Below are positions 1 through 64,000 of a DNA stretch of 64,000 nt, one piece after another (within the stretch, counting starts at the first letter, position 1; the number at the start of each line of letters is the position of its first letter). Origin of the DNA: a virus. Below the pieces are notes generated by a model that saw nothing but the letters and a program-made list of their open reading frames with translations, made no database searches and was not told where the DNA came from. The translations under genes and the position numbers were made by a program. The stretch lies in IMG/VR virus record IMGVR_UViG_3300009285_002342, positions 32,001 through 96,000 of that record. The stretch is one strand, 5' to 3'.

Positions 1-606
1 TCCTACTTCCGGATCGAATTTTTTAGTAAAGAAGAATACGGAATCTGCCGCTTCGATTTGATCCTGGATATGACTAACCATAATGATTTGTAAGCCTAAT
101 TGTGAGCTAATTTCTTTTATCATCGCCATATTCCTTTCAGGTATATCGCCGCCTTTAGCAAAATGTCCCGGCTCATCTAGGAACATAGACATACGCGGTT
201 TCGGCCTACGAAGATAAAACATAGCGAACTGAAGACCGGAAGCAGCTACACCTACTTCCCCGCCACCACCGCTAAAAGTTAAATCCTTAGCCCTTTTCCC
301 GTTCGCTTTTTCCCAGATTAAATCACATTCCGTTTTTCCTCTTCTCGGTACAAATTCCAAAATAAGATTCCATGGATCGTCGAACACTGAAGCCATAGCC
401 AAAGAGACTAATTCGGAAACATGAAACTCTAATTGTTTCTGGGTTTCACTAGCTACAATTTGCGCTACTGATTGTGCTTCTTCGGAAGATAGAAGAGAAG
501 ATTTCGTATTGGCGATATTATTTTTCGCTTCCGCTATTCGCCTTTCCGTAAGGGATAATTCGCCTTTTTTCCTTTCAATAGCGGAACGGTATTCTTTAAT
601 GTTCAT
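1..606 (-). CDS. SbcC/Rad50 ABC-ATPase C-terminal half (runs off window start)
   Basis: Manual translation from ATG 606 (overlapping the TGA of 603..812): MNIKEYRSAIERKKGE...FSGGGGEVGVAASGLQFA (signature-like)...MFLDEP (Walker B)...IMVSH (H-loop). Not in the ORF track because it is truncated. Confidence 0.85.
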   Translation of the reverse strand, partial: MNIKEYRSAIERKKGELSLTERRIAEAKNNIANTKSSLLSSEEAQSVAQIVASETQKQLEFHVSELVSLAMASVFDDPWNLILEFVPRRGKTECDLIWEKANGKRAKDLTFSGGGGEVGVAASGLQFAMFYLRRPKPRMSMFLDEPGHFAKGGDIPERNMAMIKEISSQLGLQIIMVSHIQDQIEAADSVFFFTKKFDPEVG

Positions 607-812
607 TTATCCACCGCATCCCTTATCGCCCTGATTGTATCCGCACAAACCCGTACGAACTCCTGCCCCCTAAGTTTCTGTAACTCAGATTCAAGGTCTT
701 GTTCGTCAACATTATCCATAAGAATATTTCCCTGCCCAGCCAAACAACCATTCCATCCTCTTAAAATTACCCACTTTTTGCCGTCTCCTTGTGAGCAGAT
801 TGCATAAAACAT
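603..812 (-). CDS. hypothetical protein
   Basis: ORF tightly packed in the minus-strand operon. Confidence 0.5.
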   Translation of the reverse strand: MFYAICSQGDGKKWVILRGWNGCLAGQGNILMDNVDEQDLESELQKLRGQEFVRVCADTIRAIRDAVDK

Positions 813-872
813 ATTCTCTACCTCCCTTCATCTCTTTACGCTCCTTTCAACAACCACCCGATAGATATGACG

Positions 873-1118
873 TTAATTCCATTCATAAGACTTTTCCAAA
901 TTCGATAATCCTTCGTCGAATTCAGTTTCTAACCGTTTCAATTCTCCATCTAAACGGTCTAGTTCTGTTTGTCCTTTTTCTTTTGAATCGCAACCATACT
1001 GTTTAAGTTGCAAAAAAAGATTTTCTTTCGTCCCTTCTAGGCGGTCCTTTTTACTTTTAGCAGCATCTATAACCGCTTTAATCTTTGTCAATTTAGCTAC
1101 CTTTTCTTCGTTAGTCAT
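873..1118 (-). CDS. small coiled-coil protein next to SbcD/SbcC-C
   Basis: Heptad-like charged sequence; operon packing. Confidence 0.6.
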   Translation of the reverse strand: MTNEEKVAKLTKIKAVIDAAKSKKDRLEGTKENLFLQLKQYGCDSKEKGQTELDRLDGELKRLETEFDEGLSNLEKSYEWN

Positions 1119-1330
1119 AATCCCATATTCTCCGTATGTTTTTTAATTTCATTTATAGAAGGAATTTTATATTTCCCTTCTTCAGTATTCTTAGCACCTA
1201 TAGCGGACATTATACAAAAGGTTCTAGTTCTTCCGTTAAATGCCTGCATTTCATCTAATGCTTCCCACATTATGTTTACTAAATTCCGCTTAGGTAACTT
1301 TAATAGTAGTTCGTAAAGATTATCGTTCAT
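1115..1330 (-). CDS. hypothetical protein
   Basis: Overlapping start/stop with neighbours. Confidence 0.55.
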   Translation of the reverse strand: MNDNLYELLLKLPKRNLVNIMWEALDEMQAFNGRTRTFCIMSAIGAKNTEEGKYKIPSINEIKKHTENMGL

Positions 1331-1531
1331 TTCTTTTCTTCCCTAAGCGTTTAAAAATTTCTAAAGCTAATTTTTCAGCTTCTTCAAGAGAAAGGTTAAT
1401 ATAAGTAGAGGTATCCCCCCCGGGATGAAGCGAAAGAGTTTTCGATATAGAAATATAACTAGACGAAACATAATGCTTGAATGGAGTATTATGTTTCCCT
1501 GCTCTATGTTTAGTTACCTTAATCCCAGGTT

Positions 1532-2479
1532 TCATTTTTTCGCCTTCTCTATCCATTCAAAAAGTTTATCAGATATTTCTTTCGCTGTTTTATTCCCCGC
1601 TAAATATTTTTTACAATTACTTTCGTAGTCTAAACCTAATTCAATTTCGCCTTTTAATTTCTCAATATAGGCAAAAACCGCTTCCCGTCTTTCTTCTTTA
1701 ACTTCGGCTTCTTCGATATGCGTAGTATCTATTACACCTTCTTCTATCGGAAGATAAACAGGCTCTACCCGATTACTTTCGGCATAATACAGATAAACCC
1801 TTGGTTTGTGTTCAATTTGATCCGATTTAAGTCTTAGGATACTACCTGGATTTACCAGTAGTCTTCCGTCATACGCTACCGTAAATGGTTTATGATTATC
1901 GCCGGAAAGAATAACATCGTATTGCGAAAATTTTTCTAATAACGCTTCAGCAGAAACCCCCTTCTCTGATTCCCATCCCGCACCTTCGCCTTCTAAAACA
2001 AGTTGATGAGTCATAGCGATATTCCTACTCCCCAAGACTGCTTCGATTGGTTCGGAAATAGGTACGCCGTAAGAAAAAGGAAAAACAGAAATTCCGTTAA
2101 AATTGTACACTTTCGTAAAAGGATTAATACGAATAGCCCCAGCTTCGTGAAGTACACCGATACCGCAATTAGACCATTCCGCAACTATATGGTTTTGTAG
2201 ATCATGTTGCCCAGGAATTGCTACGATATCGGTTCCGTTTACCCTCCGAATGAATTCCGCTAAAAGCCAATTAAGCCATTGCGCTTTATCCCCTACGTCG
2301 CCAGAAATTAAAACAGGGATTTTACCGTATTTATTAGACAGGTTGATAATAAAATCCACCTTCCGCCACATCGTCGCTACAAAATCATCAGTACGACAAA
2401 GCGGGACGGCAGACCTTATATGCCAATCTGAACTAAAGATTAAGGCTGGTCTTTCTATGTTGCCTCTTGTACGTTTCAT
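1532..2479 (-). CDS. sbcD: SbcD/Mre11-like metallophosphoesterase nuclease
   Basis: Motifs SDWH, SGD, PGQHD, THQ, SGDNH, NPGS. Confidence 0.9.
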   Translation of the reverse strand: MKRTRGNIERPALIFSSDWHIRSAVPLCRTDDFVATMWRKVDFIINLSNKYGKIPVLISGDVGDKAQWLNWLLAEFIRRVNGTDIVAIPGQHDLQNHIVAEWSNCGIGVLHEAGAIRINPFTKVYNFNGISVFPFSYGVPISEPIEAVLGSRNIAMTHQLVLEGEGAGWESEKGVSAEALLEKFSQYDVILSGDNHKPFTVAYDGRLLVNPGSILRLKSDQIEHKPRVYLYYAESNRVEPVYLPIEEGVIDTTHIEEAEVKEERREAVFAYIEKLKGEIELGLDYESNCKKYLAGNKTAKEISDKLFEWIEKAKK

Positions 2480-2796
2480 AGATTCTCGGCTTTTTCTAAA
2501 GCGATTTTAACGTATTTTGCCCGTTCCGTTAGAATTTCCAACTGTCTTTTCTTCCGAAAAATAAAAGATAGTATCGCTTCTTCCTTCGTCTTACAAGCAA
2601 ACTGATTTTTTGCATTATCTCTTACTATCCGATATTTTCCAGATATATCTATTTTGGTTCCTTTCGGAGTTTTCTTGATTATCGGATATTCCCTTAGTTC
2701 GACTTTTAAGGTAGGCGGATTGGGCGGATTTTCCCCATAGGAATCTTCCGAACCATACAAAATATCTTCGTATCGATACAAAAATTCTTTTTTCAT
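2476..2796 (-). CDS. hypothetical protein
   Basis: Phage-type ORF (Y..I.K.TPKG motif); operon packing. Confidence 0.6.
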   Translation of the reverse strand: MKKEFLYRYEDILYGSEDSYGENPPNPPTLKVELREYPIIKKTPKGTKIDISGKYRIVRDNAKNQFACKTKEEAILSFIFRKKRQLEILTERAKYVKIALEKAENL

Positions 2797-2962
2797 ATCT
2801 TTTCTCCTGCTAAAATTTTAATTCCTAAGACTTCGGTAGGTGTCATTCCACATTTTAAAAACGCTCTTCCTGTTTCTCCGCGTCGAATAAAACCTTCCGC
2901 CCATTGAATTTCAAAATCCGTCTCGGGTTCAATTAGCAAACCATCTTCTAAAATTTTTATTC

Positions 2963-3490
2963 TCATATTCTCCTCTTCGCTGTTATCGTTCGTAGATTAA
3001 TACAAATAGTTTCGACAATATCTACCGGAATAGAATATTGTCGAACGTCTATCCCGAATTCTTTAGCTTGGTCAAACCAGAATTTGTCCCTTTCGGGATT
3101 TTCGGATTCATAAGCATATTCGTAAACGATTTCGATTATACCGGCAGATTTAATCCGCTTTAAACACGGATAACACGGAAACAACGTACAATATATCGTA
3201 GCGCCGATAGTGTTTTTCCCGGCGTAATCTATAGCATTCGCCTCTGCATGTACCGCCGGGCAATAGTTATGCTTTTCCGATTCGGGCAATTCTAAATTCC
3301 TTCGAAAACAGTATTTATCGCCTTTATCGGTACATTGCGGAAAACCTGCTACCGTGCCGTTATAGCCAACGCCAACTATCCGTTTGTTTTTAACAATTAA
3401 AGCTCCATTAGGCCGACTGTTGCACCCACTTCTCATAGCGGCCGTTTTTACCAATGCCATAAAATATGAATCCCATGATAATCTGCTCAT
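2963..3490 (-). CDS. dCMP deaminase
   Basis: WDSYFM, GYNG, HAEANA and PCYPC zinc motifs; likely start ATG 3490 overlapping the stop of the HNH gene. Confidence 0.92.
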   Translation of the reverse strand: MSRLSWDSYFMALVKTAAMRSGCNSRPNGALIVKNKRIVGVGYNGTVAGFPQCTDKGDKYCFRRNLELPESEKHNYCPAVHAEANAIDYAGKNTIGATIYCTLFPCYPCLKRIKSAGIIEIVYEYAYESENPERDKFWFDQAKEFGIDVRQYSIPVDIVETICINLRTITAKRRI

Positions 3491-4029
3491 ATATGCGCCC
3501 ATGCTTTCTTTCTTATCACCGAATGTATATTTTGGACGGATACATTAAATTTTTTAGACAATTCCCTCATAGATACATTTTTCTTATACAAATCCCTAAT
3601 ATTTAAAACATCTTCTTCTGATAATTTAGAATGGGCATTTGCGATCCCTCTTGAATTTGCCAACCCGACCCTATGGGCATGTCTTGTATTTTCTAAAGCT
3701 GTCATCCATTCTAAATTATGAATATTGTTGTTTAACTTATTCCCGTCTTTATGGTTGCACTGATGTTTAGGGGACGGTCTTTTAGAACAAAAACATTCTA
3801 GTACTAAATGATGAACTCTAACTATTTGATGTTCGCCTACTTCGTTACATAAAGTAACAGAATAATAATTATTAATAAATTGGAATTTTAAAATCCTTCC
3901 TTTTTGTATTCTGTTTTTACCGTTTTTATCTTTTACAAATCTTGTTTTAGATTTTACTCTGCCGAAATTAGAAACAAAATAACCGCAATAATTTTCTATT
4001 GATCTCCAAATTTCCTTATCGTTTCCCAT
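3487..4029 (-). mobile_element. free-standing NUMOD4-HNH homing endonuclease
   Basis: EIWRSI..Y.VSNFGRVKS (NUMOD4), VHHLVL..F...NHKDGNKLNN..NLEW (HNH), C-terminal HTH. Confidence 0.9.
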
Positions 4030-4034
4030 AAAAA

Positions 4035-4166
4035 TTATCCCTTAGTAGTTCCAATGATCCGTTTGTTTTTAACAATTAAAGACCCGTTAGGACGACTATT
4101 ACAGCCGCTTCTCATAACCGCTAGTTTCGTTAGGGACATAAAATATGAATCCCAATCAATTCTCAT
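4035..4166 (-). pseudogene. truncated 5' copy of the dCMP deaminase gene (43 aa)
   Basis: Translates MRIDWDSYFMSLTKLAVMRSGCNSRPNGSLIVKNKRIIGTTKG*, matching the N-terminus of the intact gene. Confidence 0.9.
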
Positions 4167-4310
4167 ATTCTTCCTCTCTTAATATCTCCCCATTCTATTG
4201 AAAAAGTCCAAAACAAAAGATCGATCTCGATAGAATTTCTCCAATTCCAATTTACTGTAACCCCTACAGAAATACATTGCCTATTTGTAAATCTTCTAAT
4301 TCTCATATTT

Positions 4311-5087
4311 TTAATCCTCAATATGAAGTATCGCTTTTAGCGGAAGTATCTGATGATCGTAGCAGTGAAGCCCTTGCGAAGCGAAAGTAATAGGACCGGG
4401 CGAAATTCCTAATTCTTCCGCGATATATTCGTTAAGCAAAGTCATTCCACCTATGTTTTCACCAAATGCACCGTATAAGTCCCAACTCCGGAAGACTACC
4501 CCTAAGATAAGTTGATTGTCTTTTATCTTTAGATCAATACCTTGTAAGCACGGCGTAGTTCTTCGTTCGGTTTCGTTCGTAAAATGAATATCGTAATTGA
4601 AACAAGATTCAGGATTTCCAACTTTAATATAACAATGGTTATTTCCGAATCCTTTTTCCTTGAAGTGCCTAATACACCACTCAAGTTGCGATTCCCAAAA
4701 AATTTCTACGCTAGTTATTGAATAACTAAGCGACGAAGGTTTTCTTATAAATCCTCTTTTTGCCCAATTATCCATATGTCCGTTAATCCATTGAGAATAA
4801 CGGTATTCTTCGTTCCGATTTAAGTTAGGGTCCATCAAATAATTCGCAAAATATTCCGAAATGGCTTCATCCGTAGTTACCGGTGGAACACCTTCCGGAA
4901 AAATAGGCGCTAAAGGACGGACGTGCGGATACTGAATAACCCCGGCAGCGAACATAAATTCTAAACGATTAGATCCGGCATGGCTTCCTGTATCTACCGG
5001 AGTTTTAATTCCGTCACGCCAAAGATTTGACAAAAGTGTAAAATAAGCATCCCCTATCGTCGTCGCTTCTATTAAGCAAGGCCGCAT
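4311..5087 (-). CDS. thymidylate synthase-family protein (archaeal-like; dUMP methylase or hydroxymethylase)
   Basis: PCL catalytic Cys, FRSWDLYGAFGEN (Asn at the dUMP-specificity position), LHCY. Confidence 0.85.
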   Translation of the reverse strand: MRPCLIEATTIGDAYFTLLSNLWRDGIKTPVDTGSHAGSNRLEFMFAAGVIQYPHVRPLAPIFPEGVPPVTTDEAISEYFANYLMDPNLNRNEEYRYSQWINGHMDNWAKRGFIRKPSSLSYSITSVEIFWESQLEWCIRHFKEKGFGNNHCYIKVGNPESCFNYDIHFTNETERRTTPCLQGIDLKIKDNQLILGVVFRSWDLYGAFGENIGGMTLLNEYIAEELGISPGPITFASQGLHCYDHQILPLKAILHIED

Positions 5088-5914
5088 AGATCGTTTCCTT
5101 TCTTACTTTCTTCAAAATCTTTTTTAAAGTTGCTAACTACAAATTTATTTATCGCTTCTTGCATCTTATTCAAGCAAGAAGAGCAGATTTGAAAATGCGT
5201 ACCGGGAATTTTAATTGCCGTAGGAACAAAATCATCACAAAAATGACAAGGATATTCCATACTAAAATCGTTAGGTTCTGTACGATGATTACGAAAAATT
5301 GTAAATCCTTCATTTGAACCGACATTTTCAGCACCCATTACTATTTTCCCCATCCACTTCCCATCATAAAAATTTTTATCTTTCATACTAACTCCTTCCT
5401 AATACGTAATTTAACATCCTCTCTTTTTCTCTTTCGTCTTTAAGGATAATCTCATATCCTAAATCTTCAAAATATTTTTTTACAATCTCTAAATCTGACC
5501 ATTGAAAAAACGAAGTATAAAGAAAACCTTTCGCTCCTTCTATAGATTTTAACAAAGGTTCTACGATAACCGGCATATCTTCTTTAGATCCTACAGGAAG
5601 TTGAACACAAAGATCAAATGGTTTATAAAGACCTCTAATAAAATTAACAGTCTTTTTCATATTAACCTATCTATAGCGAAAGTTTTTTCGTGTCTTGATT
5701 CTTTTATTTCTTTATCAAGTTGAATTGAATAATCGGTCATTTTCTTTTCTTTCCAAGGATATTGCGATTTTGAATAAGCATAGGCTTTACGTCCATAAAC
5801 ATATCTAGCTGGATAATGAACAAACCCACATTTAGGGCAACCATCTTCAAAGGTTTTCTCATTTTCCTTAAAAATCCATTCACAAGAAGCGCAAACTCGC
5901 AATTTTGCTTTCAT
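5072..5914 (-). CDS. three small hypothetical ORFs (5072-5386, 5388-5660, 5657-5914), two with CxxC pairs
   Basis: Contiguous minus-strand ORFs. Confidence 0.55.
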
Positions 5915-5915
5915 T

Positions 5916-7136
5916 CTACCATGTTACCTCCTTTCCACAAAGCGGACAATAATCACCCATCAATTCATCAAATTTTTTTTGCCCAGTTTTATATTCATTA
6001 TCTGCTTTTGCCATTTCGACGGAAGTTTCATATATTCTTTTTAGAACTTCGGAAATTCCGCTACGAAGTTTTTTCAATTCGGACATTTCGCTTAGTCGTA
6101 CTGCCAACTTTTCAACTTCAGAAGCATATTTCGTAACCACTTCGGTTTTTTGTAATTCAACTTCCGTAGCGTCTATCCCGTCTAAAATTTTCGCTACGGA
6201 ATTCCACCGTTCATTCCCCTTAGCGATTAACGTAGACAGCGTAGTTAAACGATCCGCTTCCGAAGCATACCTAACTATGGATTCCGCTTCCGATAGCTCG
6301 GAAAGGCAAATGCTAACGTTTTTTAATAGTTTGTCTAAATTGTCCGCCTTATTGACGATTTCATCAGCTTCCGTGTTTAGTTTAAATAACCTTTCGGTTT
6401 CGTCGGAATATTTAACAATTTCGGAAGTTTTATTTAACTCATATTCCGTTTCTTCTATTTTTGCTAAAATATCAAAAATCGCAGTTCGTTTTTTTATTCC
6501 TTCTACCTTCTCGTTTTCAATATTTTCTAACTTCGCAATATCTTTTTCTGCATCCTTTAACCAATCATATTCCTTTATTTTTTCTTCGTTCTCTTTTAAC
6601 TCTATTTCGAAACGATTCAGTTCCGCTTTTTCATTTCGAATTTCGGAAGCAGCTATAGAAAGAACTTCGTCAATAATGTCCAAGTGCGCTACGCGATTAA
6701 GATAACGGGCTACTTCGCCGGAATTGTTAGAAATTAGAAAAGCGGGATCTAATTGTTGCTGAAAATTAACTTCTGAAAGATTTAATAGGTCCAAAACTTT
6801 TTGCGGTGGCGAGCCGTTACCGAAATTCCTTAGACGATTCTTTTCCGTGTCTTCTTGTATATAATAATAATCGTCAGTTTTGGTTTTCTTTCCGTAAATA
6901 CGTTTTCTTCCGATTAATAAACCTTCTTTGGTTGCGATTTCTACTTGCGGATTTCCGCCCCACCAGGATCGGTATTCTTCCCCGGTAGGGCGGTTATTGA
7001 AAAGCCATCCTAAAGCCTTAAAGACTGCAGACTTCCCTTGCCCGGTAGCGCCGATTAAAGCGTTCACACCTTCGGATAAAGGAATCACGGTTTCTTTATG
7101 GCCTAGGAAGTTGTATATACAAAATTCAGTAAACAT
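5916..7136 (-). CDS. SbcC/Rad50 ATPase N-terminal half with coiled coil and terminal zinc hook
   Basis: Walker A GATGQGKS, Q-loop QQQLD, long coiled coil, ends CPLCG; no Walker B. Confidence 0.88.
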   Translation of the reverse strand: MFTEFCIYNFLGHKETVIPLSEGVNALIGATGQGKSAVFKALGWLFNNRPTGEEYRSWWGGNPQVEIATKEGLLIGRKRIYGKKTKTDDYYYIQEDTEKNRLRNFGNGSPPQKVLDLLNLSEVNFQQQLDPAFLISNNSGEVARYLNRVAHLDIIDEVLSIAASEIRNEKAELNRFEIELKENEEKIKEYDWLKDAEKDIAKLENIENEKVEGIKKRTAIFDILAKIEETEYELNKTSEIVKYSDETERLFKLNTEADEIVNKADNLDKLLKNVSICLSELSEAESIVRYASEADRLTTLSTLIAKGNERWNSVAKILDGIDATEVELQKTEVVTKYASEVEKLAVRLSEMSELKKLRSGISEVLKRIYETSVEMAKADNEYKTGQKKFDELMGDYCPLCGKEVTW

Positions 7137-8394
7137 TTACTTAATTTTTCCTAAAAGTTCGATTAGGGCTTGAAGTGCGTAGTATTCAGGATTAAAAACG
7201 GCTTGAAAAGAAACTAGAAAACAAAAAGAAGTAGCAAGGAAAAGAAATCCTAATATCCCTATACCTGCGACATAAAAGGGTTCATGATCTTCTCTAGAAA
7301 TTGAATATCCTTTTCTTTCGAAGTCCCAATATTTCACAGTAAAAATACAAAGCGGAATAAGCAAAATTCCGATAATCAAAGACCATACGAAAGTATAGAT
7401 CGCTGTGACATATTGTTCCCTAATTAACCAGGGCCAAATCTGCTCGCCGGTTGCTCCGATTTTCGCCCCGATTACATCTAATTTTTCCAGAATCATTCCT
7501 ACAGTTTTTTCGTCCATTTCCTTTTTCTCCTTAATCTACTCTGATAGTTGAAGCCTTAATAAAATCACCGCAAACCACACCTTCGATATTTTTCCCACTA
7601 GGCCCTACGGCGGTGAAACCTGTACGGAAAACATCATCTTGCCCGCAACCGAAAAACCGAAATCCAGTTATTTTAATATTTGTATAACCAGATTGTTCAA
7701 GAACTCTCTGTGCATTTTCAGGAGATGTACAAGAAACAAAAAACAAGACAAAAAATATAAATAATAATCTTTTCATTATGATAACTCCTTTCATATTTTA
7801 GGTTCTTCTAACCACAAACTAGCCAGATAAGCAATAGCCACCTCTTTATGCTCATGCTTCGGTTCGAAAGACCTAAGAATAGCACCTAAATGCCTAAGTG
7901 CCATCAAACAATCTATCCCTTCTTTTGCCGATGGAATTTCTTCTTCAGATAAACCTTTAAAGAACCATTTTGCAACCCATTTAGCATATGGACTTTGACT
8001 ATTACGATTTCTAAATTCTTTGGGAATTTCTTCATACTCCGGCATTAGATATTTAATGCTACACGGAAAAGCCATAGTCACGTCGTCAATTTCGCTTGGT
8101 TTTTCGAACATTTTAATTTCTCCTTTCGATTTATTGTAAATAACGAATTCTTTTTTCTTCACCGTCAACAAAAATAAATTTCAAAGTAAGTCCTTCAAAT
8201 TCCCAATTAAAATAGATTGGATAACCAAGGAACGTATACTGATTAAATGTCCCAGAAACAGAAGAACGATAACATAAAACTTGCCCATTAGCGTCTTGAA
8301 GGCGACGAATTTCATTCATCAAACCTTCGGCGCATTCCCAAACTATCTTTGGCTTTTGAGCATAGAAAAAATCAATAATTTTTTCTGATTTCAT
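7137..8394 (-). CDS. four hypothetical ORFs (membrane protein 7137-7517, lipoprotein-like 7531-7794, 7791-~8111, 8131-8394)
   Basis: TM segments in 7137-7517; FVSC lipobox-like sequence in 7531-7794. Confidence 0.55.
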
Positions 8395-8409
8395 TATCGC
8401 AATCTCCTT

Positions 8410-9249
8410 TTACCTAAGATTCATAAAAACTGAAATCTGCCCTAACCAATCGTCAAACTTCTTCAATCCGAATTCACGAAAAATCTTCGTAAACTTTTCC
8501 CTTCTCAGCTCTATCGGATTTAGTTCGAAACGAGGCCAGTCATTTGGAAACGGCAGAGATACTAACGGAAAGTTTCTTTTTACTACCGATAACCATCCGT
8601 CTGCTATTGCTCGAAACTTTGCGCTATCTGCCTTTAATTCACCTTTTATATACTTAATAGCAGTCTTTTCCGCTACGCCGGGTATCCCTTCTACGGTATC
8701 CGAAGAACAACCGGCTATCGCCTTTACCGTAGGCCATGATTCCGGCGCTATCCCCCATTCTTCGTAGAAATCGAAATTAGTATAAAGTTTTTTCTTAGTC
8801 GGTTGATAAATAACAACTTCGTTTGCGAATAGTAATTGATAAAGATCGTTATCGGAAGAAATAATAACGATTTCTTCATAGCCCATTTCCGTTACCCATG
8901 CTATTAAATCATCCGCTTCATATCCTTCCTTCTCGTAAATCCTTCCGTCGAAACCAAGGAAAGGCAATACGGAAGATTTTAACTCTTCGAATTGAGCATA
9001 AATAGAAAGCCAATCTTTCCCGTCGTCCTTCTTTTCCCTTCGCTTATAGTTCGGATAGATTTCCCTACGAAGGGATTTTTTAGAATCCCAGGTAAACACA
9101 AATTCGCAAGGCCCATAATCCTTAGCGAAATTAAAAATCTGGTTAAGGAAACCAAAAACGATTCCGGAAGGTTTACCTTTATAGGTAAGATCGCCGGTAG
9201 TATGAGCTGCGATATAGGCAAGGTTGTTACAATCAACTATTGCTATCAT
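8410..9249 (-). CDS. 5'-3' exonuclease / flap endonuclease (T4 RNase H / PolA-N-like)
   Basis: IVD, RREIYPNYK, GYEADD, SSDNDLYQL, SDTVEGIPGVAEKTA (H3TH). Confidence 0.92.
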   Translation of the reverse strand: MIAIVDCNNLAYIAAHTTGDLTYKGKPSGIVFGFLNQIFNFAKDYGPCEFVFTWDSKKSLRREIYPNYKRREKKDDGKDWLSIYAQFEELKSSVLPFLGFDGRIYEKEGYEADDLIAWVTEMGYEEIVIISSDNDLYQLLFANEVVIYQPTKKKLYTNFDFYEEWGIAPESWPTVKAIAGCSSDTVEGIPGVAEKTAIKYIKGELKADSAKFRAIADGWLSVVKRNFPLVSLPFPNDWPRFELNPIELRREKFTKIFREFGLKKFDDWLGQISVFMNLR

Positions 9250-9494
9250 TCTATCGCTTTCAATTCAAAATCGTATTCTTTGCCTTCGGAATTTTCTATC
9301 GGACCTTCATACACCAATTGAACCTTTTCGGTTACTTCGCCCCAACATATATCTTCTACGCTATCGTTCCATCCATCCGTTTCCGCTAAATCTTCTTCAT
9401 CTTTAAAGGAAGCTATAGCAGCGTTTTTCGCTTCTTCGGCTGTATCGTGAAATCGAAAACCGAATCCTTCCGGATCGTAGCTAAAGTATTTCAT
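9246..9494 (-). CDS. acidic hypothetical protein
   Basis: ORF with SD-like sequence upstream. Confidence 0.6.
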   Translation of the reverse strand: MKYFSYDPEGFGFRFHDTAEEAKNAAIASFKDEEDLAETDGWNDSVEDICWGEVTEKVQLVYEGPIENSEGKEYDFELKAIE

Positions 9495-9508
9495 ATTTCC
9501 CTCTTCTC

Positions 9509-9598
9509 CGCTTCGTAGAATCGCTTAGGTTAAACAATCTATTCCGTATCCATATCTGACTATGCCTTAAAGAGAAAAACGCCTTAAAAACGATTCTA
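9509..9598. repeat. dispersed bipartite palindromic element, copy 1
   Basis: CGCTTCGTAGAATCGCTTAGGTTAAACAATCTA-N35-AAACGCCTTAAAAACGATTCTA. Confidence 0.85.
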
Positions 9599-9603
9599 AA
9601 GCG

Positions 9604-9900
9604 TTGCCGGTCTACCAGATTTTTTCTCAGGCAGACCGGCTTTATTACCTTCAACAAATCTCAAAGTTTTTTAATCTAAACCGATGCAATAGATTATGGG
9701 CTATCGCTCCCTAAAGCTACACAAATCTCCAACGCCCAGGTTCCGAAATTTTCCTAAAGAACGGAGGAGAACGAGGGCATTTAGGCGACGCCCGTATCCG
9801 TCAAAGTTACGGTCCTACGACGAAAAGTTATGGTAGGAAAAGGAGGCAGACGGAATACGGGGAGGTAAATTAGAATCATTTTATGTTTTCCTGTTTTTTA
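9604..9900 (-). ncRNA. putative structured ncRNA with CCUCC motifs
   Basis: No long ORF; downstream of the 9910-9938 promoter; stems 9791-9802/9849-9861 and 9606-9640; three CCTCC motifs. Confidence 0.5.
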
Positions 9901-9909
9901 TTTTTATAT

Positions 9910-9938
9910 ATTATAACCAAGAAAACAAAATTTTTAAA
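9910..9938 (-). promoter_or_regulatory. promoter, class II (TTTAAA-N17-TATAAT)
   Basis: Same architecture at 15437-15465 and 32649-32677. Confidence 0.75.
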
Positions 9939-9956
9939 GAAAATAAATAAAAATTT

Positions 9957-10463
9957 TTAGCGGTTTTTTTTGGAAACAAAATCAAGATATTTCGCGTAAA
10001 GATTGAAAAAAGCGTCTGCATCCATTACAACAACTTCTTTACCTCTACTCCGCTTCATAAACAGAAGCCAATCTGTATCCGGAAGTTGATTTTTCTTCGC
10101 TTGTTCTATCCAAGCAGGTACGGACCAAGATTCCTGACACTTGCACTCCACGGAGAACGGGAACATCTTCTTCGCTATACCGACGAGCTTCACGTCCGTG
10201 CCGCTTTGTCCCATTTCTCGGGACTGCACCAACTCATCTTTACCGCAAGGTATCCCCGTAATTTCGGAAATCTTACGTTCGGCGTAATGTTGTAGATTTC
10301 TGCCTTTCGATTTAGCGGAAGAAACTTGGATTCGAGGTTTAGTCCAGTATTGACACGCCTTCGCTTCTTTACGATTATCATAAGGACAAACTGGAATCGT
10401 CCGTACCTTACAGGTCAATCCTTCTTGATTTTTACAAAATTTTTTCTTCTTTCCCCTTATCAC
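9957..10463 (-). CDS. Holliday junction resolvase-like PD-(D/E)XK nuclease
   Basis: SAKSKGR, GTDV, SVECK, WIEQA. Confidence 0.75.
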   Translation of the reverse strand: MIRGKKKKFCKNQEGLTCKVRTIPVCPYDNRKEAKACQYWTKPRIQVSSAKSKGRNLQHYAERKISEITGIPCGKDELVQSREMGQSGTDVKLVGIAKKMFPFSVECKCQESWSVPAWIEQAKKNQLPDTDWLLFMKRSRGKEVVVMDADAFFNLYAKYLDFVSKKNR

Positions 10464-10464
10464 T

Positions 10465-11212
10465 TTAATTCACCGTAAAAGGTTTTGGTTCTTTTTTCGC
10501 CAATTCTTCTTCCATCTTCGCCATCATCTTTCTTAACGAAACTAAACTTTGCGCTGCATGTAGAATCGCATAAATTTCATCATCGTTAAAGTCAGTCGAA
10601 GTAAGTTTTTCTAAAACTTCTCCGGCAGCCTTCCCTATTTCTATAAATCGTAGTATTTTCATTTAAACCTCCAACACCTTACGCAGTTTTCTTCTTTAAT
10701 GTATCTCGTCGTAAACCGCTTTCCGTTCATTCTATCCGGTCGGCAAGCCTGTAAAATTCTAGCTTGAACCTTACGGCAATCTTCCCCGTTGGTATATATA
10801 GAAAAAGAATTACCAATTTCCATTTCATCGAACGGATAGATGTAAACATGTGGTCTGCCAAATTTCTTATCCGGAATAGGAAATCCGTATTCTATTTTTG
10901 GTTTCTTTGCCATTTTTATTATTCTCTCGCTTTCTTCAATCTTTCCCATGTCTGATTTGTCGGGTTCTTTTCCTCTACCCATTGCCCATCCCGGAAATCG
11001 ATCTTTCCTGCGTATACTTCCCCGGACTTTTCATAAGAAACGACTTCGCCTGGGCAGTCAGTCGTCAACCCTCCTTCGTAAGATTTACAAACCTTACAGA
11101 TTGTAAGTCCGCCATCACAAACGCTCCCTAAAAGAGGATGCTCTTCAACTTCAATTCCTCTTGCCCTAGCATCGGAAACAATATCTTCGAAAGTCCAATA
11201 TTGATGTTCCAT
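10465..11212 (-). CDS. three small hypothetical ORFs (10465-10662, 10659-~10913 small DNA-binding-like, 10919-11212)
   Basis: YPFDEMEIGNSF...RCWR in the middle ORF; operon packing. Confidence 0.55.
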
Positions 11213-11217
11213 TTTTG

Positions 11218-12312
11218 TTATTCCTCAAATCTTGGGCTACGGAAAACTTTAGTGTTTTGCTCAATTTCGTTCCAATACGCTTCAACTGTATCCACTAACA
11301 ATTCGTAGATTTCATCGTTTTCATCTGCTTCGGAGATAAGTTCTTCACGAGTAACCCTACGGCCGAAAGTATCTTTAAACGCCTTCTGAATTCTTTCGGC
11401 AGACAAAAAGTCTACCATCCCCCCTATATCGTCTATTCCGTAATCAAAAAGAATATTAAATTCCACTTCACGAAATGGTAAAGCGGTCTTATTTCGTTTA
11501 AATCTCGCTTTAACTTTTACGCCATAAGCCCTGCTTTTTTCCTCGTACTTATTCGAAAGTTTACCGATTTGTGCTAACCAAGGGACTTGATGGGTGTAGA
11601 AGTCTAAAGCCTTTCCGCCACTTCGATAGTATTTCTCTCCGAAAGCCATGGCATCAATTTTTTCCCTTACTTGCGAAATCAAAATCAAAGTAGCGTCTTT
11701 ATCTTGCATTTCTAAGCAAAGTCTTGTAAAAAAAGAAGCGGAAAGAAACTTTGCTTTACCTGTACCATAAGAACCATCTAATGGTTTATCGGTTCTTATG
11801 GACTTTTCTAATCTTTCCTTTCCTTCTTCGGAATCCATAGAGTCAAGACTATCAGCTACGCCTATGAAAAATTCTCCCGGTCTTAAAGCTGAAACACTTC
11901 GTAGAACATCTCTCCCCCATTGTTCCACTGTTTCGCACTTATCGCTCCACTCTACGGCGTCTACGAATTTTTGTTTGTACATCGCCTCTAAAGGGAAATC
12001 CATAACGATTTCCCGATTCCAGTATTTAAATATTCTAGTTTCCGGTTTTTTAAAAATAGTAGATTCAAGAGTAGGATGATAATAGGCTTGCGCTAATGCT
12101 TCGATTGCTGAAAGGCTTTTGCCTGAACTTCCGTCCCCAACGATATTAATAATTCTACCTCTAGCCCAACCTCCATTTCTCGCTTTTTGCGAAGCTGCTA
12201 GATTGAGAAGAATGGAACCAGTGTTAAGAAAATCCACCCTTTCTTTTTCGATTACTGTTTCGGATCTTCTACGGACTTGTTCTGATATTTTTTCTTCGCG
12301 GATAAAACTCAT
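11218..12312 (-). CDS. recA: RecA/UvsX-like recombinase
   Basis: TGS..LN, GRII.I.GDGSSGKS Walker A, DSL, ISQVREKI, SGGKALDFY. Confidence 0.9.
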   Translation of the reverse strand: MSFIREEKISEQVRRRSETVIEKERVDFLNTGSILLNLAASQKARNGGWARGRIINIVGDGSSGKSLSAIEALAQAYYHPTLESTIFKKPETRIFKYWNREIVMDFPLEAMYKQKFVDAVEWSDKCETVEQWGRDVLRSVSALRPGEFFIGVADSLDSMDSEEGKERLEKSIRTDKPLDGSYGTGKAKFLSASFFTRLCLEMQDKDATLILISQVREKIDAMAFGEKYYRSGGKALDFYTHQVPWLAQIGKLSNKYEEKSRAYGVKVKARFKRNKTALPFREVEFNILFDYGIDDIGGMVDFLSAERIQKAFKDTFGRRVTREELISEADENDEIYELLVDTVEAYWNEIEQNTKVFRSPRFEE

Positions 12313-12545
12313 TCTGTTTCTTCCTCCATTATCTCTTTAATAAATTTAACTAGTTTTTCCCTGTCTACACCCCACCTTCCCCCGATCCTCTTCCCCAAAC
12401 CGTATTTTTCGATCCAGGTATAGACGGTCTGTATCGATCTTTCGATTCCGCTTTCTAGAATAAGATCGTGCGCTTCTTGCGGAGTAATATATTTAGATGG
12501 TTCAGGAATTTTCTTTACACTATTTTCTGACTTCAAGATCAACAT
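12309..12545 (-). CDS. excisionase/MerR-like HTH DNA-binding protein
   Basis: ITPQEA...TVYTWI...KRIGGRW. Confidence 0.7.
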   Translation of the reverse strand: MLILKSENSVKKIPEPSKYITPQEAHDLILESGIERSIQTVYTWIEKYGLGKRIGGRWGVDREKLVKFIKEIMEEETE

Positions 12546-12573
12546 TTTATTTATCCTCTCTGTATTTTTTGAT

Positions 12574-12697
12574 TGGGCAAAGGGCAGGATTGATTACCTG
12601 CACGTTGAGGGTTGAGTATATGGGCTGTTCCGGGCTCCGTTATCTCCTAACTCAACAAGGACCGGCATCCCATGCGTCTAATTCCGCCACCTTGCCC
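12574..12697 (-). ncRNA. tRNA-Leu-like RNA with expanded anticodon arm
   Basis: GGGCAAGG/CTTTGCCC acceptor-like stem, TGGCGGAATTAGACGC D-arm, GCAGG-TAATCAAT-CCTGC T-like arm, ~70-nt insert. Confidence 0.55.
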
Positions 12698-12708
12698 GTA
12701 GAAAGTTG

Positions 12709-12981
12709 TCAAATTAATGCTTGCCGGAGTTGACATACCGATTCTTCGATTCTATCTGCAAAAGTAGATAGAAAACCTGGCAATTCGTTAAGAAACTTTT
12801 CTAACGGAATCGTCGATGTTCCTGCAACTTCAACTCCTTTAACCGCTTCAATCGTAGAACCAACTTTTACCTCTTCCACAAGAGACTGAAGAAGGCAAAT
12901 TCTTCTTTCGAGATTATCTAAAGAATATAAGGCTTCCGATACCTTCGTCTGTTTTTTAACTATTGCTTGCTCTTGTAACAT
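12709..12981 (-). CDS. hypothetical protein
   Basis: ORF with AGGAG SD, between structured RNAs. Confidence 0.6.
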   Translation of the reverse strand: MLQEQAIVKKQTKVSEALYSLDNLERRICLLQSLVEEVKVGSTIEAVKGVEVAGTSTIPLEKFLNELPGFLSTFADRIEESVCQLRQALI

Positions 12982-13006
12982 TTTATAAATCTCCTTTCTT
13001 ATTGAT

Positions 13007-13096
13007 TGAGCCGGGGCACAAACCGGTTCCTAATATCGTAATCGATAAGTGGATAATGTGCGTATTCGGTCGGCAATTTTCTTGCCCACCGGCCCA
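13007..13096 (-). ncRNA. putative small structured RNA
   Basis: Closing stem TGGGCCGG/CCGGCTCA and hairpin GGCAA-GAAAA-TTGCC, directly 3' of tRNA-Ile. Confidence 0.4.
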
Positions 13097-13102
13097 TATA
13101 AG

Positions 13103-13174
13103 TTGTCCCGAATGGATTTGAACCATCGATCTTCGGATTATCGATCCGCTGCTCTACCGCTGAGCTACGGGACA
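13103..13174 (-). tRNA. tRNA-Ile(GAT), no encoded CCA, atypical C33
   Basis: TGTCCCG TA GCTC AGCGGTA GAGC A GCGGA TCGATAA TCCGA AGATC GATGG TTCAAAT CCATT CGGGACA A. Confidence 0.88.
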
Positions 13175-13182
13175 ATTTGAAT

Positions 13183-14367
13183 TTACCGCCTTCGAGTCCT
13201 ACCGGAAGAAGTTTCGGTAGTTTTCATTTCTTCCGGTTTCGATCTAATCCGACTTTCCGATTTTACTTCCGAAGTTCCGGTATCCTGCGCCAATTCCCTT
13301 TTTCCTTGCGAAGCCTTTAGGCACGCTTCGTAAACTTTCTGGTTACAAGCCTCATCCTTACAAGCCTGAATCTGGTTACAGTCCTTTCCGAAAGTTCCTC
13401 CTGCCGGGCACTGTCCCCATTCCCCATCTTTATCGAAAGGAGGAGCATCCGGCGGCGGTCCTTCGCTTCTTCCTCGACTTCTTGAAGGCGGCTCTTCAAC
13501 CTTTTCCTTTTCCGATTCGGTAGACCTTCCCCTACTTCGAACTTCGGAAGGTGAAGATTTTCTTTCTTCGGAAACAGGCGCTGCACAAGATGCCGTTTCT
13601 TCTTTTCCGCCGAAATACGCTTCGTGAATATCTTCGTAGGAAGAAATAATCAATGCTGCATCTAAGGATGGAATTTGATCCAGAACGTCTTCTTTATAAG
13701 GATCGCGATTCACAAATTCAATATCGCCGTGCAATTCCTTATAAGTGGCTTTATCGCTACCGGCTACCGCTTCTTCCCGCATCTTAAATTCCAACGTAAA
13801 GCCTTCAGCTAAATCCCAAAAAATCTTCATTTCCTGATAAATCTGTTCTAGAAGATATTTCTCGAAATTCGCATAGGCCATATTCCAAAGCTGAAATCCC
13901 TTTTCCGCATCGTAATAATCGTAGATTATATACGCATTACGCCAGGAAGTCTGTAAGTCGCGAGCTTTCTTTTCGTTAAAATTAGAACCCGGAACCTTCC
14001 GCTTGCCCCACTCCGCAAACATCTCTTCGCAAATCGAATCGTTCGCCCTTCCGAAGGCTTCCCTAGGACAAAGGAACCGCCCTGCGCGGATCTTATGTAC
14101 CGGATACTCAAGTTTATAATCGCGCATCCCTACTTCCAGATTCGTACATTCCCCGGCCCTGGTTCGTAAAGTAGGATACCAGCTTTGCGTCACACGATAG
14201 GGCATAATATCTATCGCATTCTTTTCCCTACCTGTCTTAGGGGTCCATTCCGGAAGATTGATTTTCGAAAGATCCAAAGCTGTTTGCCTACTACCTCCCA
14301 GGTTCCGCGCTTCGCGGTTATCGGCAGCCCTTCTAACCCTATTCTTTAAAGCTTCTTTCCAGTCCAT
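13183..14367 (-). CDS. gp32-like single-stranded DNA-binding protein (probable)
   Basis: Conserved-looking N-domain (VH...FLCP...C), long disordered tail with Cys cluster; position beside UvsY-like and RecA genes. Confidence 0.6.
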   Translation of the reverse strand: MDWKEALKNRVRRAADNREARNLGGSRQTALDLSKINLPEWTPKTGREKNAIDIMPYRVTQSWYPTLRTRAGECTNLEVGMRDYKLEYPVHKIRAGRFLCPREAFGRANDSICEEMFAEWGKRKVPGSNFNEKKARDLQTSWRNAYIIYDYYDAEKGFQLWNMAYANFEKYLLEQIYQEMKIFWDLAEGFTLEFKMREEAVAGSDKATYKELHGDIEFVNRDPYKEDVLDQIPSLDAALIISSYEDIHEAYFGGKEETASCAAPVSEERKSSPSEVRSRGRSTESEKEKVEEPPSRSRGRSEGPPPDAPPFDKDGEWGQCPAGGTFGKDCNQIQACKDEACNQKVYEACLKASQGKRELAQDTGTSEVKSESRIRSKPEEMKTTETSSGRTRRR

Positions 14368-14940
14368 TTATTCCCCTCTCTTTCTTTTATTTCCTTCTTC
14401 ACGAAGTCTAGCGGAAACTTCCCCCAACCTTTCGTTCTCTACAGGATACACTTTAGCGTTTAGGTCTTTAAGTTGAAAGTATCCACGCGCCCAAAGTAAC
14501 GCCTCGTTCTCTAAAGACTTCGAACGCTGATCCCCGATAGCTTTTAAGGCATGATGTGCCATACCTACTTCGTAATCAGCGTCGATCAATTTCTTTTCCA
14601 ATTCAAATAATCTCGAACCTGCCTTTAGGCAACCTTCGTCTTTCTTAGACCAAATTAAAGAAACTGCAGAATACCATGATTCTTTTAGATCAGGTTCCCC
14701 GCTTTTCTTCAAAGGAGGATTATATTTTTCGGGATGTTCACGGATATCGTTTTCCAACTTCGCCTTCGCTATTGCTAAGTCTTCCTTCGCTACCGCGATT
14801 TTTTCCTTTAGGATATCCCTTTCCTTTTCCAGACCCTTCGCGACCTTCGCGTAATCCATATAAAGTTGCGGTTGTCGTTGAAATTCTATATGGAGGCAGT
14901 TAAGATCTGGATTCATATCTTTTTCGTAATCTATCGCCAT
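14368..14940 (-). CDS. UvsY-like recombination mediator (probable)
   Basis: L..E...QP.LY..Y helical pattern, ends W..GYF; synteny. Confidence 0.55.
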   Translation of the reverse strand: MAIDYEKDMNPDLNCLHIEFQRQPQLYMDYAKVAKGLEKERDILKEKIAVAKEDLAIAKAKLENDIREHPEKYNPPLKKSGEPDLKESWYSAVSLIWSKKDEGCLKAGSRLFELEKKLIDADYEVGMAHHALKAIGDQRSKSLENEALLWARGYFQLKDLNAKVYPVENERLGEVSARLREEGNKRKRGE

Positions 14941-15413
14941 TATTTCTCCTTCCAGTCATTTTCAACAATTAAATCCGTATCGTCGCTAAGGTAGGCAATT
15001 CCCATAGGTTCATCAATTATTTCCTGCGGATCGATATCGTTTTCCTTAGCTATAGCCATTTTCCACTTACTACAAGCTTCGCCGTAATCTTTAGCGATAA
15101 CGTAAGCTGGACGTTCGTTATCTTGAACATGAAAAAGCGGCATTTAAAACCTCCTACTTCTTGTTCTGGATTCGGGGAAAACTTCCTTCTTTCCATAAAG
15201 ATCGTCCGGCTTACTTCTTACCCTTTCCCCTTCGGCGATAACGTCCGCTATAACTTTCCGCATAATTTCTAAGCGAATTTCGTCCCGATTATCTCCCGGC
15301 ACTACCGTTCTGCTTTCGCCGGAAGAAATCTTCACGTTCTCATAGTTACCTAAGTTTATCGTCGCTTCCGCCCCTGCCCAGACTTTATCTTCATTATTCA
15401 ATTTGTTAACCAT
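14940..15413 (-). CDS. two small hypothetical ORFs (14940-15143; 15144-15413 with TINLGNYENVKI motif)
   Basis: Operon behind the 15437 promoter. Confidence 0.6.
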
Positions 15414-15436
15414 ATTTTTTATTCCTTTCTTATTTA

Positions 15437-15465
15437 ATTATAACCAAAAAATTAAATATTTTAAA
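15437..15465 (-). promoter_or_regulatory. promoter, class II (TTTAAA-N17-TATAAT)
   Basis: Exact 17-bp spacing; repeated architecture. Confidence 0.75.
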
Positions 15466-15475
15466 GAAAAAAAGT

Positions 15476-16411
15476 TTACGCCGATAATTCAAGAAAAGCA
15501 CGGTAAACCGCAAAAATAAAACCAGATTTTCGATTATTAAAAAAAGGTTCCTTAAAGCAATCGTAGATTAGCATCGCGGAAGCGTCTTCCCCTTTCATCA
15601 TCTTCGAAGCTGCCAATCCGATTATCCCGCACCGGATACTTTCGTGATTCGAAAGATCCATAGCAGAAAGGATTTTTACTATCCCTTTCCAACTTTCCTT
15701 TTTTGTTAAAGCGTCAAATAGATCCGCTGTATCTTTATTTTCTTTCGTTACTAAACCGAAGATAGCAGATTTCATATCTTCCGGTTCCATATCAATAATC
15801 TTATCCAAAATTTCCAAAGCGGTCCTAGGATGACCTTCCGCTGCGTCTATAATTTCCGTCATTACGTCTTTCGGAGGCCAATATTTTTCTTCTATCTTTT
15901 CCGATCTTAGAATTGATTCTATCAATCCTTTCATATCTTTATCGGTTAAAGGTTTTACTTCAAATTTAGTAAGGCGACTAAAAAGGGCAGAATCTAATTT
16001 ATCGGGTCTTGTAGTACAAAAGATAAAATAGGCGTGCTTCGGACACCCTTCTTCTAACGTCGTAAGAATAGAATTTTGAAAGGCATCGGTGGTCTTGTGC
16101 GCTTCTTCGATTAAATAAACCCTTGCCTTTCCTTTCGGTTTAAACTTCATTCCTTCCATTACCATTCGCGCCGTAGCGATTCCGTTATCATTCGCTGCAT
16201 TAATTTCCAAAAAATCTTTTCCTACCGGTCCTAGAAAATTAGCGACTATTTTAGCCAAAGTCGTTTTTCCTGATCCGAAAGCCCCATAGAAGCACCAAGC
16301 GTGCGGAAAGTCTGACTCACGATTAAAAATTGATTTGATGCTTTTTACTAAACCATCTTGCCCGATAACTTCATCCAAGGTCTTCGGCCTATAATCAATC
16401 GCTAATGTCAT
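15476..16411 (-). CDS. dnaX: clamp loader, DNA polymerase III gamma/tau-like
   Basis: YRPKTLDEVIGQ, GAFGSGKTT, EINAA, IEEAH, SRL, GHPR. Confidence 0.9.
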   Translation of the reverse strand: MTLAIDYRPKTLDEVIGQDGLVKSIKSIFNRESDFPHAWCFYGAFGSGKTTLAKIVANFLGPVGKDFLEINAANDNGIATARMVMEGMKFKPKGKARVYLIEEAHKTTDAFQNSILTTLEEGCPKHAYFIFCTTRPDKLDSALFSRLTKFEVKPLTDKDMKGLIESILRSEKIEEKYWPPKDVMTEIIDAAEGHPRTALEILDKIIDMEPEDMKSAIFGLVTKENKDTADLFDALTKKESWKGIVKILSAMDLSNHESIRCGIIGLAASKMMKGEDASAMLIYDCFKEPFFNNRKSGFIFAVYRAFLELSA

Positions 16412-17023
16412 TATACACTCCTTCCGTTTTTTAATGTTTCGTTAAGAAGATTAAGAACTCTTTGTTCGTTATATTCCTTGCCTTCTTTTATTAGAAACTT
16501 CCAATGTTTACTACCGCAACAACAATCGCCGAATAAGAAAACACAACCGCAATCCATACACTTTTTTAGATCGGTAACTTTAGGCTTTTTTGCCATCCTA
16601 AATCCCCTTTTCTTCTATAAGCCAAGTTGGGATAGAAACAGTTATATCGTCGCCTTTCTCATAATCCATATCTTCATAGTTAATTTGTGATTTCGGAAGC
16701 CATATCGCATCATCCTCATCCCAATCTACCGGAAGGAAGAGAATTGCTTTTTCGGTTTTGTGTAGAAAATAACCGGAAAATTCTTCTGTTTCTTGTTCTC
16801 TCATTTCGTATTCTCCTCTTTATAATTTTGGTTCCATAATCCCTTCTTCATGCATTTTTTCGAAAAACTTAAAAAGATTTAACAAAAATTTATCATTATC
16901 GTTAACTTTTATATCCCATTGATTAAACAGAAAATCCAACAAATTTGATTCTGGATTTCCAAATTCACCAGATTCCATATAATCAAAACAACTTCCGTAT
17001 TTTTCTTCATATTTAAAACACAT
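16411..17023 (-). CDS. three small hypothetical ORFs (16411-16596, 16598-16804 WLPKSQI-type, 16820-17023)
   Basis: Operon packing. Confidence 0.55.
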
Positions 17024-20000
17024 TATTTCGCATTCTCCTTAAATATTTTAGCGAAAATCGCTATCCCCGTTCGAAACTTTTCTAAATTCTCATTCCGATT
17101 CCGCAAGACCCAAGAAGGATGCCCGCACCAGACTACGTGAGCATTTACCTTTTCTACAAATTCAACTTCCCCTATTAATTTCGTTATTCCTTTTTCCCTG
17201 CCGGTTAGAGCGTAAAGGGCTACGCCGCCGGTAGCTAAAATCAACTTACAATTCATACTACGGATAAACGGAATTACCCATTTATTGAAACAGATATCGG
17301 TTTCTTCGCGGGAAGGAGTTCGGGTTTTCGACGGAAAGCACATAGCGCAATTAGCAACATGCACCTGTCTTCTCGTTATTCCGTGTATCGCTAATTCATC
17401 CCAAAGTAGATTACCGGAATCTCCTACATAACCGACGCCTTGTTCATTTTCGGTAGAATTGTGAACAAAAATACCGTTAACTGCAAAATTATGATATTTT
17501 TCAACTTCCATATCGTAAACATCTTCAACTCCTATACATTCAACAGCAACAATCTTATGATTATCGTCTATAGGTATTTCTTCATCCGGAAATCTTTTTT
17601 TAAACAATTCCTTTATTCTTTCATCCGTAATATTGAAAAAGGAACTATTTTTTCTTCCCATTAAATAATTCCAATAATAATTAGGATCTGTTTGAAATTT
17701 TTTCTTTAAAGTTTTGGCCATTTTCTTTTTACTTTTAGAAATTTGCTCAAGCCTTTCTGCATATATCTTTGGGTCTTTAAGCACTTGGCTCATTTTGCGA
17801 CTCAGCTTTCTTCTGTAATTTAAAGAAGTCATAATTTTAGAATGTTTTTCTCTATGTTTTTCATTAAACATAGGATTATTCAAGATTATATGATATTTTG
17901 CGTGATCGGCTACAGAAAGTGACTCTAAATTGTCAAAACTATCGTTATATCTATTCTCATCTATATGATGACAATCTTCTTTATCTTCTAATTTTCTCCC
18001 TAATTTTTGTTCTAATAAAAATCGAGATTCTATAAACATTTCAGTATTAAATGCGCCAATATCATTATATCGATAACTATGGCGATGAAAAGGTTGCAAA
18101 CTATGCCCAATAGTTAACCCGTCCTTTATAGACAAATAATCAACAGTTTCTTGTTTTCCTTTAAACGGATCTTTTTTATTAATAGAATATCTTAATAGAA
18201 ATGGATGATTTTCTGTAACGTTTATCGAACTGGTTTTTCTGATTCTTTCTTTTCCATTAGCAAAATACCATTCATAAGTAACTTTATATACTTTTTTCCT
18301 ACCTGTTTTCCAAACCCTATTGACTTTTCCTAAAACTAATTTTTTGTTTTCTGTATCAAGCGAATAAACATAAAAATCTTTTTGCCCAACTAAATCTTTA
18401 ATAGGAATCCCCGTTAAAGATTTGGATTTATCTCTAAACGCTGTATCTATCAAAGAATCCCCGGTAATACACCCCGGTGCCTCCGCAAGGATCAAAGCGT
18501 TATAGTTTCCGATAGACGGAAGTACAACTCTTGTCGCTTGTTTTCTTAAACCGCAAAGTTCACATTCTTTCGCTTCCGGAACTATTCCGATTTTCTTTAT
18601 GACCGGCAATTTTATTGATTTTCGAGAAACAGAAAATTGAAAATACTTGTTCCAATCCTCCGGTCCTGATTCCGGAATCGTATCGAACGCTTTTATTTCT
18701 TCCATTAACTGCTCTATCTTAGTGGTTCCTACGGCTTGCCTTTTAAAGAAACCTTTCGCTAATCTTTTTGGTTTCATTAATGCACATTTAGCGGCGGCAG
18801 TTTCCCCTATTCCTTTGATTTCAGAAAATGGCGCATAAAGATCGTTTCCTTTTATTTTCCATTTCTTCGTATCGGATATTCCTATCTTAGGCGATACAAT
18901 ACGGAAGCCTTTCTTTTCCGCTTCCGATATCGTCGCGTCTTTATCTTCGCCATAGGTTAAAGTAGCGCAAAGAAATTCTTTCGGATGATTACATTTAAGA
19001 TAGGCGGTTTGATATGCTAATAAGCCGTAACTCGTAGCGTGCGCTGCATTAAATCCGTACATAGCCCATCCCAAAAGATCTTGCCAAAACTTTTCGGCCT
19101 GTCTTTCATTTAAAGTTTTTAACTTCTTACAGCCTTCAAAAAAGGAAATTCTATATGGTTCAAATTCTTTCGGATCGCGCTTCTTGCCGATAACCTTTAA
19201 AACATTATAACCATCGGTAGCAGAAAAACCCGCTAAGTCAATCATAGACCGCATCATTTGTTCCTGATAGGCCATTACGCCATAGGTTGATTTTGTAATT
19301 TCTTCGTACTTCGGATGTAGCGGAATCCATTCCTCGCCATGTTTTCGCTTAACATATAAATCGGCCATTCCCGATTCTAACGGCCCGGGCCTAGCTAAAG
19401 CGCCGATAGCTACAATATCGTTAAATTCATCGGGTTTCATTTCTTTACATAATTTTTTACAGGCATAACCAGACATTTGAAATATTCCGGCGGTATCGCC
19501 TTCCGAAAGCATTTTATAAACCTTCGGATCGTCTAACGGAATATTCTCAATATCCAAATTATCTATTATCTTAACCGCTTCGTCTATAACGACTACGGTA
19601 CTTAGTTTTAAAACGTCAATTTTTACCAGTCCCGCGTGTTCATCGCAATCCACCATATCCCAGTTTATTACAATATTATCGCTACGGCGAACTAAATTGC
19701 CCCTCGTCCCGTCCCTTAGATCTTCTCCGGAAATTATCAATCCTGCTGGATGTCTTCCACTCGAACGGCATTGTCCTTCTAATTCGCAAGCTAAACGGAG
19801 TTGATCTGGATATCGTACTGCAAACTTTCGCCCCTCTCTTGTACTCTCTGCTGCCGCTTTTATAAGTCCGGTAGCATGTCCTTTCCCCTCTATGTTTTTA
19901 GCAAATTCGTCTATATCATTTTCATCTAACTCAAAGACACGGCCTACGTCTCTAACAGAAGAACGACTTTTCATCCTCATAAACGTACTAATTCCTACGA

Positions 20001-21276
20001 CATTATATTCCCCATATTCTTCTACAAGATGTTGTTGTATTTTATCGGTTTGAGTATTATCAAAATCAAGATCAATATCCGGAAGTGATTTTCTATCTTC
20101 GGAAATAAAACGCTCAAATAAAAGATTATATTTTATCGGGTCTATCACTCTTGTTATTCCGGCGAGCATCGAAGTAAGTGAACCTGCAACCGATCCTCTT
20201 CCAGGCCCAACAGGTATCTTCGCTTCCTTACAGTATTGAATCAATTCATAGATAATAAGAAAATAACGAGAAAAGTTTTTATGCTGAATAACTTGCATTT
20301 CCCTCTTGTATCTTTCTCTATATCCTTCGGGCCATCTTTTTCCGAAAATCTCTTCGCCGCCTTTTTCGCATATTTCAGCTAAAATATCTTCGGCGGTTAA
20401 ATCCGGATTCGCCTTTTCGTATCGGGTAAGCGGAAGGGAAGGAATCATTTTAGGAACTCTAAAATCCCAACACTTCTCCGCTATTTCTACTGTTTTCGTT
20501 AAGGCTTCGTAATACTGTTTTCGATTTAAGATATTTTGTGCTTTAAATTCAGAGACCATTTCGTCTGCGGTTCTTAGATGTAAACCTTTAAAACCGAATT
20601 TCCACCTATCCGGATCTTTCCATTTCGCTTGTCTTTGCACAGCTAAAAGAACTTCTTGAGCTTCCCATTGATTTTCGTACACGTAATGGCAGTCGTTCGT
20701 CGCTATAAGCGGAATATTGTATTTTTCTGAAAGTTGTAGACAAAGGTTATTTATCTTAACTTGTGAGGCAATTTGATGTGGCATTACCTCTAAGTATATT
20801 TCTGTTTTTTCGATTAGATCTTTAAAAAGTTCTTCGCCATTAGGCAGATTAAGAAACGAAGACGAACATCCCGTAAGTAAAATTAAACCGGAAAGATCGG
20901 CGCTTCTTAGCAAGGGAAAATCTATTCTCGGTCTACGGTTAAAACCTTCTAAGTTCGCTACGGTTAGCATCCGATTAAGTTCTTGCCAGCCTTGTAGATT
21001 TTTTACTAAAACAGTAATATGTCCCCTAGATTCTTTTCCAGTAGACTTCATATCGGGTACACAATATAGCTCAGTCCCGAGAATTGGCTTTATTCCTACT
21101 TTATCGAAAGCTTTCTGCCATTTTATATGTGTATCTATATTGGAATGATCAGTGATAGCACAGGCTTTAAACCCTAATTCTACATTTCTTTTTGCGTATT
21201 GTTCCGGTTTGCCGATCCCGTCAAGGAGGCTGTATTCCCCGTGCACGTGCAAATGTATAAAATCGGAATTATTCAT
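17023..21276 (-). CDS. dnaE: DNA polymerase III alpha (PHP + polymerase) fused to a C-terminal family-4 UDG-like domain, containing an intein
   Basis: HLHVH..YSLLDG, TDH, GPGRGSVAGS, PDIDLDF, KIDVL, YGFNAAHA, IKGIG; then CELC, AEAPG, C.P, HPS of UDG4. Confidence 0.93.
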   Translation of the reverse strand: MNNSDFIHLHVHGEYSLLDGIGKPEQYAKRNVELGFKACAITDHSNIDTHIKWQKAFDKVGIKPILGTELYCVPDMKSTGKESRGHITVLVKNLQGWQELNRMLTVANLEGFNRRPRIDFPLLRSADLSGLILLTGCSSSFLNLPNGEELFKDLIEKTEIYLEVMPHQIASQVKINNLCLQLSEKYNIPLIATNDCHYVYENQWEAQEVLLAVQRQAKWKDPDRWKFGFKGLHLRTADEMVSEFKAQNILNRKQYYEALTKTVEIAEKCWDFRVPKMIPSLPLTRYEKANPDLTAEDILAEICEKGGEEIFGKRWPEGYRERYKREMQVIQHKNFSRYFLIIYELIQYCKEAKIPVGPGRGSVAGSLTSMLAGITRVIDPIKYNLLFERFISEDRKSLPDIDLDFDNTQTDKIQQHLVEEYGEYNVVGISTFMRMKSRSSVRDVGRVFELDENDIDEFAKNIEGKGHATGLIKAAAESTREGRKFAVRYPDQLRLACELEGQCRSSGRHPAGLIISGEDLRDGTRGNLVRRSDNIVINWDMVDCDEHAGLVKIDVLKLSTVVVIDEAVKIIDNLDIENIPLDDPKVYKMLSEGDTAGIFQMSGYACKKLCKEMKPDEFNDIVAIGALARPGPLESGMADLYVKRKHGEEWIPLHPKYEEITKSTYGVMAYQEQMMRSMIDLAGFSATDGYNVLKVIGKKRDPKEFEPYRISFFEGCKKLKTLNERQAEKFWQDLLGWAMYGFNAAHATSYGLLAYQTAYLKCNHPKEFLCATLTYGEDKDATISEAEKKGFRIVSPKIGISDTKKWKIKGNDLYAPFSEIKGIGETAAAKCALMKPKRLAKGFFKRQAVGTTKIEQLMEEIKAFDTIPESGPEDWNKYFQFSVSRKSIKLPVIKKIGIVPEAKECELCGLRKQATRVVLPSIGNYNALILAEAPGCITGDSLIDTAFRDKSKSLTGIPIKDLVGQKDFYVYSLDTENKKLVLGKVNRVWKTGRKKVYKVTYEWYFANGKERIRKTSSINVTENHPFLLRYSINKKDPFKGKQETVDYLSIKDGLTIGHSLQPFHRHSYRYNDIGAFNTEMFIESRFLLEQKLGRKLEDKEDCHHIDENRYNDSFDNLESLSVADHAKYHIILNNPMFNEKHREKHSKIMTSLNYRRKLSRKMSQVLKDPKIYAERLEQISKSKKKMAKTLKKKFQTDPNYYWNYLMGRKNSSFFNITDERIKELFKKRFPDEEIPIDDNHKIVAVECIGVEDVYDMEVEKYHNFAVNGIFVHNSTENEQGVGYVGDSGNLLWDELAIHGITRRQVHVANCAMCFPSKTRTPSREETDICFNKWVIPFIRSMNCKLILATGGVALYALTGREKGITKLIGEVEFVEKVNAHVVWCGHPSWVLRNRNENLEKFRTGIAIFAKIFKENAK
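17458..18471 (-). mobile_element. intein (338 aa) with HNH endonuclease
   Basis: Starts CITGDS, TENHPF block B, CHHIDENRYND.FDNL HNH, VYDMEVEKYHNFAVNGIFVHN followed by Ser. Confidence 0.92.
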
Positions 21277-22071
21277 TATCGGAAAAATCCTTTGGCTGGT
21301 ATTTTATGATTTTTAATTCTTTCAGAAGCCTTTTTGTACATCTCTTCGTCTTTTTCGATTAGGATATAGTTTCTTTTTGTATTAAGACAAGCAATACCGC
21401 TAGTACCGCTTCCTGCGCAGTTATCAAGAACCAAATCACCTTCAATCGTATATGTTTTAATTAGATATTCAAATAACGGTACTGGTTTTTGGGTAGGGTG
21501 AATGCCTCTTTCCCTAGGATATAATAAAATACTTTCTGGATATTTTGTATCGTATGTTTTTTTTAAAATCTTCTTTTCTACTATTTCCGCTAAATTTAGC
21601 ACTTTCCGAAGAACATTTGTTTGCCCCGTTTTTAATTTTTTTATATCTCGGTATCATTTTTGGAAAATAATTTATGCTCCCAAAACAAAAAACCAAAACA
21701 TCCTCGTGAACTTTCATAGGAGCGTATTTAGCAGTAACAAAATTCCCTGCAAATTTCTTATTCCAAACCCAAGAATGTTTGTAATTGTTAATATTACTCA
21801 TTACTAGCGCTGAAGTAAAAGGTTGAGATGACGTAAGGATTATCGCACCATTATCTTTAATAATTCTCCTATACTGTTTCCATAACGATTCAAAAGGAAT
21901 AATCACATCCCATTTACAGGCGGTAGTGCCGTAAGGTGGATCGCACAAAACCATATCAATACTCTTATCTTCAATATATTTCATCGCTTGAAGACAATCG
22001 GCATTAATAAGGCTGTTTACTGGCAATCGCCCTACGGATATAACCTCTTTAATATTATTAAAAATATTCAT
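21276..22071 (-). pseudogene. N6/N4 DNA methyltransferase (beta class) split by a frameshift at an A8 run
   Basis: DPPY in 21514..22071; HPTQKP and VLDNCAGSGT in 21276..21602; frames join at T8 21557-21564. Confidence 0.85.
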
Positions 22072-22678
22072 TAATTTTCGCTTTTATCAGTTCCCATTCA
22101 CTTTGATTAATATCTACTTTTGTTCTATTTTCTAACCATGAGACAAATTGTAAATTATCTAATAATAACGCCCCTCCGTTACACTTTGCTTTTATATGAT
22201 CTAAAGACGGTTTAATCCATTTATCTCTCGAAACTCGCCATTTTTCTAAAAGGGTATTAAATTTTTTGTCATTATAAAACTTTTCAATAAACTGCTTATA
22301 TATTTCCGTTGTAAATCCGTTACAATCTCGTTTTCTAGAAAGTGAACGATTAAGATATTTTAATTTTTCAATATCTTCAAAACTATTAAGCCATTCAAGC
22401 GATACATCATATTTTAAATGAGATTTCATATTTTTTAATTTAAAATCCCTTGTCATTTTTTTACCCTTTGACCACGCTTCTCTCCCTTTACAAGCTCTAC
22501 TAATATTGTTTTTATGTTCCTGCGTAAATTCTTTAAGAGTGTTCCTTCTTGTTATTTTAATCCCTTCTTTTTCTAATTTTCTTCTAATTAAATGATGATT
22601 TGTATTAAACTTCTCCGCTATCATCCTTAACGTCCATCTTTCTATTTCGTATAATCGAATTATCTCTTTGGTATTCAT
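22058..22678 (-). mobile_element. free-standing homing endonuclease (HTH + NUMOD3-like + HNH-like)
   Basis: EHKNNISRA.KGR.AW.KG, PSLDHI...GG....NLQ. Confidence 0.75.
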
Positions 22679-22720
22679 AATAATTATTCCCCCTATTAAT
22701 ATAATATCCGTACCTTATAA

Positions 22721-22825
22721 CTAAAATAGAAAGTTATATGGCAGATCACAAAGGATCATATCAATAGTCCGGTCAGGAATATTATCCATAAGTTTTAGGC
22801 AATCACCTAACCAAAATTCACTCAA
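22721..22825 (-). pseudogene. truncated 5' copy of the DNA methyltransferase gene
   Basis: (M)SEFWLGDCLKLMDNIPDRTIDMILCDLPYNFLF* vs ADCLQAMKYIEDKSIDMVLCDPPY downstream. Confidence 0.85.
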
Positions 22826-23355
22826 AATTCATTTCTCCAAATTTCCTGAAATCTACCGATAAACATGTTATTCGCTTCTTTCGAAGGAACTCCGAAATTC
22901 CAACTTAACCTTAATCTTGCTCCGCTAATATTCCAAGGCGCAGGTGGTTTCAGCATTAAAGCGTCCATTTCATTTCCTAAGATAACCGTATCCGCAAATT
23001 TTACTTCTTCGGAAAACGGATAGGTAATACCGAACCGATTAGCAATAACGATATTTAACTTTTCTTCAATCTTAGCGTATCCCTTTAGAAAATGTTTAAT
23101 CGGCTTAGGTACATCCAAAAGATACGCTTCCGAGGCATCGTGCAAAAGTCCTTGTAAAGCATATCTTTCGGGAACGTGAAAGGAGACTAAGACAGAATGC
23201 TCAGCGACCGAATAAAACTTACGGCAATGCCCATTATACCTACACTGATTCGACAAGGACCAAGCGATATCCAAAATATCTATTTCTTCTGAACTAGGAT
23301 CTAAAGGGTAGAATTGCTTGCCTGTATAAGTTTGAATCCAGTCGCCTTTTCTCAT
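22822..23355 (-). CDS. HD-domain phosphohydrolase (YfbR/5'-deoxynucleotidase-like)
   Basis: DIAWSLS..CRYNGH..YSVAEHS...LLHDASEAY..D. Confidence 0.85.
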   Translation of the reverse strand: MRKGDWIQTYTGKQFYPLDPSSEEIDILDIAWSLSNQCRYNGHCRKFYSVAEHSVLVSFHVPERYALQGLLHDASEAYLLDVPKPIKHFLKGYAKIEEKLNIVIANRFGITYPFSEEVKFADTVILGNEMDALMLKPPAPWNISGARLRLSWNFGVPSKEANNMFIGRFQEIWRNEF

Positions 23356-23843
23356 TTTCGTCTCTCCAAATACATAGAATGGGTTGAGCGAAATTCGCCG
23401 GATTCTATGCTTTCTTTAACAGATTTTTGAAACTTTCTTATTGCGTCCATATTACTCTCGCAATTAATGGTTAATTTCGGTTCTACAATATTATTCCAAT
23501 AAAGCCACCAAGTTGGAGATATATACCAAGAATACTTATCCGCCTTATATAGCATACGCAAACCACAATATCCAGAATGTGAACAATGAGCGGCTGTAAA
23601 AATATAAGCTTTTCTTCCAAAAAACCGACCTGCTACTTTAGCTCCTAATTCCCAATGCTTTTTCTTTTGTTCATAATCGCTTAAATAATCTTTACCTATA
23701 TGCCCGATATCGTGGAGAAAGATACAGATAATTTGCCAAAATTTAGGCCAACTCCCGTAAAGTTTTCTCCACGATATTAGGACTAGGAAAGAATGGAAAA
23801 CAGAATGGCATCCAATTAGGATACTTACCGTTCCTTCCTTCAC
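23352..23843 (-). CDS. HD-domain protein
   Basis: H...H, LHDIGH, H..LGA, H, ADK. Confidence 0.65.
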   Translation of the reverse strand: MKEGTVSILIGCHSVFHSFLVLISWRKLYGSWPKFWQIICIFLHDIGHIGKDYLSDYEQKKKHWELGAKVAGRFFGRKAYIFTAAHCSHSGYCGLRMLYKADKYSWYISPTWWLYWNNIVEPKLTINCESNMDAIRKFQKSVKESIESGEFRSTHSMYLERRK

Positions 23844-23847
23844 GATC

Positions 23848-24918
23848 TTATCCCCTTCCCCTTTTCTTCGGTTCGGGTTTTACTTCGGTTTCCACGGGTT
23901 CTTCGGTCGTCGGAGCTTCTTCCTCGTCTGCAATAAGACAGACGGCGTGTCTGAAATTGTCCCCTTCGAAAAGCAAAGCACCGTCAGATACCGTCGCTTT
24001 ATTCGCCTTCGGAATAATCGAAGAGAGATGTTCAGGGGAAGCGACAAATTCAATCTTTTTCCCTTTGTACTTTATCGGGACCGGTTCTATAGCTTTTCCT
24101 TTTATGTTTTCGCACTTCGCAATGATTTCCCAGTTATCTACCGTAATCGTTACCCGCTTCAACTTATTCGATTCTTCGGCTAAAACCTGTACCCTGGACA
24201 AGGCTGCACAAAGTTCTACCGGAAAATCAATCTTCTTTCCTTCTACGTTCAGATATTCGTCTACGTCTTCAAAGTTATCGTCTATCAGCGTATGCGCAAA
24301 GATAGCCCCGTCGTGATTTCGGTAGACGGCTTGCGAATCCGTAATCAGAATTTCCTTTAGCCCGAAGGTAGAAAGAAAGTGTGCGATTTTTGAGGGAATA
24401 AGAATCGGTTTTTCTAAATCGATTTCTTCGGAAAGAATCCTTTCGGTAATACGGAAGTTATCGGAAGACAAAATCCTTTTTCCATCTACGGAAAGACATG
24501 TTAAAACGCCCATAGACGCTTGATCACTCGCGGAGAAGGTACAAAAACCTAATGCTTCGTCGAAATCCTCCGGTAACGGTCGCCAATCCTCCTCTTCAAA
24601 ATCGAAAGAAGGTATATCTTTCGCTTCTACCATCTTCAACCATACTTCCGTCTTTCCTGCCTTAACGTGTAACTCCTTTTCGTCCGCGTCAATTTCCATG
24701 TCTTCCTGGCTGAATTTGTTAAGCAATCTCGTAAATTCATCCGCAGGAATCACCGCCTTTAGATCGGTATCCAAAGGTACGCAAATCGTGATTTCTTCGC
24801 CAGCTCCGATAAGTTTATCATTATCGAAGATTAGCATTCCTGAAAGTTCGGAAATTTTACCGTCGCTTAAAGCCGGTTTTACCTTTTCAATCGCACTTAA
24901 AAGTTCTTTTCGTTTCAT
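23848..24918 (-). CDS. dnaN: DNA polymerase III beta-like sliding clamp
   Basis: RKELLSAIEKV start, SSDNFRI (ATDG.RL-like), three-domain length, acidic. Confidence 0.8.
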   Translation of the reverse strand: MKRKELLSAIEKVKPALSDGKISELSGMLIFDNDKLIGAGEEITICVPLDTDLKAVIPADEFTRLLNKFSQEDMEIDADEKELHVKAGKTEVWLKMVEAKDIPSFDFEEEDWRPLPEDFDEALGFCTFSASDQASMGVLTCLSVDGKRILSSDNFRITERILSEEIDLEKPILIPSKIAHFLSTFGLKEILITDSQAVYRNHDGAIFAHTLIDDNFEDVDEYLNVEGKKIDFPVELCAALSRVQVLAEESNKLKRVTITVDNWEIIAKCENIKGKAIEPVPIKYKGKKIEFVASPEHLSSIIPKANKATVSDGALLFEGDNFRHAVCLIADEEEAPTTEEPVETEVKPEPKKRGRG

Positions 24919-25643
24919 TCTTTCTCCTTCCGTTTAAGTTTTCTCTCCTTTAGTGGTCTTACTGGAATTATTCCGAATCCTAGATTTATTTGTTTTACTT
25001 TAGTCAAATCTTCATATCTCTTAGATTCACCTTTAGGATAATGTAAAATCGGAAATCTAAGATGTTTCCTTGCTTCCTTTGCCCATCTTTTATCGCCATG
25101 AAAATAAATATATCTATGTTTAGGTTTTTGAGGAATTCTTTCTTCTATTTTTCCTTCGTATCTTTCACCGCGAATTTTTCCAGTACAAGATCTTCGATGA
25201 ATTATTTTCCCTTCAGTAGTAAGATATTTCCCTTCGTTAAAAGATCCTTCTCCGGTATAAATCCAATTTAGAGCTTGATAAACATAACCTACATGCCCTT
25301 GATTTTGGTCTGCGTAACTCACAAGGATAAGAGGTTTAGGTAGCAATTTTATTGCATTAGCAGCAAAAAAGGTGGCAAGATTTTTTCTTTCTGAATAATC
25401 AATACAAAGCCGGTTAAATTCTAAAACAGTATCTTTATAATCTTTTCCGCAAACAGAAGCCCCTAAATTCCTATTAGGGCAATATCCAAAAGTCGCTACA
25501 CCTATCGTTCTATTTTTTTCTTTTTCGACCAACGCAAATCCATAAATATTCACTGTAGGCGCTCTACCTGCATAATGCTTTTTTAAAAGCCATTCTTTTG
25601 CTGCCAAACATGGAATCGAAACTATCCGGAATTTATCTTTCAT
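24915..25643 (-). CDS. Mom-like DNA (adenine) modification enzyme
   Basis: KKHYAGR, GVATFG, LEFNRL, SYADQNQGHVGYVYQALNWIYTG; likely start ATG 25643 after AGGAAGG. Confidence 0.8.
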   Translation of the reverse strand: MKDKFRIVSIPCLAAKEWLLKKHYAGRAPTVNIYGFALVEKEKNRTIGVATFGYCPNRNLGASVCGKDYKDTVLEFNRLCIDYSERKNLATFFAANAIKLLPKPLILVSYADQNQGHVGYVYQALNWIYTGEGSFNEGKYLTTEGKIIHRRSCTGKIRGERYEGKIEERIPQKPKHRYIYFHGDKRWAKEARKHLRFPILHYPKGESKRYEDLTKVKQINLGFGIIPVRPLKERKLKRKEKE

Positions 25644-25645
25644 AT

Positions 25646-25740
25646 CCTTCCTACGCTTCGTAGAATCGCTTAGGTTAAACGATCTATCGCTAACCCATAA
25701 TACCCTACGGGTAAAATATTTGAACGCCTTAAAAACGATT
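25646..25740. repeat. dispersed bipartite palindromic element, copy 2
   Basis: CCTTCCTACGCTTCGTAGAATCGCTTAGGTTAAACGATCTA-N35-GAACGCCTTAAAAACGATT. Confidence 0.88.
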
Positions 25741-25773
25741 AAGCGAAGAATCCGCTTCGTTTCCCTTTTTTCT

Positions 25774-25956
25774 TCAATTCTGACATTTGGTAAGTTTTCC
25801 TTGACAACCTTTAGCACCGCATACATTAGGCAAGACCCAACGAAACTTTTTATTTTTCGCTACCCAAAAACCTTGCTTCGAACCGCATATTTCACATTCA
25901 TACCAAGTAGTCTGTTTCTTCTCTTCTTCAGTTTCTTCGTCCCTACACATTTGCAT
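25774..25956 (-). CDS. small zinc-ribbon protein upstream of the mom-like gene
   Basis: CEIC and C....C; AGGAG SD before MQMC. Confidence 0.55.
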   Translation of the reverse strand: MQMCRDEETEEEKKQTTWYECEICGSKQGFWVAKNKKFRWVLPNVCGAKGCQGKLTKCQN

Positions 25957-25967
25957 TTTTAACTCCT

Positions 25968-26093
25968 TTACATACCCCAATATGCCGGCGAAGTCACGCA
26001 CATATCAGCTATTCCGGAAGGTAGGGATTTTAAGACATCTATATTGTGCCCTAAATATATTTTAGAATCACCGAATTCACGATAAGGTTTCAT
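25968..26093 (-). pseudogene. 41-aa N-terminal stub of an N4/N6 DNA methyltransferase
   Basis: MKPYREFGDSKIYLGHNIDVLKSLPSGIADMCVTSPAYWGM* (TSPPYW-like motif). Confidence 0.75.
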
Positions 26094-26851
26094 ATTTTTG
26101 ATCTTACCTTCCGAATAGCAATAGGATTCATTTTTTTCTTAAACGCACGTAAAGACTCGTTCCCTAAATCCCCACAATCATTTACGTATTTTCCGTTTCC
26201 GTATTCTGCCACTTCCCGATAAAACAGCAACCTCATATATTCAGCTAAGTACGGTTCCGCTAAACAAATTGAATAGCGGAAAATTAGATATTTGAAATTC
26301 TCATCCCAAACATTTAAGCCGACAACTTTCTTCCTCTCCATGTCTATCAGAACTTTTCGATTTTTACCGTTTAGACAAAAATCTAACAATACTTCCGCAT
26401 CTTCAATTTGTCTAAAACGCAAAGTCCATTCCGTTAGAAGATCGATAATCGGCGTTACAGGATGCCCCACTACGGCACGAAGATAAGTTAATTTCGGATT
26501 TCGGGCAACGAACTTCCGACTATTTTTACGAAACACTGCCCACTCCCCTCCTTTCATAGTGAGAAAATCGGCAGGATCGTAAATATACTCATAGTCAAGA
26601 AATTCGTTGCCCAACGGGCATTCCGGAAAGTCAGCCCAAAAAGGAGAGTCTTTCCAAAGTGGATTGCCCATTTTTCGGATAACCGGAAACAGTATTTGTT
26701 TTCCCTTATCTTCAACCCAAACTTCGCTTCCGGTATCGTAAACACGAAATTCGGCCCTATCGAAATATTCCTCCGAGCACCAGCAATTCGGCGTTATTCC
26801 GTTAAGGCGAAGAATTTCTAAATATTCTTTCGGACTAATCAGTTTTTTCAT
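26090..26851 (-). CDS. DUF2156 / phosphatidylglycerol lysyltransferase C-terminal-like (GNAT-fold) transferase
   Basis: DYEYIY...L.MKG..W..FRKN..KF and YVND.GDLG..SLR.FK..MNP. Confidence 0.7.
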   Translation of the reverse strand: MKKLISPKEYLEILRLNGITPNCWCSEEYFDRAEFRVYDTGSEVWVEDKGKQILFPVIRKMGNPLWKDSPFWADFPECPLGNEFLDYEYIYDPADFLTMKGGEWAVFRKNSRKFVARNPKLTYLRAVVGHPVTPIIDLLTEWTLRFRQIEDAEVLLDFCLNGKNRKVLIDMERKKVVGLNVWDENFKYLIFRYSICLAEPYLAEYMRLLFYREVAEYGNGKYVNDCGDLGNESLRAFKKKMNPIAIRKVRSKI

Positions 26852-27699
26852 TATCTTCGAAGAAACCCCGTTCCTTTTTGCCTTTTAACGGTTTCTTTTC
26901 TTTCTTCGCCTTCTCTGCTATCAGCCGTTGAATCAGCTTCTTCGACACCCCGCCCGATTTCCTCGATTTCCCGCCCATTTTCTTCCTCCTGTATTGATTC
27001 TAAGAAACATCCTTCGTCATACAGACAACCCGCGACAATTCCTTTCATTCCAAACTTATCCCCTTCGATTACTGCAAAATCATTCTTCTTACCGAAGAAA
27101 AACTTTACAGTATTCGAAAATGTAAAAAGGGCTAAAAGATCGGCGGTCCTTAATCCTATCGGCCCGAAGTCTTCTTTTATCGTCTTCCCCCATGATACCC
27201 CGAAACCCTCTTTCACTTGCGTTAATTCTACGGTAGAACCGGAATAGATGTCCCTTTGTAGAAGAAGCGGTTTCCGATTCTTAGCTGAAACCTCAATATG
27301 ACTAAGGCTTTCTTCTAAAAGAGAAAGAACTTCGGTATGCAAATCCAAACGGTTATCGCCTTTTTTCTTATAAAGTTTCCGAAAAGAATCATCTATTTCG
27401 TCAAAAGTCCGCTTAGAAGTAGCACAAGATTTTTTTCTTACGAAACCAGCGGCGTTTTGCGTAAATACAATTTTCCCGTCTATTAACTTAAAATCCGGCG
27501 AATCGTACTGATTAGATTCCATACCGATCTTTTCAGGAAATTCTTCTTTCGAATCAAAATGCAGAATAACTGTATTGTCGAAGTTGGCTATGTAGATAGA
27601 CTTATTTCCTAAGAAGACTTCGTTTCTTAAATGCCCATTTTGAGTTAAGACTACTGCTATAGAAAGTATTTTTTCGGTCATTTGATTAATCATAAACAA
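26851..27699 (-). CDS. second, divergent sliding-clamp-like protein (tentative)
   Basis: Clamp-like alpha/beta pattern (IYIANFDNTVIL; L.SLSHIEV; PIGLRTADL), acidic tail ending GTGFLRR. Confidence 0.4.
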   Translation of the reverse strand: MFMINQMTEKILSIAVVLTQNGHLRNEVFLGNKSIYIANFDNTVILHFDSKEEFPEKIGMESNQYDSPDFKLIDGKIVFTQNAAGFVRKKSCATSKRTFDEIDDSFRKLYKKKGDNRLDLHTEVLSLLEESLSHIEVSAKNRKPLLLQRDIYSGSTVELTQVKEGFGVSWGKTIKEDFGPIGLRTADLLALFTFSNTVKFFFGKKNDFAVIEGDKFGMKGIVAGCLYDEGCFLESIQEEENGREIEEIGRGVEEADSTADSREGEERKETVKRQKGTGFLRR

Positions 27700-29099
27700 T
27701 CCTCCAAAATTCTTATTCTAAAATCGTCTTCCTTTTCATATTTCCAGATTATCCTTCCTTCGGAATCATTCCCCACCGGTACTATCCCCCTTCCCCAATC
27801 CAGCGAATAAGAAGGATTTCCGCTAAGGTTCCACAATCCAAAAAATTCCTGCTTAAGATTTTCAGAAAGGAAACCCCCGTTTTCTTCTACATACTTTTCG
27901 TATTCATCCCAAGTTACCGCCCGTCCTTTCTGGTTTTTTATGTACCAGATCGCAGACACAGAACTTCCGCGATTAAATTTTGAATCCGGAAAGAAATCCC
28001 CCACTTCGCAACATATCTCGTTTCCGTTTTCCGCTACATTCCCTAAGTCGAAAGTAGAACAACGGAATCCCTTTTCTCTAAAAAGGTCCATAAACTTTCC
28101 TAGAAGAAGGGAACCAAGGGCTTGACTATCGGAAGTAAGCAGATACATCCGGTTAAAATCATATCCTAAATTCGTAAAGTTATTACGGATACCTGGATTG
28201 TTGGCGGAATAGGAATATGTATCGAAGGTAATGTGTCGAACGCCGGCCGCATAAACTTCTTCAATATATTTTTCGACGAATTCCTTTTCGTCATTTATGA
28301 AAACCATCCACGGCTCTATCCTAGCCACAACCCTTATCCCAGCAGAAGATAAAATGCGCATCGCCTCTAACCGCTTTTTGTAAGAAGGCGCTCCCGGCTC
28401 TATCGCTTTTAAGATCCGGTTGTCTGCGGAAATCAAAGTAACGTGTACTGCAGCTTTAGAAGGATTATCCGCTAAAGCGGAAAGGTAAGGTTCTTCGGCA
28501 GGTAAATCCGATTTAGTATTTATCATTATCGGATAATTTCTGTCTTTTAGATGATTCAAAAACGCTAACGCTATTCCGTTCTTCCTTTCTGCGTAAATAA
28601 AATCTTCGAATCGAATTCCTAACCGAATCGGAATACGGTTTTTTATCGCTCTTTGAATATCGGAAGCATTTAACGGAAGTCCCTTAGCGACAACCTCAAA
28701 ATGCCTATCCAGTTCCGCACGAAAATAATCAGGCGGGCAAGATCGTATTCCCATTTCCTCAGTTCTATCCCAAAAGGAAGTGTACAATGTCGCTTTTAGT
28801 ATATCCGCGAAGCAATATTGGCAACGGAAAGGGCACGCCTTTGCGTCATAGCAATCCGCATTGAGGGGCATCGGGCAAGCGGCTGCCCGAAGACTAACCT
28901 CAATAAAATGTTTAATCCTTTCCGTGTTAAATATCTTCTCTTTGTTTTGCCACTTTTGCCTTATCAGATTAAATTCATGATAATTTGTTTTTCTGCCTTT
29001 AATCTTAACTTCGGATTTCAATTTGTCTTTAACGGAAGTTAGAATCTTCTGTCTGGGAATCAGTTTAGAAACTAAAGATCGCAATTCGTAATAATTCAT
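27690..29099 (-). CDS. radical SAM enzyme, spore-photoproduct-lyase-like
   Basis: CPFRCQYC, INTKS, IEPGAPS..KRL, ARIEP, late CC. Confidence 0.88.
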   Translation of the reverse strand: MNYYELRSLVSKLIPRQKILTSVKDKLKSEVKIKGRKTNYHEFNLIRQKWQNKEKIFNTERIKHFIEVSLRAAACPMPLNADCYDAKACPFRCQYCFADILKATLYTSFWDRTEEMGIRSCPPDYFRAELDRHFEVVAKGLPLNASDIQRAIKNRIPIRLGIRFEDFIYAERKNGIALAFLNHLKDRNYPIMINTKSDLPAEEPYLSALADNPSKAAVHVTLISADNRILKAIEPGAPSYKKRLEAMRILSSAGIRVVARIEPWMVFINDEKEFVEKYIEEVYAAGVRHITFDTYSYSANNPGIRNNFTNLGYDFNRMYLLTSDSQALGSLLLGKFMDLFREKGFRCSTFDLGNVAENGNEICCEVGDFFPDSKFNRGSSVSAIWYIKNQKGRAVTWDEYEKYVEENGGFLSENLKQEFFGLWNLSGNPSYSLDWGRGIVPVGNDSEGRIIWKYEKEDDFRIRILEDCL

Positions 29100-30079
29100 A
29101 ATGGATAGTTACTTTCTATTTCGGCAATTTCGTCATCGGCAAGTTCTATTTTTACGGATTTAAGATTGTCTTTTAGATGCTCTAAATTATTTGTAGCTGG
29201 AATTGGAAGGACACCTTTCTTGCTTAAAAGCCAAGATAATGCAATTTGTGGCGATTTGCCTCCCTTTGATTTTGCTATTTTGTCTAAAATTGGTTTGTGT
29301 AATTTCTTATATGATTGCCCCAAAGGGCTATAGGCAATAACCAATATCCCCCTTTCTTGACAATACGGCAATAAAAATTCTTCTATACGCCTATCAATAA
29401 GCGAATAACTGACTTGAACGGAACGTATAACGTCACCAGAAAAATCAGAAAGAAATCTTTGCATTGATTCAATCATATCTACCGAACAATTACTAAGACC
29501 TATAGAAAGAATCTTGCCCTTTTTACGCAATCCAACTAAAGTTTTACCTAAAACCTCGTCCGAATACTTATCGTTAGGAAAGTGAATTTGCAAATGGCTA
29601 ACCCTTCCTAACTTTTCTAAAGATCTTGAAACGGTAGAAGTAAGTGCAGAAGATGACATATGATCCCTTCGAACTTTTGTAGCTACGGGAATTGAAATGT
29701 TTTTTAGTGCTTTCCCCAATTCTGTTTCTACCTTACCGTATCCGTATCCTTCTGCGGTATCTATCAATACAGCGCCGAAATTTACCGCTTCTTCTATAAG
29801 ACTATAATCATATTTCCAACCATATGTCCCGAAACCAATACCGCATTTACATTCGATTTCCATTGGTTTAAAAGAAATATCCTGGTGGTCTAAAAGTTTT
29901 TCTAAACGCCTAACCGAATATTGAAGTAATTCTTTTCTTTTAATCAAAAGCGCAGAAGATAAAGACATATAGCGTAGATTAAGTCCCCACATCGATCCGT
30001 GCAAAACATCTGAAGCCCCTGCGCTTAATTTCTTATCAAAAGAAAAGTTTTTTATTTCGTCAAGTATTTTTAACCACAC
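29096..30079 (-). CDS. aldo/keto reductase with N-terminal extension
   Basis: GFGT, IDTAEGYG, ATK, QIHFP, IGLSN, IAYSPLG, QIALSW, PIP. Confidence 0.9.
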   Translation of the reverse strand: MWLKILDEIKNFSFDKKLSAGASDVLHGSMWGLNLRYMSLSSALLIKRKELLQYSVRRLEKLLDHQDISFKPMEIECKCGIGFGTYGWKYDYSLIEEAVNFGAVLIDTAEGYGYGKVETELGKALKNISIPVATKVRRDHMSSSALTSTVSRSLEKLGRVSHLQIHFPNDKYSDEVLGKTLVGLRKKGKILSIGLSNCSVDMIESMQRFLSDFSGDVIRSVQVSYSLIDRRIEEFLLPYCQERGILVIAYSPLGQSYKKLHKPILDKIAKSKGGKSPQIALSWLLSKKGVLPIPATNNLEHLKDNLKSVKIELADDEIAEIESNYPL

Positions 30080-30789
30080 AATCCAAAACCTTTCAATTTT
30101 GCTTTCTTTGGTTTGAATTCTTCATGCCCCCTAGAAACAAACAAATCGGAAGGTTGAATATGCGTAATCTTTCCTTTTTCATTTCCATACAAAACCATAG
30201 CGGCATTCATAAAAGCGGAAACAGCTATGAGATTTTTCCCAACAATCGGTTTTGTTTCCTTAGCCAACAATTCGTAGTATTCCTCTTCGGTTTTAACGCC
30301 ATAATGACGGAGATTCCCGAACTTAAAACCAAAACAAGTGCTATCGGCTATTATAACCCATTTTGCTGTTTTCGCTACTCTTGACAATACTTCGCTATGT
30401 CCAGGCAACTTACGCAAAGTAAAGGCGTCAAAATCCAAAATTAGAATGTCCGATTCCGGCGGCGTCCAAGAATAAACATCGTTATTCAATACAGTGTGGT
30501 TTGGAAAATTACTTTTCAAAAAACCACAACAATTTTCGTCCTTATCGTTAATAATCAATTCACAATCAGTCCATCTTGTTAACGAAACAGCGCACCAAAA
30601 ACCAGATCTAGCTATAGCGTCTACGATTTTTGGTTTCTTTCCACAATTTATTACAGACAAAACTGCATCAAGCGTTCTACAAGTTTCCGCTACATCACGG
30701 TACGGAACAACTTGGCTAGGTGTCCTTATCTTTCTTTCTGTCCCTGATTCGGGAATGTCAAGTTTTATTTTTCCTACGGAATAAATCAT
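30070..30789 (-). CDS. SAM-dependent methyltransferase-like Rossmann protein
   Basis: IVDAIARSG (motif I-like), INDKD, NDV, ILILDF. Confidence 0.5.
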   Translation of the reverse strand: MIYSVGKIKLDIPESGTERKIRTPSQVVPYRDVAETCRTLDAVLSVINCGKKPKIVDAIARSGFWCAVSLTRWTDCELIINDKDENCCGFLKSNFPNHTVLNNDVYSWTPPESDILILDFDAFTLRKLPGHSEVLSRVAKTAKWVIIADSTCFGFKFGNLRHYGVKTEEEYYELLAKETKPIVGKNLIAVSAFMNAAMVLYGNEKGKITHIQPSDLFVSRGHEEFKPKKAKLKGFGLCG

Positions 30790-31856
30790 AGCCCACTATC
30801 CTTCATTGTGTAATGATTTTTTGATTTACCGCACATAATCAATTCTGCGTTTTTTAAATCTTCTTTTGTCCCAATTCCTTCCCAGGTAGTTTCTAAAATA
30901 GTTTTTCTATCTAAACCTTCTTGCAGCAATTTTCTCCAATTGTGAGTGTTAAATTTGAAAGCATTTTTTATGTCTATTCCGCAACAAGTGTTAAGATTAG
31001 ATACCCAATTTTTCGGAAGGTTGACAAAATCCGGACATCCAAGATTTATATTTTCCTTGTCTGCAATTTCGCACAATTCCTTCTGAACAGGTTTCCATTT
31101 TTTATCCTGATTAGCGTCCCATATTTTTTCAATATCTAAACCTATATCCAAAAGACGTTTTGCAGTATAAGGATTCAAATGTAAATTGTAGATATTGTAA
31201 GACATAAAACCATAAGACTTGATAAGTTTAAGAATATCTTTAAATTGCGAAACAGTATGATACCCAGGAATAAAAGGTTCCCCCCTTATTCCAACATTTA
31301 ACCCCAATCTCAACCATTCTTTTCCTATCATTAAACGATCTTTAATCGGAGAGGTTCTTTTCCTTTCGAATATTTCCCAATCAGATTCACAGCCAGCAGT
31401 TATTTCGATTAAAAAACAGAAGCAATCTTTTTTTGTCTTAACAAATAAACCCGTATCCCTTAAAGCATTAGAAATGTATCTTGAACAAATTACGAAAGGC
31501 CAAGATAAATCTATCAGAACCTTAACGCTGTTTCTAGTTACTTTGTGCTGATTTTCTATCGATTGATAAGGATCAGCTTTCCTTCCTAAAAATATTGCCT
31601 TTTTCTTTTTTAACGCAATAGCTAAGGGAGATTTTGGATCTTTTGATCTTTGAGAATCTGTTAATTTTTTACAGATTTGTTCTGGATTTGCTATCCGTTG
31701 TTCTTCGCCCCAAATCTTGTTAAGGTTTCTGCCTAAGCAGTGAAAACAATCTGCTTCACAAGCCCAATAAGATTCAAGAGTCAACGGAAGTGGACAATTT
31801 AGATGGGTTTTTCTAATACAGAAAGGATTTTTATATTCTTTCAAGTTATTCACCAA
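30786..31856 (-). CDS. radical SAM enzyme, SPL-like (second)
   Basis: CPLP, CEADCFHC, ADPYQ, RGEPFIPG, TCCG. Confidence 0.85.
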   Translation of the reverse strand: MVNNLKEYKNPFCIRKTHLNCPLPLTLESYWACEADCFHCLGRNLNKIWGEEQRIANPEQICKKLTDSQRSKDPKSPLAIALKKKKAIFLGRKADPYQSIENQHKVTRNSVKVLIDLSWPFVICSRYISNALRDTGLFVKTKKDCFCFLIEITAGCESDWEIFERKRTSPIKDRLMIGKEWLRLGLNVGIRGEPFIPGYHTVSQFKDILKLIKSYGFMSYNIYNLHLNPYTAKRLLDIGLDIEKIWDANQDKKWKPVQKELCEIADKENINLGCPDFVNLPKNWVSNLNTCCGIDIKNAFKFNTHNWRKLLQEGLDRKTILETTWEGIGTKEDLKNAELIMCGKSKNHYTMKDSGL

Positions 31857-31861
31857 GAATT

Positions 31862-31897
31862 AATTAGGGACTCGGTGAATTTTCCGAGTCCCTAATT
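31862..31897 (-). terminator. 14-bp hairpin (terminator/attenuator)
   Basis: AATTAGGGACTCGG...CCGAGTCCCTAATT immediately after the 31912 stop; weak U-tract. Confidence 0.6.
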
Positions 31898-31911
31898 TCA
31901 GAAGGGATTTG

Positions 31912-32586
31912 TTAGACAGGGGCTACAGTCTTGGGATCAATCTTGGATACCTTACCGAATCCTATTGCACAAGGCATCATTACATCGACAAGATGTTTCG
32001 ACTGTTTAAGGTTATCCTTACCGCCGCCAGAAACATAATCGTTATTGGCGAGTTCGGCCAAATCATCAATGGAAATTTGACACTTGAGATTATTGACGAC
32101 ATCAATGAACGATTCGGTTCTTGTCTTCTTGGAAGACGTTGCCTTCGGTGCTTTCGGTTCCTTCGGCGGCTTAGGCGGTTTTTCAGCCTTTGCCAGTTTT
32201 TCTACCTTTTCGGTTTTCGCGGGTCTACCACGTTTTCCCTTTTGAACAGGCGGATCTTTCGGAAGCTTCTCTCTGGCCAAAAGGATTGCTGTCTTTGCAT
32301 CGTCCAGTCCCAACTCCCCGAGCAGCTCAACGGTTTCGTCGCTCAGATTCGCATCCCCCGGCGTCTTCTCCGGATCGATTAGTTCCGCTGCTTCCGTAAC
32401 CAAAGCGGTCAACTTCTCGATCAGCGCATCTTCGCCTTCCGCCTCTGCCTTCGCGATTGCTTCCTTTCGCGCCTTTCCCTTTACCCCGTCCTCTACCAAA
32501 CACCCGTAGGTAATGTCGATAGGCGGTTTAAGAACAAGAATCCGATTCATGTCCTCTGCGGCGTTTTGCAATACTTTAAGTTCCAT
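31912..32586 (-). CDS. Lys/Pro/Ala-rich nucleoid-like protein with AT-hook
   Basis: KRGRP, PKPPKEPKAPK; own promoter and hairpin. Confidence 0.6.
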   Translation of the reverse strand: MELKVLQNAAEDMNRILVLKPPIDITYGCLVEDGVKGKARKEAIAKAEAEGEDALIEKLTALVTEAAELIDPEKTPGDANLSDETVELLGELGLDDAKTAILLAREKLPKDPPVQKGKRGRPAKTEKVEKLAKAEKPPKPPKEPKAPKATSSKKTRTESFIDVVNNLKCQISIDDLAELANNDYVSGGGKDNLKQSKHLVDVMMPCAIGFGKVSKIDPKTVAPV

Positions 32587-32648
32587 ACCGTTTCCTCCTT
32601 TTTCCGTTAAAGTTTTTTATCGGTAAAAAATTTACCCTATCCAATGAT

Positions 32649-32677
32649 ATTATAACGAAAAAATTAAATATTTTAAA
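32649..32677 (-). promoter_or_regulatory. promoter, class II (TTTAAA-N17-TATAAT)
   Basis: Exact spacing; repeated architecture. Confidence 0.75.
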
Positions 32678-32734
32678 GGCGCACGGCGATTTTTTTATAA
32701 AAAAATTAAATAAAAAATTCCGGGAGGTTACGCC

Positions 32735-33540
32735 TTATTTTCCCCAATGCTTGCTTTCAACCCCCCCAATAATATCAAATCCTTCCTTCGTATTATAAAC
32801 TCCCTTCGCATCATACCAATTTTGCAAAAATTCTTCAAACGTATTTTCTATCGCCCTACCTTTTAATTTCCCGTTCCAAAGTTCTAACATTGCTCTTTCA
32901 AACGCTCTGTAAATTCCGGGCCATCTATCCATATGTTTTTTAATAACTTTGGGTCTTCCACATATAAACGGACAAACAACACAACCAACTCTATCGAAAC
33001 CCTGATCGTAAAGTTCGCAATAAGGTAAATTATATTTTTCAATATATTCCCAAATTGCCCATTCTCCCCAATTAAAAATTGGTTTATATAGAGTCTGTTT
33101 TTTAAAATACCGGTCTATTCTTGGTCTATTCGCTCTTTTGGCAGATTCTTCTTTTCTAATACCCATCAATCTTCTCTCAAGAGAAACCTCTTTAGTTGGT
33201 TTTTTCTTTAACTCGTCACAACACCACCTTGAAAACTTTGTAGGAAATCCTCTTATCGGAATCAATTCATAAAATGATTTTTCAGGTTTTTCCATATTAC
33301 ATCGGAATGATTCCTTTTTATAAACTTTACAACTTCCGGCGGATCTATTCCGGTAACGGAATAATAAGTCTGAAATTTTACGCCTGAACGTTTAGTTAAA
33401 TCTTTTAAGACGCAAGAATCCTTTCCACCGGAAAATCCTAAAAAATAACCTTCCAGAGGTTCATTTTTTTGGATAAAGGTTATCGCTTCCTCTTCGTATT
33501 TTTCCAGAAAATCTATAAACCCTTTAGTTGTTTTTCTCAT
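32735..33540 (-). pseudogene. PAPS-reductase-family protein split by a frameshift at an A5 run
   Basis: FSGGKDS PP-loop in 33262..33540; RWCC.ELK, GIRKEES..R, PI.NW, RVGCVVCP in 32735..33295; junction 33287-33291. Confidence 0.85.
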
Positions 33541-35114
33541 TACGCTTCCTTTTTAGCGGTCATTAGGTAACTGTCTAAATATGGCCTTCCGGTACGCAAA
33601 GACTGTAAGATCATAATTTCCGAAGAAGATACGGTTTCGCCGTGTCGCCGTTTAGAAATCGAAGCCCGAATTATTCCGGCGTCTTTTTCCCAAGAAGACT
33701 GATTAAAAGAAGCCCCATCGTCTAATTCGTGAATCTTATCTATCGCTTCCCCCCACGTTCCTCTTCCTACCTGTTTTCCGCTACGCATTGTATTAGATTG
33801 CGAAGCGGAAGCCACTAAGCAGTTTAATTCTTGCGCTACTGCTTTATGTTCCCTCCATATCTTTCCGATAGAAACCCTAGGGTCTTTCGGAATTGCCCAT
33901 TTGAATTTATCCGCATAATCCGTTACGATTAATCCCGGTACTATCCCTTCGTAGTAAACCAGATTCTTTACCGCAGCTACCATATCTTCGGTTGTATATT
34001 TCCCGTTCGGAAATTCGATTAAACAGAACTTACCGGCTTTACGTAGCATCCCGCTTCGATCCAATACCGCTTGTTTCCGTAAGGCTACGTTCGGATCTAA
34101 TAAACCTGGATCTTCGGTTTCCGTCCACCACGCAGTCGGTTCGAATTCATTCCTGCCTTTACAGGCTGTGCAAACTTTATATCCCCTAGGCATATCTTTA
34201 AAAGACGGACGAAGTTTGTCTTTAAGTAACGCTACGCCACATCCATTCGCACACGTCCCGAGTTGATTTTTCTTACAATCCCAAATCGGTATTAAAAGTT
34301 TACCGTGTCTTTCGATAGGCGCGGAAGTAAGGGATTGCCATATTCTTTTTACCATCTTCTTCGTAGACATTTCCATAGAAAAGAATACAACGTTGTGCCC
34401 CGAGAAGACGGCTAACTGCGCCATATACGTTAACCACCAAGTCTTTCCTACTCCGGATTCGGCTTGTACCGCGAAAAGGAAACCCCTTTCTAACGGCCCT
34501 AAAGCATTTCCTAAAGCACCCGGAAGCCTCATAATAATATCCGGATTTTCGTCTTCCGGCGTTAAGGATTCTACAATACAATCAATATCCCGTAAAGGAT
34601 CTACGGAAAGGATTAACGGCTTCGCTGGTTTCTCGTATTCTTTAACGCAGTTTTCCCCTTCGTCCAACTTCCCGGCAATAATCGCTGCGGTAAGTTTATC
34701 GCGAAGGTTCTTTAGACCGGCAGCTCGGAAGTGTTTTTCTGCTTCTGATATTATGTAATCCACATTAAAGGTTTCCGAAAGTTCGTATTCATCCGAAATC
34801 GAAGCTAAAAAATCCTCTAATAATTCCGCGTCTTCTTCGGGAACAGAAGCTTTGTGCGTAAGGTAGATATCTTCAATATGTCTAACCGGCGCTTTATTGA
34901 ACTTTTCGAAATACTCTAAGCACCATTGCGCTATTTTCCGTGCATAGTTAGACTGAAAATATTCCAGTTTACAAAGTGGTTTTACGCCTTTCGCGAATCG
35001 GTCAGAAGTTACTAAGCCGATACAAATCATTCTTTCGATTTTCGCGTCTACTTCGGTCGGCCTGCGCCGGATACCCGTACCGTCCGGACCGGCTAAAATC
35101 ATCGCTCCGCTCAT
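33540..35114 (-). CDS. dnaB: DnaB-like replicative helicase with Cys-rich insertion
   Basis: AESGVGKT, FSMEM, TDYAD, ASQ, KRRHG. Confidence 0.85.
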   Translation of the reverse strand: MSGAMILAGPDGTGIRRRPTEVDAKIERMICIGLVTSDRFAKGVKPLCKLEYFQSNYARKIAQWCLEYFEKFNKAPVRHIEDIYLTHKASVPEEDAELLEDFLASISDEYELSETFNVDYIISEAEKHFRAAGLKNLRDKLTAAIIAGKLDEGENCVKEYEKPAKPLILSVDPLRDIDCIVESLTPEDENPDIIMRLPGALGNALGPLERGFLFAVQAESGVGKTWWLTYMAQLAVFSGHNVVFFSMEMSTKKMVKRIWQSLTSAPIERHGKLLIPIWDCKKNQLGTCANGCGVALLKDKLRPSFKDMPRGYKVCTACKGRNEFEPTAWWTETEDPGLLDPNVALRKQAVLDRSGMLRKAGKFCLIEFPNGKYTTEDMVAAVKNLVYYEGIVPGLIVTDYADKFKWAIPKDPRVSIGKIWREHKAVAQELNCLVASASQSNTMRSGKQVGRGTWGEAIDKIHELDDGASFNQSSWEKDAGIIRASISKRRHGETVSSSEIMILQSLRTGRPYLDSYLMTAKKEA

Positions 35115-35148
35115 ATATGGGAAACTTTCTTTAAAGGTTTCTGCATCC

Positions 35149-35833
35149 TTATCCCCTTTCGAATCTTCGTTTTTTCGGTAGAAGCGAACAACCTTTATCG
35201 CACTCTAAGGAAATCCAAGATTGCGCTACTGACCAAGTATAATTAACCAAAGCACCGCAAAGCGGACATTTATCCTGTCCTTGAATATAGTCCGCAGTAT
35301 TATCTCGGAAATGTTTAAGTTTACGGGAAAGAAAAGTCGGTATAGATTCCGTTTGTACTGCGGACTTTTTGAGTAAGCCGAATCCGGTCATAGTTATTTT
35401 CCTACGAAGAAAATACATTTTTGCGGATAAAGCCCGTCTTCGCTCATCGGAATCATCTTATGAAGAACGGAACCTTTCTTATTCGCTTCTTCATAGTTCC
35501 AAAGCATATGCGCCGTTAGACAGGGGCAACAGAAGTCTTCAAGGTTATGAACACATTTATCACAATATATTTCTTCGTAACGCATACCGATTGTACCATT
35601 AGCAAAATAAGCCATTGTTATTTCTCCTTTTCCCACCATCTATTTCTATTCGGAAGACAACCAGAGTTAATATAAAGAACGGCATCGTATAAAGCGTCCC
35701 GATATCCACCGTTATATCCTTCGCCGGATAAACCACGAGAATATAAATCACCGCCTCTAATAGATTTTGAAATATCTTCTTGTACATTTTCTGCTACTTT
35801 GGAAAGTTTGCAGACGATTTGTTTTTTAGTCAT
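35149..35833 (-). CDS. three small ORFs (35149-~35391, 35394-35639, 35618-35833)
   Basis: Cys-rich small ORFs; operon packing. Confidence 0.5.
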
Positions 35834-37388
35834 CGTATTCCCTTCCTTTTATGCAACCTGGACATCGAAAAGATAAATTTTCAACAAATTCTCTAAAATA
35901 GTTATTATCCATTCCTATCATCCAATACTCTAATTCTTGCGGAATTGTTCTAGGCCCGGTAAAGTTATTACCTGTTGGATCTTTTCCTAAAATCCAAAAA
36001 GCGTACATCCTTAAAACTATTTCGGAGTCTTGAAATGTATTACTGGCGAAGTAACTTTTATAGTTGATATTTTCTTCAAACCAATTCATTATTTCGGAAA
36101 TATTTTTTTGATATGCTTTCCATTGACCGTTAAGTAAATCTTCGGAAGGCAAAAAACCTTTCTCTATTAAAAATTCTGTAATCTTTGGAAACTTATCGGG
36201 AGTCTTTTCTATTTGAAGTGGTTTAGGTGGATTGTAATAACACATGACAAAAAAACTTGTTTTCCTTAATGGATTGTATAAAAGATCAGAAAGTTTTGTC
36301 GGAAGGTTTTCTTTTTTTACAGGCCAATTACCATGGATATACATTTGTGTTACCGGACCTTCTATTGTTTTAATTATTTCTCTAAAAGTCCATTTCTTTT
36401 CAGAAAATAATTTAAAGTCTATTTTATGTTTATCTAGAAAATCATGGTTCCAATTTCTAACGGAAGGTGAACCAAAAATTCCGTTTTTCATTTCTCTTAA
36501 TATTGTTGCTGTTTTTTTAATTGTATCTGTATTTAATTTTGAATGCTTTCCCGCAGGATGCGGAAGTTTGTTCCATGCATTTAAAACTGCATATTCGCCT
36601 GTACCTATTTTGATCCAATCATTTTGGTTGCTATTTTTTTTATGTATTTTTTTATCTTCTTCTTGAGAAATATTACCTCGAATAAAACTAGGTTTTTTTT
36701 CATCTGGTTTCGCTACGGTTTTTTCCGTAGCGTTACCTTCGTAAGAAGGTTCTTTTTCTTTATGAATTTCTATATCCTTATTCTCTTCCCGTTTCCGAGA
36801 AGGGGGGTTCCCGTTTCCGAGAAGGGGGGTTCCCGTTTCCGAGAAGGGGGTAGCGTCATCTTTTATCTTTTTTAATTTATTGTAAAGTTCTAAATCTATC
36901 CAATCCGGTTTAGTTTTACCTAATCCTAGATCAACATCGGTAATTTTTAATTTATATGTTTTTATAATTTTTATTACTGATTTTTTTAAAAAAATATCTA
37001 GATCTTCATTATTTTCTGGTTCTTTAGAATAATCATGAAAATCCCTAACCATATCTTCGTATAGGACACTATATCCTTTTTTATTCTCAAAAATTCTTCT
37101 TTCTTTAGAACTATCAGTTAAAGTTTTTTCTTGTATTTTAATATATCCGAAACGTTCTAAAGAATTAATCATCTCGGATATTTTGCTCTTACTTCTATTA
37201 ATTAAATTGCCAAGCGTCCTATTAGTTGCCCAACACCCTCTAGTGGTTTTTGAAAGATTTCTAATAATACCAAACAAGTTTTTTTGGACGTGAGAGATGA
37301 AAGGATTGAAGAAAATTTCGCCGGGGATTAATACTGAAGGGATTCCGTATTGTAGTTCTGTTTCTTTGGATTTAGTTTCTTCAGACAT
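35826..37388 (-). CDS. replication initiator / replisome organizer (N-terminal wHTH)
   Basis: GCWATN.TLG.....ISEMINSL...GYI; internal iterons; upstream of the helicase. Confidence 0.8.
   Translation of the reverse strand: MSEETKSKETELQYGIPSVLIPGEIFFNPFISHVQKNLFGIIRNLSKTTRGCWATNRTLGNLINRSKSKISEMINSLERFGYIKIQEKTLTDSSKERRIFENKKGYSVLYEDMVRDFHDYSKEPENNEDLDIFLKKSVIKIIKTYKLKITDVDLGLGKTKPDWIDLELYNKLKKIKDDATPFSETGTPLLGNGNPPSRKREENKDIEIHKEKEPSYEGNATEKTVAKPDEKKPSFIRGNISQEEDKKIHKKNSNQNDWIKIGTGEYAVLNAWNKLPHPAGKHSKLNTDTIKKTATILREMKNGIFGSPSVRNWNHDFLDKHKIDFKLFSEKKWTFREIIKTIEGPVTQMYIHGNWPVKKENLPTKLSDLLYNPLRKTSFFVMCYYNPPKPLQIEKTPDKFPKITEFLIEKGFLPSEDLLNGQWKAYQKNISEIMNWFEENINYKSYFASNTFQDSEIVLRMYAFWILGKDPTGNNFTGPRTIPQELEYWMIGMDNNYFREFVENLSFRCPGCIKGREYDD
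36786..36850. repeat. 3 x 22-bp iterons (probable replication origin)
   Basis: TTCCCGTTTCCGAGAAGGGGGG x3 (last copy one G short) inside the initiator gene. Confidence 0.85.
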
Positions 37389-37550
37389 TTTTCCGTTATC
37401 CTCCGTAATTTTATAATGGAGGCCGGAAAAACTGGTGGAGTGTTTCCGTGCAATCCTTCAACCTCCTGCTATAAGGTCAAAAGTTAGGGGGAGATAGCAG
37501 CTCCCCCTCTAGTTGAAACGCCTTCACGGATGATCAGTCCGCGAAGAAAA
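37389..37550 (-). promoter_or_regulatory. structured 5' leader of the initiator gene
   Basis: Four hairpins, loop-to-downstream complementarity CTGCTAT/ATAGCAG, CCTCC/GGAGG SD-sequestering stem. Confidence 0.55.
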
Positions 37551-37728
37551 AGAAGGGAAATCTTCCGTTTCCGGAATTATCTATAAATACTACGGGAAAA
37601 ATAAAAAGTAAAGAAAAATCTTTTCTAATTACTTCCGATAGTTACCGTTTAGAACGGAATTTAGAAGTATGCAGTCAGAATAAAAAGAATTCCGATAAGT
37701 CCTAATAGGAATACCTTCCATCTTTCCG

Positions 37729-38991
37729 TTATTCCTCCAATATTTGAACGGAAACAATTTTAACTATCGTTTTTCTTTTTTCTATTGTGTCAAGAATTTT
37801 TAATATTCTATCTCCAATAGGGTTGGGATCAAAGTTTTCAACGTTTATCCCGTAAGTTTTTAGAACTCTTTCTATAGTAGAACAAATTCCAGATTTCCCA
37901 GAACCCGCAGAACCGGTAACGGTAATGATTATCTCGTTTTTATTTTTCATTATTCTTTTCCTTTCTAAAGAATTTTCCGCACGTTCCACACTTCGGCGTT
38001 AAAGTCCGATAACCGCTATGTATTGGGCACTTTTCGTTTGGTTCGTCCGCTAAAGCGTAACAAGTACAATAAATCGTTTCTTTGCAAATATGGTTTTTCA
38101 TTATCCTCCCAATGCTTTTTCGCAAAGTTCTACGATTTTATTAGCCGCGACTTTTCGTTCTAATAAATTACCGGAACACCAATCTCGATAATAAGATATC
38201 TGACAAGGAAGTTGATCGTAGCTATTTTGAAGAGAATATACGCAATTTTCCGGCTCTGGTTGTTTAGGCCATACTAAGGGGCAAAATTCTAAACATCGAT
38301 CTTTTCTTGGAAATTCTTCTGTCTTTTGATACAGATATTCACAGCAAGGACAATAACTTAAATAGTTTTCTGATTCTTTTATTAAAGATTTGTAAACACT
38401 ACCTGTTTCCGCCAATTCCGCCCAAATTCTTTTTGTTTCTTCTAACGCCTTTGTTTTTGTAAGTTTCATATTTCCGCCCTTTCTGGATGAATTGAATGTT
38501 CGGTTTCGAAGAAGGAAAAACCCTCCGCTATATCCAAACAGTTACTGCAATATTTACGGCAAATTCCTCTCCCGGTCCATTTAAATTTCAAGTAGTGGAA
38601 TTTGCCGCACCTCGGGCAAAGGCACTTTACCGAACCCTTACCTTTCTTGCTCATTGCCGTTTTCCTTTAAACGATTGATTTCTTTCAGAAGAACTCGTAG
38701 AATATCTTCGAATTCAAGATTTGATCCACAAGGGCATATCATATCTTCGTGAAAACGGTATCCTATCTCTAAAAGAAGCAACGTACAGTCCATGTGAAAC
38801 CATTGACAATCACAAAAATCGCCATTGAAATTTTCTATTAATTCATCGTATTCATTTATGTGAGAATGATTTTTACATAAATTAAGTTCCTGTTCTATTT
38901 CTCTAGGACAAGTTCTAAAACTATTTGAACATTTCCCGTCCAGCCTTTCTACCAGCGTTTCCAGAATTTTTAACCTTAATGAATTTTTCAT
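37729..38991 (-). CDS. cluster of small Cys-rich hypothetical ORFs (37729-37989, 37940-38125, 38101-38469, 38466-38654, 38638-38991)
   Basis: Overlapping minus-strand ORFs. Confidence 0.5.
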
Positions 38992-39893
38992 TTTCTCCTC
39001 ACTTCCTTCATTATTTCATTAGCCCATTCATCCGGTATCGAACCGGAATCCAAACCTTCTCCTACCGGCCCTAACTTTACAATTTCTTTACCGAAAGCGC
39101 TTAATTCTGCTTCCATTCTGTCTCCCATTCTTTCTCCAGCAGGATCTCCGTCTCCGAATAGAAAAAACCGTTCAAAATTATTAATTAGCAATTTTAATTG
39201 TTCCGGTCGAAATTTAACTCCGAACGTAGCTACCGCACCTTCCCCTAAACGCCACACTCCAGTTATTCCTTCGACTACCGCTACGGATTTCCATTTAGCT
39301 CTATCGAAACCATATAAAACGTGTTTATGATGTCTAACTTCCCAATCTTCCGGACAGCCAATATATTTATGTTCGTCTAAATCGGTAATGTCCCGCGCTT
39401 GCCATGATACCGTTCGGTTCCGGAAATTTATCGGCGCTACGATTCGATTTGGATATTCGCCCCATTCTGCTGTTCCCGATAATCCGTATTCCTTTTCTAA
39501 TTTTTCGGGATCGAATTTTCTTCTTTCTAAATAGCGTTTATGCTGGGTATTCATAGAAATTAGCGAAGACGGAAATTTTAAACGTTCGCGTTTCGTCCGT
39601 AGGGAGATAGGGGGAAGGTAAAGATCGTTCGTGTATCGGGCTATTAAACCCCTTAGAATCGATATTTCTTTAGGGTCCGTTCCCGATAAGGCGGAAAATA
39701 CTTCATACAATGATTTTTTTTGACACCGATAACAGGTAGCGAAACCTTTTTCAATGTTTAACCCAAGATGAAAACCTGGGCTTCCGGTACAAAAGGGGCA
39801 AGGCACTCCTACCCATCCTTTACGGTAGTGTTTGTTTCCGGGCGGAGCAGTCGGAATTCGATAGTCAAGACAAAATTGCCGGAAGTCAATCAT
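38988..39893 (-). CDS. DNA primase (Zn-finger + TOPRIM)
   Basis: CPFC..CYRC, WQAR, VVEG, DGD. Confidence 0.88.
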   Translation of the reverse strand: MIDFRQFCLDYRIPTAPPGNKHYRKGWVGVPCPFCTGSPGFHLGLNIEKGFATCYRCQKKSLYEVFSALSGTDPKEISILRGLIARYTNDLYLPPISLRTKRERLKFPSSLISMNTQHKRYLERRKFDPEKLEKEYGLSGTAEWGEYPNRIVAPINFRNRTVSWQARDITDLDEHKYIGCPEDWEVRHHKHVLYGFDRAKWKSVAVVEGITGVWRLGEGAVATFGVKFRPEQLKLLINNFERFFLFGDGDPAGERMGDRMEAELSAFGKEIVKLGPVGEGLDSGSIPDEWANEIMKEVRRK

Positions 39894-39920
39894 CGCTTTT
39901 CCGATATAGGTTAAAAGACG

Positions 39921-40015
39921 TTCCTAGGCTTCGTAGAATCGCTTAGGTTAAACGATCTAAATTTTTCCGATAAAGGGTACGGATAAAATTTTTAAATCGA
40001 TTCTAGGGGATTCTA
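39921..40015. repeat. dispersed bipartite palindromic element, copy 3
   Basis: TTCCTAGGCTTCGTAGAATCGCTTAGGTTAAACGATCTA-N34-AAATCGATTCTAGGGGATTCTA. Confidence 0.85.
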
Positions 40016-40381
40016 CGTAGATTTCTTAAAAATCGGTTCGTACCATTCCGGTTTCTTCGTGATTAAAACCATACGATAAAACCAGTGAGTTGCTTCGTCT
40101 AAGACCCAAGGCGGGTTAATTGGTGAATTAGGAATTTTGTAAGGTAGAAGTTTCGTTCGTATTCCATCAGCTAAGACTGCTCTAAGGCCGACATTGTAAT
40201 AATCTTTTAGGGAATCTACGTATCCTGCCCATCGCTTTACGTTCGGATGCCTAGACCATCCCGTAGTTCCTTCTAAGGCGCTTACGGATTGCATCGCCTC
40301 TAAGACCTGTTTCCATTTCCGCTTTGGATCTAAGACGGCATAACATTGTTCATAATCTTCGTATGGAATAAAATGTTGCAT
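40013..40381 (-). CDS. pyrimidine-dimer DNA glycosylase / endonuclease V-like protein
   Basis: MQ.F.PY....LD.KR..KQ..EA.Q...HP...W.GY. Confidence 0.7.
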   Translation of the reverse strand: MQHFIPYEDYEQCYAVLDPKRKWKQVLEAMQSVSALEGTTGWSRHPNVKRWAGYVDSLKDYYNVGLRAVLADGIRTKLLPYKIPNSPINPPWVLDEATHWFYRMVLITKKPEWYEPIFKKST

Positions 40382-40382
40382 A

Positions 40383-41957
40383 TTAATTCATACTCCTTTT
40401 CCTACGCATTTCGCGGGCCATTTCCATTGCTTCTTCATTAATTTTAATAGCAACATCTCTTTGAATCAGTAATTCGGCAGCGGTCTTCTTCCTGTTTTCT
40501 TTTAATATTTTAATTTGAGATTTAATCGCAGAAAGATCGCCGTCAGTAAAGTCTGAATTATCGCAAGTCGTAACATAAACCAATAATTTAAATTCCTTAT
40601 CGCATTTTTTACAATATTTTACTCTTATATTTAACTCCGAACCAAAACCAGATATCGCTACAACTTGATGATTCCCGCAGAAAGGACATTTTATATTTGG
40701 GCAAAAGTTAGTATCGTTGCTCATTATTTTCTCCTTAGTAATCCAAATCCCTTTTCGGGAATAGAGTTTAAACAGGATTCGCCTTTACGATGCACATAGC
40801 GCAAACCTTTATCGGGAATTCTACGAAGAAAAAGCAACCTTCCGCATCTTGGGCATCTTACTGATTTTGGTTTCATAAGATTTTAAGATATTTGCATTTT
40901 ACACATTCTTGCTCATGCTTTCGGATCTTACACAAAGAAGGGCTCGTCCAATAACCTTTCGCAGGGCAATTAAACGCAGAAGATAAAGTATATTTATAAC
41001 AAGAATCATTAGAAGGTTTTATGGTTTTACCATTACAAATTCCTGTAACTGCCGGAATATCCCCGCTTCGGTCCGCTTCGTAGTATCGCGCACACATTCC
41101 GCAAAAACCTTCGGCAGGGATATTCCGGGTAAATCGGCTACGGGTAAATCGACTCATTACAATGTTTCCTGTAATTTAAGAAGACATGATTCGCAGACAT
41201 TCTTAGTAGTCGAAACCCGGACAAAATTTGGATAGGAAATTACCGTAATACGATAGGTAGCAATCTCTTTATGGCAGACCATACACGGAAAATCTTTCGG
41301 TTCTGTAGGCGTCCAAGTTTCCCAAGTAATCGGTTCTATCTGCATGCTTCCTCCTCGAAAGATTTAAAAAGAAGACGTTTGCGCTGGTAAGTTTCGAAAT
41401 CGGGAAAGATTTCAAAGAAAAGCATAACCATTTCTGGTTTAACTTGGCGTGTTACTTCAAGAGTCATATAGAGAATTTCAAAAAAATCTTTCTTAGGTTC
41501 AGATAAGGCGCATAAAACTTCCGTTTGAACTTCTGGTTGAATAAAACGTCTGAAAAGGATTTCTCTACGTTTTGAAAGATTTTTTTCTTCATTACGCTTA
41601 TGTGCGATTTTCTGTTTTTCCTGAATTTCCCGTTTCCGTTTTTTATCTACCTTTCTCATTTTTCCCCTCCTCTCTATATTTTTCGGCTTCTTTCTTGATA
41701 TATTTCTCGGTCGTATCCCCGGAATCGGTCCATTCGACGGCCCGCCAAACTTCCGAAAGTTTATTTTTCCTTTCCGTCAATTCATTAATTTTTTCTTTAA
41801 TAAATTGAACGTCGTTAAGGATTGATTTAGTATCCAAAGCAATATCCGGATATCCTCTATGTTCTAAAGACAGCGCCATCCGTTCTAGGTCTTCTTCTGA
41901 ATTTAGAAGATCTTCGCCGTCTTTACAGTAAAGATAGTTAAAAGATCCACCGCTCAT
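40383..41957 (-). CDS. cluster of small early hypothetical ORFs (40383-40724, 40873-41157, 41157-41345, 41336-41659, 41643-41957)
   Basis: Contiguous ORFs behind the 42000 promoter. Confidence 0.55.
40724..40876 (-). CDS. 50-aa zinc-finger protein (Com-like N-terminus), not in ORF track
   Basis: MKPKSVRCPRCGRLLF...KGFGLLRRK*; overlaps neighbours' start/stop. Confidence 0.55.
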   Translation of the reverse strand: MKPKSVRCPRCGRLLFLRRIPDKGLRYVHRKGESCLNSIPEKGFGLLRRK

Positions 41958-41999
41958 TTTTCCCCTCCTTTTTCCGCCGGTTAAAAAATCTTTACAGCG

Positions 42000-42028
42000 T
42001 TTATAATCAAGAAAATAAAGAAAGTCAA
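42000..42028 (-). promoter_or_regulatory. sigma70-type promoter, class I (TTGACT-N17-TATAAA)
   Basis: Near-consensus -35/-10; spacer nearly identical to 46463-46491. Confidence 0.85.
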
Positions 42029-42045
42029 GAAAATAAATAAAAAAA

Positions 42046-42615
42046 TTATGCCTGTCTTAACTCGTAGGCTTCCCGAAGCATCCCCATATCCAGCTCTCCG
42101 ACATGCTTCGCAAGTTCCTCTTCGTATTTTTTAATCCGATTCGCTTTTTCGAAAATTTGCCTTCGAAGTGAATTATTTTCTTCAACTAGTTGCTGTATCT
42201 TTTCTTGCATTGAACAGTTTCGTTTAATTTGTTCGTCTAACTCAACAGTCGGTTTTTCTATTAACGCTCTTACCGCTTCGATAATATAAAAGCCTACTTC
42301 GGCAGCTTTCATTTTACCTATGGAAATTACAGGTTTCGGTTTTTCTTCTATCGTAACTGCTGGTTCTTCGGTAACTCGTTCAAGGATTTTTTCGATATTT
42401 CGACGATAATAACCGCGTTCGCCCTTTGCGATAAATCCGTTATTTTGAAGTTTGCGAATTGCGCTATGAAGCGAAGAATCGGAAACCGCTTTCTTTGTTT
42501 CAGCCATTAATCCACGTTTAATATCGTTCGGCGAAAATTCTTCAATACTCATCGGCATTACCGCTAATTTATTTAAAATTGCAGTTTCCATTTCCCCGTT
42601 TTTCCATTGTTTCAT
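42046..42615 (-). CDS. wHTH + coiled-coil protein
   Basis: SSLHSAIRKLQNNGFI...RGYY. Confidence 0.55.
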   Translation of the reverse strand: MKQWKNGEMETAILNKLAVMPMSIEEFSPNDIKRGLMAETKKAVSDSSLHSAIRKLQNNGFIAKGERGYYRRNIEKILERVTEEPAVTIEEKPKPVISIGKMKAAEVGFYIIEAVRALIEKPTVELDEQIKRNCSMQEKIQQLVEENNSLRRQIFEKANRIKKYEEELAKHVGELDMGMLREAYELRQA

Positions 42616-42627
42616 TTTCTTTCCTTT

Positions 42628-43995
42628 CTAAGATAAAGTTTTATAAACCCGTTGGCGAGAATAGTAAGATCCGTAAAGGCATCTTACATTATAATCCAGG
42701 TAATCGTAAATCTTCGCATTTCCTTTACCTTCTTTCGGACGTAAAACGCGGCCCAGATATTGTGTTATCCTACCGGAAAATCTAATCGGCATTGTTAAAA
42801 ACAAAGCGGAAAGATTTTTACAATCAAAACCTTCTCCGATTAGTTGCCCGGTAGCTACTAAGACTTGGATTTTTCCGGCGTTTACCCGTTTTACAATATC
42901 CTCTCTTAAAACCTTTTTTGTATCGCCGGTTAGCATTTCCGTTTTGTTTAATCCGGAATCTTTGAATAGTTCTAAAAGCGTATCGCAATGTGTCTTCCTA
43001 TCCGATAGAACTAAACAGGTTTCTCCGTTTCGTACTTCTTTTATTACATCCGAAACGATCATTTGATTCCGGTCCCTATCGCCGGCAATTTCCGTAAGAA
43101 GTTTAGAATATTCTTCCGATGGATTTCCTAATCTTGTACGGAAATTCGTCGAACGAACAATAGGTTCAATCCCGACGATATGACCTTCTTCAATTAATTC
43201 GCTCGAATTGACTTTATGTCGTATCGGACCACAAAACCATCCGATCACCTTATCTAATTTATCGTTACGGTAAGGAGTAGCACTTAGCCCGGTAATGTAT
43301 TTCCCTTTAAAGTATTGTACAACGTCGGAAAAAAGACTAGCTGCCACTCTATGTGCTTCATCCACAATCAGATATCCGTAATCGTGGATAATGTCCGGAT
43401 GTTTTCGCAAAGTTTGAATCAAAGCTACTGTAATTTTTGGTTTGGGATTTACCTTACCGTCACCGATAGTCCCGATTTCTTTTTTATCAATATCAAGAAA
43501 TGAACTTATCCGATCTATCCATTGATTTAGCAGTTCTTTTGTATGAACGATTATTATTGTTGGTTGTTTTCTTTCGGCGATCATCTTAATTCCCATTACG
43601 GTTTTTCCCGAGCCGGTTGCAGCGCAAAGAGTTCCTTCCTCGTACCGTAACATTTCGAAAATCGCTTCTTCTTGATATGGACGAAGATCGCCGGTGAATT
43701 TAAAGTTGATCGGTTTTTTCTCGTCGGTCTTTCTGACTATCTTAGTTTCTATCTTTTCCCGCATACAAATTTCTAACAACTCACTTAAAAATCCTCTAGG
43801 AGCAAATAAAGTTCCGCTCCATGCATGCCCTTCATAGAATTCTAAATATTCAGGAGTCTTATACTGCGAACGGTTCATCCGTTCATTTTCTACGAATTGC
43901 GGATTCTGAAGCGTTAATGGTTTAACGATTAATTCCGTTAATTTTTCTGAGATATACGGAATTTCGATTTTATCTTTAACGATGATAGTATTCAT
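42628..43995 (-). CDS. SF2 DEAH-box helicase (UvsW/Res-like)
   Basis: LRPYQ, ATGSGKT, DEAH, SATP, EGFD, QYLGRVLR. Confidence 0.92.
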   Translation of the reverse strand: MNTIIVKDKIEIPYISEKLTELIVKPLTLQNPQFVENERMNRSQYKTPEYLEFYEGHAWSGTLFAPRGFLSELLEICMREKIETKIVRKTDEKKPINFKFTGDLRPYQEEAIFEMLRYEEGTLCAATGSGKTVMGIKMIAERKQPTIIIVHTKELLNQWIDRISSFLDIDKKEIGTIGDGKVNPKPKITVALIQTLRKHPDIIHDYGYLIVDEAHRVAASLFSDVVQYFKGKYITGLSATPYRNDKLDKVIGWFCGPIRHKVNSSELIEEGHIVGIEPIVRSTNFRTRLGNPSEEYSKLLTEIAGDRDRNQMIVSDVIKEVRNGETCLVLSDRKTHCDTLLELFKDSGLNKTEMLTGDTKKVLREDIVKRVNAGKIQVLVATGQLIGEGFDCKNLSALFLTMPIRFSGRITQYLGRVLRPKEGKGNAKIYDYLDYNVRCLYGSYYSRQRVYKTLS

Positions 43996-44000
43996 GAATT

Positions 44001-44742
44001 TTACCTTATCAGATTAATTTCGTTATCTTCGGATTGTTCAATATTCAAGATATTTAAAATTTCATCCAAGTCCAATATTTTTCTATCCGTTAGAACGTCA
44101 ATTAAATTACCAAGAACTTTACAAAGGTTTTGTTTATCCTCTCCTATAGAATTTTCTACAAAAGTATTTAAACGAGGATAATCGTTCATTAAACCTTCTT
44201 TATAGTTGTATTTTTTAATTTCTAATGTTGCCATAATAAACTCCATGATATGCGGTTAACCGCCACCGCAAGGCCAAAAAGGTTTTACATTTCGCAATGA
44301 TCGGCCAAGGTAGCGACAAGATGATCGTAGTCTTTGGATCGGGCTTCGTTAACGACATCATCAACTTCTTTCAAGGTCCATTTTTCTCTCATCGCTTGGC
44401 TTACGAAAGCCCCGATTAACGCGAAGGCATTTCCGTCGAGCCCAACAAGGTTCAATTTTACCTTTTTCTTTTCTTGATTAATTGAATTCATTTTTCCTCC
44501 AAAGAAAATTGATTAAGTTTGTCGCAGACTTTCTTTGCAGATTCATAGGATTCAAACCTTCTGATTCTACCATTTCTAGACCTTAGAATTAATCCGGAAC
44601 CACTTCCTGATAAATTTTTGAAAATAAACCAGTGTCTTTTTTTGCTTCCGTTGCTAACTGGTTCCCATTTCATTTTTCTTCCTTTTCTACGCAGCCATTT
44701 TGATTGCGGTATCCAGCGCCCGTTTGTTGAGCGAATATCCAT
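44001..44742 (-). CDS. three small hypothetical ORFs (44001-44246, 44285-44491 with LVGLDGNAF, 44488-~44680)
   Basis: Operon packing. Confidence 0.55.
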
Positions 44743-45670
44743 CCGCGAACCATGCGCTGTTCAGCCGGTTATCCGCGTTTTGTCCGCGATGGTACATCAG
44801 GAATTCATTGAAGGCATTATATGCTCCCCACCACGTTCTTGCCTTCGGAAGATCGGAACCGATCCCGTTTTCGAAAAGTTCGATGATTTTGTTTTCGGTA
44901 GGTTTCGGCTTTTCTTCTTCCTTCTTCCCGCCATTCGGCCCACCTTCCGGTCCTTCCAACTTCGGATCGAAAACGATTCGGATATAACGCATAAGATCAG
45001 TTTCGTTTACATCACGGGAAGCTAAGAATCGATATTGTTCTATCGTCGCTTCGAAAGACACCTTAGACAGATTGAGCATATCCCGAAGTGCCACGATGTT
45101 TTCGTGAAGTCTCGGTGTATGGATAATTCGGATAAGGCGGGAATTTCCGTCTTTTTCCGCTGCCGAAAGGGTATTGTTACATACTACCCGGATAGGCGTA
45201 AAACCAAACCGAACAGCCATCGTTCCGTCATGCGCATTACTCAAAAGAACGTAAGGCCGGATTTCATCGCCTTTCCCGATTTCCGCACTATCGGAATTTA
45301 TACGGGCTAAGATCCATACCCTACGCCCGTTTTTCAACGATCCTGCGGTTTCTAGAAGAAGCGATTTGTCTTTGACTAAAGGGGCGAAGATTCCGAAGGC
45401 TTCTGCATTTTGAAGCGGCGTCCAATTCGCGCCTACGGTCCCTAGAATTTCTTCGGTATCTACGCGCATAATCGCCCTTGGTTCGACTTCTTCGAAAACG
45501 TCATTAGGTTTTACCGCATATAGCGGAAGCGGGATAACTGTCCAGTCCAGATTCGCCTTCGTTAATGCTTCTTCTACGGAAGGGGGATTGTCTAAAACTA
45601 TCCCTAATCCGTGCCAAGGGGTAGCGCCTACCGAAAACATATTATCGCGTTCCATAATCATATGTGCCAT
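44687..45670 (-). CDS. DUF932 phage/plasmid-like protein
   Basis: MAH..PWHGLG, LDW.V, QN.EAF, ETAGSL.NGR, HDG, TPIRVVCNNTL, TWWGAYNA. Confidence 0.88.
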   Translation of the reverse strand: MAHMIMERDNMFSVGATPWHGLGIVLDNPPSVEEALTKANLDWTVIPLPLYAVKPNDVFEEVEPRAIMRVDTEEILGTVGANWTPLQNAEAFGIFAPLVKDKSLLLETAGSLKNGRRVWILARINSDSAEIGKGDEIRPYVLLSNAHDGTMAVRFGFTPIRVVCNNTLSAAEKDGNSRLIRIIHTPRLHENIVALRDMLNLSKVSFEATIEQYRFLASRDVNETDLMRYIRIVFDPKLEGPEGGPNGGKKEEEKPKPTENKIIELFENGIGSDLPKARTWWGAYNAFNEFLMYHRGQNADNRLNSAWFADGYSLNKRALDTAIKMAA

Positions 45671-45896
45671 TGTTAGTTTCCCTCCTTAATCCTTAGTTTG
45701 ATTTCGATATGTCCCGGAATATTTCGTAGGTCGTATCCAATTCCTGCAACTTCTAAAAGAAGAGAAATAAATCCAGCAGGAAGATTGTTGGAAATAAAAT
45801 GTTCATCATATTCCGGATAACCATACATTTCGGCAATTATTGACGCTATCGCGACTTTTCTTGCCCAGAATTTTTCGCCGGTTAGTTCTTCTTTGT

Positions 45897-46409
45897 TCAT
45901 AACTCCTCCTTTATTGCTTCTCGGATTTCTTTAAACGATTCCCAACATCGGTTAATATTCCACCCCTCCTTTTTAACCAGATATTTTTGTAGAACATGTT
46001 TAGACATCTTCGTACTTCCGTTCCGCCTCATTTCCCAGATTAACTGCGTAGGCGGATTTATAACATAATTAACCATTTCTTTTGATCTACCGGAAAGCCC
46101 ATCGACCATCCCTTTTAACGCCGCAGCCTTTAAGGGGCAACCATCCGGATGCGCTATGGTTTCGATATCGGTATCGCAGAAAACAGCGGAAGGAAAAGAT
46201 TGAATGAATTTACGGAAATGAAGATTAAGGGAATGATAAAAGAAGGTAGAAAATTTTGATTTTGAAGGATCGTATTTTTCTTTAGTTTTAAGAAAACATA
46301 AATATCCTTCTGAAATTAATTCGTCGTAATAATTGTTACCAGAAGACCACGCTCTAGCTCTTGAGCAGACTAAGCTATGGAAATCTTCGTATTTGATTTC
46401 TTCCCCCAT
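45897..46409 (-). CDS. sigma-factor-like protein
   Basis: YDELISEGYL.FL....YDPSKSKFSTF (region 2). Confidence 0.7.
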   Translation of the reverse strand: MGEEIKYEDFHSLVCSRARAWSSGNNYYDELISEGYLCFLKTKEKYDPSKSKFSTFFYHSLNLHFRKFIQSFPSAVFCDTDIETIAHPDGCPLKAAALKGMVDGLSGRSKEMVNYVINPPTQLIWEMRRNGSTKMSKHVLQKYLVKKEGWNINRCWESFKEIREAIKEEL

Positions 46410-46462
46410 TCTTCTCCTTTCATAGAAAAGCGTAAAGGGTTTAAAAATACAGCGTTTTCCTA

Positions 46463-46491
46463 CCTATAACCAAGAAAATAAAGAAAGTCAA
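46463..46491 (-). promoter_or_regulatory. sigma70-type promoter, class I (TTGACT-N17-TATAGG)
   Basis: Upstream of the early operon. Confidence 0.75.
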
Positions 46492-46517
46492 GAAAATAAT
46501 TTATTTATTTGAAAATC

Positions 46518-46546
46518 TTTATATTCCTGTTTTTAAAGGAAGTCAA
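46518..46546 (-). promoter_or_regulatory. sigma70-type promoter, class I (TTGACT-N17-TATAAA)
   Basis: Tandem with the previous promoter; AT-rich upstream region. Confidence 0.8.
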
Positions 46547-46620
46547 GAAAATTTTTAAAATATTTTAATTAATAAAAACAGATAGTTATAAAAATACTTC
46601 GGTAGAATAACCTAAGCCCC

Positions 46621-46708
46621 TTCCTAGGCGTTTTCCCTAAAAACCATATAGGGATACGCCTTACGGGTAGATCGTTTAACGTAGGGGATTCTACGAAGAC
46701 GTAGAAGG
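46621..46708. repeat. dispersed bipartite palindromic element, copy 4 (inverted)
   Basis: Reverse complement reads CCTTCTACGTCTTCGTAGAATCCCCTACGTTAAACGATCTA-N34-AAACGCCTAGGAA. Confidence 0.8.
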
Positions 46709-46741
46709 GGAATAAAGTGAGACAGGATAGTAACGGGAACA

Positions 46742-46788
46742 GCGGGGATTATCCTTCGGATTATAAACACAAATCCGGCAATCCCCGC
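46742..46788. terminator. hairpin at the end of the late operon
   Basis: GCGGGGATT...AATCCCCGC. Confidence 0.4.
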
Positions 46789-46866
46789 ATCCTTCTATAA
46801 CGGTAAATACAGAAGGACGAAAAAGTTGAAAAAGACATCTTACCATAACAAGCCGAATGCAAGTTA

Positions 46867-47259
46867 TCAGATATTTTTATTACCGCAAAGATCGTTTAGT
46901 TTTTTTAATAGATATTCTTTAACTTCTTCGCTAGGTGGATCTTTTCTAACATATCCATCTTGCGTTTCGTTAAGAATAAAATGTTGAAGTTTACATTCTT
47001 TACTTAAATAACAATAAGCAAGAATATATCCAGGCGGAATAACCAACAACATTGCAAATTTAATATCTTCGTTTTGATTCGGGTTTTTAACCGAAACAGA
47101 TAAAACCGTCCCGTCTGTTTCGGTATTAACCATTTCCCATTCAGAAATTACCCTTGGATCTATTTCTGATTCAAAGGTATAAGAATAAGAAGAACCCGTT
47201 AGAAACCCAACAAAAAGAATAAGGAATAATACGATTTTCTTCATCTTTTTTCTCCTCAC
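46867..47259 (-). CDS. secreted/membrane hypothetical protein
   Basis: Signal-peptide-like N-terminus. Confidence 0.6.
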   Translation of the reverse strand: MRRKKMKKIVLFLILFVGFLTGSSYSYTFESEIDPRVISEWEMVNTETDGTVLSVSVKNPNQNEDIKFAMLLVIPPGYILAYCYLSKECKLQHFILNETQDGYVRKDPPSEEVKEYLLKKLNDLCGNKNI

Positions 47260-47260
47260 T

Positions 47261-47935
47261 TTAAAATGGAGGTTCTAATTCCTCCGTTTTAGGTTTTATG
47301 GCGCATTCGGCTTGCGCTAATTTAAGTTTATTTCTTCCTAATGCAGAAACGCCTAAGATCGCACAAGGAACGCTAAAGAGCGCGACTAGAGCGCCGATAA
47401 TGACAGGAAGTTGAGTTATAAAGGCTATATCTTTATCGCCTATAGCTTTCATAATAGCGTCACATAAACGCCAAGCCGTAAATCCAAAAGAAGTCCCGGT
47501 AATAAACCCGATGTATGGCCGCCAAGACCACTGCATCCAATGTTCGGACTTTGTTTCTTCCCGCATTGTAGCGTTTACTTCGGAAATCTGTTTGATTGCT
47601 TCTTCCGTTGCTAACCTTTCTTTATCGACTAACAACCTTTCTTTTTCTATATCCAATTTTGAATGCTCTAATACAAGTTCCTCAATACGGATCTTATATT
47701 GAGCGTCTATTTCCTTAGCCTTTAAAAGTTTTTCGGGGTCTTGAAAGGCGGAAAAGATTTCTTCCGGTAAAGGTTCTGCTTTATCTAAACCTAAAGCCCC
47801 GGAAACTATAGAAACCAATCCCTTTCCCGCCATTCCTCCGGCCGGCCCTAGAAAAAAACTTCCTAAAGTCGGTAATCCTAATTCGAAAGCTTTTTGCCCT
47901 AATGATTTCCAGTCCATTAGTCCTCCTTCTCCCAT
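47261..47935 (-). CDS. holin (3TM-holin-like)
   Basis: P.LG..LGGP.G N-terminus, SWRPYIG, C-terminal TMs. Confidence 0.75.
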   Translation of the reverse strand: MGEGGLMDWKSLGQKAFELGLPTLGSFFLGPAGGMAGKGLVSIVSGALGLDKAEPLPEEIFSAFQDPEKLLKAKEIDAQYKIRIEELVLEHSKLDIEKERLLVDKERLATEEAIKQISEVNATMREETKSEHWMQWSWRPYIGFITGTSFGFTAWRLCDAIMKAIGDKDIAFITQLPVIIGALVALFSVPCAILGVSALGRNKLKLAQAECAIKPKTEELEPPF

Positions 47936-48118
47936 CCATGTTCTCCGATTAAAACTAAATCGGAAAATGTCGTAGAAAAATCTTCCGCATCTTTTTTCCT
48001 AGCGAAACGTAATGCTTTATATGGATCGTTAGCCCATATTATTTCTGCATTTTCTACCGAAACAAATAAAAGTGTAGTCGGATCTTCGTCACTATATCTT
48101 TCTACAACCCATCCGAAT

Positions 48119-48586
48119 TCAGTTTTCATCTTTCTCCTTTTTTGTTTTCTTCGGAATTTCTACATCTTTGTCAAGATTATAGAATTTAATCTTTCCGATT
48201 TGTTTTACGAAAGTTTCTTCAGTAGCCCACTTCGGCGCTTTGCCAATTTTATCTAAAGAAATGTCATAATACGAATCAGCGCCGACTACCGGATTTTTTA
48301 ACGCTCTGTCGAAAGCGCGGCAAGCTATCGCTAAACACTTCGTCCAAGACTCATCACTGCTTTGCGGCCAAGTTATGAGTTGCGGATCTTTCGGATCGGT
48401 AAGGGAAGAAAATTGCCATTTTTTAAAGACAACGGACATTATATCCTTCCCCCACCATGTCGGGCTATCTACCCGGTTAAGTACGCAATACGCTACAGCC
48501 GTTTTTGCTTCATCCGGTTCGCCCCTAGCCTCTCGCCAAATCGTTAAAGCTAAAAAGGTTTTATCTGCGTGTTCTTGCTGATTCAT
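48119..48586 (-). CDS. endolysin, SleB/Hydrolase_2 cell wall hydrolase
   Basis: LALTIWREARGE, VLNR, WQFS, GADSY, P.WA, IG..KFY. Confidence 0.9.
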   Translation of the reverse strand: MNQQEHADKTFLALTIWREARGEPDEAKTAVAYCVLNRVDSPTWWGKDIMSVVFKKWQFSSLTDPKDPQLITWPQSSDESWTKCLAIACRAFDRALKNPVVGADSYYDISLDKIGKAPKWATEETFVKQIGKIKFYNLDKDVEIPKKTKKEKDEN

Positions 48587-49280
48587 TTTAAATCTCCTCT
48601 AAGATTGGTATTTGTAAAAATTTGCTTGCCGTTTTCATTAAAGAAACTCTATCGCTATCTTTCGTCAGTTTTTCGAATCCTTCTCTACACGCGCAACACA
48701 ATCCATCCGCTTTCGTTCGATTCCAAGAATTCAAGGAATGCCCACATTTTTTACATTTATTACGAACCTTGTTTTCTCTGAATTGGCCAATATGAATTAT
48801 CTGTTGACTTTTTATTTTCTGTTTTAACTCCAATTTTCTCATAATACAACTCCATGCAGTCGCACTGATGAGGTTCTTCAAGATTATAATAAATACATTT
48901 TTCTCCAGGTTTCGTATTTCTAGCGGTAAAACATCGGCAAGCAGACTGCTTAACGAAGTTTGTTTCATTGCATGTATTTATAACTCCGAATTCGCAAAGG
49001 GATTCTTTCATTGATTCCCTTCCTATATAATTAAATTCTACCGCGTATCTTCCGGAAAAAATGCCATGGAGAACAATTAAAAATATTACAAGCTTTTTTA
49101 TTTTCGCAAAGACCCGTTCCTTCTTTAAAATCTGGGCAAGGTCTTATCGGATCACCGAAAGCAAAAGTTCGCCATTCTTTTTCTTCAAAATTATCCCTGT
49201 CTTTTTTATAAATTTCTGCATTTCCTTCTTTGACTAAGGTAGGCCCAGCGCTCATTTTTTCTTCCTTAATAAAAGAATAT

Positions 49281-49790
49281 TTATTCTTGTTTACCGTCCT
49301 TTACCTGTTGGATAAAGGCATTTATGCACTCTCTAACTGTCTTCTCAGTTCTATCCCCGTTATGGTCTTTCATATACCTTTGAACGTCCCCCATAAACCC
49401 GGAGATTTCCCTTAAAATGATCTGTTTCTGATCATGTTTTTCGTATAGGTCTGCGACAAGTTTTTCTATTCTTGCCATAGTTTTCTCATTAGATTCCATC
49501 TTTTTGTCTATTTCATTAAGCACCTTATTAGCACATATACCTTGCTTATCTCCGCAGACTGTTAATGAAACAAGAGTTGGAATTACTTTTTCAATAGCCT
49601 TGATTTCTATTTTGGCTGTAGATATTTGTTTTTGAAGTATTTCATCTGATTCTTTCGAAGATTTCTTATGAGCTTCTAAATCCTCCCTATTTCGTTTTGT
49701 TGTTATCTGAGTACCGACGAAAGCCCCGGTGATTGAAACAAGCGCTGTTGCCGTAAGAAAAATAACCTGGGGGGACATCCAAGCGTCCAT
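49281..49790 (-). CDS. membrane-anchored coiled-coil protein (lysis-associated)
   Basis: N-terminal TM plus coiled coil. Confidence 0.55.
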   Translation of the reverse strand: MDAWMSPQVIFLTATALVSITGAFVGTQITTKRNREDLEAHKKSSKESDEILQKQISTAKIEIKAIEKVIPTLVSLTVCGDKQGICANKVLNEIDKKMESNEKTMARIEKLVADLYEKHDQKQIILREISGFMGDVQRYMKDHNGDRTEKTVRECINAFIQQVKDGKQE

Positions 49791-49791
49791 T

Positions 49792-50574
49792 TTACGCCCT
49801 CACTTCCCGAATCCGATATTGAGGAAATAGTTGAACAAAAGCGGGAGCTGGATAAATAGAACTATTTTGCGGTTCAGAAATACAGATAGTACCGTCCGCT
49901 AATACCCAAAGATTCATTGCGTGCGCAGACATAGGATTGCTATAAATATTAAAATGAGCATCTAAACAGACGGTAGCGTCGCCGCAATACGCTAACCATC
50001 CACGGAAAAGTCTTTGCGCAAAATCGTCGCAATCGACTCGTTCCGGTATATACGGAAGAAAACGTACTGGTGATTTTACGATTATCTTATCTAACATGCT
50101 TCTTGAGATTAGTGAATAAGAAGAATCGTCCGGAGAAGCCCAAACACAATTCGGTTCTAATGGAATTCCGCATGTAAGAATTTGCGATTGAAGATAGGAA
50201 TAGGGAACGGTTTTTTCCGTTTCTATTTTTATAGCAGGATCAATTATCGCTAAATATTTATCAATATCTACCGGATACCTAGGATCGCTCATCCACGCCA
50301 AAAGATTTTCGGGATTATGAATTCCATAATAATCCCTTACGAATACAGAAAACGTAATCGGAAAAAGACATTGTCTTAGATCTGTATACCATCTCATCGC
50401 ATGTAATAATATACGCATCGGCCTTCTTTCCGGTCTTCCTTCTTCAGCCATCACTTTAAAAACTTGTAAAAGCGAAGCCCCGCCTTCTGCTGTATCCGAA
50501 AAACCGGCATTTAGAATCCATTGATGCAACGGAGTAATAGCCATCAGTTTCCTCCGAAATCTACTTGTCTGCAA
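49792..50574 (-). CDS. protein with C-terminal papain/transglutaminase-like domain
   Basis: DCDDFA...HAMN...EPQ. Confidence 0.55.
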   Translation of the reverse strand: MQTSRFRRKLMAITPLHQWILNAGFSDTAEGGASLLQVFKVMAEEGRPERRPMRILLHAMRWYTDLRQCLFPITFSVFVRDYYGIHNPENLLAWMSDPRYPVDIDKYLAIIDPAIKIETEKTVPYSYLQSQILTCGIPLEPNCVWASPDDSSYSLISRSMLDKIIVKSPVRFLPYIPERVDCDDFAQRLFRGWLAYCGDATVCLDAHFNIYSNPMSAHAMNLWVLADGTICISEPQNSSIYPAPAFVQLFPQYRIREVRA

Positions 50575-51258
50575 AGCGCTAATAAGGCTTTGCCGAAAGT
50601 TTTTAAAACTTTCTTTGGATCGTTCACGTCTACATAAGCATCTATTTGTGCGTAGGTTAGTTTATCTAATTGCCGCCTTATCCTTAGTGCATTTATATAC
50701 TCTTGTCTTGAAGGTTTAACTGTTTCGTCGATTTCCGGAAGTTGAACCTGATTCATTTCCGAAGCCTTTTTTGACCATTTTGTTTGTTTTGTTTCCTTGT
50801 CGATAATAATTTCGGTTTTGTCTTCAGTCCAAATTAAATCATAAAGGTTTTCCTTTAATCCGTCAGCTTTCCCGTTAGAACCTCGATAATTTTTTCCTTG
50901 CTTTACGCAATCACGAATGAATTGTAGGATTTCATCGGAACCTTTATTTTTAATTATTAAGTTCATTTTTCCATATTCTCATTTGTTTTTCGAAGATTTC
51001 AATTTCTTCCCAAAAAGGAATTTGCCTTTTTGAAGTTTTATCTCCATAATTTTTTATTGCTTCTCGGAAAATAGAAAGACGATTTTTCTTTATCTTCAAT
51101 TCTTTTGTTAAACCGTATTTTTTAATATTATTTTCCAAGCTTTTATAATAGTAATTATATAATTTTTGCGCTTCTATAGTTCTTTTGTGAAAAAACCATT
51201 TATCTTCATTGTGAGCGCAAGATATAAAAAGAAAGATTATTAGAATGTACCATTTCAT
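50544..51258 (-). CDS. two hypothetical ORFs (50544-50966; lipoprotein-like 50950-51258)
   Basis: FISC lipobox-like sequence in the second. Confidence 0.55.
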
Positions 51259-54200
51259 TATACATCCTGCGCAGTTACTACGTTACCGGTTCCTGCGTCA
51301 GAGATTGAAGTACCTACTCGATATGTAATATTATCCCCGCCTTGGTTATTATCACAAGTTCCATCCAAGGCGATTCCTATATCCTTTGCATTGTTATTCA
51401 CCATATCTATATTGTTTCCTTGGATAATGTTCCTATCGGAACCTTGAAATCTTATACCGTACCGATTATAAGTGGCATCCGCGTTATCGACCACAATATT
51501 GTTCTGAGATATAATGCTATCATTAAGACCGGGTATCGATATTCCTTCGCAAAGCTGAACGGCCATATTAATATCGATAAATATATCATTTTTAGTTACT
51601 TTGCCCGTAGAGAGATTAAGGATTATCCCATACTGCAAATAATCCCCTGTCCGGGTATGAATGATGCTCACCTGGTTTTCTGAACAAATAACACCCCTCC
51701 CATTTTGCGTTATAATTCCATATATATAATAAGATGCGCTGTCATTGATTGACTTTAATGTATTATTAATTATTAGGGACTGAGGATCAACGTAAGTTTC
51801 CTGATAAGACTTGATACCTATATACTTGAAATTCTTAACTGTATTGCCAATAATTTTAGACGAAATTGTACTCGCGTCAAGGCGAATATCAACGCCTTTG
51901 TTTTCTGGAGAGTCTACGGTATTTGCAAAAATATTTATTTCGCTAATTTTATAGATGTAAATCGGGATACTGCCATCTATAAAGCTACAGTCACTTACTC
52001 TAATTATAGAGTTACCTAAATACCCATATACGCCATAATCTCCACTTGACGAAGCGCCTATTACTCCATCATCTACAAGATTAAAGGTTATTTGCCGAAC
52101 CAAAATTAATGCCGTATTTTGATTTGCTGTATCGCCATAGATATAGATCATTTTAGAATAAGCAGATGTATTCTGACTTTCAAAAGTAAAGTCTGAAAAT
52201 GAAAGCCGTTTTGTTAAATTATGTAAAGTAAAACCGTCGCTTCCGGCAGTATTTTTTAGAATTACCCCCCCTTGCGATTCACCGATAATCTCGATATCTC
52301 GATCTACAAGAAATATCCCACCAGAAGGTAAGGTATATTCACCATTCAAAAGGTAAATTCCGTTATGCCTACTTTCAGATAAAGCATTAATAGCAGTTTG
52401 AATGGAAGTGTATTGCCCCTGATTTGTATTTGGCCCGACAATTAGATTCGGTCTTCCCCATACATCAAATCCCGAAGACGCTAAAGACTCGGAAGATAAA
52501 GGTCCGCTTAACGGTGGTTCCCACATTTTTATATTTGTATCTTCTTCGTTTACGGTCAAGGCGGAAGGATCTAAATCTGCCCAATTATCTAACGAATCAG
52601 AGAGCCGAGTACAAGAAAACCCGATAGAAGCATCCCGATTAATTCGCATAGAATCAATTAAAATATCGTAAGATCCACCATAATCGGCATGATTTAATGT
52701 TATAACATCATTCGGTTGTAACGCTAACAAGGTAGACTTCCCGTTAAACCTAATCGTAGCGTCCGGAAGTAGTTTCCGTTGATAATGTAGAGTTCCTAAT
52801 TTTTGTGCATGAATTGAATTTTGTACGAACGGAAGTTCTAAAACTTCGTTACTAATTTTGGTTCTTGCTGTTTTAGCAGGGACTAAAATTTGAAGAAATT
52901 TATCTTGCGGTTCATCCGTTTCTTGCCAAGTAACATAACCACTATCCGAATTTTCTTCGTCGAATATTTCCGAATATTCAAAACTACTTTCCGCTGTTTC
53001 GCCACCTTGCGTTAAAACATCGGCCTTAGTCAAGGTTTTTTTAGATGTAGAAGAAAGGGGATAAAGCCCTAAAGTATTTTCAGAAATCAGAACGGAATTA
53101 CACATACTTTGTAACCTAGCGATTATCTTTTCCCTAGGTTCTTTATACCAGAACGCCCCGTTCCACGTTAACCCCCATCCCGAATATACCGTTTCTGCGT
53201 CTGTAAAGATTGTCGAACCAATAATAGATGTAGAAACCCCTAAGTTTTTTACAACATTCTTAATCACGTTAGCAGGATTAGTCATAGACGAAGTATCTGA
53301 ACGCATAAACTTCGTAGGTATATCCAGAAAATAATCCCCTTGTTTCCAAACTCCCGGTGCATCCGCAGTACCGTCATTATCTACGTCCATAATCATAGGA
53401 TGCATTACCCGCCAATTTACCGAAGTCGATTCCGCTTTAGTGTATTGCGAAAATGTATACCCGGTAGAAGTCCAAATACTTTTTCGTCCCCATTCCCTCG
53501 GGGATCGAACTTTTTGTAAAGTATAGGTTAAAGACGTACTTCCTAAAACATACGCTCGACTGCCTTGCGTTACCGTTACGGAATCACCTACTGCTTCCGC
53601 TACGAAACCAGCATTTTCGGCGTATTCCATTTCCGTAGAAGATCTAGCTAAAACAATAGCGCTTTGATTATTCGCCGTAGACGTAAAACCGGAAATAGGC
53701 GTAGTCCGTCCAACTTCAAAATTATCGAAAGCGGAAGAAGCCGTTCTGAGTTTACATCGACTCCCGTTACTAGAAGCTACGGCGGAAATAGCGGTAGAAG
53801 TTAATGAGGTAAACGTAGGAATATAAACGCTTCTTAAAGGAACGTAAGCTACCCCATAAGGTTCCGGAACACAAACATTATCGTCTTTAACTTGCGCAGA
53901 ATTCGGAAAAATATCTTTAACTAAACGAGTATTCGGATAATCGCCTTTAAGGTATCTTTGTAAATAATCTACGCAATGAAACCTTAAAGCTTGCATCTGT
54001 GGTTCCGCCCTACGAACAATAAAACGGAATTGTCTTATAACTGCTTCGTTCGTATAATCGCTCATTACGAGTTGTAGCAATAAATCTGCGTCGGTAAAAT
54101 CAGTAGCGGTTAAAGTATTCGCAGGATTCGTTACAAGAAAGGTAAGTTCGTTAGGCGCTTGTAGCCCCATTTCGGATTGATTACGATTTAATTCTACTCC

Positions 54201-54371
54201 GTTAAACGAATCGGGAATAATCCGGAAGGTATAGGCGTTTCCTCCGTAACTTCTAGTCACCGTAGACCACCGATACGTCGTCGCCCCGGTAGTAACTACA
54301 GTAAATCCCCAAAAGATTTTTTTGGATACAGCGGAAACTATCGTTTGTTGGGTTGCGTCAAATGTTATCAT
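51258..54371 (-). CDS. large tail/baseplate protein with C-terminal right-handed beta-helix (receptor-binding/depolymerase-like)
   Basis: P..YG and LQPNDVITL tail motifs; YTSIQTAIN, NGEY, I.G then I..N.I repeats. Confidence 0.8.
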   Translation of the reverse strand: MITFDATQQTIVSAVSKKIFWGFTVVTTGATTYRWSTVTRSYGGNAYTFRIIPDSFNGVELNRNQSEMGLQAPNELTFLVTNPANTLTATDFTDADLLLQLVMSDYTNEAVIRQFRFIVRRAEPQMQALRFHCVDYLQRYLKGDYPNTRLVKDIFPNSAQVKDDNVCVPEPYGVAYVPLRSVYIPTFTSLTSTAISAVASSNGSRCKLRTASSAFDNFEVGRTTPISGFTSTANNQSAIVLARSSTEMEYAENAGFVAEAVGDSVTVTQGSRAYVLGSTSLTYTLQKVRSPREWGRKSIWTSTGYTFSQYTKAESTSVNWRVMHPMIMDVDNDGTADAPGVWKQGDYFLDIPTKFMRSDTSSMTNPANVIKNVVKNLGVSTSIIGSTIFTDAETVYSGWGLTWNGAFWYKEPREKIIARLQSMCNSVLISENTLGLYPLSSTSKKTLTKADVLTQGGETAESSFEYSEIFDEENSDSGYVTWQETDEPQDKFLQILVPAKTARTKISNEVLELPFVQNSIHAQKLGTLHYQRKLLPDATIRFNGKSTLLALQPNDVITLNHADYGGSYDILIDSMRINRDASIGFSCTRLSDSLDNWADLDPSALTVNEEDTNIKMWEPPLSGPLSSESLASSGFDVWGRPNLIVGPNTNQGQYTSIQTAINALSESRHNGIYLLNGEYTLPSGGIFLVDRDIEIIGESQGGVILKNTAGSDGFTLHNLTKRLSFSDFTFESQNTSAYSKMIYIYGDTANQNTALILVRQITFNLVDDGVIGASSSGDYGVYGYLGNSIIRVSDCSFIDGSIPIYIYKISEINIFANTVDSPENKGVDIRLDASTISSKIIGNTVKNFKYIGIKSYQETYVDPQSLIINNTLKSINDSASYYIYGIITQNGRGVICSENQVSIIHTRTGDYLQYGIILNLSTGKVTKNDIFIDINMAVQLCEGISIPGLNDSIISQNNIVVDNADATYNRYGIRFQGSDRNIIQGNNIDMVNNNAKDIGIALDGTCDNNQGGDNITYRVGTSISDAGTGNVVTAQDV

Positions 54372-54372
54372 A

Positions 54373-54470
54373 CCTTCCTACGCTTCGTAGAATCCCCTAC
54401 GTTAAACGATCTATTCTTAACCCTAGTTACCCTACGTTCGAAAAATTTAAACGCCTTAAAAACGATTCTA
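54373..54470. repeat. dispersed bipartite palindromic element, copy 5
   Basis: CCTTCCTACGCTTCGTAGAATCCCCTACGTTAAACGATCTA-N35-AAACGCCTTAAAAACGATTCTA. Confidence 0.9.
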
Positions 54471-54884
54471 CGTCGTTCCTAAGATTTTAAGTTTCATTTG
54501 CGGGACGCCTTGTATTCCTAAAGCGTAAGGTCCGGGCCTCATCGTTCGGGTAACATCGTCGGCGAACCTAGCACAATATGTATGCCCGTCGCCATAATTT
54601 AATTTAAAACTTCGGGCGATTCCGTTACCTTTTCCGGTAGACATCCAATAATCGAAAATTGTACCAATATTAGCAGCCATCTCGGTAGGCCATCTTAGGT
54701 TAACATACGCTATCGGAGAATTAGAAAAACTAATTCTTTCTTCGCTTCCGTCGTCCCCATAACGAACCATTTGGTTTTTTGTAACCATTTCTTCTATGAC
54801 TTCCTGCGGACTTAATTGTAAAGCCGAAGAAGTAAAGTTTACGGTAGCTGCGGAAAGATAGTCGAACAGCTCTTTTGACGCCAA
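54468..54884 (-). CDS. distal tail protein (probable)
   Basis: Position after the tape measure; DDGSEER..., GNG.ARSF, Y.ARF. Confidence 0.6.
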   Translation of the reverse strand: MASKELFDYLSAATVNFTSSALQLSPQEVIEEMVTKNQMVRYGDDGSEERISFSNSPIAYVNLRWPTEMAANIGTIFDYWMSTGKGNGIARSFKLNYGDGHTYCARFADDVTRTMRPGPYALGIQGVPQMKLKILGTT

Positions 54885-54885
54885 T

Positions 54886-57800
54886 TTATTGCTCCATTAT
54901 TCTACGCATTTTTTTAATGGTTTGTGGATTCTTCGAAGCTTTGTCCATAACTATAGAAGCAATAACCTGTCCGTCTATAGCGATTTGAACTGGTTGATTG
55001 CTATTTTGCGGTAAGGCTTGTAGAATATATTTAGCTATGGATTTTCCGATTTCGTCCGGATCAATACCGATAGATTTGAGGAAATTTTCGTTTCTAGGAT
55101 TACTGGATGCAGGGATTGCCCATTCCGATCCGTTTTCTCCGAAGATAGCGGGAACACCAGGATTGAAACCACCTAAATCGTATCCACGCATTTGCCGAAG
55201 TTGCTCTATCGTATAATTAACCCCTTGAGCGTGAGTCATCCCTAGGTCAAACAAGATGTCGCTACGCCTATTTCCCGCAGATTGATCTTGAGGGGTTATA
55301 ACTGGGGTATAGGTTGAAGTGAAATTCCATCCAGAATCACCAGTAGCACTTACATTATTTACAGGAGGAGAATAAGGAACAGTCACGGTAACTGGATCGG
55401 TATAGGTCGGTGTAAAATCCCATCCAGAATCACCAGTAGCCCCTACTACATTAATTGGGGCAGGAACATACCCGACTGTGGTTCCGGAATCCGTAGTCAT
55501 ACTTCCTGGCAAAATAGGGCTAACGGGCTGCCCCGTAAGATTTAAAAGCGAAGTATTAATCAAAGAAAGATAATTAACCATATCTGTTGTATTATCTGCG
55601 ATTTGTTGCTGAAGAAGATCCTGTGTATCTTCTGCTAATCCCCTTACGTCCATTACGTCGTTAATTATTGCTCTCGCTACTTCTTTGTAATCTTCGGAAT
55701 ATCCACCCATAAAACCAGCATATTCTCTAGCGAAAGATTCAAATTTCGATATCGCCCCAGGTAAATCTTCTGGCGCTGCATTCCTAGCTGCATTTAACAG
55801 GTCTGTATATTTCGTCCCGTAATATTCCGCGCTTTGTACCGGAGACAAACTTCCTCCGGTTAATTCGTCGATTAAAGCAGTTAGAGATTCTTTGCTTTGT
55901 TCAAGAGAATTAATGATTTGTTCATTTTGCTGATTTTGTTTTTCTGTAAGACTTTGGATTTCGCCCATTACCGAATAAATTTCGTTCGAAATATCTAGCG
56001 AATCTGCCCAATATGTAAGGGAATTTTTATCCAAATTCAAAAGTTGAGTTGCTAATCCGCCGGCGTATCCTAAATATTCTTCGGTCCCCCAGTCTTTTCT
56101 TTGATAACCTTGAATATCCGCCTTTACTGCGCCCGCCAACTCAATCATTCCGAACATTCCGCCTAATAGCGTTTGCCCTAAAGAGGCTAATTGTTGCAAT
56201 AATTCGGAAGGTTCCATTCCGATAGATCCAGCGTAAGCGGTAAATTGTTCACGATTAGCCGGATTTAAAGCTGCTGTTAACCAGGAAGCGGTATTAGAAG
56301 GCGTAATTTGCTCCATACCGATTCCGGTTTGTGCCGAAAAAAGACTAGCTTGAATAGCAGCTGAATATTGAGGCAGGAAACCTTCTAAAATAGAAGCTTG
56401 CGTTTTTAGAAGATCGTTAAGTTTTTTAACAGACTCTTCTTCCGCAGTAGTTATGTTTGCTATTGCTACGGCCCTACGCTCCTCGACCCATGTAATGTAT
56501 TCTTCCGCCGCACCCATTTTGCGAAGTTGTTCAATATAACCATCAAATTGTTGATTGACATTGTAAACTTCTTGGTCATACTTTGTTAAAGCCCCAGTAG
56601 CCACCATAATTGAATGATAAATACTCTCTACAGTTGTTATCGCATCTTGTGTTGTCGTGTTAAATACCGCTAAAGCATTAGAAAGAGCGATAATTTCTTC
56701 TGCGGTAAAACCTCCTTCTTCGTATTGATGAAATAAACCGCCCAAAGCTTCATATCCGCCGGAAACAGTACGGGTGTCACGGACAAAATCTGGAGCGTTT
56801 TGCAAAGCGTCAAAAGCGCCTTGTCCTAAAGCAAGGGCCATTTGTTGAGAAGCAGCATCCCAATACGCAGTACCAATTTGCGCTACAATCTCTTCTATAC
56901 TTCTTCCACTAGCCCCACCTTCGAAAAGTGTAACGTTGAGACCTTCTAAACGATCTTTAAAATCATCGAAAATATCATAAGGAAGGGCAGCTTCCGCCCA
57001 GTCCTCTATACTGCTTCTTACCGTTGTAGCGAAATCGTCTATAGCGGTTTCTAATTCTAAATAGAAACCCTCCTGATCATCTGTGCCTGTTCGATAAAAA
57101 TCCCAAGATTCAGGAGTACTTCGAAAACCTTCTACGCCAGCATCCGGATTACCGATACCGGACCCGCCATATTGATATGCATCCGGAACAAAGTCAGGAA
57201 AACGTGCACTATCGCCATAACCAAGGGAAAGTTCGGGAATATAACGGAATTTATCTTTATTAAAATGTTCAAGAATTCCAGCAAAAACCGCAACGGCACC
57301 GGCAGCCATAAGGAACGGACCGGCAACCGCTCCGATAGAAGTTGCGCTATATCCACCGGCCGCACTCGCTCCCGCGCCTTCGCCTAGTCCTCCGGCCATA
57401 GCGGAAGTATTATAACCAACGCCAGCACCCGTACCGCCAAACATCTTTTTAACCCAAGCCCCAACGCTTGCTGCTGCGCTAATGTTCCCTACAGCATTCC
57501 CAACCGCTCCTCCGGTTAATCCTCCTAAAAAGTCATAAACAATCGGGACAATAATCTTTTCTGCTGCTGCCTTAGCTGCCATTTCGGCTAACGCTTTAGC
57601 GAAAAGATCGGTCATCTTTTCAAGCATATCGGTCCAACCATCAATATTCCCTTTATAAATATCGAAGAAAAAATCAGCGGTAAAATCCGTTACCCTTTTT
57701 GTAAAATGTCGATTTTCTTCTTCCTGTTTTTTTAATGCCTTTTTCTCAGCTTCCACCCTTTCGTCGATAAACTCAAATTCTTCTTTTAATGCTTTTTCTA

Positions 57801-59808
57801 ATCTGTCTTGCCTATATTTTTCTTCTTCTGCGTTAATTATTGCTAATGCGTCTTTATGATATTGAACGATAAGTTTTTGTGTTTCTTCGTTCGCACCGGC
57901 TAATATTTTAAATCCTTCAACTTCTTTTTCTAAAGTTTCTCTACGACGATTAAATTGGTTCACGTCTAACTTAATCATCATTTTTTCGTAATTATCGTAA
58001 GACTTTTTCTCTGCTTCCGCTCTTTCATCGATAAACTCAAATTCTTTCTTTAAAGCCTTTTCAAGTCGCTCATTAAGTGACTTCTCAAAATCTTGATTCA
58101 TTAAAGCTAAGGCGGCTTTATGCGCTTCTTTAACTTTGTCTCCTAATAACGGATATTGTTCTTTATATTTTTCCGCCATTTTATATGCTTCTTCAAACGA
58201 AGCGTTTACCTCCGATTCTTCGAAAGCGAACGGATCAAGTTTAAATTTATTAACTATGCTTTGTAATTCACGCATCTTTCGTTCAAGACGCTGTTGCTCT
58301 TCCCAGTCTAGTTTAGGCGTTCTTAAAGGATTAATATAAGTTTCTTCTTGCCCGGCACCGGCCATCGCTTCTATTTGTTCGTAAAGTTCTTTTCTTTCTT
58401 CGGCAACTTTTACTTCCTCGTTTTCTAAACGATAGATCGTCCGTTTAGCTCGTTCAATTTCATTTTCTAAACGAAGTAATTCTTGCAGATCTTTTTTTAA
58501 AGTATCATTAATATGAATACTTTTTAATCCATCCATTTTTGGTTCTAATGCATTTTCTCTATACCATTTTATGCTTTCGTTAAGACGTTTATGTGCCATT
58601 TCTAAATCTAAAAGATCGTTTTTTACAATTTGGATTTGATTAGGAGGATAATAATATGTTTCCCAATCCTTTTCTACCTTTCCGGGTTTTGTAAGCGCAT
58701 CTAAAGAATCTTGCCATTTTGGGTACATTCCCTTAGCGGTCATATCCGCCCAGTTTTGTAAATGAACACCAAAATCATGCGCTTCTTTAGCGATGGCGGT
58801 AAAAATCGCTGTGTAACCAGCGCCTTTTAGCCCAGCCTTACCGAAAAGGACTACCCCTACTATCCCTCCTTTTAAAATCCACGGATAATCATCTAGGAAT
58901 TTTACCGAAGACCGAACCGCATTTTCTGTTTTTTCTACCCATTCGGTAATATTTTCTTTCATTAACTCATTATTTGCTTCCCTCCACTCTTTCGTCGCTT
59001 TTACAATTTCCTTTACAGCGGTAACGAAAAGTTTCATCCCCCCCGAATCCATAAAGGCTAGGCGAAGGTAATCCATTTCGTTTTTCAAACGATTTATTTC
59101 TGCATACGCTGCCTTAGCCGCTTCCGGAACGGCTTCCCCGTAAGCCCTAGTAAACTCACGAGCTAAACGGGGGAGCATATCTTCGGAAAGAATTTTACCT
59201 TGCCGAACTTGTTCAATCATTTGTTCCGTAGTTAGCCCCATCGCCTTCGCGGCTCTAGCGAAAGCGCCTGGAATATGATCGCCTAACTGTCGCCGTAATT
59301 CTTCCATAGCCACTACGCCCTTAGACATCATCTGCTCAAGTGCGTATAAGGCCATTTTAGTTTTTTCTTGTGTAAGACCGAGAACAACGGAAGCTTCGTT
59401 AACCGAAGTGAAAATCTTTCTAGTTTGTTCCATCGTAAGATTAGTAACGCGGGCAGCGGCGGCGAAGGTTTGAAAGGATTTGACTTGATCTCGGTAAACT
59501 AATCCTAATCTATCGGATTCTTGACGGAGCCATTTAATCTGCTGTTGACCTTCGACGGCAGATTCAAAAACAGCATTCATACTTCTCGACATTCGGTCGA
59601 AAGTAACGCCGGTTTCTATAAGACTTTTCCCCAATTCACGTAACCCCCATCCTCCAAAGGCGGTTACTGCTAAACGTTTTAAATTAGTAAAACCGGCGGA
59701 AAGATCTTCTGTAGATTTACGAAGGGCCGCTAAATCCTTTCGCGCTTGCTGCATTCCTGCGGTAAATTCAGCCGAATGAATACCGATTCTTAATAATAAT
59801 GGATTCAT
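54886..59808 (-). CDS. tape measure protein
   Basis: QMMSKGVVAMEELRRQLGDHIPGA tape-measure domain; 1640 aa helical. Confidence 0.92.
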   Translation of the reverse strand: MNPLLLRIGIHSAEFTAGMQQARKDLAALRKSTEDLSAGFTNLKRLAVTAFGGWGLRELGKSLIETGVTFDRMSRSMNAVFESAVEGQQQIKWLRQESDRLGLVYRDQVKSFQTFAAAARVTNLTMEQTRKIFTSVNEASVVLGLTQEKTKMALYALEQMMSKGVVAMEELRRQLGDHIPGAFARAAKAMGLTTEQMIEQVRQGKILSEDMLPRLAREFTRAYGEAVPEAAKAAYAEINRLKNEMDYLRLAFMDSGGMKLFVTAVKEIVKATKEWREANNELMKENITEWVEKTENAVRSSVKFLDDYPWILKGGIVGVVLFGKAGLKGAGYTAIFTAIAKEAHDFGVHLQNWADMTAKGMYPKWQDSLDALTKPGKVEKDWETYYYPPNQIQIVKNDLLDLEMAHKRLNESIKWYRENALEPKMDGLKSIHINDTLKKDLQELLRLENEIERAKRTIYRLENEEVKVAEERKELYEQIEAMAGAGQEETYINPLRTPKLDWEEQQRLERKMRELQSIVNKFKLDPFAFEESEVNASFEEAYKMAEKYKEQYPLLGDKVKEAHKAALALMNQDFEKSLNERLEKALKKEFEFIDERAEAEKKSYDNYEKMMIKLDVNQFNRRRETLEKEVEGFKILAGANEETQKLIVQYHKDALAIINAEEEKYRQDRLEKALKEEFEFIDERVEAEKKALKKQEEENRHFTKRVTDFTADFFFDIYKGNIDGWTDMLEKMTDLFAKALAEMAAKAAAEKIIVPIVYDFLGGLTGGAVGNAVGNISAAASVGAWVKKMFGGTGAGVGYNTSAMAGGLGEGAGASAAGGYSATSIGAVAGPFLMAAGAVAVFAGILEHFNKDKFRYIPELSLGYGDSARFPDFVPDAYQYGGSGIGNPDAGVEGFRSTPESWDFYRTGTDDQEGFYLELETAIDDFATTVRSSIEDWAEAALPYDIFDDFKDRLEGLNVTLFEGGASGRSIEEIVAQIGTAYWDAASQQMALALGQGAFDALQNAPDFVRDTRTVSGGYEALGGLFHQYEEGGFTAEEIIALSNALAVFNTTTQDAITTVESIYHSIMVATGALTKYDQEVYNVNQQFDGYIEQLRKMGAAEEYITWVEERRAVAIANITTAEEESVKKLNDLLKTQASILEGFLPQYSAAIQASLFSAQTGIGMEQITPSNTASWLTAALNPANREQFTAYAGSIGMEPSELLQQLASLGQTLLGGMFGMIELAGAVKADIQGYQRKDWGTEEYLGYAGGLATQLLNLDKNSLTYWADSLDISNEIYSVMGEIQSLTEKQNQQNEQIINSLEQSKESLTALIDELTGGSLSPVQSAEYYGTKYTDLLNAARNAAPEDLPGAISKFESFAREYAGFMGGYSEDYKEVARAIINDVMDVRGLAEDTQDLLQQQIADNTTDMVNYLSLINTSLLNLTGQPVSPILPGSMTTDSGTTVGYVPAPINVVGATGDSGWDFTPTYTDPVTVTVPYSPPVNNVSATGDSGWNFTSTYTPVITPQDQSAGNRRSDILFDLGMTHAQGVNYTIEQLRQMRGYDLGGFNPGVPAIFGENGSEWAIPASSNPRNENFLKSIGIDPDEIGKSIAKYILQALPQNSNQPVQIAIDGQVIASIVMDKASKNPQTIKKMRRIMEQ

Positions 59809-60361
59809 CGCGCCCTTCGTCCCTTTTTGCCCGCTAAACGGTTAGCCATATTCTTCTGGATACGTTTATCGGCTTCGGTTTCGGAATCGATCTTAAAGAA
59901 TGCCCTCCACTTCGGAATCTCAGTAGAGGGCATTGAATCAAGCATTTCATCAACGGTCATCCCAAGTTCCCTAGCTAAGAAGAAATAAAATCGTTCTTCG
60001 GGATGACCAAACCTCAGTCCTTTTCGGCCTGTTCAGTAGCGTCTTTCGTAAGACCGGAAATACGCATCGCCTTCGACACAAGAAGTTCTACCGGTCCCGA
60101 AGATTTTTCCATAAGCCATTCGGAATCGTCTTGCGAAAAGATTCTTTCCTGGGTTTCCGGATCGAAACAACAAGCGATAAGCATTTGCGCGTGTAACTTA
60201 TCGTGTTGAATCTTACCGTCATCGTTCATTGATTCGTTCAACACAAAAGCCCGCTGTTTCGCGGTCATCGTTCTAAGCTCAATAGAACAATCCCACACAG
60301 CAATCTTAACGATTTCCTTCTTAATGTCGTCTGCGCTTCTAATCTTGTCTCTTAAACTCAT
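59805..60361 (-). CDS. tail assembly chaperone pair (gpG 60014-60361 and -1 frameshift extension gpGT to 59805)
   Basis: GAA AAG at 60020-60025; -1 frame GLRFGHPEERFYFFLARELGMTVDEML...* ends on the tape measure ATG. Confidence 0.8.
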
Positions 60362-60387
60362 TTTCTTTCCTCCTTTTCGATTTTTGA

Positions 60388-60816
60388 TTAAGTCGCGGAA
60401 GTCCTACGGGTTAAAACTCCATCGCCTTGGAACGTAACAGACAACGTGGCCAAACTTCCTACAGCCCCCGCAATCGGCGTATAGGAAGGAAGCAGAACGT
60501 TTCCTGTCCATCGTGGATTAACAGCAGTAGAAGCGGAAGATTTAGCTCTAGTTGTAATCCACTTAGCAGTAGACCCGATATAAGGCCAAAGTGTAGCATC
60601 TACCTTTGAGGCTGCAAGATCCTGGTTAAATTCTACTGTTACGGAAAAATCTTTAAGCCCGGAAATTCTTCGTCTGCCCGAAGAACCCATAGCGGTTTTG
60701 TCCAGCATTTCCGCATTCGCCGTTACCGTTACTGACCGTACATAGGAACTGAGATTTACAACAGCTGCCGTAGTTCCGATCTTAAAGACGCCTTTGTTAA
60801 ACATGAATTCTGCCAT
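60388..60816 (-). CDS. tail tube protein paralog 3 (core only)
   Basis: LDKTAMGS.GRRRISGLKDFSVTVEFNQD. Confidence 0.8.
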   Translation of the reverse strand: MAEFMFNKGVFKIGTTAAVVNLSSYVRSVTVTANAEMLDKTAMGSSGRRRISGLKDFSVTVEFNQDLAASKVDATLWPYIGSTAKWITTRAKSSASTAVNPRWTGNVLLPSYTPIAGAVGSLATLSVTFQGDGVLTRRTSAT

Positions 60817-60832
60817 TTTCTTTTCTCCTTAG

Positions 60833-61576
60833 TTATTGGATTGCTAATGCCAAAACAGCGGTCATTTTACTATTTGTAGACCCGGTAGAATCAATTCTCC
60901 ACCGATACCAAGTATGGACAGTACTTCCGTTCGTAGACTTAAATTGGGCACTTACCCTCGTAGACCATCCTACGGCGTCCATATTAATTGCCGTAGTTAG
61001 GGAACCAAAGCCGGATGAACTGGAAGTTTGAACCTTAGCTCGAATCGTATGGGTTCCACCGGAAGACGAAATTCCCCTTACGTGCATTATTCCGTAAAGC
61101 TTTTTCGTAGTTCCTTTTACGCCTAGATTTTGCGGTGTTGCGGAAAGGGCGGTGGAAAGTCCTGTGCCGGCTTGCGCTATTACGCCTCTTACAGCTTCGT
61201 CGTCTCCGTAACAGGCGAAGTTAAAGCGCATCATTTCCCCTATTCTACCGGCCGGCGAATATTCGGAAAGAACATCTTGCCCCGAATAGCAGATCGCACC
61301 TAGCGAAGAACCGTGCGCTACCGTAATTACCGAAGCGGTAGAACCAAGTTTAGAGAAAATATGCGGATCGTTTTTTTGCGTAGTGGCAGCGTTATAAAAA
61401 CCGCCGCCGGTGACTTGAAAATCCTTTAACCCGGCCATTCTACGTCTGCCCGAAGATCCGAAGACAGTTTTATCTAATACGTCTGCGGATTGAGTTACCG
61501 TCACTTCGTTCATATCTCCAGAAAGGTCCGCACCGCCGAAAAGGATTTTTGCGTTTTTTAAGGCAAATTCACCCAT
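60833..61576 (-). CDS. tail tube protein paralog 2 (core + C-terminal domain)
   Basis: LDKTVFGS.GRRRMAGLKDF. Confidence 0.75.
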   Translation of the reverse strand: MGEFALKNAKILFGGADLSGDMNEVTVTQSADVLDKTVFGSSGRRRMAGLKDFQVTGGGFYNAATTQKNDPHIFSKLGSTASVITVAHGSSLGAICYSGQDVLSEYSPAGRIGEMMRFNFACYGDDEAVRGVIAQAGTGLSTALSATPQNLGVKGTTKKLYGIMHVRGISSSGGTHTIRAKVQTSSSSGFGSLTTAINMDAVGWSTRVSAQFKSTNGSTVHTWYRWRIDSTGSTNSKMTAVLALAIQ

Positions 61577-61588
61577 TTTCTTTTTCCT

Positions 61589-62308
61589 TTACTGACTTAA
61601 TCTTACGTTAGCATACCCTGCGGTATAATTGCCTGTTTTTATTCCAATTCTATAATAAGTTCCGTCTTCTGGTTCAATTCCTACGGTTTCGGTATTCGTC
61701 GAGAAAGAAGAAACATCATTTTCGCTTCCGGTAGAACCAAATTTTCTTTGCACAGTAACACTTCCTTCCCAAGTGGTAGATACAGCAACAGAAGCGTTAA
61801 ATAGATCGTAAAGTTTACCCCATCTTGTCCAAGAATCCCCTTCCGTACATCTAGCGGTTAACGACGTTCCTTCATATGCAATCGGCGTAGAAGATCTTAT
61901 TAAAACCCCATCACCAATAATTTCCGCATTACTTATTGCTAAAGTCCCTATAGAACCAGAAATAGGAACGTATGAACGAAGTAAGAATTTACCGTAATAT
62001 CTTGGATTCCCATCATTAACCTGACTAGAGTTTAATTTAACCGAAAGCCAATTTGCCGTACTACCTAACATATTCCAAAGTGAAATATCGGGACCGCTTA
62101 ATGCAAAAGATTGGTTTAATATAAGTTTAGAATTCCAATCTTTCAATCCTGAAATTCTTTTTCTTCCAAAACTACCGCAAGCAGTTTTATCTAAAGATTC
62201 TGAACGATAAGTTAACGTTATTTCTTTAACAAAATTTGAAATATTAGCAGGATGAACAGACGAACCTAATTTAATTTCTGCATTTTTTAAAGTGAATTTT
62301 CCACCCAT
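61589..62308 (-). CDS. tail tube protein paralog 1 (core + different C-terminal domain)
   Basis: LDKTACGS.GRKRISGLKDW. Confidence 0.75.
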   Translation of the reverse strand: MGGKFTLKNAEIKLGSSVHPANISNFVKEITLTYRSESLDKTACGSFGRKRISGLKDWNSKLILNQSFALSGPDISLWNMLGSTANWLSVKLNSSQVNDGNPRYYGKFLLRSYVPISGSIGTLAISNAEIIGDGVLIRSSTPIAYEGTSLTARCTEGDSWTRWGKLYDLFNASVAVSTTWEGSVTVQRKFGSTGSENDVSSFSTNTETVGIEPEDGTYYRIGIKTGNYTAGYANVRLSQ

Positions 62309-62309
62309 A

Positions 62310-62717
62310 TTAACACGTAGTCCAAACTATGAAATCTTGTGCGCGATGATAAGTTATTTTATCGGTTTCCGGATTAATATCGGGAACGTCATATTTACCG
62401 TCGAAAAATATCCTTTGTACTTTAAAATTGCTGCTTCCTAACGTTCCTGTTTTGTCTCTTAAAATTGTTTTTATTTGCGTAGAAACCGATACAACATTAG
62501 AATACGAAGTTGACCAAGAACTGATTTGCATTCGAAACATTCGTATTTTCGGATCGGCAATCATCGTATGCACCGGGACTTCGCTTATTTCCTGATAAGT
62601 GATAAACGGTTTCCTAGCACCTTGCGGCGCTACTATCGGATAAATCCGATTACTGGTTAAAGCGGTAATAGCGGTAGTTGCTTTAATTTGCGAATATATA
62701 GCTTCGGATAGATCCAA
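62310..62717 (-). CDS. tail terminator/completion protein (DUF3168-like)
   Basis: RIYP..APQ...PFITY...RMQISSW. Confidence 0.8.
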   Translation of the reverse strand: MDLSEAIYSQIKATTAITALTSNRIYPIVAPQGARKPFITYQEISEVPVHTMIADPKIRMFRMQISSWSTSYSNVVSVSTQIKTILRDKTGTLGSSNFKVQRIFFDGKYDVPDINPETDKITYHRAQDFIVWTTC

Positions 62718-62723
62718 GGATTA

Positions 62724-62765
62724 CCTTCTACGCTTCGCAGAACCGTTTTTAAGACGTTTAAATTT
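62724..62765. repeat. dispersed element, copy 6 (rearranged half copy)
   Basis: CCTTCTACGCTTCG followed by the reverse complement of the right arm (CAGAACCGTTTTTAAGACGTTTAAATT). Confidence 0.65.
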
Positions 62766-63330
62766 CGAAGGCATGCCTCCCCTTCCTATTCCATTTTTCT
62801 TCGACTAAAGTTACTACGGTGTCTTTAATTAATACTTCTATCATATTCCGATTACTATCTACAGTAGAACGGAAAAATGGTTGCGCAGGCATGGGCCCTA
62901 TTCCGTATATTCCACCGCCTAAATTCTTAGCGGAATAAAATCTTCCGTTACTAAGCCAAACCCATCTTGCCCCTGGCGCTGTCTTCTTCGCTTTATCCGT
63001 AGCAATACGATAACCTTGCGTACCGAATTCTACCCAGTGCCAATGCGGTGCCTTTCTTCTATCTACCGCTACAAAAACCGAAGGGGAACCTTTTACCTTA
63101 GAACGAAATTTTTTAGCGACGATTGATTTATTTAACTTGTTATCGTGCGCTAAACCACTATCAGGAGTATTACTGCGTATTTCGTCGCGTAGATATTTAC
63201 CTATTAGGAGCAATGATTCTTCTGTTACTCTGTCGTCAGCGAAAGTCATTATTTCATGAAAAGCGGCTAAAACCTCGTCCAATCCTTGAATCGATACGTC
63301 TGCCCCGCCGCCCCTTAACGTAGTCGCCAT
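62758..63330 (-). CDS. HK97 gp10-like tail/neck protein
   Basis: IQGLDE, L.KSI, HWVEFGT, MPAQPFFR. Confidence 0.85.
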   Translation of the reverse strand: MATTLRGGGADVSIQGLDEVLAAFHEIMTFADDRVTEESLLLIGKYLRDEIRSNTPDSGLAHDNKLNKSIVAKKFRSKVKGSPSVFVAVDRRKAPHWHWVEFGTQGYRIATDKAKKTAPGARWVWLSNGRFYSAKNLGGGIYGIGPMPAQPFFRSTVDSNRNMIEVLIKDTVVTLVEEKWNRKGRHAFEI

Positions 63331-63663
63331 TTACGTACTTTCCGTAACGTAGATATCCAGCATTTTATTTCGTTCTTCTACGTTTATTGCATCTTTAATA
63401 TTAAAATATCGCGTACCAAAACGGATTCGCCACTTCGGCCCGATTTCCGCCCCGGTAGAACTTTTTCGATATCGAATTTGTACCCTATCTATCGTAACAG
63501 ATTGAACCTGTTGATTTGCAAAATATTCTTTTCCCCTAGTCCGGTAAATCGCTCCCATCGTATTAAAATCGGTAGTCCACGTAACTACTTCTTCACCGTA
63601 GGTATTAGCGGAAGTTCCGGGTTTTTGAAAAAACAACTTGTGTCTTAATTCGCCAGCTCTCAA
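63331..63663 (-). CDS. head closure / head-tail adaptor
   Basis: MRAGELRH...G.E, IRY, RI...R.FNI. Confidence 0.88.
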   Translation of the reverse strand: MRAGELRHKLFFQKPGTSANTYGEEVVTWTTDFNTMGAIYRTRGKEYFANQQVQSVTIDRVQIRYRKSSTGAEIGPKWRIRFGTRYFNIKDAINVEERNKMLDIYVTEST

Positions 63664-64000
63664 AACGTTTTTATCCTATACGAAGAAAGAAGTCTTTTAG
63701 CCGGAGTGGGGATTGAGTTAATAGGTTGTCCTACTATGAAATTTTCCCTTTGCTCATAAAGATCGGAAACGATTAATTTTATCGCGTGTCTTATTAGCGC
63801 AGGTACGAATCTTCCACCCGAAGAAGCGCCGGAAGTCGGATAACCACAACGAAATTCTATAGAAATCGGGTTACTTTGCGCTAATGTATCGGTAGGCCAA
63901 TCGTCGTTATAATCCAAAACTAATCTTCCCGGCTCGCTTACCGTATCGGAATCCCATTTCGTAGAAGAAAGAGTTTGAGTTGACTGCGTACTATTTGTGT
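63660..64000 (-). CDS. head-tail connector (HK97 gp6-like), 5'-truncated by the window end
   Basis: SEPGRL...WP...I.F.CGY...VP.LIRHAIKL.VS.LYEQRE. Confidence 0.85.
   Translation of the reverse strand, partial: TNSTQSTQTLSSTKWDSDTVSEPGRLVLDYNDDWPTDTLAQSNPISIEFRCGYPTSGASSGGRFVPALIRHAIKLIVSDLYEQRENFIVGQPINSIPTPAKRLLSSYRIKTF

Follow-up and report, generated by a model that had tools for sequence, protein, structure and literature searches.

A dispersed 104-bp palindromic repeat at the gene junctions of an uncultured groundwater phage

What kind of element is the palindromic sequence of about 104 bp that recurs between the genes of an uncultured groundwater phage? Dispersed palindromic repeats are common in bacteria and rare in phages, and a dozen copies in one phage provide a clean natural case of a compact viral genome tolerating or using repeats. 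The window analysed here is a stretch of 64,000 nucleotides (contig 32001-96000) of a 115,125-bp phage contig with an estimated completeness of 84%; coordinates are those of the window unless given as contig positions. The six sites reported in the initial annotation are all confirmed as read, comprising five full copies (c1 to c5) and one half copy (c6). A profile built from the five full copies and run over the whole contig recovered nine full copies (E 1.7e-29 to 9.7e-17) and a diverged tenth at contig 565-670, while an arm-only fragment near contig 9263-9310 reached just E 3.1 with nhmmer. The family, with ten full-length and two partial copies, is larger than first described, and all 12 copies are intergenic. 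Judged from sequence, this is most likely a small repeat that was inserted together with stop and ribosome-binding signals of its own; more specifically, the copies are tentatively read as lineage-specific, non-coding palindromic repeats of the MITE or REP-doublet kind, inserted into tight gene junctions.

The ends of the element are imperfect inverted repeats of 14-23 bp, and its interior contains no open reading frame. One end reads CGATTCTACGAAGCGTAGGAAGG, the other CGATTAGGCGAAGCGTAGAAAG or CGATTCTACG... (outward reading); each end carries an outward-facing, Shine-Dalgarno-like GGAAGG, and each arm an inward-facing GTAGAATC word. Arm A (30 nt) forms an imperfect local hairpin followed by CTACGAAGC. 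With up to two mismatches allowed, the arm word CTTCGTAGAATC matches 21 times (five exactly) against 7.4 +/- 2.8 expected, and the arm word GTTAAACGATCTA eight times against 3.0 expected; none of 100 shuffles reached either count. The 22-nt right arm defined in the initial annotation is likewise above chance (three matches with up to three mismatches, against 0.02 expected), but it is exact only at 9577-9598 and 54449-54470 and so is less uniform than had been implied. Across 12 copies, two of them from the related contig L058, aligned length is 103-104 nt in nine and 91, 106 and 106 nt in the remaining three, and the two arm motifs lie 39-41 nt apart in ten and 28 and 43 nt apart in the rest. 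In run X3, the core of a strain variant of c1 is longer by 3 nt. The core once described as fixed at 34-35 bp is thus constrained in its spacing, not fixed. Conservation is one-sided, a feature absent from the initial annotation: identity between copies is 90% in arm A, 70% in the other arm and 51% in the core. The strong conservation of arm A predicts a sequence-specific partner.

That partner could act on DNA. It is somewhat unlikely that the element is a DNA site through which a phage-encoded or host DNA-binding protein marks the junctions of gene modules; arm A would then be the operator and arm B a weaker second site ~55 bp away, the pair regulating transcription, replication or DNA organisation, of which the 'organising site' proposed earlier is one form. 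Arm A lies beside the downstream gene in five of the ten full copies and is reversed in the other five, and both orientations would be tolerated because double-stranded DNA has no sense. The constrained arm spacing is consistent with such a site, as is the conservation of sequence, not pairing, seen in the high identity of arm A, the absence of compensatory pairs and the lack of a strand preference in folding. However, the ATCG words of the two arms stand ~55-56 bp apart, which is no whole number of helical turns, both half copies retain arm B and not arm A, and a candidate binding protein was not identified.

Nine full copies lie inside a minus-strand gene array, where the element fits precisely into the gap from a stop codon to the following ribosome-binding site, in either orientation. 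The upstream reading frame ends at the TAG of the inward GTAGAATC in three of these nine (arm B twice, arm A once), and the next start codon follows 2-14 nt beyond the element in five. Copy c1 (9501..9604, minus strand, 104 nt; profile E 9.3e-27) has its arm A at ~9510-9539, adjoining the start (ATG 9494) of an 82-aa gene at 9246-9494(-), with the start codon 14 nt past the end of arm A and a terminator-like hairpin overlapping arm B. In c2 (25646..25749, minus strand, 104 nt; E 1.7e-29), arm A (25655-25684) is followed by AGGAAGG and then by ATG 25643 of a Mom-like gene (phrog_1384). Arm B of c3 (39919..40021, minus strand, 103 nt; E 1e-23) has a duplicated TAGAATC and contains the TAG stop of the gene at 40013-40381(-); the start of the primase gene (39893) lies 33 nt past arm A. 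Copy c4 (46606..46708, plus strand, 103 nt; E 3.7e-24; arm A ~46670-46699) is inverted relative to the flanking minus-strand genes, and on the gene strand two sigma-70-like promoter repeats come next, ahead of a sigma-factor-like gene at 45897-46409(-) (Sigma70_r2). Arm B of c5 (54373..54476, minus strand, 104 nt; E 9.6e-28) contains the TAG stop of the gene at 54468-54884(-), while its arm A (54382-54411) leads through AGGAAGG to ATG 54371 of a 1037-aa gene. The half copy c6 (62724..62774, plus strand) consists of arm B and the outer end (matching profile positions 4-44 at 62734-62774, E 6.4e-4). The gene at 62758-63330(-) has its stop in overlap with this half copy, which also provides ...GCGAAGCGTAGAAGG ahead of the TTG start (62717) of a tail-terminator gene. 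Checked against ORF coordinates and junctions, the Shine-Dalgarno and stop-codon overlaps pointed out earlier are correct. Outside the window, copies are mostly inverted relative to the genes.

Similar placement characterizes the promoter-terminator cassettes called PeSLs, reportedly described in T4-type phages by Arbiol and colleagues in 2010. It is unlikely that the element is such a composite terminator-promoter-RBS cassette, in which the arm B hairpin would terminate the upstream transcript, a core promoter would restart transcription and arm A would be a leader with a Shine-Dalgarno sequence, the repeats also serving as homologous exchange points that shuffle gene cassettes. In c1, c2 and c5 a terminator-like hairpin with a T-run overlaps arm B, and in the same three copies a Shine-Dalgarno sequence and start codon come directly after arm A; the phage also encodes the sigma-like proteins Sigma70_r2 and Sigma70_r4. 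PeSLs too are repeated intergenic cassettes joining a stem-loop, a Shine-Dalgarno sequence and the start of the next gene, and lie near indels between close relatives (PMC4122927); gene content likewise differs between L058 and the phage contig exactly at the element borders. However, PeSLs are built round a gene-facing, sigma-70-type promoter, whereas half of the full-length phage elements face away from the downstream gene, and no plus-strand reading frame follows the reversed copies save one of 27 aa after c4. Among the gene-facing copies scanned (c1, c2 and c5), c2 alone shows a promoter-like sequence in the gene strand of its core (9/12 sigma-70-like, TTCAAA-16-TATTAT), and the -10-like word lacks its final T in most cores. 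Assignment to the PeSL type, which has its promoter between stem-loop and Shine-Dalgarno sequence, was rejected given this single promoter-like match and the reversed copies. The evident promoter repeats of the phage belong to different families, missed by the initial annotation: TTGACT/TTTAAA...GGTTATAAT in six copies and GTTATAATTCCCCT in three. In two reversed copies, promoter repeats of this kind stand between element and gene. Since the phage has these separate sigma-70-like repeats, the element does not serve as its standard promoter.

The SAS (13 bp) and ESAS repeats (17 bp, 4-13 bp apart) of Cluster K mycobacteriophages (PMC3203893) also place a conserved repeat that includes the Shine-Dalgarno region a few bases before the starts of unrelated genes, with imperfect inverted repeats upstream. 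These repeats lie nearly all in one orientation and are conserved across subclusters, whereas the phage element, 104 bp long around a core of 40 bp, is found either way round and is lacking in relatives.

The element could also act in RNA. The minimum-energy fold of most copies runs from a terminal stem through an internal loop to a further stem, with the two ends paired and a CGAA word beside the loop. The terminal stem between the arms forms in most copies on either strand (mean z ~ -2), with z-scores modest and equal for both strands. An RNAalifold consensus kept the local arm A hairpin alone, with no compensatory pairs on either strand, and changes in arm B are not matched by compensating ones in arm A, which indicates that the inter-arm hairpin is not what selection keeps. 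A role in the operon transcript, as a site of RNase III processing or an obstacle to 3' exonucleases, is weighed as quite unlikely, though some ten dispersed junction sites recall the RNase III sites of T7. In an alternative form of this reading, the element would be a docking hairpin for a Ro60-like protein: the phage encodes a protein of this fold, and one element copy abuts the stop codon of its gene. Y RNAs and YrlA measure 80-130 nt and pair their two ends into a long stem, with a large internal loop (PMC4201824); the ~104-nt element fits this range, its terminal stem reaching z ~ -2 without covariation. CGAA was moreover the motif by which Y-like RNAs were selected in Thermus phage phiLo (PMC12135203). 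However, the GNCGAAN0-1G motif, which lies near the 5' end of bacterial Y RNAs (PMC4201824), fits just two of 12 copies and there on the 3' side, two copies searched against Rfam (including Y_RNA, YrlA and CRISPR-DR) gave no match at E <= 10, and the Ro60-like gene already has a distinct YrlA-like RNA upstream of it. Very improbable is the fuller scheme of working RNA modules, in which about ten operon junctions would be seeded with CGAA-bearing stem - internal loop - stem hairpins where the Ro60-like ring protein docks, holds off or redirects host PNPase and sets the lifetime of mRNA blocks. If true, Ro60 sites within messenger RNAs across a genome would here be seen for the first time.

The element family is restricted to one lineage. 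Exact-pattern scans found it only on L058, a 1,014-bp metagenome contig 88-90% identical to the phage contig; arm A had no other occurrence and no array in 241 million metagenome records, and 185,579 species genomes yielded no copy of the element and no donor or host family. None of five related phage records (Ro60-like proteins 48-55% identical) matched the element at E <= 10, and the two of these five taken in full (G001 and G002) lack any dispersed repeat family, whereas the phage contig has 11 repeat regions. This absence from relatives at ~50% protein identity would be unusual for a core regulatory design and counts against the DNA-binding site. In both the contig and L058 the element lies between the Ro60-like gene and a 100-aa gene; in four of eight relatives' loci inspected, a homologue of the 100-aa gene follows the Ro60-like gene within ~10-25 nt and the junction is empty. 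All four are distant relatives, and no clean empty site was found in a close one. Presence and orientation are unchanged in both comparisons of strains or relatives (contig 112483 with L058; c1 in run X3), giving no sign of recent movement. Between contig and L058, arm A is identical at 30/30 positions while ~10 positions changed in the rest of the same copy, which favours a DNA-binding site; set beside flanking coding DNA at 88-90%, this identity suggests that the element does something for the phage beyond selfish spread.

Two further proposals are extremely improbable. A gyrase-binding, packaging or recombination signal has in its favour only the general resemblance of two arms around a ~40-bp core; none of the results supports gyrase wrapping or packaging, and no recombinase or invertase is among the encoded proteins. 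As a solitary CRISPR-repeat mimic, arm A does resemble a repeat-sized hairpin unit (30 nt, a hairpin with a 9-nt tail), but Rfam returned no CRISPR-DR match and, as above, no arm A array appears in metagenome records or species genomes.

Among the options offered in the initial annotation, 'MITE/REP-like' fits best with the inverted-repeat ends, both orientations, half copies, confinement to one lineage and an occupied junction that is empty in relatives; what it lacks is a transposase acting on inverted-repeat ends. Arm-only copies are present as decay products, and arms and cores form mosaic subfamilies. The change of gene content at element borders between L058 and the contig, and the terminal stem that most copies form on both strands, also count in favour of this reading. 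Like REP, BIME and REPIN doublets, the element has two imperfect palindromes inverted around a spacer, spans ~100 bp and lies outside genes. REPs carry a GTAG tag beside the palindrome, and GTAG stands next to the palindrome in each arm here. Unlike in REPIN-RAYT systems, the contig has no Y1/RAYT gene, and copies lie directly against gene starts with a Shine-Dalgarno sequence. Prokaryotic MITEs are defined in a survey by terminal inverted repeats of at least 10-15 bp and a short non-coding interior within 50-800 bp (PMC11602168), and the element has both such repeats and such an interior. The same survey places MITEs in 0.01% of viral sequences (671 sequences with 1,726 elements; PMC11602168), by which measure 10-12 copies in one phage are unusual. 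Correia elements of Neisseria (PMC2649163) carry promoters at either or both ends, bind IHF and undergo RNase III cleavage or protection. With these and other MITEs the element shares small non-coding size, terminal inverted repeats, dispersed intergenic copies in either orientation, subfamilies and truncated copies, and with Correia elements end-borne signals that act on neighbouring genes. It differs from them in having no target duplication or cognate transposase found, no copies in the bacterial genomes scanned and one arm far better conserved than the other, and in ends that carry a stop codon and Shine-Dalgarno sequence instead of promoter halves.

As an inserted repeat, the ~104-bp unit bounded by imperfect inverted repeats would do little harm either way round in the junctions of the phage's long one-directional gene array. 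The arm toward the upstream gene would offer an in-frame-capable TAG (GTAGAATC), and the end toward the downstream gene a Shine-Dalgarno sequence, CGAAGCGTAGGAAGG, only a few bases ahead of the start codon. In operon RNA the two arms may base-pair at the junction to give a long, imperfect hairpin, which, by analogy with REP and Correia elements, might affect decay, processing or read-through. Arm A, kept far better than the rest, may be the recognition site of a protein that copies or maintains the element, and mobility itself is likewise inferred. Pfam and PHROGs scans of 135 ORFs detected no transposase for inverted-repeat ends, only a TnpB (OrfB_IS605) whose flanks do not match the element profile, and the 84%-complete contig yielded no autonomous element or transposase sharing the element's ends. 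The Y1 (RAYT) transposase PF01797 had no match in the contig at E <= 0.01, in a search that matched six of 14 control genomes. MITEs are expected to be flanked by target-site duplications of 2-10 bp; here none could be defined, and flanks beyond the conserved ends share no direct repeat, the true ends being fixable only with a close empty site.

If the repeats serve as exchange points, as the comparison with one relative hints, they would help to explain the movement of gene cassettes in this phage group. Separately, tRNAs lie beside the gene for the Ro60-fold protein encoded by the phage, and the YrlA-like RNA upstream of that gene matches the YrlA model with 36.5 bits (E 1.1e-5), which falls short of the gathering score, 69.

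The element, about 104 bp long, is tentatively read, with somewhat less than even confidence, as a non-autonomous palindromic repeat of the MITE or REP-doublet kind that entered this phage lineage and spread to gene junctions. This reading is favoured because the element has inverted ends and stands in both orientations, because arm-only relics and mosaic subfamilies accompany the full copies, and because it is confined to one lineage, where one of the junctions it fills is tight elsewhere. On this account, the ends would have been adapted, or selected, to supply stop codons and Shine-Dalgarno (SD) sequences to adjacent genes.

A search profile was built from the five full copies in the window and run over the whole 115,125-bp contig, a tailed phage genome classed as linear and about 84% complete, of which the window spans bases 32001-96000. 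It recovered nine full copies (E 1.7e-29 to 9.7e-17), at contig positions 41499 (c1), 57645 (c2), 71918 (c3), 78608 (c4) and 86372 (c5) within the window and at 9736, 17500, 31528 and 112483 outside it, together with a diverged tenth copy (contig 565-670) and the half copy c6. Near contig 9263-9310 there is also a fragment made up of arm B alone. The contig encodes replication proteins (DnaE-type polymerase, clamp, clamp loader, primase and helicases), structural and packaging proteins (tape measure, tail proteins, capsid, portal and terminase), a Mom-like protein and TnpB. In a simple longest-ORF map, genes at contig 837-9130 are plus-strand and nearly all other ORFs (160 of 187) are minus-strand. 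All copies of the element are intergenic.

All six sites listed in the initial annotation read as described there, and the ends of the element are indeed the imperfect inverted repeats it had proposed. Arm A, its left arm on the window plus strand, reads CTTCGTAGAATC...GTTAAACGATCTA; arm B, its right arm, reads AAACGCCTTAAAAACGATTCTA. With the element written in the order arm B, core, arm A, the strand is minus for c1, c2, c3 and c5 and plus for c4. The arm words occur far more often than expected from shuffling: CTTCGTAGAATC has 21 matches with at most two mismatches (five exact; 7.4 expected), GTTAAACGATCTA has eight on the same terms (3.0 expected), and the 22-nt arm B has three with at most three mismatches (0.02 expected; exact in two copies), counts reached in none of 100 shuffles in each case. 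Conservation is one-sided, with a mean pairwise identity of 0.90 in arm A (30 nt), 0.70 in arm B (19 nt) and 0.51 in the core; the arm A consensus is matched exactly by 4 of 12 copies. Within arm A lies an imperfect local hairpin, GATCGTTTA-ACC-TAAGCGATT, with CTACGAAGC after it, and a small TACCC-GTA-GGGTA hairpin recurs in many cores. Of 12 copies, two of them from a related contig, nine have an aligned length of 103-104 nt and the others of 91, 106 and 106 nt, while the spacing of the arm motifs is 39-41 nt in ten and 28 and 43 nt in the remaining two. A strain variant of c1 in sequencing run X3 has a core 3 nt longer. Helical phasing of the arms was rejected, as the arm words lie 55-56 bp apart, which is no whole number of turns.

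Read outward, the arm A end is CGATTCTACGAAGCGTAGGAAGG and the arm B end is CGATTAGGCGAAGCGTAGAAAG in reversed copies and CGATTCTACG... in c3 and c5. Each arm has an inward-facing GTAGAATC, and an SD-like GGAAGG or GAAAG points outward from most ends, so the unit is usable either way round. Among the nine full copies within the minus-strand array, the TAG of GTAGAATC is the stop codon of the upstream ORF in three (donated by arm B in c3 and c5 and by arm A in 17500), and the next start codon lies 2-14 nt past the element in five. The half copy c6 retains arm B only, overlapping the stop of one gene and giving an SD to the next. Arm A adjoins the next gene in the direction of transcription in five of ten full copies (c1, c2, c3, c5 and 565-670, the last preceding plus-strand genes); the other five (9736, 17500, 31528, c4 and 112483) are reversed. 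In the reversed copies, arm A is followed by the start of no plus-strand ORF of at least 20 codons, apart from a 27-codon frame after c4 (window 46717-46800, plus strand), which comes directly after arm A and has a GTG start and a strong SD (GAAGGGG).

Exact-pattern scans with arm A and the paired ends as queries gave no true match in the viral contig collection (viral_contigs), where two scans returned 0 matches and the others 4 and 1 by chance, all five within coding DNA, and 0 matches in species genomes (genome_contigs). The scan of metagenome records gave one match, a 1,014-bp contig (L058) that holds two reversed copies and shares 88-90% identity with contig 111.8-112.7 kb. A primase-based protein search found no relatives, and a search with the Mom-like protein found relatives of at most 45% identity only. 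Gene content differs between L058 and the phage contig exactly at the element borders: the 98-aa gene beside arm B on the contig is missing from L058, and the site of the contig's TnpB gene is that of the second element copy in L058. The TnpB gene (contig 110645-111796, plus strand) matches OrfB_IS605 and Cas12f1-like TNB. L058 has a TnpB start on the opposite strand (L058:963-1014), behind a small ORF and a GTTATATTTCCCC motif, showing that the place and orientation of TnpB differ between the two phages. An IS605/TnpB-derived palindromic element was rejected, as the TnpB flanks do not match the profile. A 100-aa gene lies between the two copies in L058; as a candidate partner of the element it was set aside, with no match to a nuclease or DNA-binding family and a best match, to TelK_muzzle (E 8.7e-4), below the cut-off.

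Several observations weigh against a MITE or REP-doublet: no target duplication could be defined, the contig encodes no suitable transposase, no donor genome was found, and two close comparisons hold no trace of recent movement. In addition, arm A is kept better than neighbouring coding DNA; the L058 orthologue of copy 112483 retains all 30 of 30 arm A positions, against about ten differences in arm B and the core. That arm A outlasts coding DNA points to a sequence-specific partner, and perhaps to a use to the phage. A protein-bound DNA site is a credible, if rather unlikely, identity for the element. The roles in gyrase binding or packaging proposed in the initial annotation, or mimicry of a CRISPR repeat, are very improbable. 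An invertible promoter switch was rejected, given that no recombinase is encoded and that orientation is identical in both available comparisons, though a host enzyme could act on such a switch.

The 512-aa protein encoded beside copy 112483 gave access to more distant relatives, at 62 loci in all. The records of the five best relatives (48-55% identity) contain no match to the element at E <= 10. Two of these, G001 and G002, were fetched whole, and self-comparison revealed no dispersed repeat family in either, G001 having a single repeat region and G002 a cluster of three adjacent ones, compared with 11 regions in the phage contig. In four of eight loci inspected, the 512-aa gene is followed within about 10-25 nt by a homologue of the 100-aa gene (judged by reading in loci L071 and L087, and confirmed by tblastn in G001); in the contig and L058, the element lies between these two genes. 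This junction is the sole comparable one, synteny being lost at the other sites. When sequencing runs X1 and X3 were compared with window 39500-59400 for flipped or empty sites, their Logan contigs ended at the repeats.

Listing all inter-gene gaps, followed by a word search, identified two further repeat families on the gene strand. A sigma-70-like family (...TTCTTGACT or TTCTTTAAAA...TTTTCTTGGTTATAAT) has six copies, at contig 31482, 41918, 47445, 64657, 74008 and 78471 (window 9918, 15445, 32657, 42008 and 46471, minus strand, for those in the window), ahead of replication-region genes. A GTTATAATTCCCCT... family has three copies, at contig 103588, 108018 and 110537, ahead of structural genes. 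In the reversed copies 31528 and c4, a promoter repeat of the sigma-70-like type lies between the element and the next gene. In a consensus scan, c2 was the sole element with a gene-strand promoter-like match (TTCAAA-16-TATTAT, 9/12), and none was present in c1 or c5. Given the separate sigma-70-like families and the consensus match in one copy only, the element was rejected as a standard phage promoter; ECF-, sigma-54- and single-subunit-polymerase-type promoters in arm A were dropped on by-eye comparison with their consensus features. In c1, c2 and c5, arm B is overlapped by hairpins that resemble terminators and have a T-run, so a PeSL-like order of terminator, promoter and leader is possible for gene-facing copies. 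As an identity for the whole family, a PeSL-like terminator-promoter-RBS cassette that is also an exchange point is unlikely, since it cannot account for the reversed half of the copies. The phage also encodes two short sigma-like proteins, one of 170 aa (window 45897-46409, minus strand) with a match to Sigma70 region 2 alone and one of 122 aa (contig 10526-10894, minus strand) with a match to Sigma70 region 4 alone; from these matches, they may represent a phage late sigma factor or a split sigma factor.

RNAalifold of 12 copies retained the arm A hairpin alone on the element strand (11 pairs, with six one-sided changes, six broken cells and no compensatory change) and a local 7-pair hairpin on the opposite strand, also with no compensatory change. 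In single-sequence folds, z-scores ranged from -1.3 to -2.6. When each copy was folded on both strands, a terminal stem joined the arms in most. Changes in arm B have no counterpart in arm A, and conservation is therefore not of inter-arm pairing. The element strand has a mean z of -2.06 and its complement one of -1.92, and mean energy is -25.2 kcal/mol gene-sense versus -23.1 antisense; the latter gap equals that between element strand and complement, and folding therefore picks no strand. A conserved RNA structure was thus rejected, there being only local hairpins without compensatory change and no strand preference. At gathering scores, Rfam yields one tRNA and nothing else across the whole window (66.3 bits; window 13103-13174, minus strand, within the replication/recombination region), and two copies searched at E <= 10 gave chance-level matches only (STnc240, E 2.8; aspC, E 1.2), on which grounds a known RNA family was also rejected. 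An RNA hairpin acting in processing or decay is considered quite unlikely.

The 512-aa protein beside copy 112483 (contig 112582-114120, minus strand; 16582-18120 of L066, the locus record covering the contig end) has no Pfam match above cut-offs. Its predicted fold (mean pLDDT 85.5) comprises a Ro60/TROVE ring plus a vWA domain. Over its full length, Foldseek matches TROVE/Ro60 structures (best 9kop, E 1.2e-10), including Thermus phage phiLo Ro60 (9l5y), Xenopus and human Ro60 (including 1yvp) and Deinococcus Rsr (2nvo), with TM-scores of 0.5-0.6. Homologues of about 50% identity number in the hundreds, in metagenomes and at the 62 viral-contig loci, and all are unnamed. Just upstream of the gene (L066:18152-18936) are tRNA-Gln, tRNA-Tyr, tRNA-Met and a fourth tRNA-like match, as well as a full-length, sub-threshold match to YrlA (L066:18428-18547, minus strand; 36.5 bits against a gathering score of 69, E 1.1e-5). 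The small ORF called at contig 114437-114625 overlaps the YrlA match and is probably not a gene. Y RNAs measure 80-130 nt, and their two ends pair into a long stem (PMC4201824); the available text of the phiLo study describes Y-like RNAs chosen for a CGAA-bearing stem-bulge-stem (PMC12135203). In general terms the elements have these traits too (size, end stem and CGAA), and one copy abuts the Ro60-like gene. However, the bacterial motif GNCGAAN0-1G fits 2 of 12 copies only, on the wrong side, the covariance model gives no match to the element, and a better Y RNA candidate is already present upstream of the Ro60-like gene; it is very improbable that the elements are Ro60-linked RNA hairpins.

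By its sequence features, the element appears to belong to the palindromic intergenic repeats. MITEs are rare in viral sequences, with 1,726 elements in 671 sequences (0.01% of sequences) according to the accessible part of one survey (PMC11602168), and Correia elements are given, in the available portion of another report, as an example of such repeats acting on neighbouring genes (PMC2649163). As far as the consulted sections of their descriptions go, PeSLs (PMC4122927) and SAS/ESAS (PMC3203893) come closest, among phages, as precedents for repeats placed at gene starts. None of these four systems unites all of these traits: inverted ends on a unit of 104 bp, a stop facing inward and an SD facing outward, strong conservation of one arm only, and free orientation. 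No description of the element was found in the literature searched, which does not establish its absence from print.

Self-comparison and the printed sequence also revealed runs of an AT-rich unit of about 20 nt (...TTTACTAAATACGATTTATTTTCTGAA...) at contig positions about 2400-2700, in the early region, and again at 9400-9560, in the 701-bp gap where the plus- and minus-strand arrays converge; judged from their sequence, these look like iterons. In the 1417-aa DnaE-type polymerase (window 17023-21276, minus strand), residues about 1061-1150 match HNH endonucleases, suggesting that a nuclease or an intein-like segment has been inserted.

Follow-up and report, generated by a model that had tools for sequence, protein, structure and literature searches.

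Terminal Gly-Phe-Gly-Leu-type peptides probably tether several phage DNA-modification enzymes to a replication clamp

The window analysed here, a 64,000-nucleotide stretch of viral DNA (IMG/VR record IMGVR_UViG_3300009285_002342, positions 32,001 to 96,000), raises the question of why proteins with different functions carry a short peptide with a Gly-Phe core near their ends. The original prediction had taken this peptide for a private clamp-binding motif, shared by the polymerase DnaE and the modification enzymes. When the window sequence was checked, the quoted peptides were all present at the positions assigned to them, and the features described below lie on the minus strand. The motif was terminal, conserved, positionally equivalent to the canonical motifs of relatives, and co-varying within genomes. 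Because the peptide occupies the exact site of the classic clamp docking peptide of relatives, the Gly-Phe-Gly-Leu-type ends of several modification enzymes and small proteins probably tether DNA modification to a replication clamp. The explanation as a whole, a clamp-binding dialect together with clamp docking of modification enzymes, is considered reasonably likely.

Three enzymes carried the most informative instances. The 239-aa enzyme (30070–30789) was predicted to adopt a class I SAM-methyltransferase fold (AF2 pLDDT 90.8, with Foldseek matches to methyltransferases), and its disordered tail ended with KLKGFGLCG (motif 30073–30093). In its 40 homologues, with 40–61% identity, the linker varied and led to a motif at the very end, which was GFGLCG, GFGLV, GFGLL, GFGL or GFGI in about 20 closer relatives, and SLFD or a C-terminal [SP]LF in more distant ones. 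The Mom-like DNA modification enzyme (24915–25826; Pfam Mom E 6e-33, phrog_1384) contained QINLGFGII (24969–24995) immediately past the Mom domain, followed by a basic tail. At this place, 26 of 28 distinct homologue tails had TQxLLF or TQxxLF. The relaxed clamp motif was found in 26 of the 28 tails and the strict published motif in 7, compared with 8.4% and 0.5%, respectively, of control ORFs from the same loci. The C-terminal half of a split N6/N4 DNA methyltransferase (21276–21602; phrog_67/18293) ended with NHKIPAKGFFR (motif 21279–21293), and at the position of KGFFR its homologues had QLDLF, a C-terminal QMSLF, QMTLF or QLNLL, or EPLLxL. In the related genome G004, a methyltransferase unrelated to that of the window ended with NKPLF. 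The motif was equivalent in position to the recognised clamp-binding motifs of homologues and was common to several candidate clients of one genome. On the modification enzymes the data support a real, conserved short linear motif. In three enzyme families unrelated to one another it stood in the same place as the canonical beta-clamp motifs of homologues, and it co-varied within genomes.

The motif was placed outside folded domains. The tail of the 239-aa enzyme had a pLDDT below 50, the motifs of the Mom-like enzyme and the methyltransferase lay past the Pfam or PHROG domain match, and the loop of clamp-2, described below, was the lowest-confidence part of the fold. The tails carrying the motif were predicted to be disordered, and the flanks of the window instances were basic.

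The proposed sharing of a terminal KGF[F/G] peptide, and its comparison with shuffled controls, held for the extended forms of the motif but not for its core. In the last 10 residues of the 187–192 ORFs of the 115-kb genome, plain GF was at chance level (6 seen versus 5.0 expected), whereas [KRT]GF[GFL], a pattern fixed post hoc after the data had been seen, occurred 4 times versus 0.14 expected, and none of 400 shuffles reached 4. GFG[LI] occurred only 4 times in the 35,897 residues of the whole genome, never more than 21 residues away from the end of a protein (P ~0.003, post hoc). In an unbiased analysis of exact 3-mer terminal enrichment, PLF was at the top in G004, and the degenerate GF motif was not picked in the window's genome.

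A further carrier was a conserved 47-aa basic protein (26835–26978), which overlapped the tail of clamp-2 in the +1 frame and whose ATG was preceded by AGGAGG at a distance of 7 nt. The protein began with MGGKSRKSGGVSKKLI, carried RGFF at 26859–26870, and had the C-terminus ERGFFEDNEKTD. It was found in all eight related genomes (8/8), and its C-terminal motif matched the type of each genome; further homologues had RGFGL and GPLFKGFG. The original prediction had overlooked this ORF. The clamp-2 C-terminus KGTGFLRR, listed there as an instance, was the frame 0 echo of RGFF in the +1-frame ORF, and clamp-2 homologues had no GF tail.

Judged from the sequences, the motif type is found to co-vary within genomes across unrelated proteins. 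The ends of the 239-aa family and of the small ORF, respectively, were GFGL and RGFF in G000, GFLDL and GLDL in G001, RLGL and RLGL in G002, GFFD and GLLD in G003, TPLF and QPLF in G004, where three further proteins ended with [PT]LF, and KSLF and KSIF in L030. The permutation test, on a set of only eight genomes that are phylogenetically related, gave P = 0.007 (k=4) and 0.05 (k=5).

Two other listed instances were structural elements of folded domains. KGFF of DnaE (residues 841–844; 18745–18756), proposed as the clamp motif of the polymerase, was retained as GFF in L002 and G001 and replaced by GAF in L003, and KGFFKR aligned with GGPFKS of the Taq enzyme, which is the canonical structural G-x-F after the HhH; a role as a private clamp motif of the polymerase is therefore not supported. 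The GFG of a 224-aa protein (31912–32586) was located within a conserved C-terminal domain.

The peptide is more aptly described as a known motif in a Gln-less dialect than as an unrelated element. The bacterial beta-clamp-binding motif, QL[SD]LF, has been generalised as Q-phi-x-[LM]-[FL] and Q-phi-x-[LM]-x-[FL] (Dalrymple 2001; review PMC11139829). Like the peptide of the window, it is short and hydrophobic, lies in loops or in disordered N- or C-termini, and is common to many clients of one hub, and homologues of the window's enzymes have textbook forms (QLDLF, QMSLF and TQTLLF). QINLGF of the Mom-like enzyme fits the strict hexamer. Most window instances, GFGL[LC], GFGII, KGFFR and RGFF, depart from the published motif in lacking Gln and in having Phe at its aliphatic position, and thus fail the strict definition. 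Natural beta-clamp ligands without Gln exist, such as AMSLF of the delta subunit, and the flanks of known clamp motifs are mostly acidic (PMC11139829), in contrast to the basic ones here. The candidate clients also differ, as DNA-modification enzymes are not among the clamp partners listed in the 2024 review, which regards the client list as probably incomplete and biased to Gln-containing motifs (PMC11139829). GFG[LI][LIC], with [KR]GFF as a second form, would accordingly represent a lineage-specific, mostly Gln-less dialect of Q-phi-x-[LM]-[FL]. Its putative carriers are the disordered ends of the Mom-like enzyme, the N6/N4 DNA methyltransferase, the 239-aa methyltransferase-fold enzyme and the 47-aa basic protein, and probably also two small Cys-rich proteins and the clamp-2 loop. 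The "private" or "orthogonal" status originally given to the motif is speculation.

The favoured hub for the peptide is the phage's own DnaN-like clamp, rather than the PCNA-fold clamp-2 or the host clamp. The presence of a phage-encoded DnaN-type beta sliding clamp (23848–24918, 356 aa) was upheld by matches to phrog_947 (E 2e-30, residues 2–323) and to solved beta clamps (E 3e-21). The protein had the length (~360 aa), the three-domain homology and a counterpart of the pocket-lining T-D-x-H-R-L element of this class. Its family profile matched 48 solved beta clamps, with SsDnfR aligned to ATDSHRLA, and it had 2933 relatives. The pocket signature SSDNFR stood at the position of the bacterial T-D-G-H-R-L, and its D and R hardly varied across 80 relatives; the residue equivalent to H175 differed among the phage genomes (F, F, Y, Y, H, D, W and M). 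Three near-complete 34-kb phages had a Mom protein with a canonical terminal motif and no clamp gene of their own, which points to a DnaN-type hub. A shared terminal motif was not visible in the polymerases of these phages and their relatives; this would be unexpected of a replicative clamp acting as the hub. A complex prediction that combined the DnaN-like clamp and the core of clamp-2 with a 32-residue tail peptide from the 239-aa enzyme gave a score of 0.00 without control runs and speaks neither for nor against binding.

The docking peptide could instead be real and serve clamp-2 (26851–27699) as a dedicated modification clamp, with the loop motif of clamp-2 itself acting as a pseudo-ligand. 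In agreement with the original prediction, clamp-2 was modelled as a two-domain DNA-clamp fold (residues 1–227; AF2 pLDDT 82) with a disordered tail, and Foldseek matched it to PCNA (E 5e-9, TM 0.45–0.53). This PCNA-fold protein is encoded within the modification module, and in every related genome its gene was located between a radical-SAM gene and the small motif-bearing ORF. The candidate internal motif KEGFGV (27196–27213) was replaced in relatives by KGLF, KGFF, EGMF or GLFF, types that went with the terminal motif type of each genome; the tail was not conserved among homologues. The restriction of the clients to modification enzymes, with polymerases lacking the shared tail, would fit such a role, and T4-type PCNA-like clamps likewise bind C-terminal hydrophobic peptides. 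However, clamp-2 showed much stronger conservation than the DnaN-like clamps even though the motif changes between genomes, and its 19 invariant polar residues are atypical for a clamp. Moreover, the Mom and methyltransferase relatives in phages without a clamp gene had canonical bacterial beta-type motifs. A clamp-2 hub is judged unlikely. With the clamp-2 protein as query, a phage-database search and a viral scan gave no match, and 12 kb of DNA searched against the phage database gave none either.

Docking on the host beta clamp, alone or besides the phage clamp, would recruit the enzymes to host-driven replication or compete with host clients. It would account for the canonical motifs on Mom of the clamp-less phages and for the fit of the window's Mom tail to the published bacterial hexamer, and it has a precedent in MuC of phage Mu (PMC12867686). 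The phage, however, encodes its own clamp, a clamp-loader-like ATPase and DnaE, and most of its motifs lack Gln and have diverged from the bacterial consensus. A scan of 185,579 bacterial genomes found no relative. Host docking is judged about as improbable as a clamp-2 hub.

Chance or composition, in a Lys/Gly/Phe-rich proteome with post hoc pattern choice, is a very improbable source of the motif: plain GF is not enriched at termini, three of the originally listed instances are echoes or structural elements, and GFGL is seen in non-coding frames too, but the motif is conserved in the same place in homologues of 40–60% identity despite variable linkers, is equivalent to canonical QLDLF and TQTLLF tails, and co-varies within genomes. 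Another role of the tails, such as a C-terminal degradation signal, shares this low probability, and such a signal would not account for a motif that is also N-terminal, in a loop, or followed by 6–16 residues.

With the phage's DnaN-type clamp (23848–24918) as the most likely hub, two hydrophobic residues of the peptide would plug into the peptide pocket of the sliding clamp, and the modification enzymes would ride on newly replicated DNA. In eukaryotes, DNMT1 is tethered to PCNA by a PIP box, by which new DNA is modified at the fork. The proposed arrangement would similarly place a DNA methyltransferase on a replication clamp, although with a different clamp family and a different motif, and searches of the literature turned up no counterpart in bacteria or phages. 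Clamp gp45 of T4, with the C-terminal peptides of gp43, gp33 and gp55, is also a phage-encoded tool-belt, on which the polymerase and clients outside replication dock by a terminal peptide specific to the phage; in contrast to the present proposal of a DnaN-like hub with clients that modify DNA, it is a PCNA-like trimer with transcription factors as its clients. In phage Mu, MuC and Mor are non-polymerase proteins with N- and C-terminal clamp motifs (QHDLF and QPDLF) that couple late function to replication (PMC12867686), but MuC is a transcription factor on the host clamp, whereas modification enzymes and a phage-encoded clamp are proposed here.

Binding of the peptides to a clamp, if real, would mean that the modification of phage DNA is physically coupled to replication. 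The coupling would take in Mom-type adenine hypermodification, N6/N4 methylation and an uncharacterised radical-SAM pathway, and would explain the full protection of phage genomes before host nucleases meet naked DNA. It would also provide a prokaryotic-virus counterpart of DNMT1–PCNA and lengthen the list of beta-clamp clients. A wider and more tentative conjecture, which we regard as possible rather than probable, is that phages with their own DnaN-like clamp have genome-specific peptide dialects (GFGL, GFLDL, RLGL and PLF) co-evolving with a hypervariable clamp pocket. Such a semi-private tool-belt might tether the whole DNA-hypermodification pathway (the Mom-like enzyme, the methyltransferases, the radical-SAM module via clamp-2, and the 47-aa protein as an adaptor) to the phage fork and, beyond this phage, the clamp clients might include Mom-like enzymes and many of the DNA methyltransferases of phages. 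The motif dialects paired with divergent clamps would form a natural series for the study of hub–motif co-evolution, and replication-coupled enzymes in phage genomes without annotation might be recognised cheaply from the sequence of the terminal peptide.

The remaining candidates were mostly small proteins, two of them of the Zn-ribbon kind. The 50-aa Cys/His-rich protein (CxxC...H...C; 40724–40876) ended with EKGFGLLRRK (motif 40736–40753), and scans for relatives gave no informative homologues of it and none of the 80-aa four-Cys protein (35149–35391; motif 35371–35388). The latter would have the N-terminus MTGFGLLKK if its start is the second ATG, which is preceded by AGGAAA. The PAPS-reductase-like protein had candidate instances at its N-terminus and in the tail, where EGFDII (32768–32785) was 15 residues from the end, and no homologue of this protein was found in related genomes. 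A DNA-repeat origin of the motif was ruled out because the underlying codons differ from instance to instance. A Shine-Dalgarno origin was also rejected; only RR(K) of the 40724 ORF overlapped the AAGGAG of the next gene, and GFGL itself was 24 nt upstream.

The window covers bases 32001–96000 of an IMG/VR phage record that is 115,125 bases long, and nearly all of its genes were oriented on the minus strand. In the 17–41 kb region, a single 1417-aa ORF encoded DnaE joined to an intein-bearing UDG domain. The region further encoded a split N6/N4 DNA methyltransferase, a DnaN-type clamp, Mom-like and radical-SAM enzymes, an aldo-keto reductase, fragments resembling PAPS reductase, DnaB, and a primase. 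The DNA methyltransferase gene (21276–22678, minus strand) comprised two overlapping ORFs adjoining a NUMOD3-type endonuclease gene, and the PAPS-reductase-like gene (32735–33540, minus strand) two ORFs with a 34-nt overlap; these splits may reflect frameshift, homing-endonuclease damage, or programmed recoding.

The original prediction was that DnaE, the modification enzymes, and a second clamp-like protein (clamp-2) share a terminal KGF[F/G] peptide as a candidate private clamp-binding motif. All of the quoted peptides were present in the sequence. Plain GF was not enriched in the last ten residues of proteins (6 observed versus 5.0 expected from per-protein shuffles of the 187 ORFs of the whole genome), whereas the longer pattern [KRT]GF[GFL] was found there 4 times versus 0.14 expected, a count reached in 0 of 400 shuffles. 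GFG[LI] occurred only 4 times in 35,897 residues, always within 21 residues of an end; since both longer patterns were defined post hoc, these figures serve as a lead only. The codons encoding the motif varied between instances, which excluded a DNA repeat as its source.

AlphaFold gave the 239-aa protein (30070–30789, minus strand) a class I SAM-methyltransferase fold and predicted its tail to be disordered. All of its 40 relatives (40–61% identity) contained a conserved SRGGKxYK followed by a variable linker and a terminal peptide, which was GFGLCG, GFGLV, GFGLL, GFGL, GFGI, or GFGF in about 20 close relatives and [SP]LF, SLFD, or PLFD in distant ones. In the Mom-like family, 26 of 28 distinct tails (relatives of at least 38% identity) ended in TQGLLF, TQTLLFG, TQxKLF, or similar, and 7 of 28 fitted the strict published motif; among control ORFs from the same loci, 8.4% fitted the relaxed and 0.5% the strict definition. 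The Mom-like enzyme of the window (24915–25826, minus strand) carried KQINLGFGII at the exact position of these ends, and its QINLGF satisfied the hexamer Q-phi-x-[LM]-x-[FL] (PMC11139829). The tail of the DNA methyltransferase (21276–21602, minus strand) ended in NHKIPAKGFFR, while relatives ended in VTQLDLFEEVE, KQMSLF, SQMTLF, or SQLNLL, or contained NHEPLLxL. The GF peptide therefore occupied the position of the relatives' textbook beta-clamp-binding motif in three mutually unrelated enzyme families. About 25 of 57 distinct methyltransferase tails (loci L099–L178) ended with NHEPLLxL or NHEPLFHL; this recurring peptide is similar to QPLLI, the clamp motif of MutL, and could represent a further dialect of clamp binding.

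A module made up of the radical SAM enzyme, the reductase, the 239-aa enzyme, clamp-2, and the DnaN-like clamp was common to seven viral loci related to the window and to two loci from metagenomes. In every genome, the member of the 239-aa family and a second, unrelated protein (47 aa in the window) had similar terminal peptides. The respective pairs were GFGL and RGFF in the phage of the window (G000), and, in related genomes and loci, GFLDL and GLDL (G001), RLGL and RLGL (G002), GFFD and GLLD (G003), TPLF and QPLF (G004), PLLF and QPLF (G005), and KSLF and KSIF (L030). When genomes were permuted, P was 0.007 with 4-mers and 0.05 with 5-mers. In G004, PLF was the most enriched terminal tripeptide, and [PT]LF lay at or near the end of five region proteins, including one DNA methyltransferase. 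Such co-variation among unrelated proteins is a signature that points to a common docking site. The original observation was thus confirmed in part, and its interpretation, with predicted clamp binding, supported in part: the peptide on the modification enzymes is real, conserved, and co-varying, and its best reading from these comparisons is a beta-clamp motif dialect.

T4 gp33 and gp55 bear clamp-binding peptides. Peptides of this kind are also established on polymerases, Hda, MutS/L, and ligase (PMC11139829), and on MuC and Mor of phage Mu (PMC12867686). In the literature searched, clamp motifs were not reported on Mom, phage DNA methyltransferases, or hypermodification enzymes; two dedicated Mom papers did not mention clamps, and no methyltransferase was among the entries listed in a 2024 clamp review (PMC11139829). 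The nearest analogy is eukaryotic DNMT1–PCNA.

Two phage proteins are candidate hubs for the peptides. The 356-aa protein (23848–24918, minus strand) was assigned as a DnaN-type clamp; it matched phrog_947 (E 2e-30), its family profile matched 48 solved beta clamps, and its pocket element SsDnfR aligned with ATDSHRLA. Residues 332–356 (23848–23925, minus strand) formed a 25-residue Pro/Glu-rich C-terminal extension ending in KKRGRG, which was absent in seven related clamps. The fold tentatively proposed for clamp-2 (26851–27699, minus strand) stands, because two clamp-type domains were predicted (pLDDT 82) and the best structural matches were PCNA chains (TM ~0.5). Nineteen residues, most of them polar, were invariant across its family (LSHIE, QRDIYSG, GLRTNDF, CLYDE, two Cys, and a His); this is unusual for a sliding clamp and suggests a clamp fold used for metal binding or catalysis. 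An exposed loop read KEGFGV in the window and KGLF, KGFF, EGMF, or GLFF in relatives; clamp-2 looks like a client or the bearer of a pseudo-ligand.

The DnaN-type clamp was favoured as the hub on four points. Ancestral versions of the peptide belong to the bacterial beta type of motif. No clamp was encoded by three 34-kb phages, all near-complete, in which Mom ends in the canonical motif, so that their Mom would have to use a host DnaN. The phage DnaN-like clamps, but not clamp-2, were strongly divergent (19–28% identity). Finally, H175 of the E. coli clamp bridges the two subsites (PMC11139829), and the equivalent residue varied by genome (F, F, Y, Y, H, D, W, and M), being Asp in the RLGL genome. 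Against this assignment, the terminal peptide was not visibly common to the polymerases of these phages.

The 47-aa protein, possibly an adaptor, was encoded by an unannotated, conserved ORF (26835–26978, minus strand) that the original prediction had missed. It begins MGGKSRKSGGVSKKLI, with AGGAGG seven bases upstream, was present in all eight genomes, and overlapped the clamp-2 end in the +1 frame. Its first 16 residues were near-identical between genomes with clamp-2 at only 35–39% identity; other relatives ended in NRGFGLAKDES or contained GPLFKGFGEE. The supposed clamp-2 C-terminus KGTGFLRR proved to come from reading, in frame 0, the same G- and T-runs that this ORF translates as ERGFFED, and the GF tail was absent from the 23 clamp-2 homologues compared.

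Other instances also failed. The GFG of the 224-aa protein (31912–32586, minus strand) was part of a conserved C-terminal domain. The PAPS-reductase instances and two small Cys-rich proteins (ending EKGFGLLRRK and beginning MTGFGLLKK) are candidates for which no homologues suitable for comparison were found. The DnaE KGFFKR, wrongly taken as a clamp motif, aligned with the Thermus Pol III alpha sequence GGPFKS; at the KGFF position two relatives had G-F-F and one had G-A-F, and this element is the canonical G-x-F after the HhH. In E. coli DnaE, the known internal clamp motif lies further downstream than this G-x-F. KYFxF (KYFQF, KYFHF, or KYFGF) was conserved ~55 residues past the HhH in three DnaE relatives (residues 877–881 in the window; 18634–18648, minus strand) and is by position a better candidate than KGFF for the internal clamp contact of the polymerase. 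The DnaE of L002 (L002:977–1750) ended in TDIPF, which recalls the SSB tail. The window DnaE (17023–21276, minus strand) lacked the usual OB and tau-binding C-terminus and was fused to a UDG-superfamily domain split by an HNH intein, whereas G002–G005, L009, and L030 had a UDG-exonuclease subunit and a separate PolA palm right after the clamp gene. In PLF-type relatives, the UDG-exonuclease subunits (L008:19429–20664 and L009:16174–17388) started with MEEGFFT and MEGFFT, placing GFF at the N-terminus.

Follow-up and report, generated by a model that had tools for sequence, protein, structure and literature searches.

An uncultured groundwater phage carries, embedded among its replication genes, a conserved gene module that is best read as a kinase-free, probably tRNA-fed DNA hypermodification pathway. 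We give this reading a probability of about 60%. The core would be replication-coupled and would decorate the bases of the phage's own DNA with an amino-acid-derived group. Its genes would be those for two radical SAM enzymes (rSAM2 and rSAM1), a PCNA-fold hub, a 47-aa peptide and a tandem GNAT, with one swappable tailoring set. If true, this is a route to DNA hypermodification without the enzymes that start known pathways. The module is widespread but unstudied, and we found no paper that describes it.

Gene content of the locus

The window, which is the whole 64-kb stretch analyzed, contains a row of co-oriented genes at 17023-35114, all on the minus strand and largely translationally coupled. 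Start and stop codons overlap by 1-10 nt at rSAM2/MT-like, MT-like/AKR, AKR/rSAM1, rSAM1/PCNA-fold, PCNA-fold/GNAT, Mom/DnaN and HD1/HD2. ORF coordinates and family profiles confirmed the gene inventory of the original prediction on this strand, as well as the co-orientation and overlapping codons it described, with four corrections. Both the PAPS-reductase gene and the N6/N4 methylase gene carry a frameshift, the protein called "clamp-like" has a PCNA fold of two domains, two genes (one of 47 aa, the other winged-helix-like) had been overlooked, and a homing endonuclease is inserted in the block. The genes are as follows.

21276-22071, minus: N6/N4 DNA methyltransferase, frameshifted (Pfam N6_N4_Mtase on both halves)
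22058-22678: NUMOD3 endonuclease
22822-23843, minus: two HD phosphohydrolases, HD1 and HD2 (phrog_318 7e-66 for 22822-23355)
23848-24918, minus: DnaN beta-clamp (phrog_947 2e-30)
24915-25826, minus: Mom-family enzyme (Pfam Mom 6e-33, 114.6 bits, whole profile)
26090-26851, minus: tandem GNAT of the DUF2156/MprF-C/FemX kind (LPG_synthase_C 18.6 bits, below cut-off; fold match)
26835-26978, minus: tiny gene, 47 aa (AGGAGG RBS, conserved N-terminus)
26851-27699, minus: PCNA-fold hub, 282 aa (no sequence family; fold from AF2 and Foldseek)
27690-29099, minus: rSAM1, 469 aa, CPFRCQYC (Radical_SAM 34.2 bits; Rv2578c/PA0069 weak)
29096-30079, minus: aldo-keto reductase, AKR (Pfam Aldo_ket_red 1e-42)
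30070-30789, minus: MT-like Rossmann protein (weak trans-aconitate methyltransferase match, 2e-4)
30786-31856, minus: rSAM2, SPL-like radical SAM enzyme, CEADCFHC (weak PA0069-family NCBIfam match, 9e-12, below cut-off)
31912-32586, minus: 224-aa conserved gene, winged-helix-like C-domain (local profile search)
32735-33540, minus: PAPS-reductase-like, frameshifted (32735-33295 and 33262-33540; Pfam PAPS_reduct on both halves)

Conservation of the core

Related loci were dereplicated at 95% and required to have at least 7 kb of upstream sequence, which gave 29 lineages. The order rSAM2 (or rSAM3), tailoring genes, rSAM1, PCNA-fold gene, tiny peptide, tandem GNAT was found between DnaB and DnaN in 28 of them. 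The neighborhood check proposed with the original prediction did find co-occurrence of radical SAM, GNAT and clamp-like genes. The same core arrangement is seen in 44 IMG/VR loci whose proteins are 30-60% identical, which is far beyond chance. The PCNA-fold gene is present in 28/29 lineages, and rSAM1 in 27, with a split gene in one more. rSAM2 occurs in 24 lineages and is replaced by its paralogue rSAM3 in three (27/29 for either); one more has rSAM2 just outside the locus. With either enzyme in 28 of 29 lineages, rSAM2 is not the later add-on that had been proposed.

DnaN is present in all 29 lineages. In 46 of 46 loci it follows the GNAT gene immediately or at a short distance, and it forms the downstream border of the module, whose position between DnaB and DnaN/polymerase/clamp loader/SSB/RecA/FEN is constant. 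The block had been described as wedged between two clamp genes; DnaB and DnaN do enclose it, but the other "clamp gene" is itself a member of the module. Linkage of the core inside the replisome operon is all-or-none. The tiny gene, which has a strong RBS with AGGAGG 7 nt ahead of the ATG, is part of this linkage: of 31 loci searched, 30 have it, and it invariably sits immediately upstream of the GNAT gene or downstream of the PCNA-fold gene. The module is phage-only: the single match in 185,579 species genomes was a phage contig binned in a MAG.

In a local profile search, 25 loci had the 224-aa protein, encoded in the interval from DnaB to the first radical SAM gene. It has a small helical N-domain, a charged linker and a winged-helix-like C-domain, with weak structural leads, and may be replication-related rather than a member of the module.

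The tailoring slot and the link to phage M6

The tailoring slot is interchangeable. It holds the MT-like and AKR genes in this phage or a PLP enzyme in relatives, and the AKR here occupies the position of the relatives' gp52-like PLP gene. The MT-like gene was found in 9/29 lineages and the AKR in 6/29, always together with the MT-like gene. Of the AKR-MTase-rSAM-2 add-on suggested earlier, the first two genes survive as one of several alternative sets in one slot; rSAM2 does not belong to it. In the MT-like alignment, a GxG motif is present in some members and degenerate here, D-F-x-x-F is invariant, and the protein ends in a KGFGL-type tail.

The relatives' PLP family aligned with M6 gp52 over its full length (hhalign probability 100%, E 1e-71, 33% identity). 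With the PLP protein of one relative (L005), tblastn returned 66 cultured phage records, all full length, M6 and Yua among them. The hosts were Pseudomonas (52), Bordetella (9) and a few Rhizobium, Stenotrophomonas, Sphaerotilus and Pseudanabaena. In the 5-NedU pathway of M6 and Yuavirus, gp51 is the amino acid:DNA transferase, gp52 the PLP decarboxylase, gp53 the radical SAM isomerase and gp54 the 5-hmdU DNA kinase; gp52 and gp53 work on amino-acid-thymine conjugates in polymeric DNA (PMC8989533). A gp52-like gene is absent from the 64-kb window, so that its own link to M6 rests on the relatives and on the weaker match between rSAM2 and gp53.

ADDT (PF18724), HMUDK (PF18748) and a thymidylate-synthase-type hydroxymethylase were not found in four complete relatives, the ADDT/HMUDK search having run without an internal positive control. 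PurZ and ThyX were likewise not found. This agrees with the original prediction, which had recognized neither the known kinase nor the known transferase.

Radical SAM enzymes and the PCNA-fold hub

rSAM2 matched M6 gp53 with a probability of 96% (hhalign, E 3e-9) over the radical SAM core only, and rSAM1 matched it with an E of 3e-5. The two are paralogues (98%, E 2e-14). The rSAM2 (median pI 9.1), PLP and MT-like families are basic, with median pIs of 8.7-9.3. A C-terminal [KR]-G-[FL]-[FLG]-[FLIW] motif was present on 9 of 60 radical SAM proteins, each belonging to the rSAM2/3 type, as well as on MT-like proteins. Only 4 of 402 other ORFs carry the same tail, and these are three N6_N4 DNA methylases and one MT-like fragment. 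This short tail is common to rSAM2/3, MT-like proteins and genuine DNA methylases.

rSAM1 has four conserved cysteines beyond CPFRCQYC and a mean column identity of 59% over 21 lineages. Its nearest ESM Atlas clusters are 91-95% viral. Near its N-terminus is an invariant peptide, K34 G35 R36 K37 .. Y40 .. F43. L45.

The AF2 model of the hub has a pLDDT >90 over most of the fold, which spans residues 1-227; the remainder overlaps the tiny gene in another frame. Foldseek matched the hub to PCNA (E 2e-8), and comparison with 9-1-1, PCNA and T4 gp45 gave a VIA Z of 14.1 (range 13-14). The clamp-like fold suggested earlier is therefore supported, but the hub does not have the basic helices found on the inside of a sliding clamp: those that would line the ring and face DNA are neutral or acidic, and the hub may not ride on DNA. 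Its invariant residues D41, T43, H134, C225 and Y227 are all in the predicted peptide site.

The rSAM1-hub complex model had an ipSAE of 0.70 (runs 0.69, 0.71 and 0.70), compared with 0.00 for the best of three controls. In calibration, 58 out of 80 solved complexes reached the ipSAE mark, as against 2 out of 110 mismatched pairs. The runs had at least 31% of contacts in common, with a partner pLDDT of at least 72. The modeled interface places rSAM1 36-50 on hub residues 38-45, 97-109, 133-134 and 221-229, including the invariant ones. The conserved rSAM1 peptide is thus predicted to bind the PIP-type site of the hub, although the model may have passed through likeness to solved PCNA-peptide complexes. 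We know of no precedent for a radical SAM enzyme as a clamp client.

The tandem GNAT

The AF2 model of the GNAT (pLDDT 83) has a tandem-GNAT fold. In line with the DUF2156/MprF-C-like GNAT of the original prediction, the nearest structures by Foldseek were DUF2156 2HQY (E 1e-11, TM 0.70-0.74) and L-PGS, MprF C-domains, Sbb17/Sba18 and FemX (E 1e-7 to 1e-5). Viral N-myristoyltransferases and FemAB proteins were further matches to the fold. Pfam PF09924 is recorded for about 12 of 120 homologues, and this member scores only 18.6 bits. The family occurs in at least 238 metagenome clusters, none of them named. The family is acidic, at a median pI of 5.7. Complex modeling yielded no confident contact for the GNAT, and in one complete phage it is present without the rest of the module, the tiny peptide included. 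The fold points to a putative aminoacyl-tRNA-dependent transferase.

Proposed pathway and its rivals

A new hypermodification route, as first proposed, gains support from the relatives' gp52-type decarboxylase, the likeness of rSAM2 to gp53, the GNAT fold and the predicted rSAM1-hub docking; its chemistry is still putative. The tandem GNAT would take an amino acid from a host aminoacyl-tRNA, by analogy with Mom, which is a precedent for a GNAT that moves glycine from tRNA to dsDNA (PMC13219725). The amino acid might be delivered to the base, or first to the invariant Gly-Gly end of the tiny peptide. The two SPL-like enzymes would then create the linkage to the base or rearrange it. Hydroxymethylase, 5-hmdU kinase and amino acid:DNA transferase were looked for and not found, so the pathway may start with a canonical base that is activated by radical chemistry. 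The adduct would be finished by decarboxylation in lineages with a gp52-like enzyme, and by methylation and carbonyl reduction in this phage. The product would shield the DNA from host nucleases. Several observations count against this pathway: the GNAT is acidic, without confident contact and once solitary, the hub has no basic channel helices, and the invariant tiny peptide is a possible non-DNA acceptor.

The best of the rivals, which we consider unlikely, takes that peptide as the true substrate. The GNAT would extend or acylate its Gly-Gly N-terminus, like FemX, L/F-transferase or N-myristoyltransferase, and the radical SAM enzymes would process it in a RiPP-like manner. The finished peptide would act at the replisome as clamp ligand, host-clamp inhibitor or cofactor. 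A radical SAM enzyme with a small peptide is the classic RiPP pattern, and the GNAT fold does resemble N-myristoyltransferases and FemAB proteins. The 47-aa product has an invariant N-terminus (MGGKSRKxG..S..L; MGGKSRKxG in 29 lineages), a Lys-rich middle and a G-F-F type, clamp-motif-like element near the C-terminus. It occurs together with the radical SAM enzymes and hub or not at all: L043/L044, which have none of these, lack it too. However, the radical SAM enzymes are of the SPL-like, DNA-associated clan and not of the SPASM/RiPP type. Their PLP partner belongs to the family of gp52, an enzyme whose substrate is an amino-acid adduct in DNA, and one member of this family matches M6, Yua and similar cultured phages over the full length. 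The GNAT can occur without the peptide, and a strongly basic character marks the rSAM2, PLP and MT-like proteins, which have a tail in common with DNA methylases.

Action on RNA or on something soluble (nucleotide pool, tRNA or small metabolite), with the hub only a scaffold, is improbable. It would suit the acidic GNAT and the hub's lack of basic channel helices, but not the fixed position in the replisome operon across all lineages, the methylase-type tail or the action of gp52 and gp53 on polymeric DNA (PMC8989533).

Slightly less probable again is repair, or removal of a host mark, by PCNA-docked lyases that reverse a lesion or host adduct during replication. Spore photoproduct lyase founded this clan of SPL-like enzymes (PMC8989533), and the genes lie beside RecA, FEN and UDG-fused polymerases. 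Repair leaves the tRNA-type transferase, gp52-like decarboxylase, AKR and MT-like genes unexplained, as well as the swapping of tailoring genes, and groundwater and sediment phages receive little UV.

The 12-kb block had been taken as one island. Co-orientation throughout and the many overlapping codons would favor a single pathway for one base, but this is the least credible reading, since Mom, PAPS reductase, HD1 and the methylase have no homologue in the 44 related loci, HD2 (a dNMP phosphatase family member) occurs in only one, and Mom is self-sufficient in phage Mu, where it modifies adenine N6 in dsDNA in a reaction that depends on Gly-tRNA(Gly) (PMC13219725). The PAPS-reductase frameshift (at an A5 run) and the methylase frameshift (at an A8 run; the product ends AKGFFR) were both reproduced in contigs of a second sample, and the NUMOD3 homing endonuclease separates HD2 from the methylase. 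PAPS reductase, HD proteins and methylase are not part of the conserved module. The Mom-like enzyme was correctly recognized earlier (phrog_1384 2e-50; 29% identity to Mu Mom, with equivalents of R111, H58/Y59 and Y159 retained). It stands apart from the module as a known adenine modification that takes a single enzyme, and among the relatives only this phage has it; Mom and the N6/N4 methylase each add a further, separate layer.

Comparison with known systems

Compared with the M6 5-NedU pathway, relatives carry a full-length gp52 homologue beside rSAM2, and rSAM1 and rSAM2 are SPL-like, as is gp53. The proposed logic is also similar: an amino acid would be placed on the base and remodeled through radical and PLP chemistry, with interchangeable enzymes for the finishing steps. 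In contrast to M6, ADDT, HMUDK and hydroxymethylase were not found in the four complete relatives, there are two radical SAM paralogues instead of one, and the module sits inside the replisome operon. The tandem GNAT, PCNA-fold hub and tiny peptide have no counterpart in M6, and the window has MT-like and AKR genes instead of the decarboxylase.

The hub has the two-domain clamp fold of PCNA, 9-1-1 and T4 gp45, and the short rSAM1 peptide is predicted in the pocket used by PIP-type ligands. Unlike in sliding clamps, the helices that would face DNA are neutral or acidic, and the predicted client is a radical SAM enzyme. For replication, the phage encodes a distinct DnaN along with a clamp loader.

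The GNAT shares the tandem fold of MprF-C, FemX and Sbb17 (TM 0.5-0.74), and some family members reach the Pfam model (DUF2156, PF09924). It differs in being soluble, 240-290 aa long, phage-only and located in a replication operon, and is only 9-17% identical to solved members. A lipid or cell-wall precursor is an unlikely acceptor.

Mu Mom offers the precedent of a GNAT-fold enzyme with a charged tRNA as donor and DNA as acceptor, and the window also has a true Mom-family gene. The module transferase, a tandem GNAT of the DUF2156/FemX kind, is outside the Mom family. Mu Mom works alone, whereas the gene of the module GNAT is accompanied by those for radical SAM enzymes, a hub and a peptide.

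Results

Genes of the row

The gene row lies wholly on the minus strand, from DnaB through Pol III alpha, with many overlaps between start and stop codons. Most genes were assigned by profile searches. The family calls for the GNAT and the clamp-like protein were uncertain and were therefore settled by structure prediction.

Genes of the row (window coordinates, strand, assignment)
33540-35114, minus: DnaB
32735-33540, minus: PAPS-reductase-like protein (profile search), frameshifted at an A5 run within 33262-33295
31912-32586, minus: winged-helix-like protein
30786-31856, minus: rSAM2, SPL-like clan; matches PA0069/Rv2578c weakly, at scores far under the family cut-offs
30070-30789, minus: methyltransferase-like (MT-like) protein (profile search)
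29096-30079, minus: aldo-keto reductase (AKR; profile match 1e-42)
27690-29099, minus: rSAM1, SPL-like clan; matches PA0069/Rv2578c weakly, at scores far under the family cut-offs
26851-27699, minus: PCNA-fold protein, 282 aa
26835-26978, minus: tiny gene, 47 aa, AGGAGG 7 nt ahead of the ATG
26090-26851, minus: GNAT, 253 aa
24915-25826, minus: Mom-family protein (profile match 6e-33)
same row, minus: DnaN and two HD proteins (profile searches)
22058-22678: NUMOD3 homing endonuclease
21276-22071, minus: N6/N4 methylase (profile search), frameshifted at an A8 run within 21514-21602
17023-21276, minus: Pol III alpha

The original prediction had listed a PAPS-reductase-like protein, two radical SAM enzymes, an MT-like protein, an AKR, Mom, DnaN, two HD proteins and an N6/N4 methylase. 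Profile searches recovered all of them, with the corrections that the PAPS reductase and methylase genes are frameshifted and that the NUMOD3 endonuclease and two other genes had been overlooked. Contigs of a second sample from the same study show both one-base poly-A frameshifts in identical form. They are thus not chance errors of assembly but real: pseudogenes, sites of slippage or phase-variable genes. Nothing convincing was found when repeats flanking the 12-kb block were sought. The window spans bases 32001-96000 of an IMG/VR record of an uncultured phage, which is 115 kb and 84% complete (CheckV). The stretch was found only in contigs of one groundwater study, and no RNA set is listed for it.

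The winged-helix-like protein between DnaB and the first radical SAM gene also occurs in 25 loci. Its small N-domain is joined by a low-complexity, very charged linker (with up to ~60 acidic residues, in L035) to a winged-helix-like C-domain, in which R156 and N192 are invariant; the protein matches no known family. Pol III alpha of the window contains an intein carrying an HNH endonuclease and, after it, has a UDG-superfamily domain at the C-terminus. Thirty related loci (e.g. L009:11839-14427) have a family A polymerase instead, with the UDG domain at its N-terminus, and the replicase-UDG fusion is therefore a trait of the clade. A single tRNA-Ile(GAT) gene is located at 13102-13174 (minus) between SSB-like and RecA-like genes.

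Conservation across related phages

Homologues of the GNAT (30-47% identity) were found in 44 IMG/VR loci. Clustering of all ORFs gave the recurring order DnaB - winged-helix-like - rSAM2 - (tailoring genes) - rSAM1 - PCNA-fold - GNAT - DnaN - polymerase. Downstream of the polymerase, which is PolA fused to a UDG domain or DnaE, follow clamp loader, SSB, RecA and FEN. For lineage counts, loci were dereplicated at 95% and kept if they had at least 7 kb upstream, which left 29 lineages. The neighbourhood check proposed earlier, for co-occurrence of radical SAM, DUF2156-type and clamp-like genes in phages, thus returned one recurring order.

Occurrence of module genes in the 29 lineages
PCNA-fold: 28/29
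rSAM1: 27/29, plus one split copy
rSAM2: 24/29
rSAM3 (third paralogue): 3/29
rSAM2-like, just beyond the locus: 1 more of 29
Tailoring, PLP enzyme: 13/29
Tailoring, MT-like protein: 9/29
Tailoring, AKR, always with the MT-like gene: 6/29
Tailoring, DUF362, together with rSAM3: 3/29
Tailoring, fourth radical SAM: 3/29
None of these tailoring genes: some of 29

By these counts rSAM2, taken originally for a later add-on, is a core gene: it is replaced by rSAM3 in 3 lineages and lies outside the locus in 1 more. The Mom, PAPS reductase, HD1 and N6/N4 methylase genes of the window have counterparts in none of the related loci. The stretch proposed as one 12-kb island is therefore a conserved module with additions private to this phage.

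The module is confined to phages: the 185,579 species genomes scanned gave one real match, a phage contig binned into a Melioribacteraceae MAG. This contig (L031, JALNXG010000054.1; 27,227 bp; Ignavibacteriota) is a host hint or a binning artefact. The GNAT family fills at least 238 metagenome clusters, all without a name, and the ESM Atlas clusters nearest to rSAM1 (157, 66 and 82 members) are 91-95% viral. Among 50,697 cultured-phage records there were no close relatives of the DNA or of the core proteins: megablast of the 12 kb gave no match, tblastn gave no matches for GNAT and rSAM2 and only one short match, in an unannotated faecal contig, for rSAM1, and the AKR search returned generic reductases only.

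Several loci depart from the common layout. The L043/L044 lineage (IMGVR_UViG_3300031692_000001, complete, 64 kb) has the GNAT between DnaB and DnaN and lacks rSAM1, rSAM2, the PCNA-fold gene and the tiny peptide. This natural "GNAT only" version is useful for asking what the transferase does alone. rSAM1 reaches 598-615 aa in two lineages (L019:6895-8688 and L025:1880-3724), which may reflect an insertion or an intein, and is split into two ORFs in L002/L047 (L002:9983-11294). In L015, L018 and L021 the fourth radical SAM paralogue (484-520 aa) lies between GNAT and DnaN and is preceded by an ORF of 85-89 aa.

A tiny gene overlaps the PCNA-fold ORF

We searched 31 loci for ORFs of 20-110 aa. 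A tiny gene encoding 44-79 aa was present in 30 of them, missing only from the L043/L044 lineage. Its product has an invariant N-terminus, M-G-G-K-S-R-K-x-G, then S12 and L15, a lysine-rich middle and, in nearly all copies, G-[FL]-[FLG] or L-F near the C-terminus. The 3' end of the PCNA-fold ORF is shared with this gene, read in a different frame; the overlap accounts for what looked like a "disordered basic tail" of that ORF and for the small motifs found there. An [ND]GR[KE] motif and a KGF-type end, considered as features of the PCNA-fold protein, were rejected as frame shadows of the tiny gene.

Radical SAM enzymes and tandem GNAT

The CxxxCxxC cluster motif is invariant in both the rSAM1 and rSAM2 families. 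rSAM1 scores 34.2 bits against the Radical_SAM model (cut-off 29.5), and rSAM2 reaches this model, weakly, in 4 of 12 members. Both belong to the radical SAM superfamily, SPL-like clan, as had been read from the sequence; every named NCBIfam family scores far below its own cut-off. The two are paralogues (E 2e-14) that share, besides the cluster motif, an upstream Cys and a C-terminal Cys-Cys motif.

Searching the PDB by sequence and by profile with rSAM1, rSAM2, GNAT and the PCNA-fold protein gave nothing usable. The predicted structure of the GNAT (pLDDT 83) has a tandem GNAT fold. Foldseek matched it to the DUF2156 structure 2HQY (E 1e-11), to the C-domains of MprF/L-PGS, to FemX and to the aminoacyl-tRNA peptide synthases Sbb17/Sba18, in agreement with the original DUF2156/MprF-C-like call. 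Against Pfam PF09924 the window protein scores 18.6 bits (gathering score 27.5), and this family is recorded for about one tenth of the homologues. By fold, the GNAT is a putative aminoacyl-tRNA-type transferase. No dedicated tRNA gene near the module was consistent across loci, and no fused GNAT forms were found among longer proteins, the latter being weak evidence.

PCNA-fold hub and putative docking tails

The 282-aa protein has a two-domain clamp fold. Foldseek matched it to PCNA (2e-8), and structure matching (VIA) gave Z 14.1 to 9-1-1, PCNA and T4 gp45, clearly separated from the scores of unrelated folds. The earlier clamp-like assignment holds for the PCNA-type fold and its peptide pocket; the basic channel helices are missing. 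The four helices that would line the DNA channel have mean net charges of -1.4, -0.8, -1.4 and 0, and are neutral or acidic in all 21 lineages compared. We therefore call the protein a PCNA-fold hub, not a proven sliding clamp.

A three-chain complex of rSAM1, GNAT and hub residues 1-270 was modelled, each chain as a 21-lineage alignment. The model supports binding of rSAM1 to the hub, with a score of 0.70 (runs 0.69, 0.71 and 0.70) compared with 0.00 for the best of three controls. Of 80 solved complexes, 58 attained that mark, as did 2 of 110 mismatched pairs; these counts apply only roughly here because our own alignments and three chains were used. Runs had at least 31% of contacts in common, and partner pLDDT was at least 72. 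The predicted interface comprises rSAM1 residues 36-50, the invariant stretch K-G-R-K-x-N-Y-x-Q-F-N-L, and hub residues 38-45, 97-109, 133-134 and 221-229, including invariant D41, T43, H134, C225 and Y227. PIP peptides use this same pocket, and resemblance to solved complexes may therefore account for part of the favourable score; the contact is a model prediction rather than an observation. For the GNAT chain the model named no confident contact, which gives no verdict either way.

Nine of 60 radical SAM proteins, each belonging to the rSAM2/3 type, have the C-terminal tail [KR]-G-[FL]-[FLG]-[FLIW], which MT-like proteins also have. Only 4 of 402 other ORFs carry it: three N6/N4 DNA methylases, including that of the window, and one MT-like fragment. 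The tiny peptide bears a similar motif. The tail is thus a putative docking tail common to the module and to genuine DNA-acting enzymes, with DnaN and the hub as candidate partners. Median pI values of rSAM2, the PLP enzyme and the MT-like protein are 8.7-9.3 (strongly basic), compared with 5.7 for GNAT and 5.6 for the hub.

Comparison with the M6 pathway

In phage M6, glycine is placed on 5-hmdU by the 5-hmdU DNA kinase (HMUDK) gp54 and the amino acid:DNA transferase (ADDT) gp51. The adduct is then isomerised by the SPL-like radical SAM enzyme gp53 and decarboxylated by the PLP enzyme gp52, all on polymeric DNA (PMC8989533). The four genes were located in M6 by motif and Pfam. With hhalign, the PLP family of the relatives matched gp52 over its whole length (probability 100%, E 1e-71, 33% identity), and such full-length homology occurs in 13 of the 29 lineages. 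In the window this gene is absent and the AKR occupies its slot. The PLP protein of the related locus L005 had 66 full-length matches in the cultured-phage collection, of which 52 were in Pseudomonas phages and 9 in Bordetella phages; M6 and Yua were among them. The matches to gp53 covered the radical SAM core only: 172 columns for rSAM2 (probability 96%, E 3e-9), and for rSAM1 probability 73%, E 3e-5. The C-terminal Cys patterns differ.

Neither an HMUDK (PF18748, or likeness to gp54) nor an ADDT (PF18724, or likeness to gp51) was found in this genome and four complete relatives, in searches run without their own positive control; the PF18748 model does match M6 gp54 itself. Within this scope, the earlier remark that neither the kinase nor the transferase was recognised stands. 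Since gp52-like finishing genes are present in relatives and the entry enzymes were not found, M6-type finishing appears to be joined to a different start.

A thymidylate-synthase-family dUMP hydroxymethylase was likewise found in none of the four complete relatives. The same search was positive in 10 of 14 control genomes and finds the very divergent copy of this phage at 4311-5087. The module is therefore independent of a dUMP hydroxymethylase, and the thymidylate-synthase-like gene with its neighbouring dCMP deaminase was rejected as the entry step. PurZ, which the first reading had not seen either, and ThyX are absent in this phage.

In the region 2963-5087 (minus), this thymidylate-synthase-family gene, which scores 22.9 bits in Pfam and retains the catalytic P-C, has a NUMOD4/HNH homing endonuclease and the dCMP deaminase as neighbours. 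The family match continues past stop codons, which suggests an interrupted gene. With a dNMP phosphatase at 22822-23355, the phage may also alter its pyrimidine pool.

Mom of the window

The Mom enzyme of phage Mu, itself a GNAT, transfers the glycine of Gly-tRNA onto N6 of adenine in duplex DNA (PMC13219725). The Mom-like enzyme that had been predicted in the window matches PF25680 with 114.6 bits (cut-off 27.1) over profile positions 2-202 of 202. Compared with Mu Mom, the equivalents of the catalytic R111 and of H58/Y59 and Y159 are kept, and an insertion (HTH-like in Mu) is of similar length. S124 falls in an alignment gap, and the equivalents of W48 and W181 are not kept.

Upstream of its Pfam domain, in its 5' part, the Mom ORF contains a stretch of ~94 nt (25655-25748) that recurs inverted, with 14 differences, ~170 nt ahead of the window start. 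Public assemblies break at this repeat. The repeat may be a regulatory element, and the true start of Mom may be later.

Discussion

By hypermodifying their DNA, phages defeat both restriction enzymes and CRISPR nucleases, and the pathways involved are a source of enzymes for DNA chemistry. The module described here is carried by hundreds of uncultured phages and by no cultured phage. Taking together the folds, the linkage of the genes, their gp52 homology (with gp53 as the weaker match) and the common C-terminal tail, we consider DNA base hypermodification its probable function (roughly 0.6); any single step is much less certain.

In such a pathway, the GNAT would draw an amino acid from host aminoacyl-tRNA, and the two radical SAM enzymes would create and then rearrange its link to the base. 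As a hydroxymethyl-pyrimidine route was not found, the first substrate may be a canonical base. The adduct would then be decarboxylated in the PLP lineages, and methylated and reduced by the MT-like protein and AKR in this phage. The hub and the tiny peptide would keep the enzymes at newly made DNA. A specific version, which we offer tentatively, is an amino-acid-base conjugate made directly from canonical bases: a PCNA-docked radical SAM enzyme would activate the base (e.g. the thymine methyl) and the FemX-type GNAT would supply the tRNA amino acid, possibly via the 47-aa carrier peptide, organised by a private hub at the fork.

The main rival takes the tiny peptide, not DNA, as the acceptor in a RiPP-like or carrier pathway. 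The invariance of the peptide is what suggests it, the docking-type tail is found also on DNA methylases, and we judge this rival improbable. We consider three further readings very improbable: repair, a substrate that is soluble or RNA, and the single island, to which the private genes do not conform.

If base hypermodification holds, the module offers a new entry reaction for making modified DNA, a new class of clients of clamp-like proteins and a compact cassette testable in E. coli. The direct route from canonical bases, if true, would be the first radical entry to DNA hypermodification. Its hub would be the first of clamp type devoted to enzymes that modify bases, and its transferase would follow Mom as the second enzyme family known to link tRNA with DNA chemistry. 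This phage stacks the MT-like/AKR version of the module with Mom and a frameshifted DNA methylase, so its DNA may carry several marks.

We found no publication joining radical SAM, clamp/PCNA, DUF2156 and phage DNA modification, the survey of Iyer et al. 2013 lying outside the literature covered. To our knowledge, every worked-out amino-acid-type pathway begins with 5-hydroxymethyl pyrimidines, a DNA kinase and an amino acid:DNA transferase. Amino-acid-type DNA hypermodification is known; the proposed different entry, the second-family GNAT transferase, the private PCNA-fold hub and the tiny peptide are new. Compared with the M6 route, homologues of the finishing enzymes occur with the module in related phages, whereas the starting parts differ, with a tRNA-type transferase, a second radical SAM enzyme, the hub and the tiny peptide. 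Mom provides the precedent of a GNAT with a tRNA donor, and the putative transferase of the module represents a second GNAT family.
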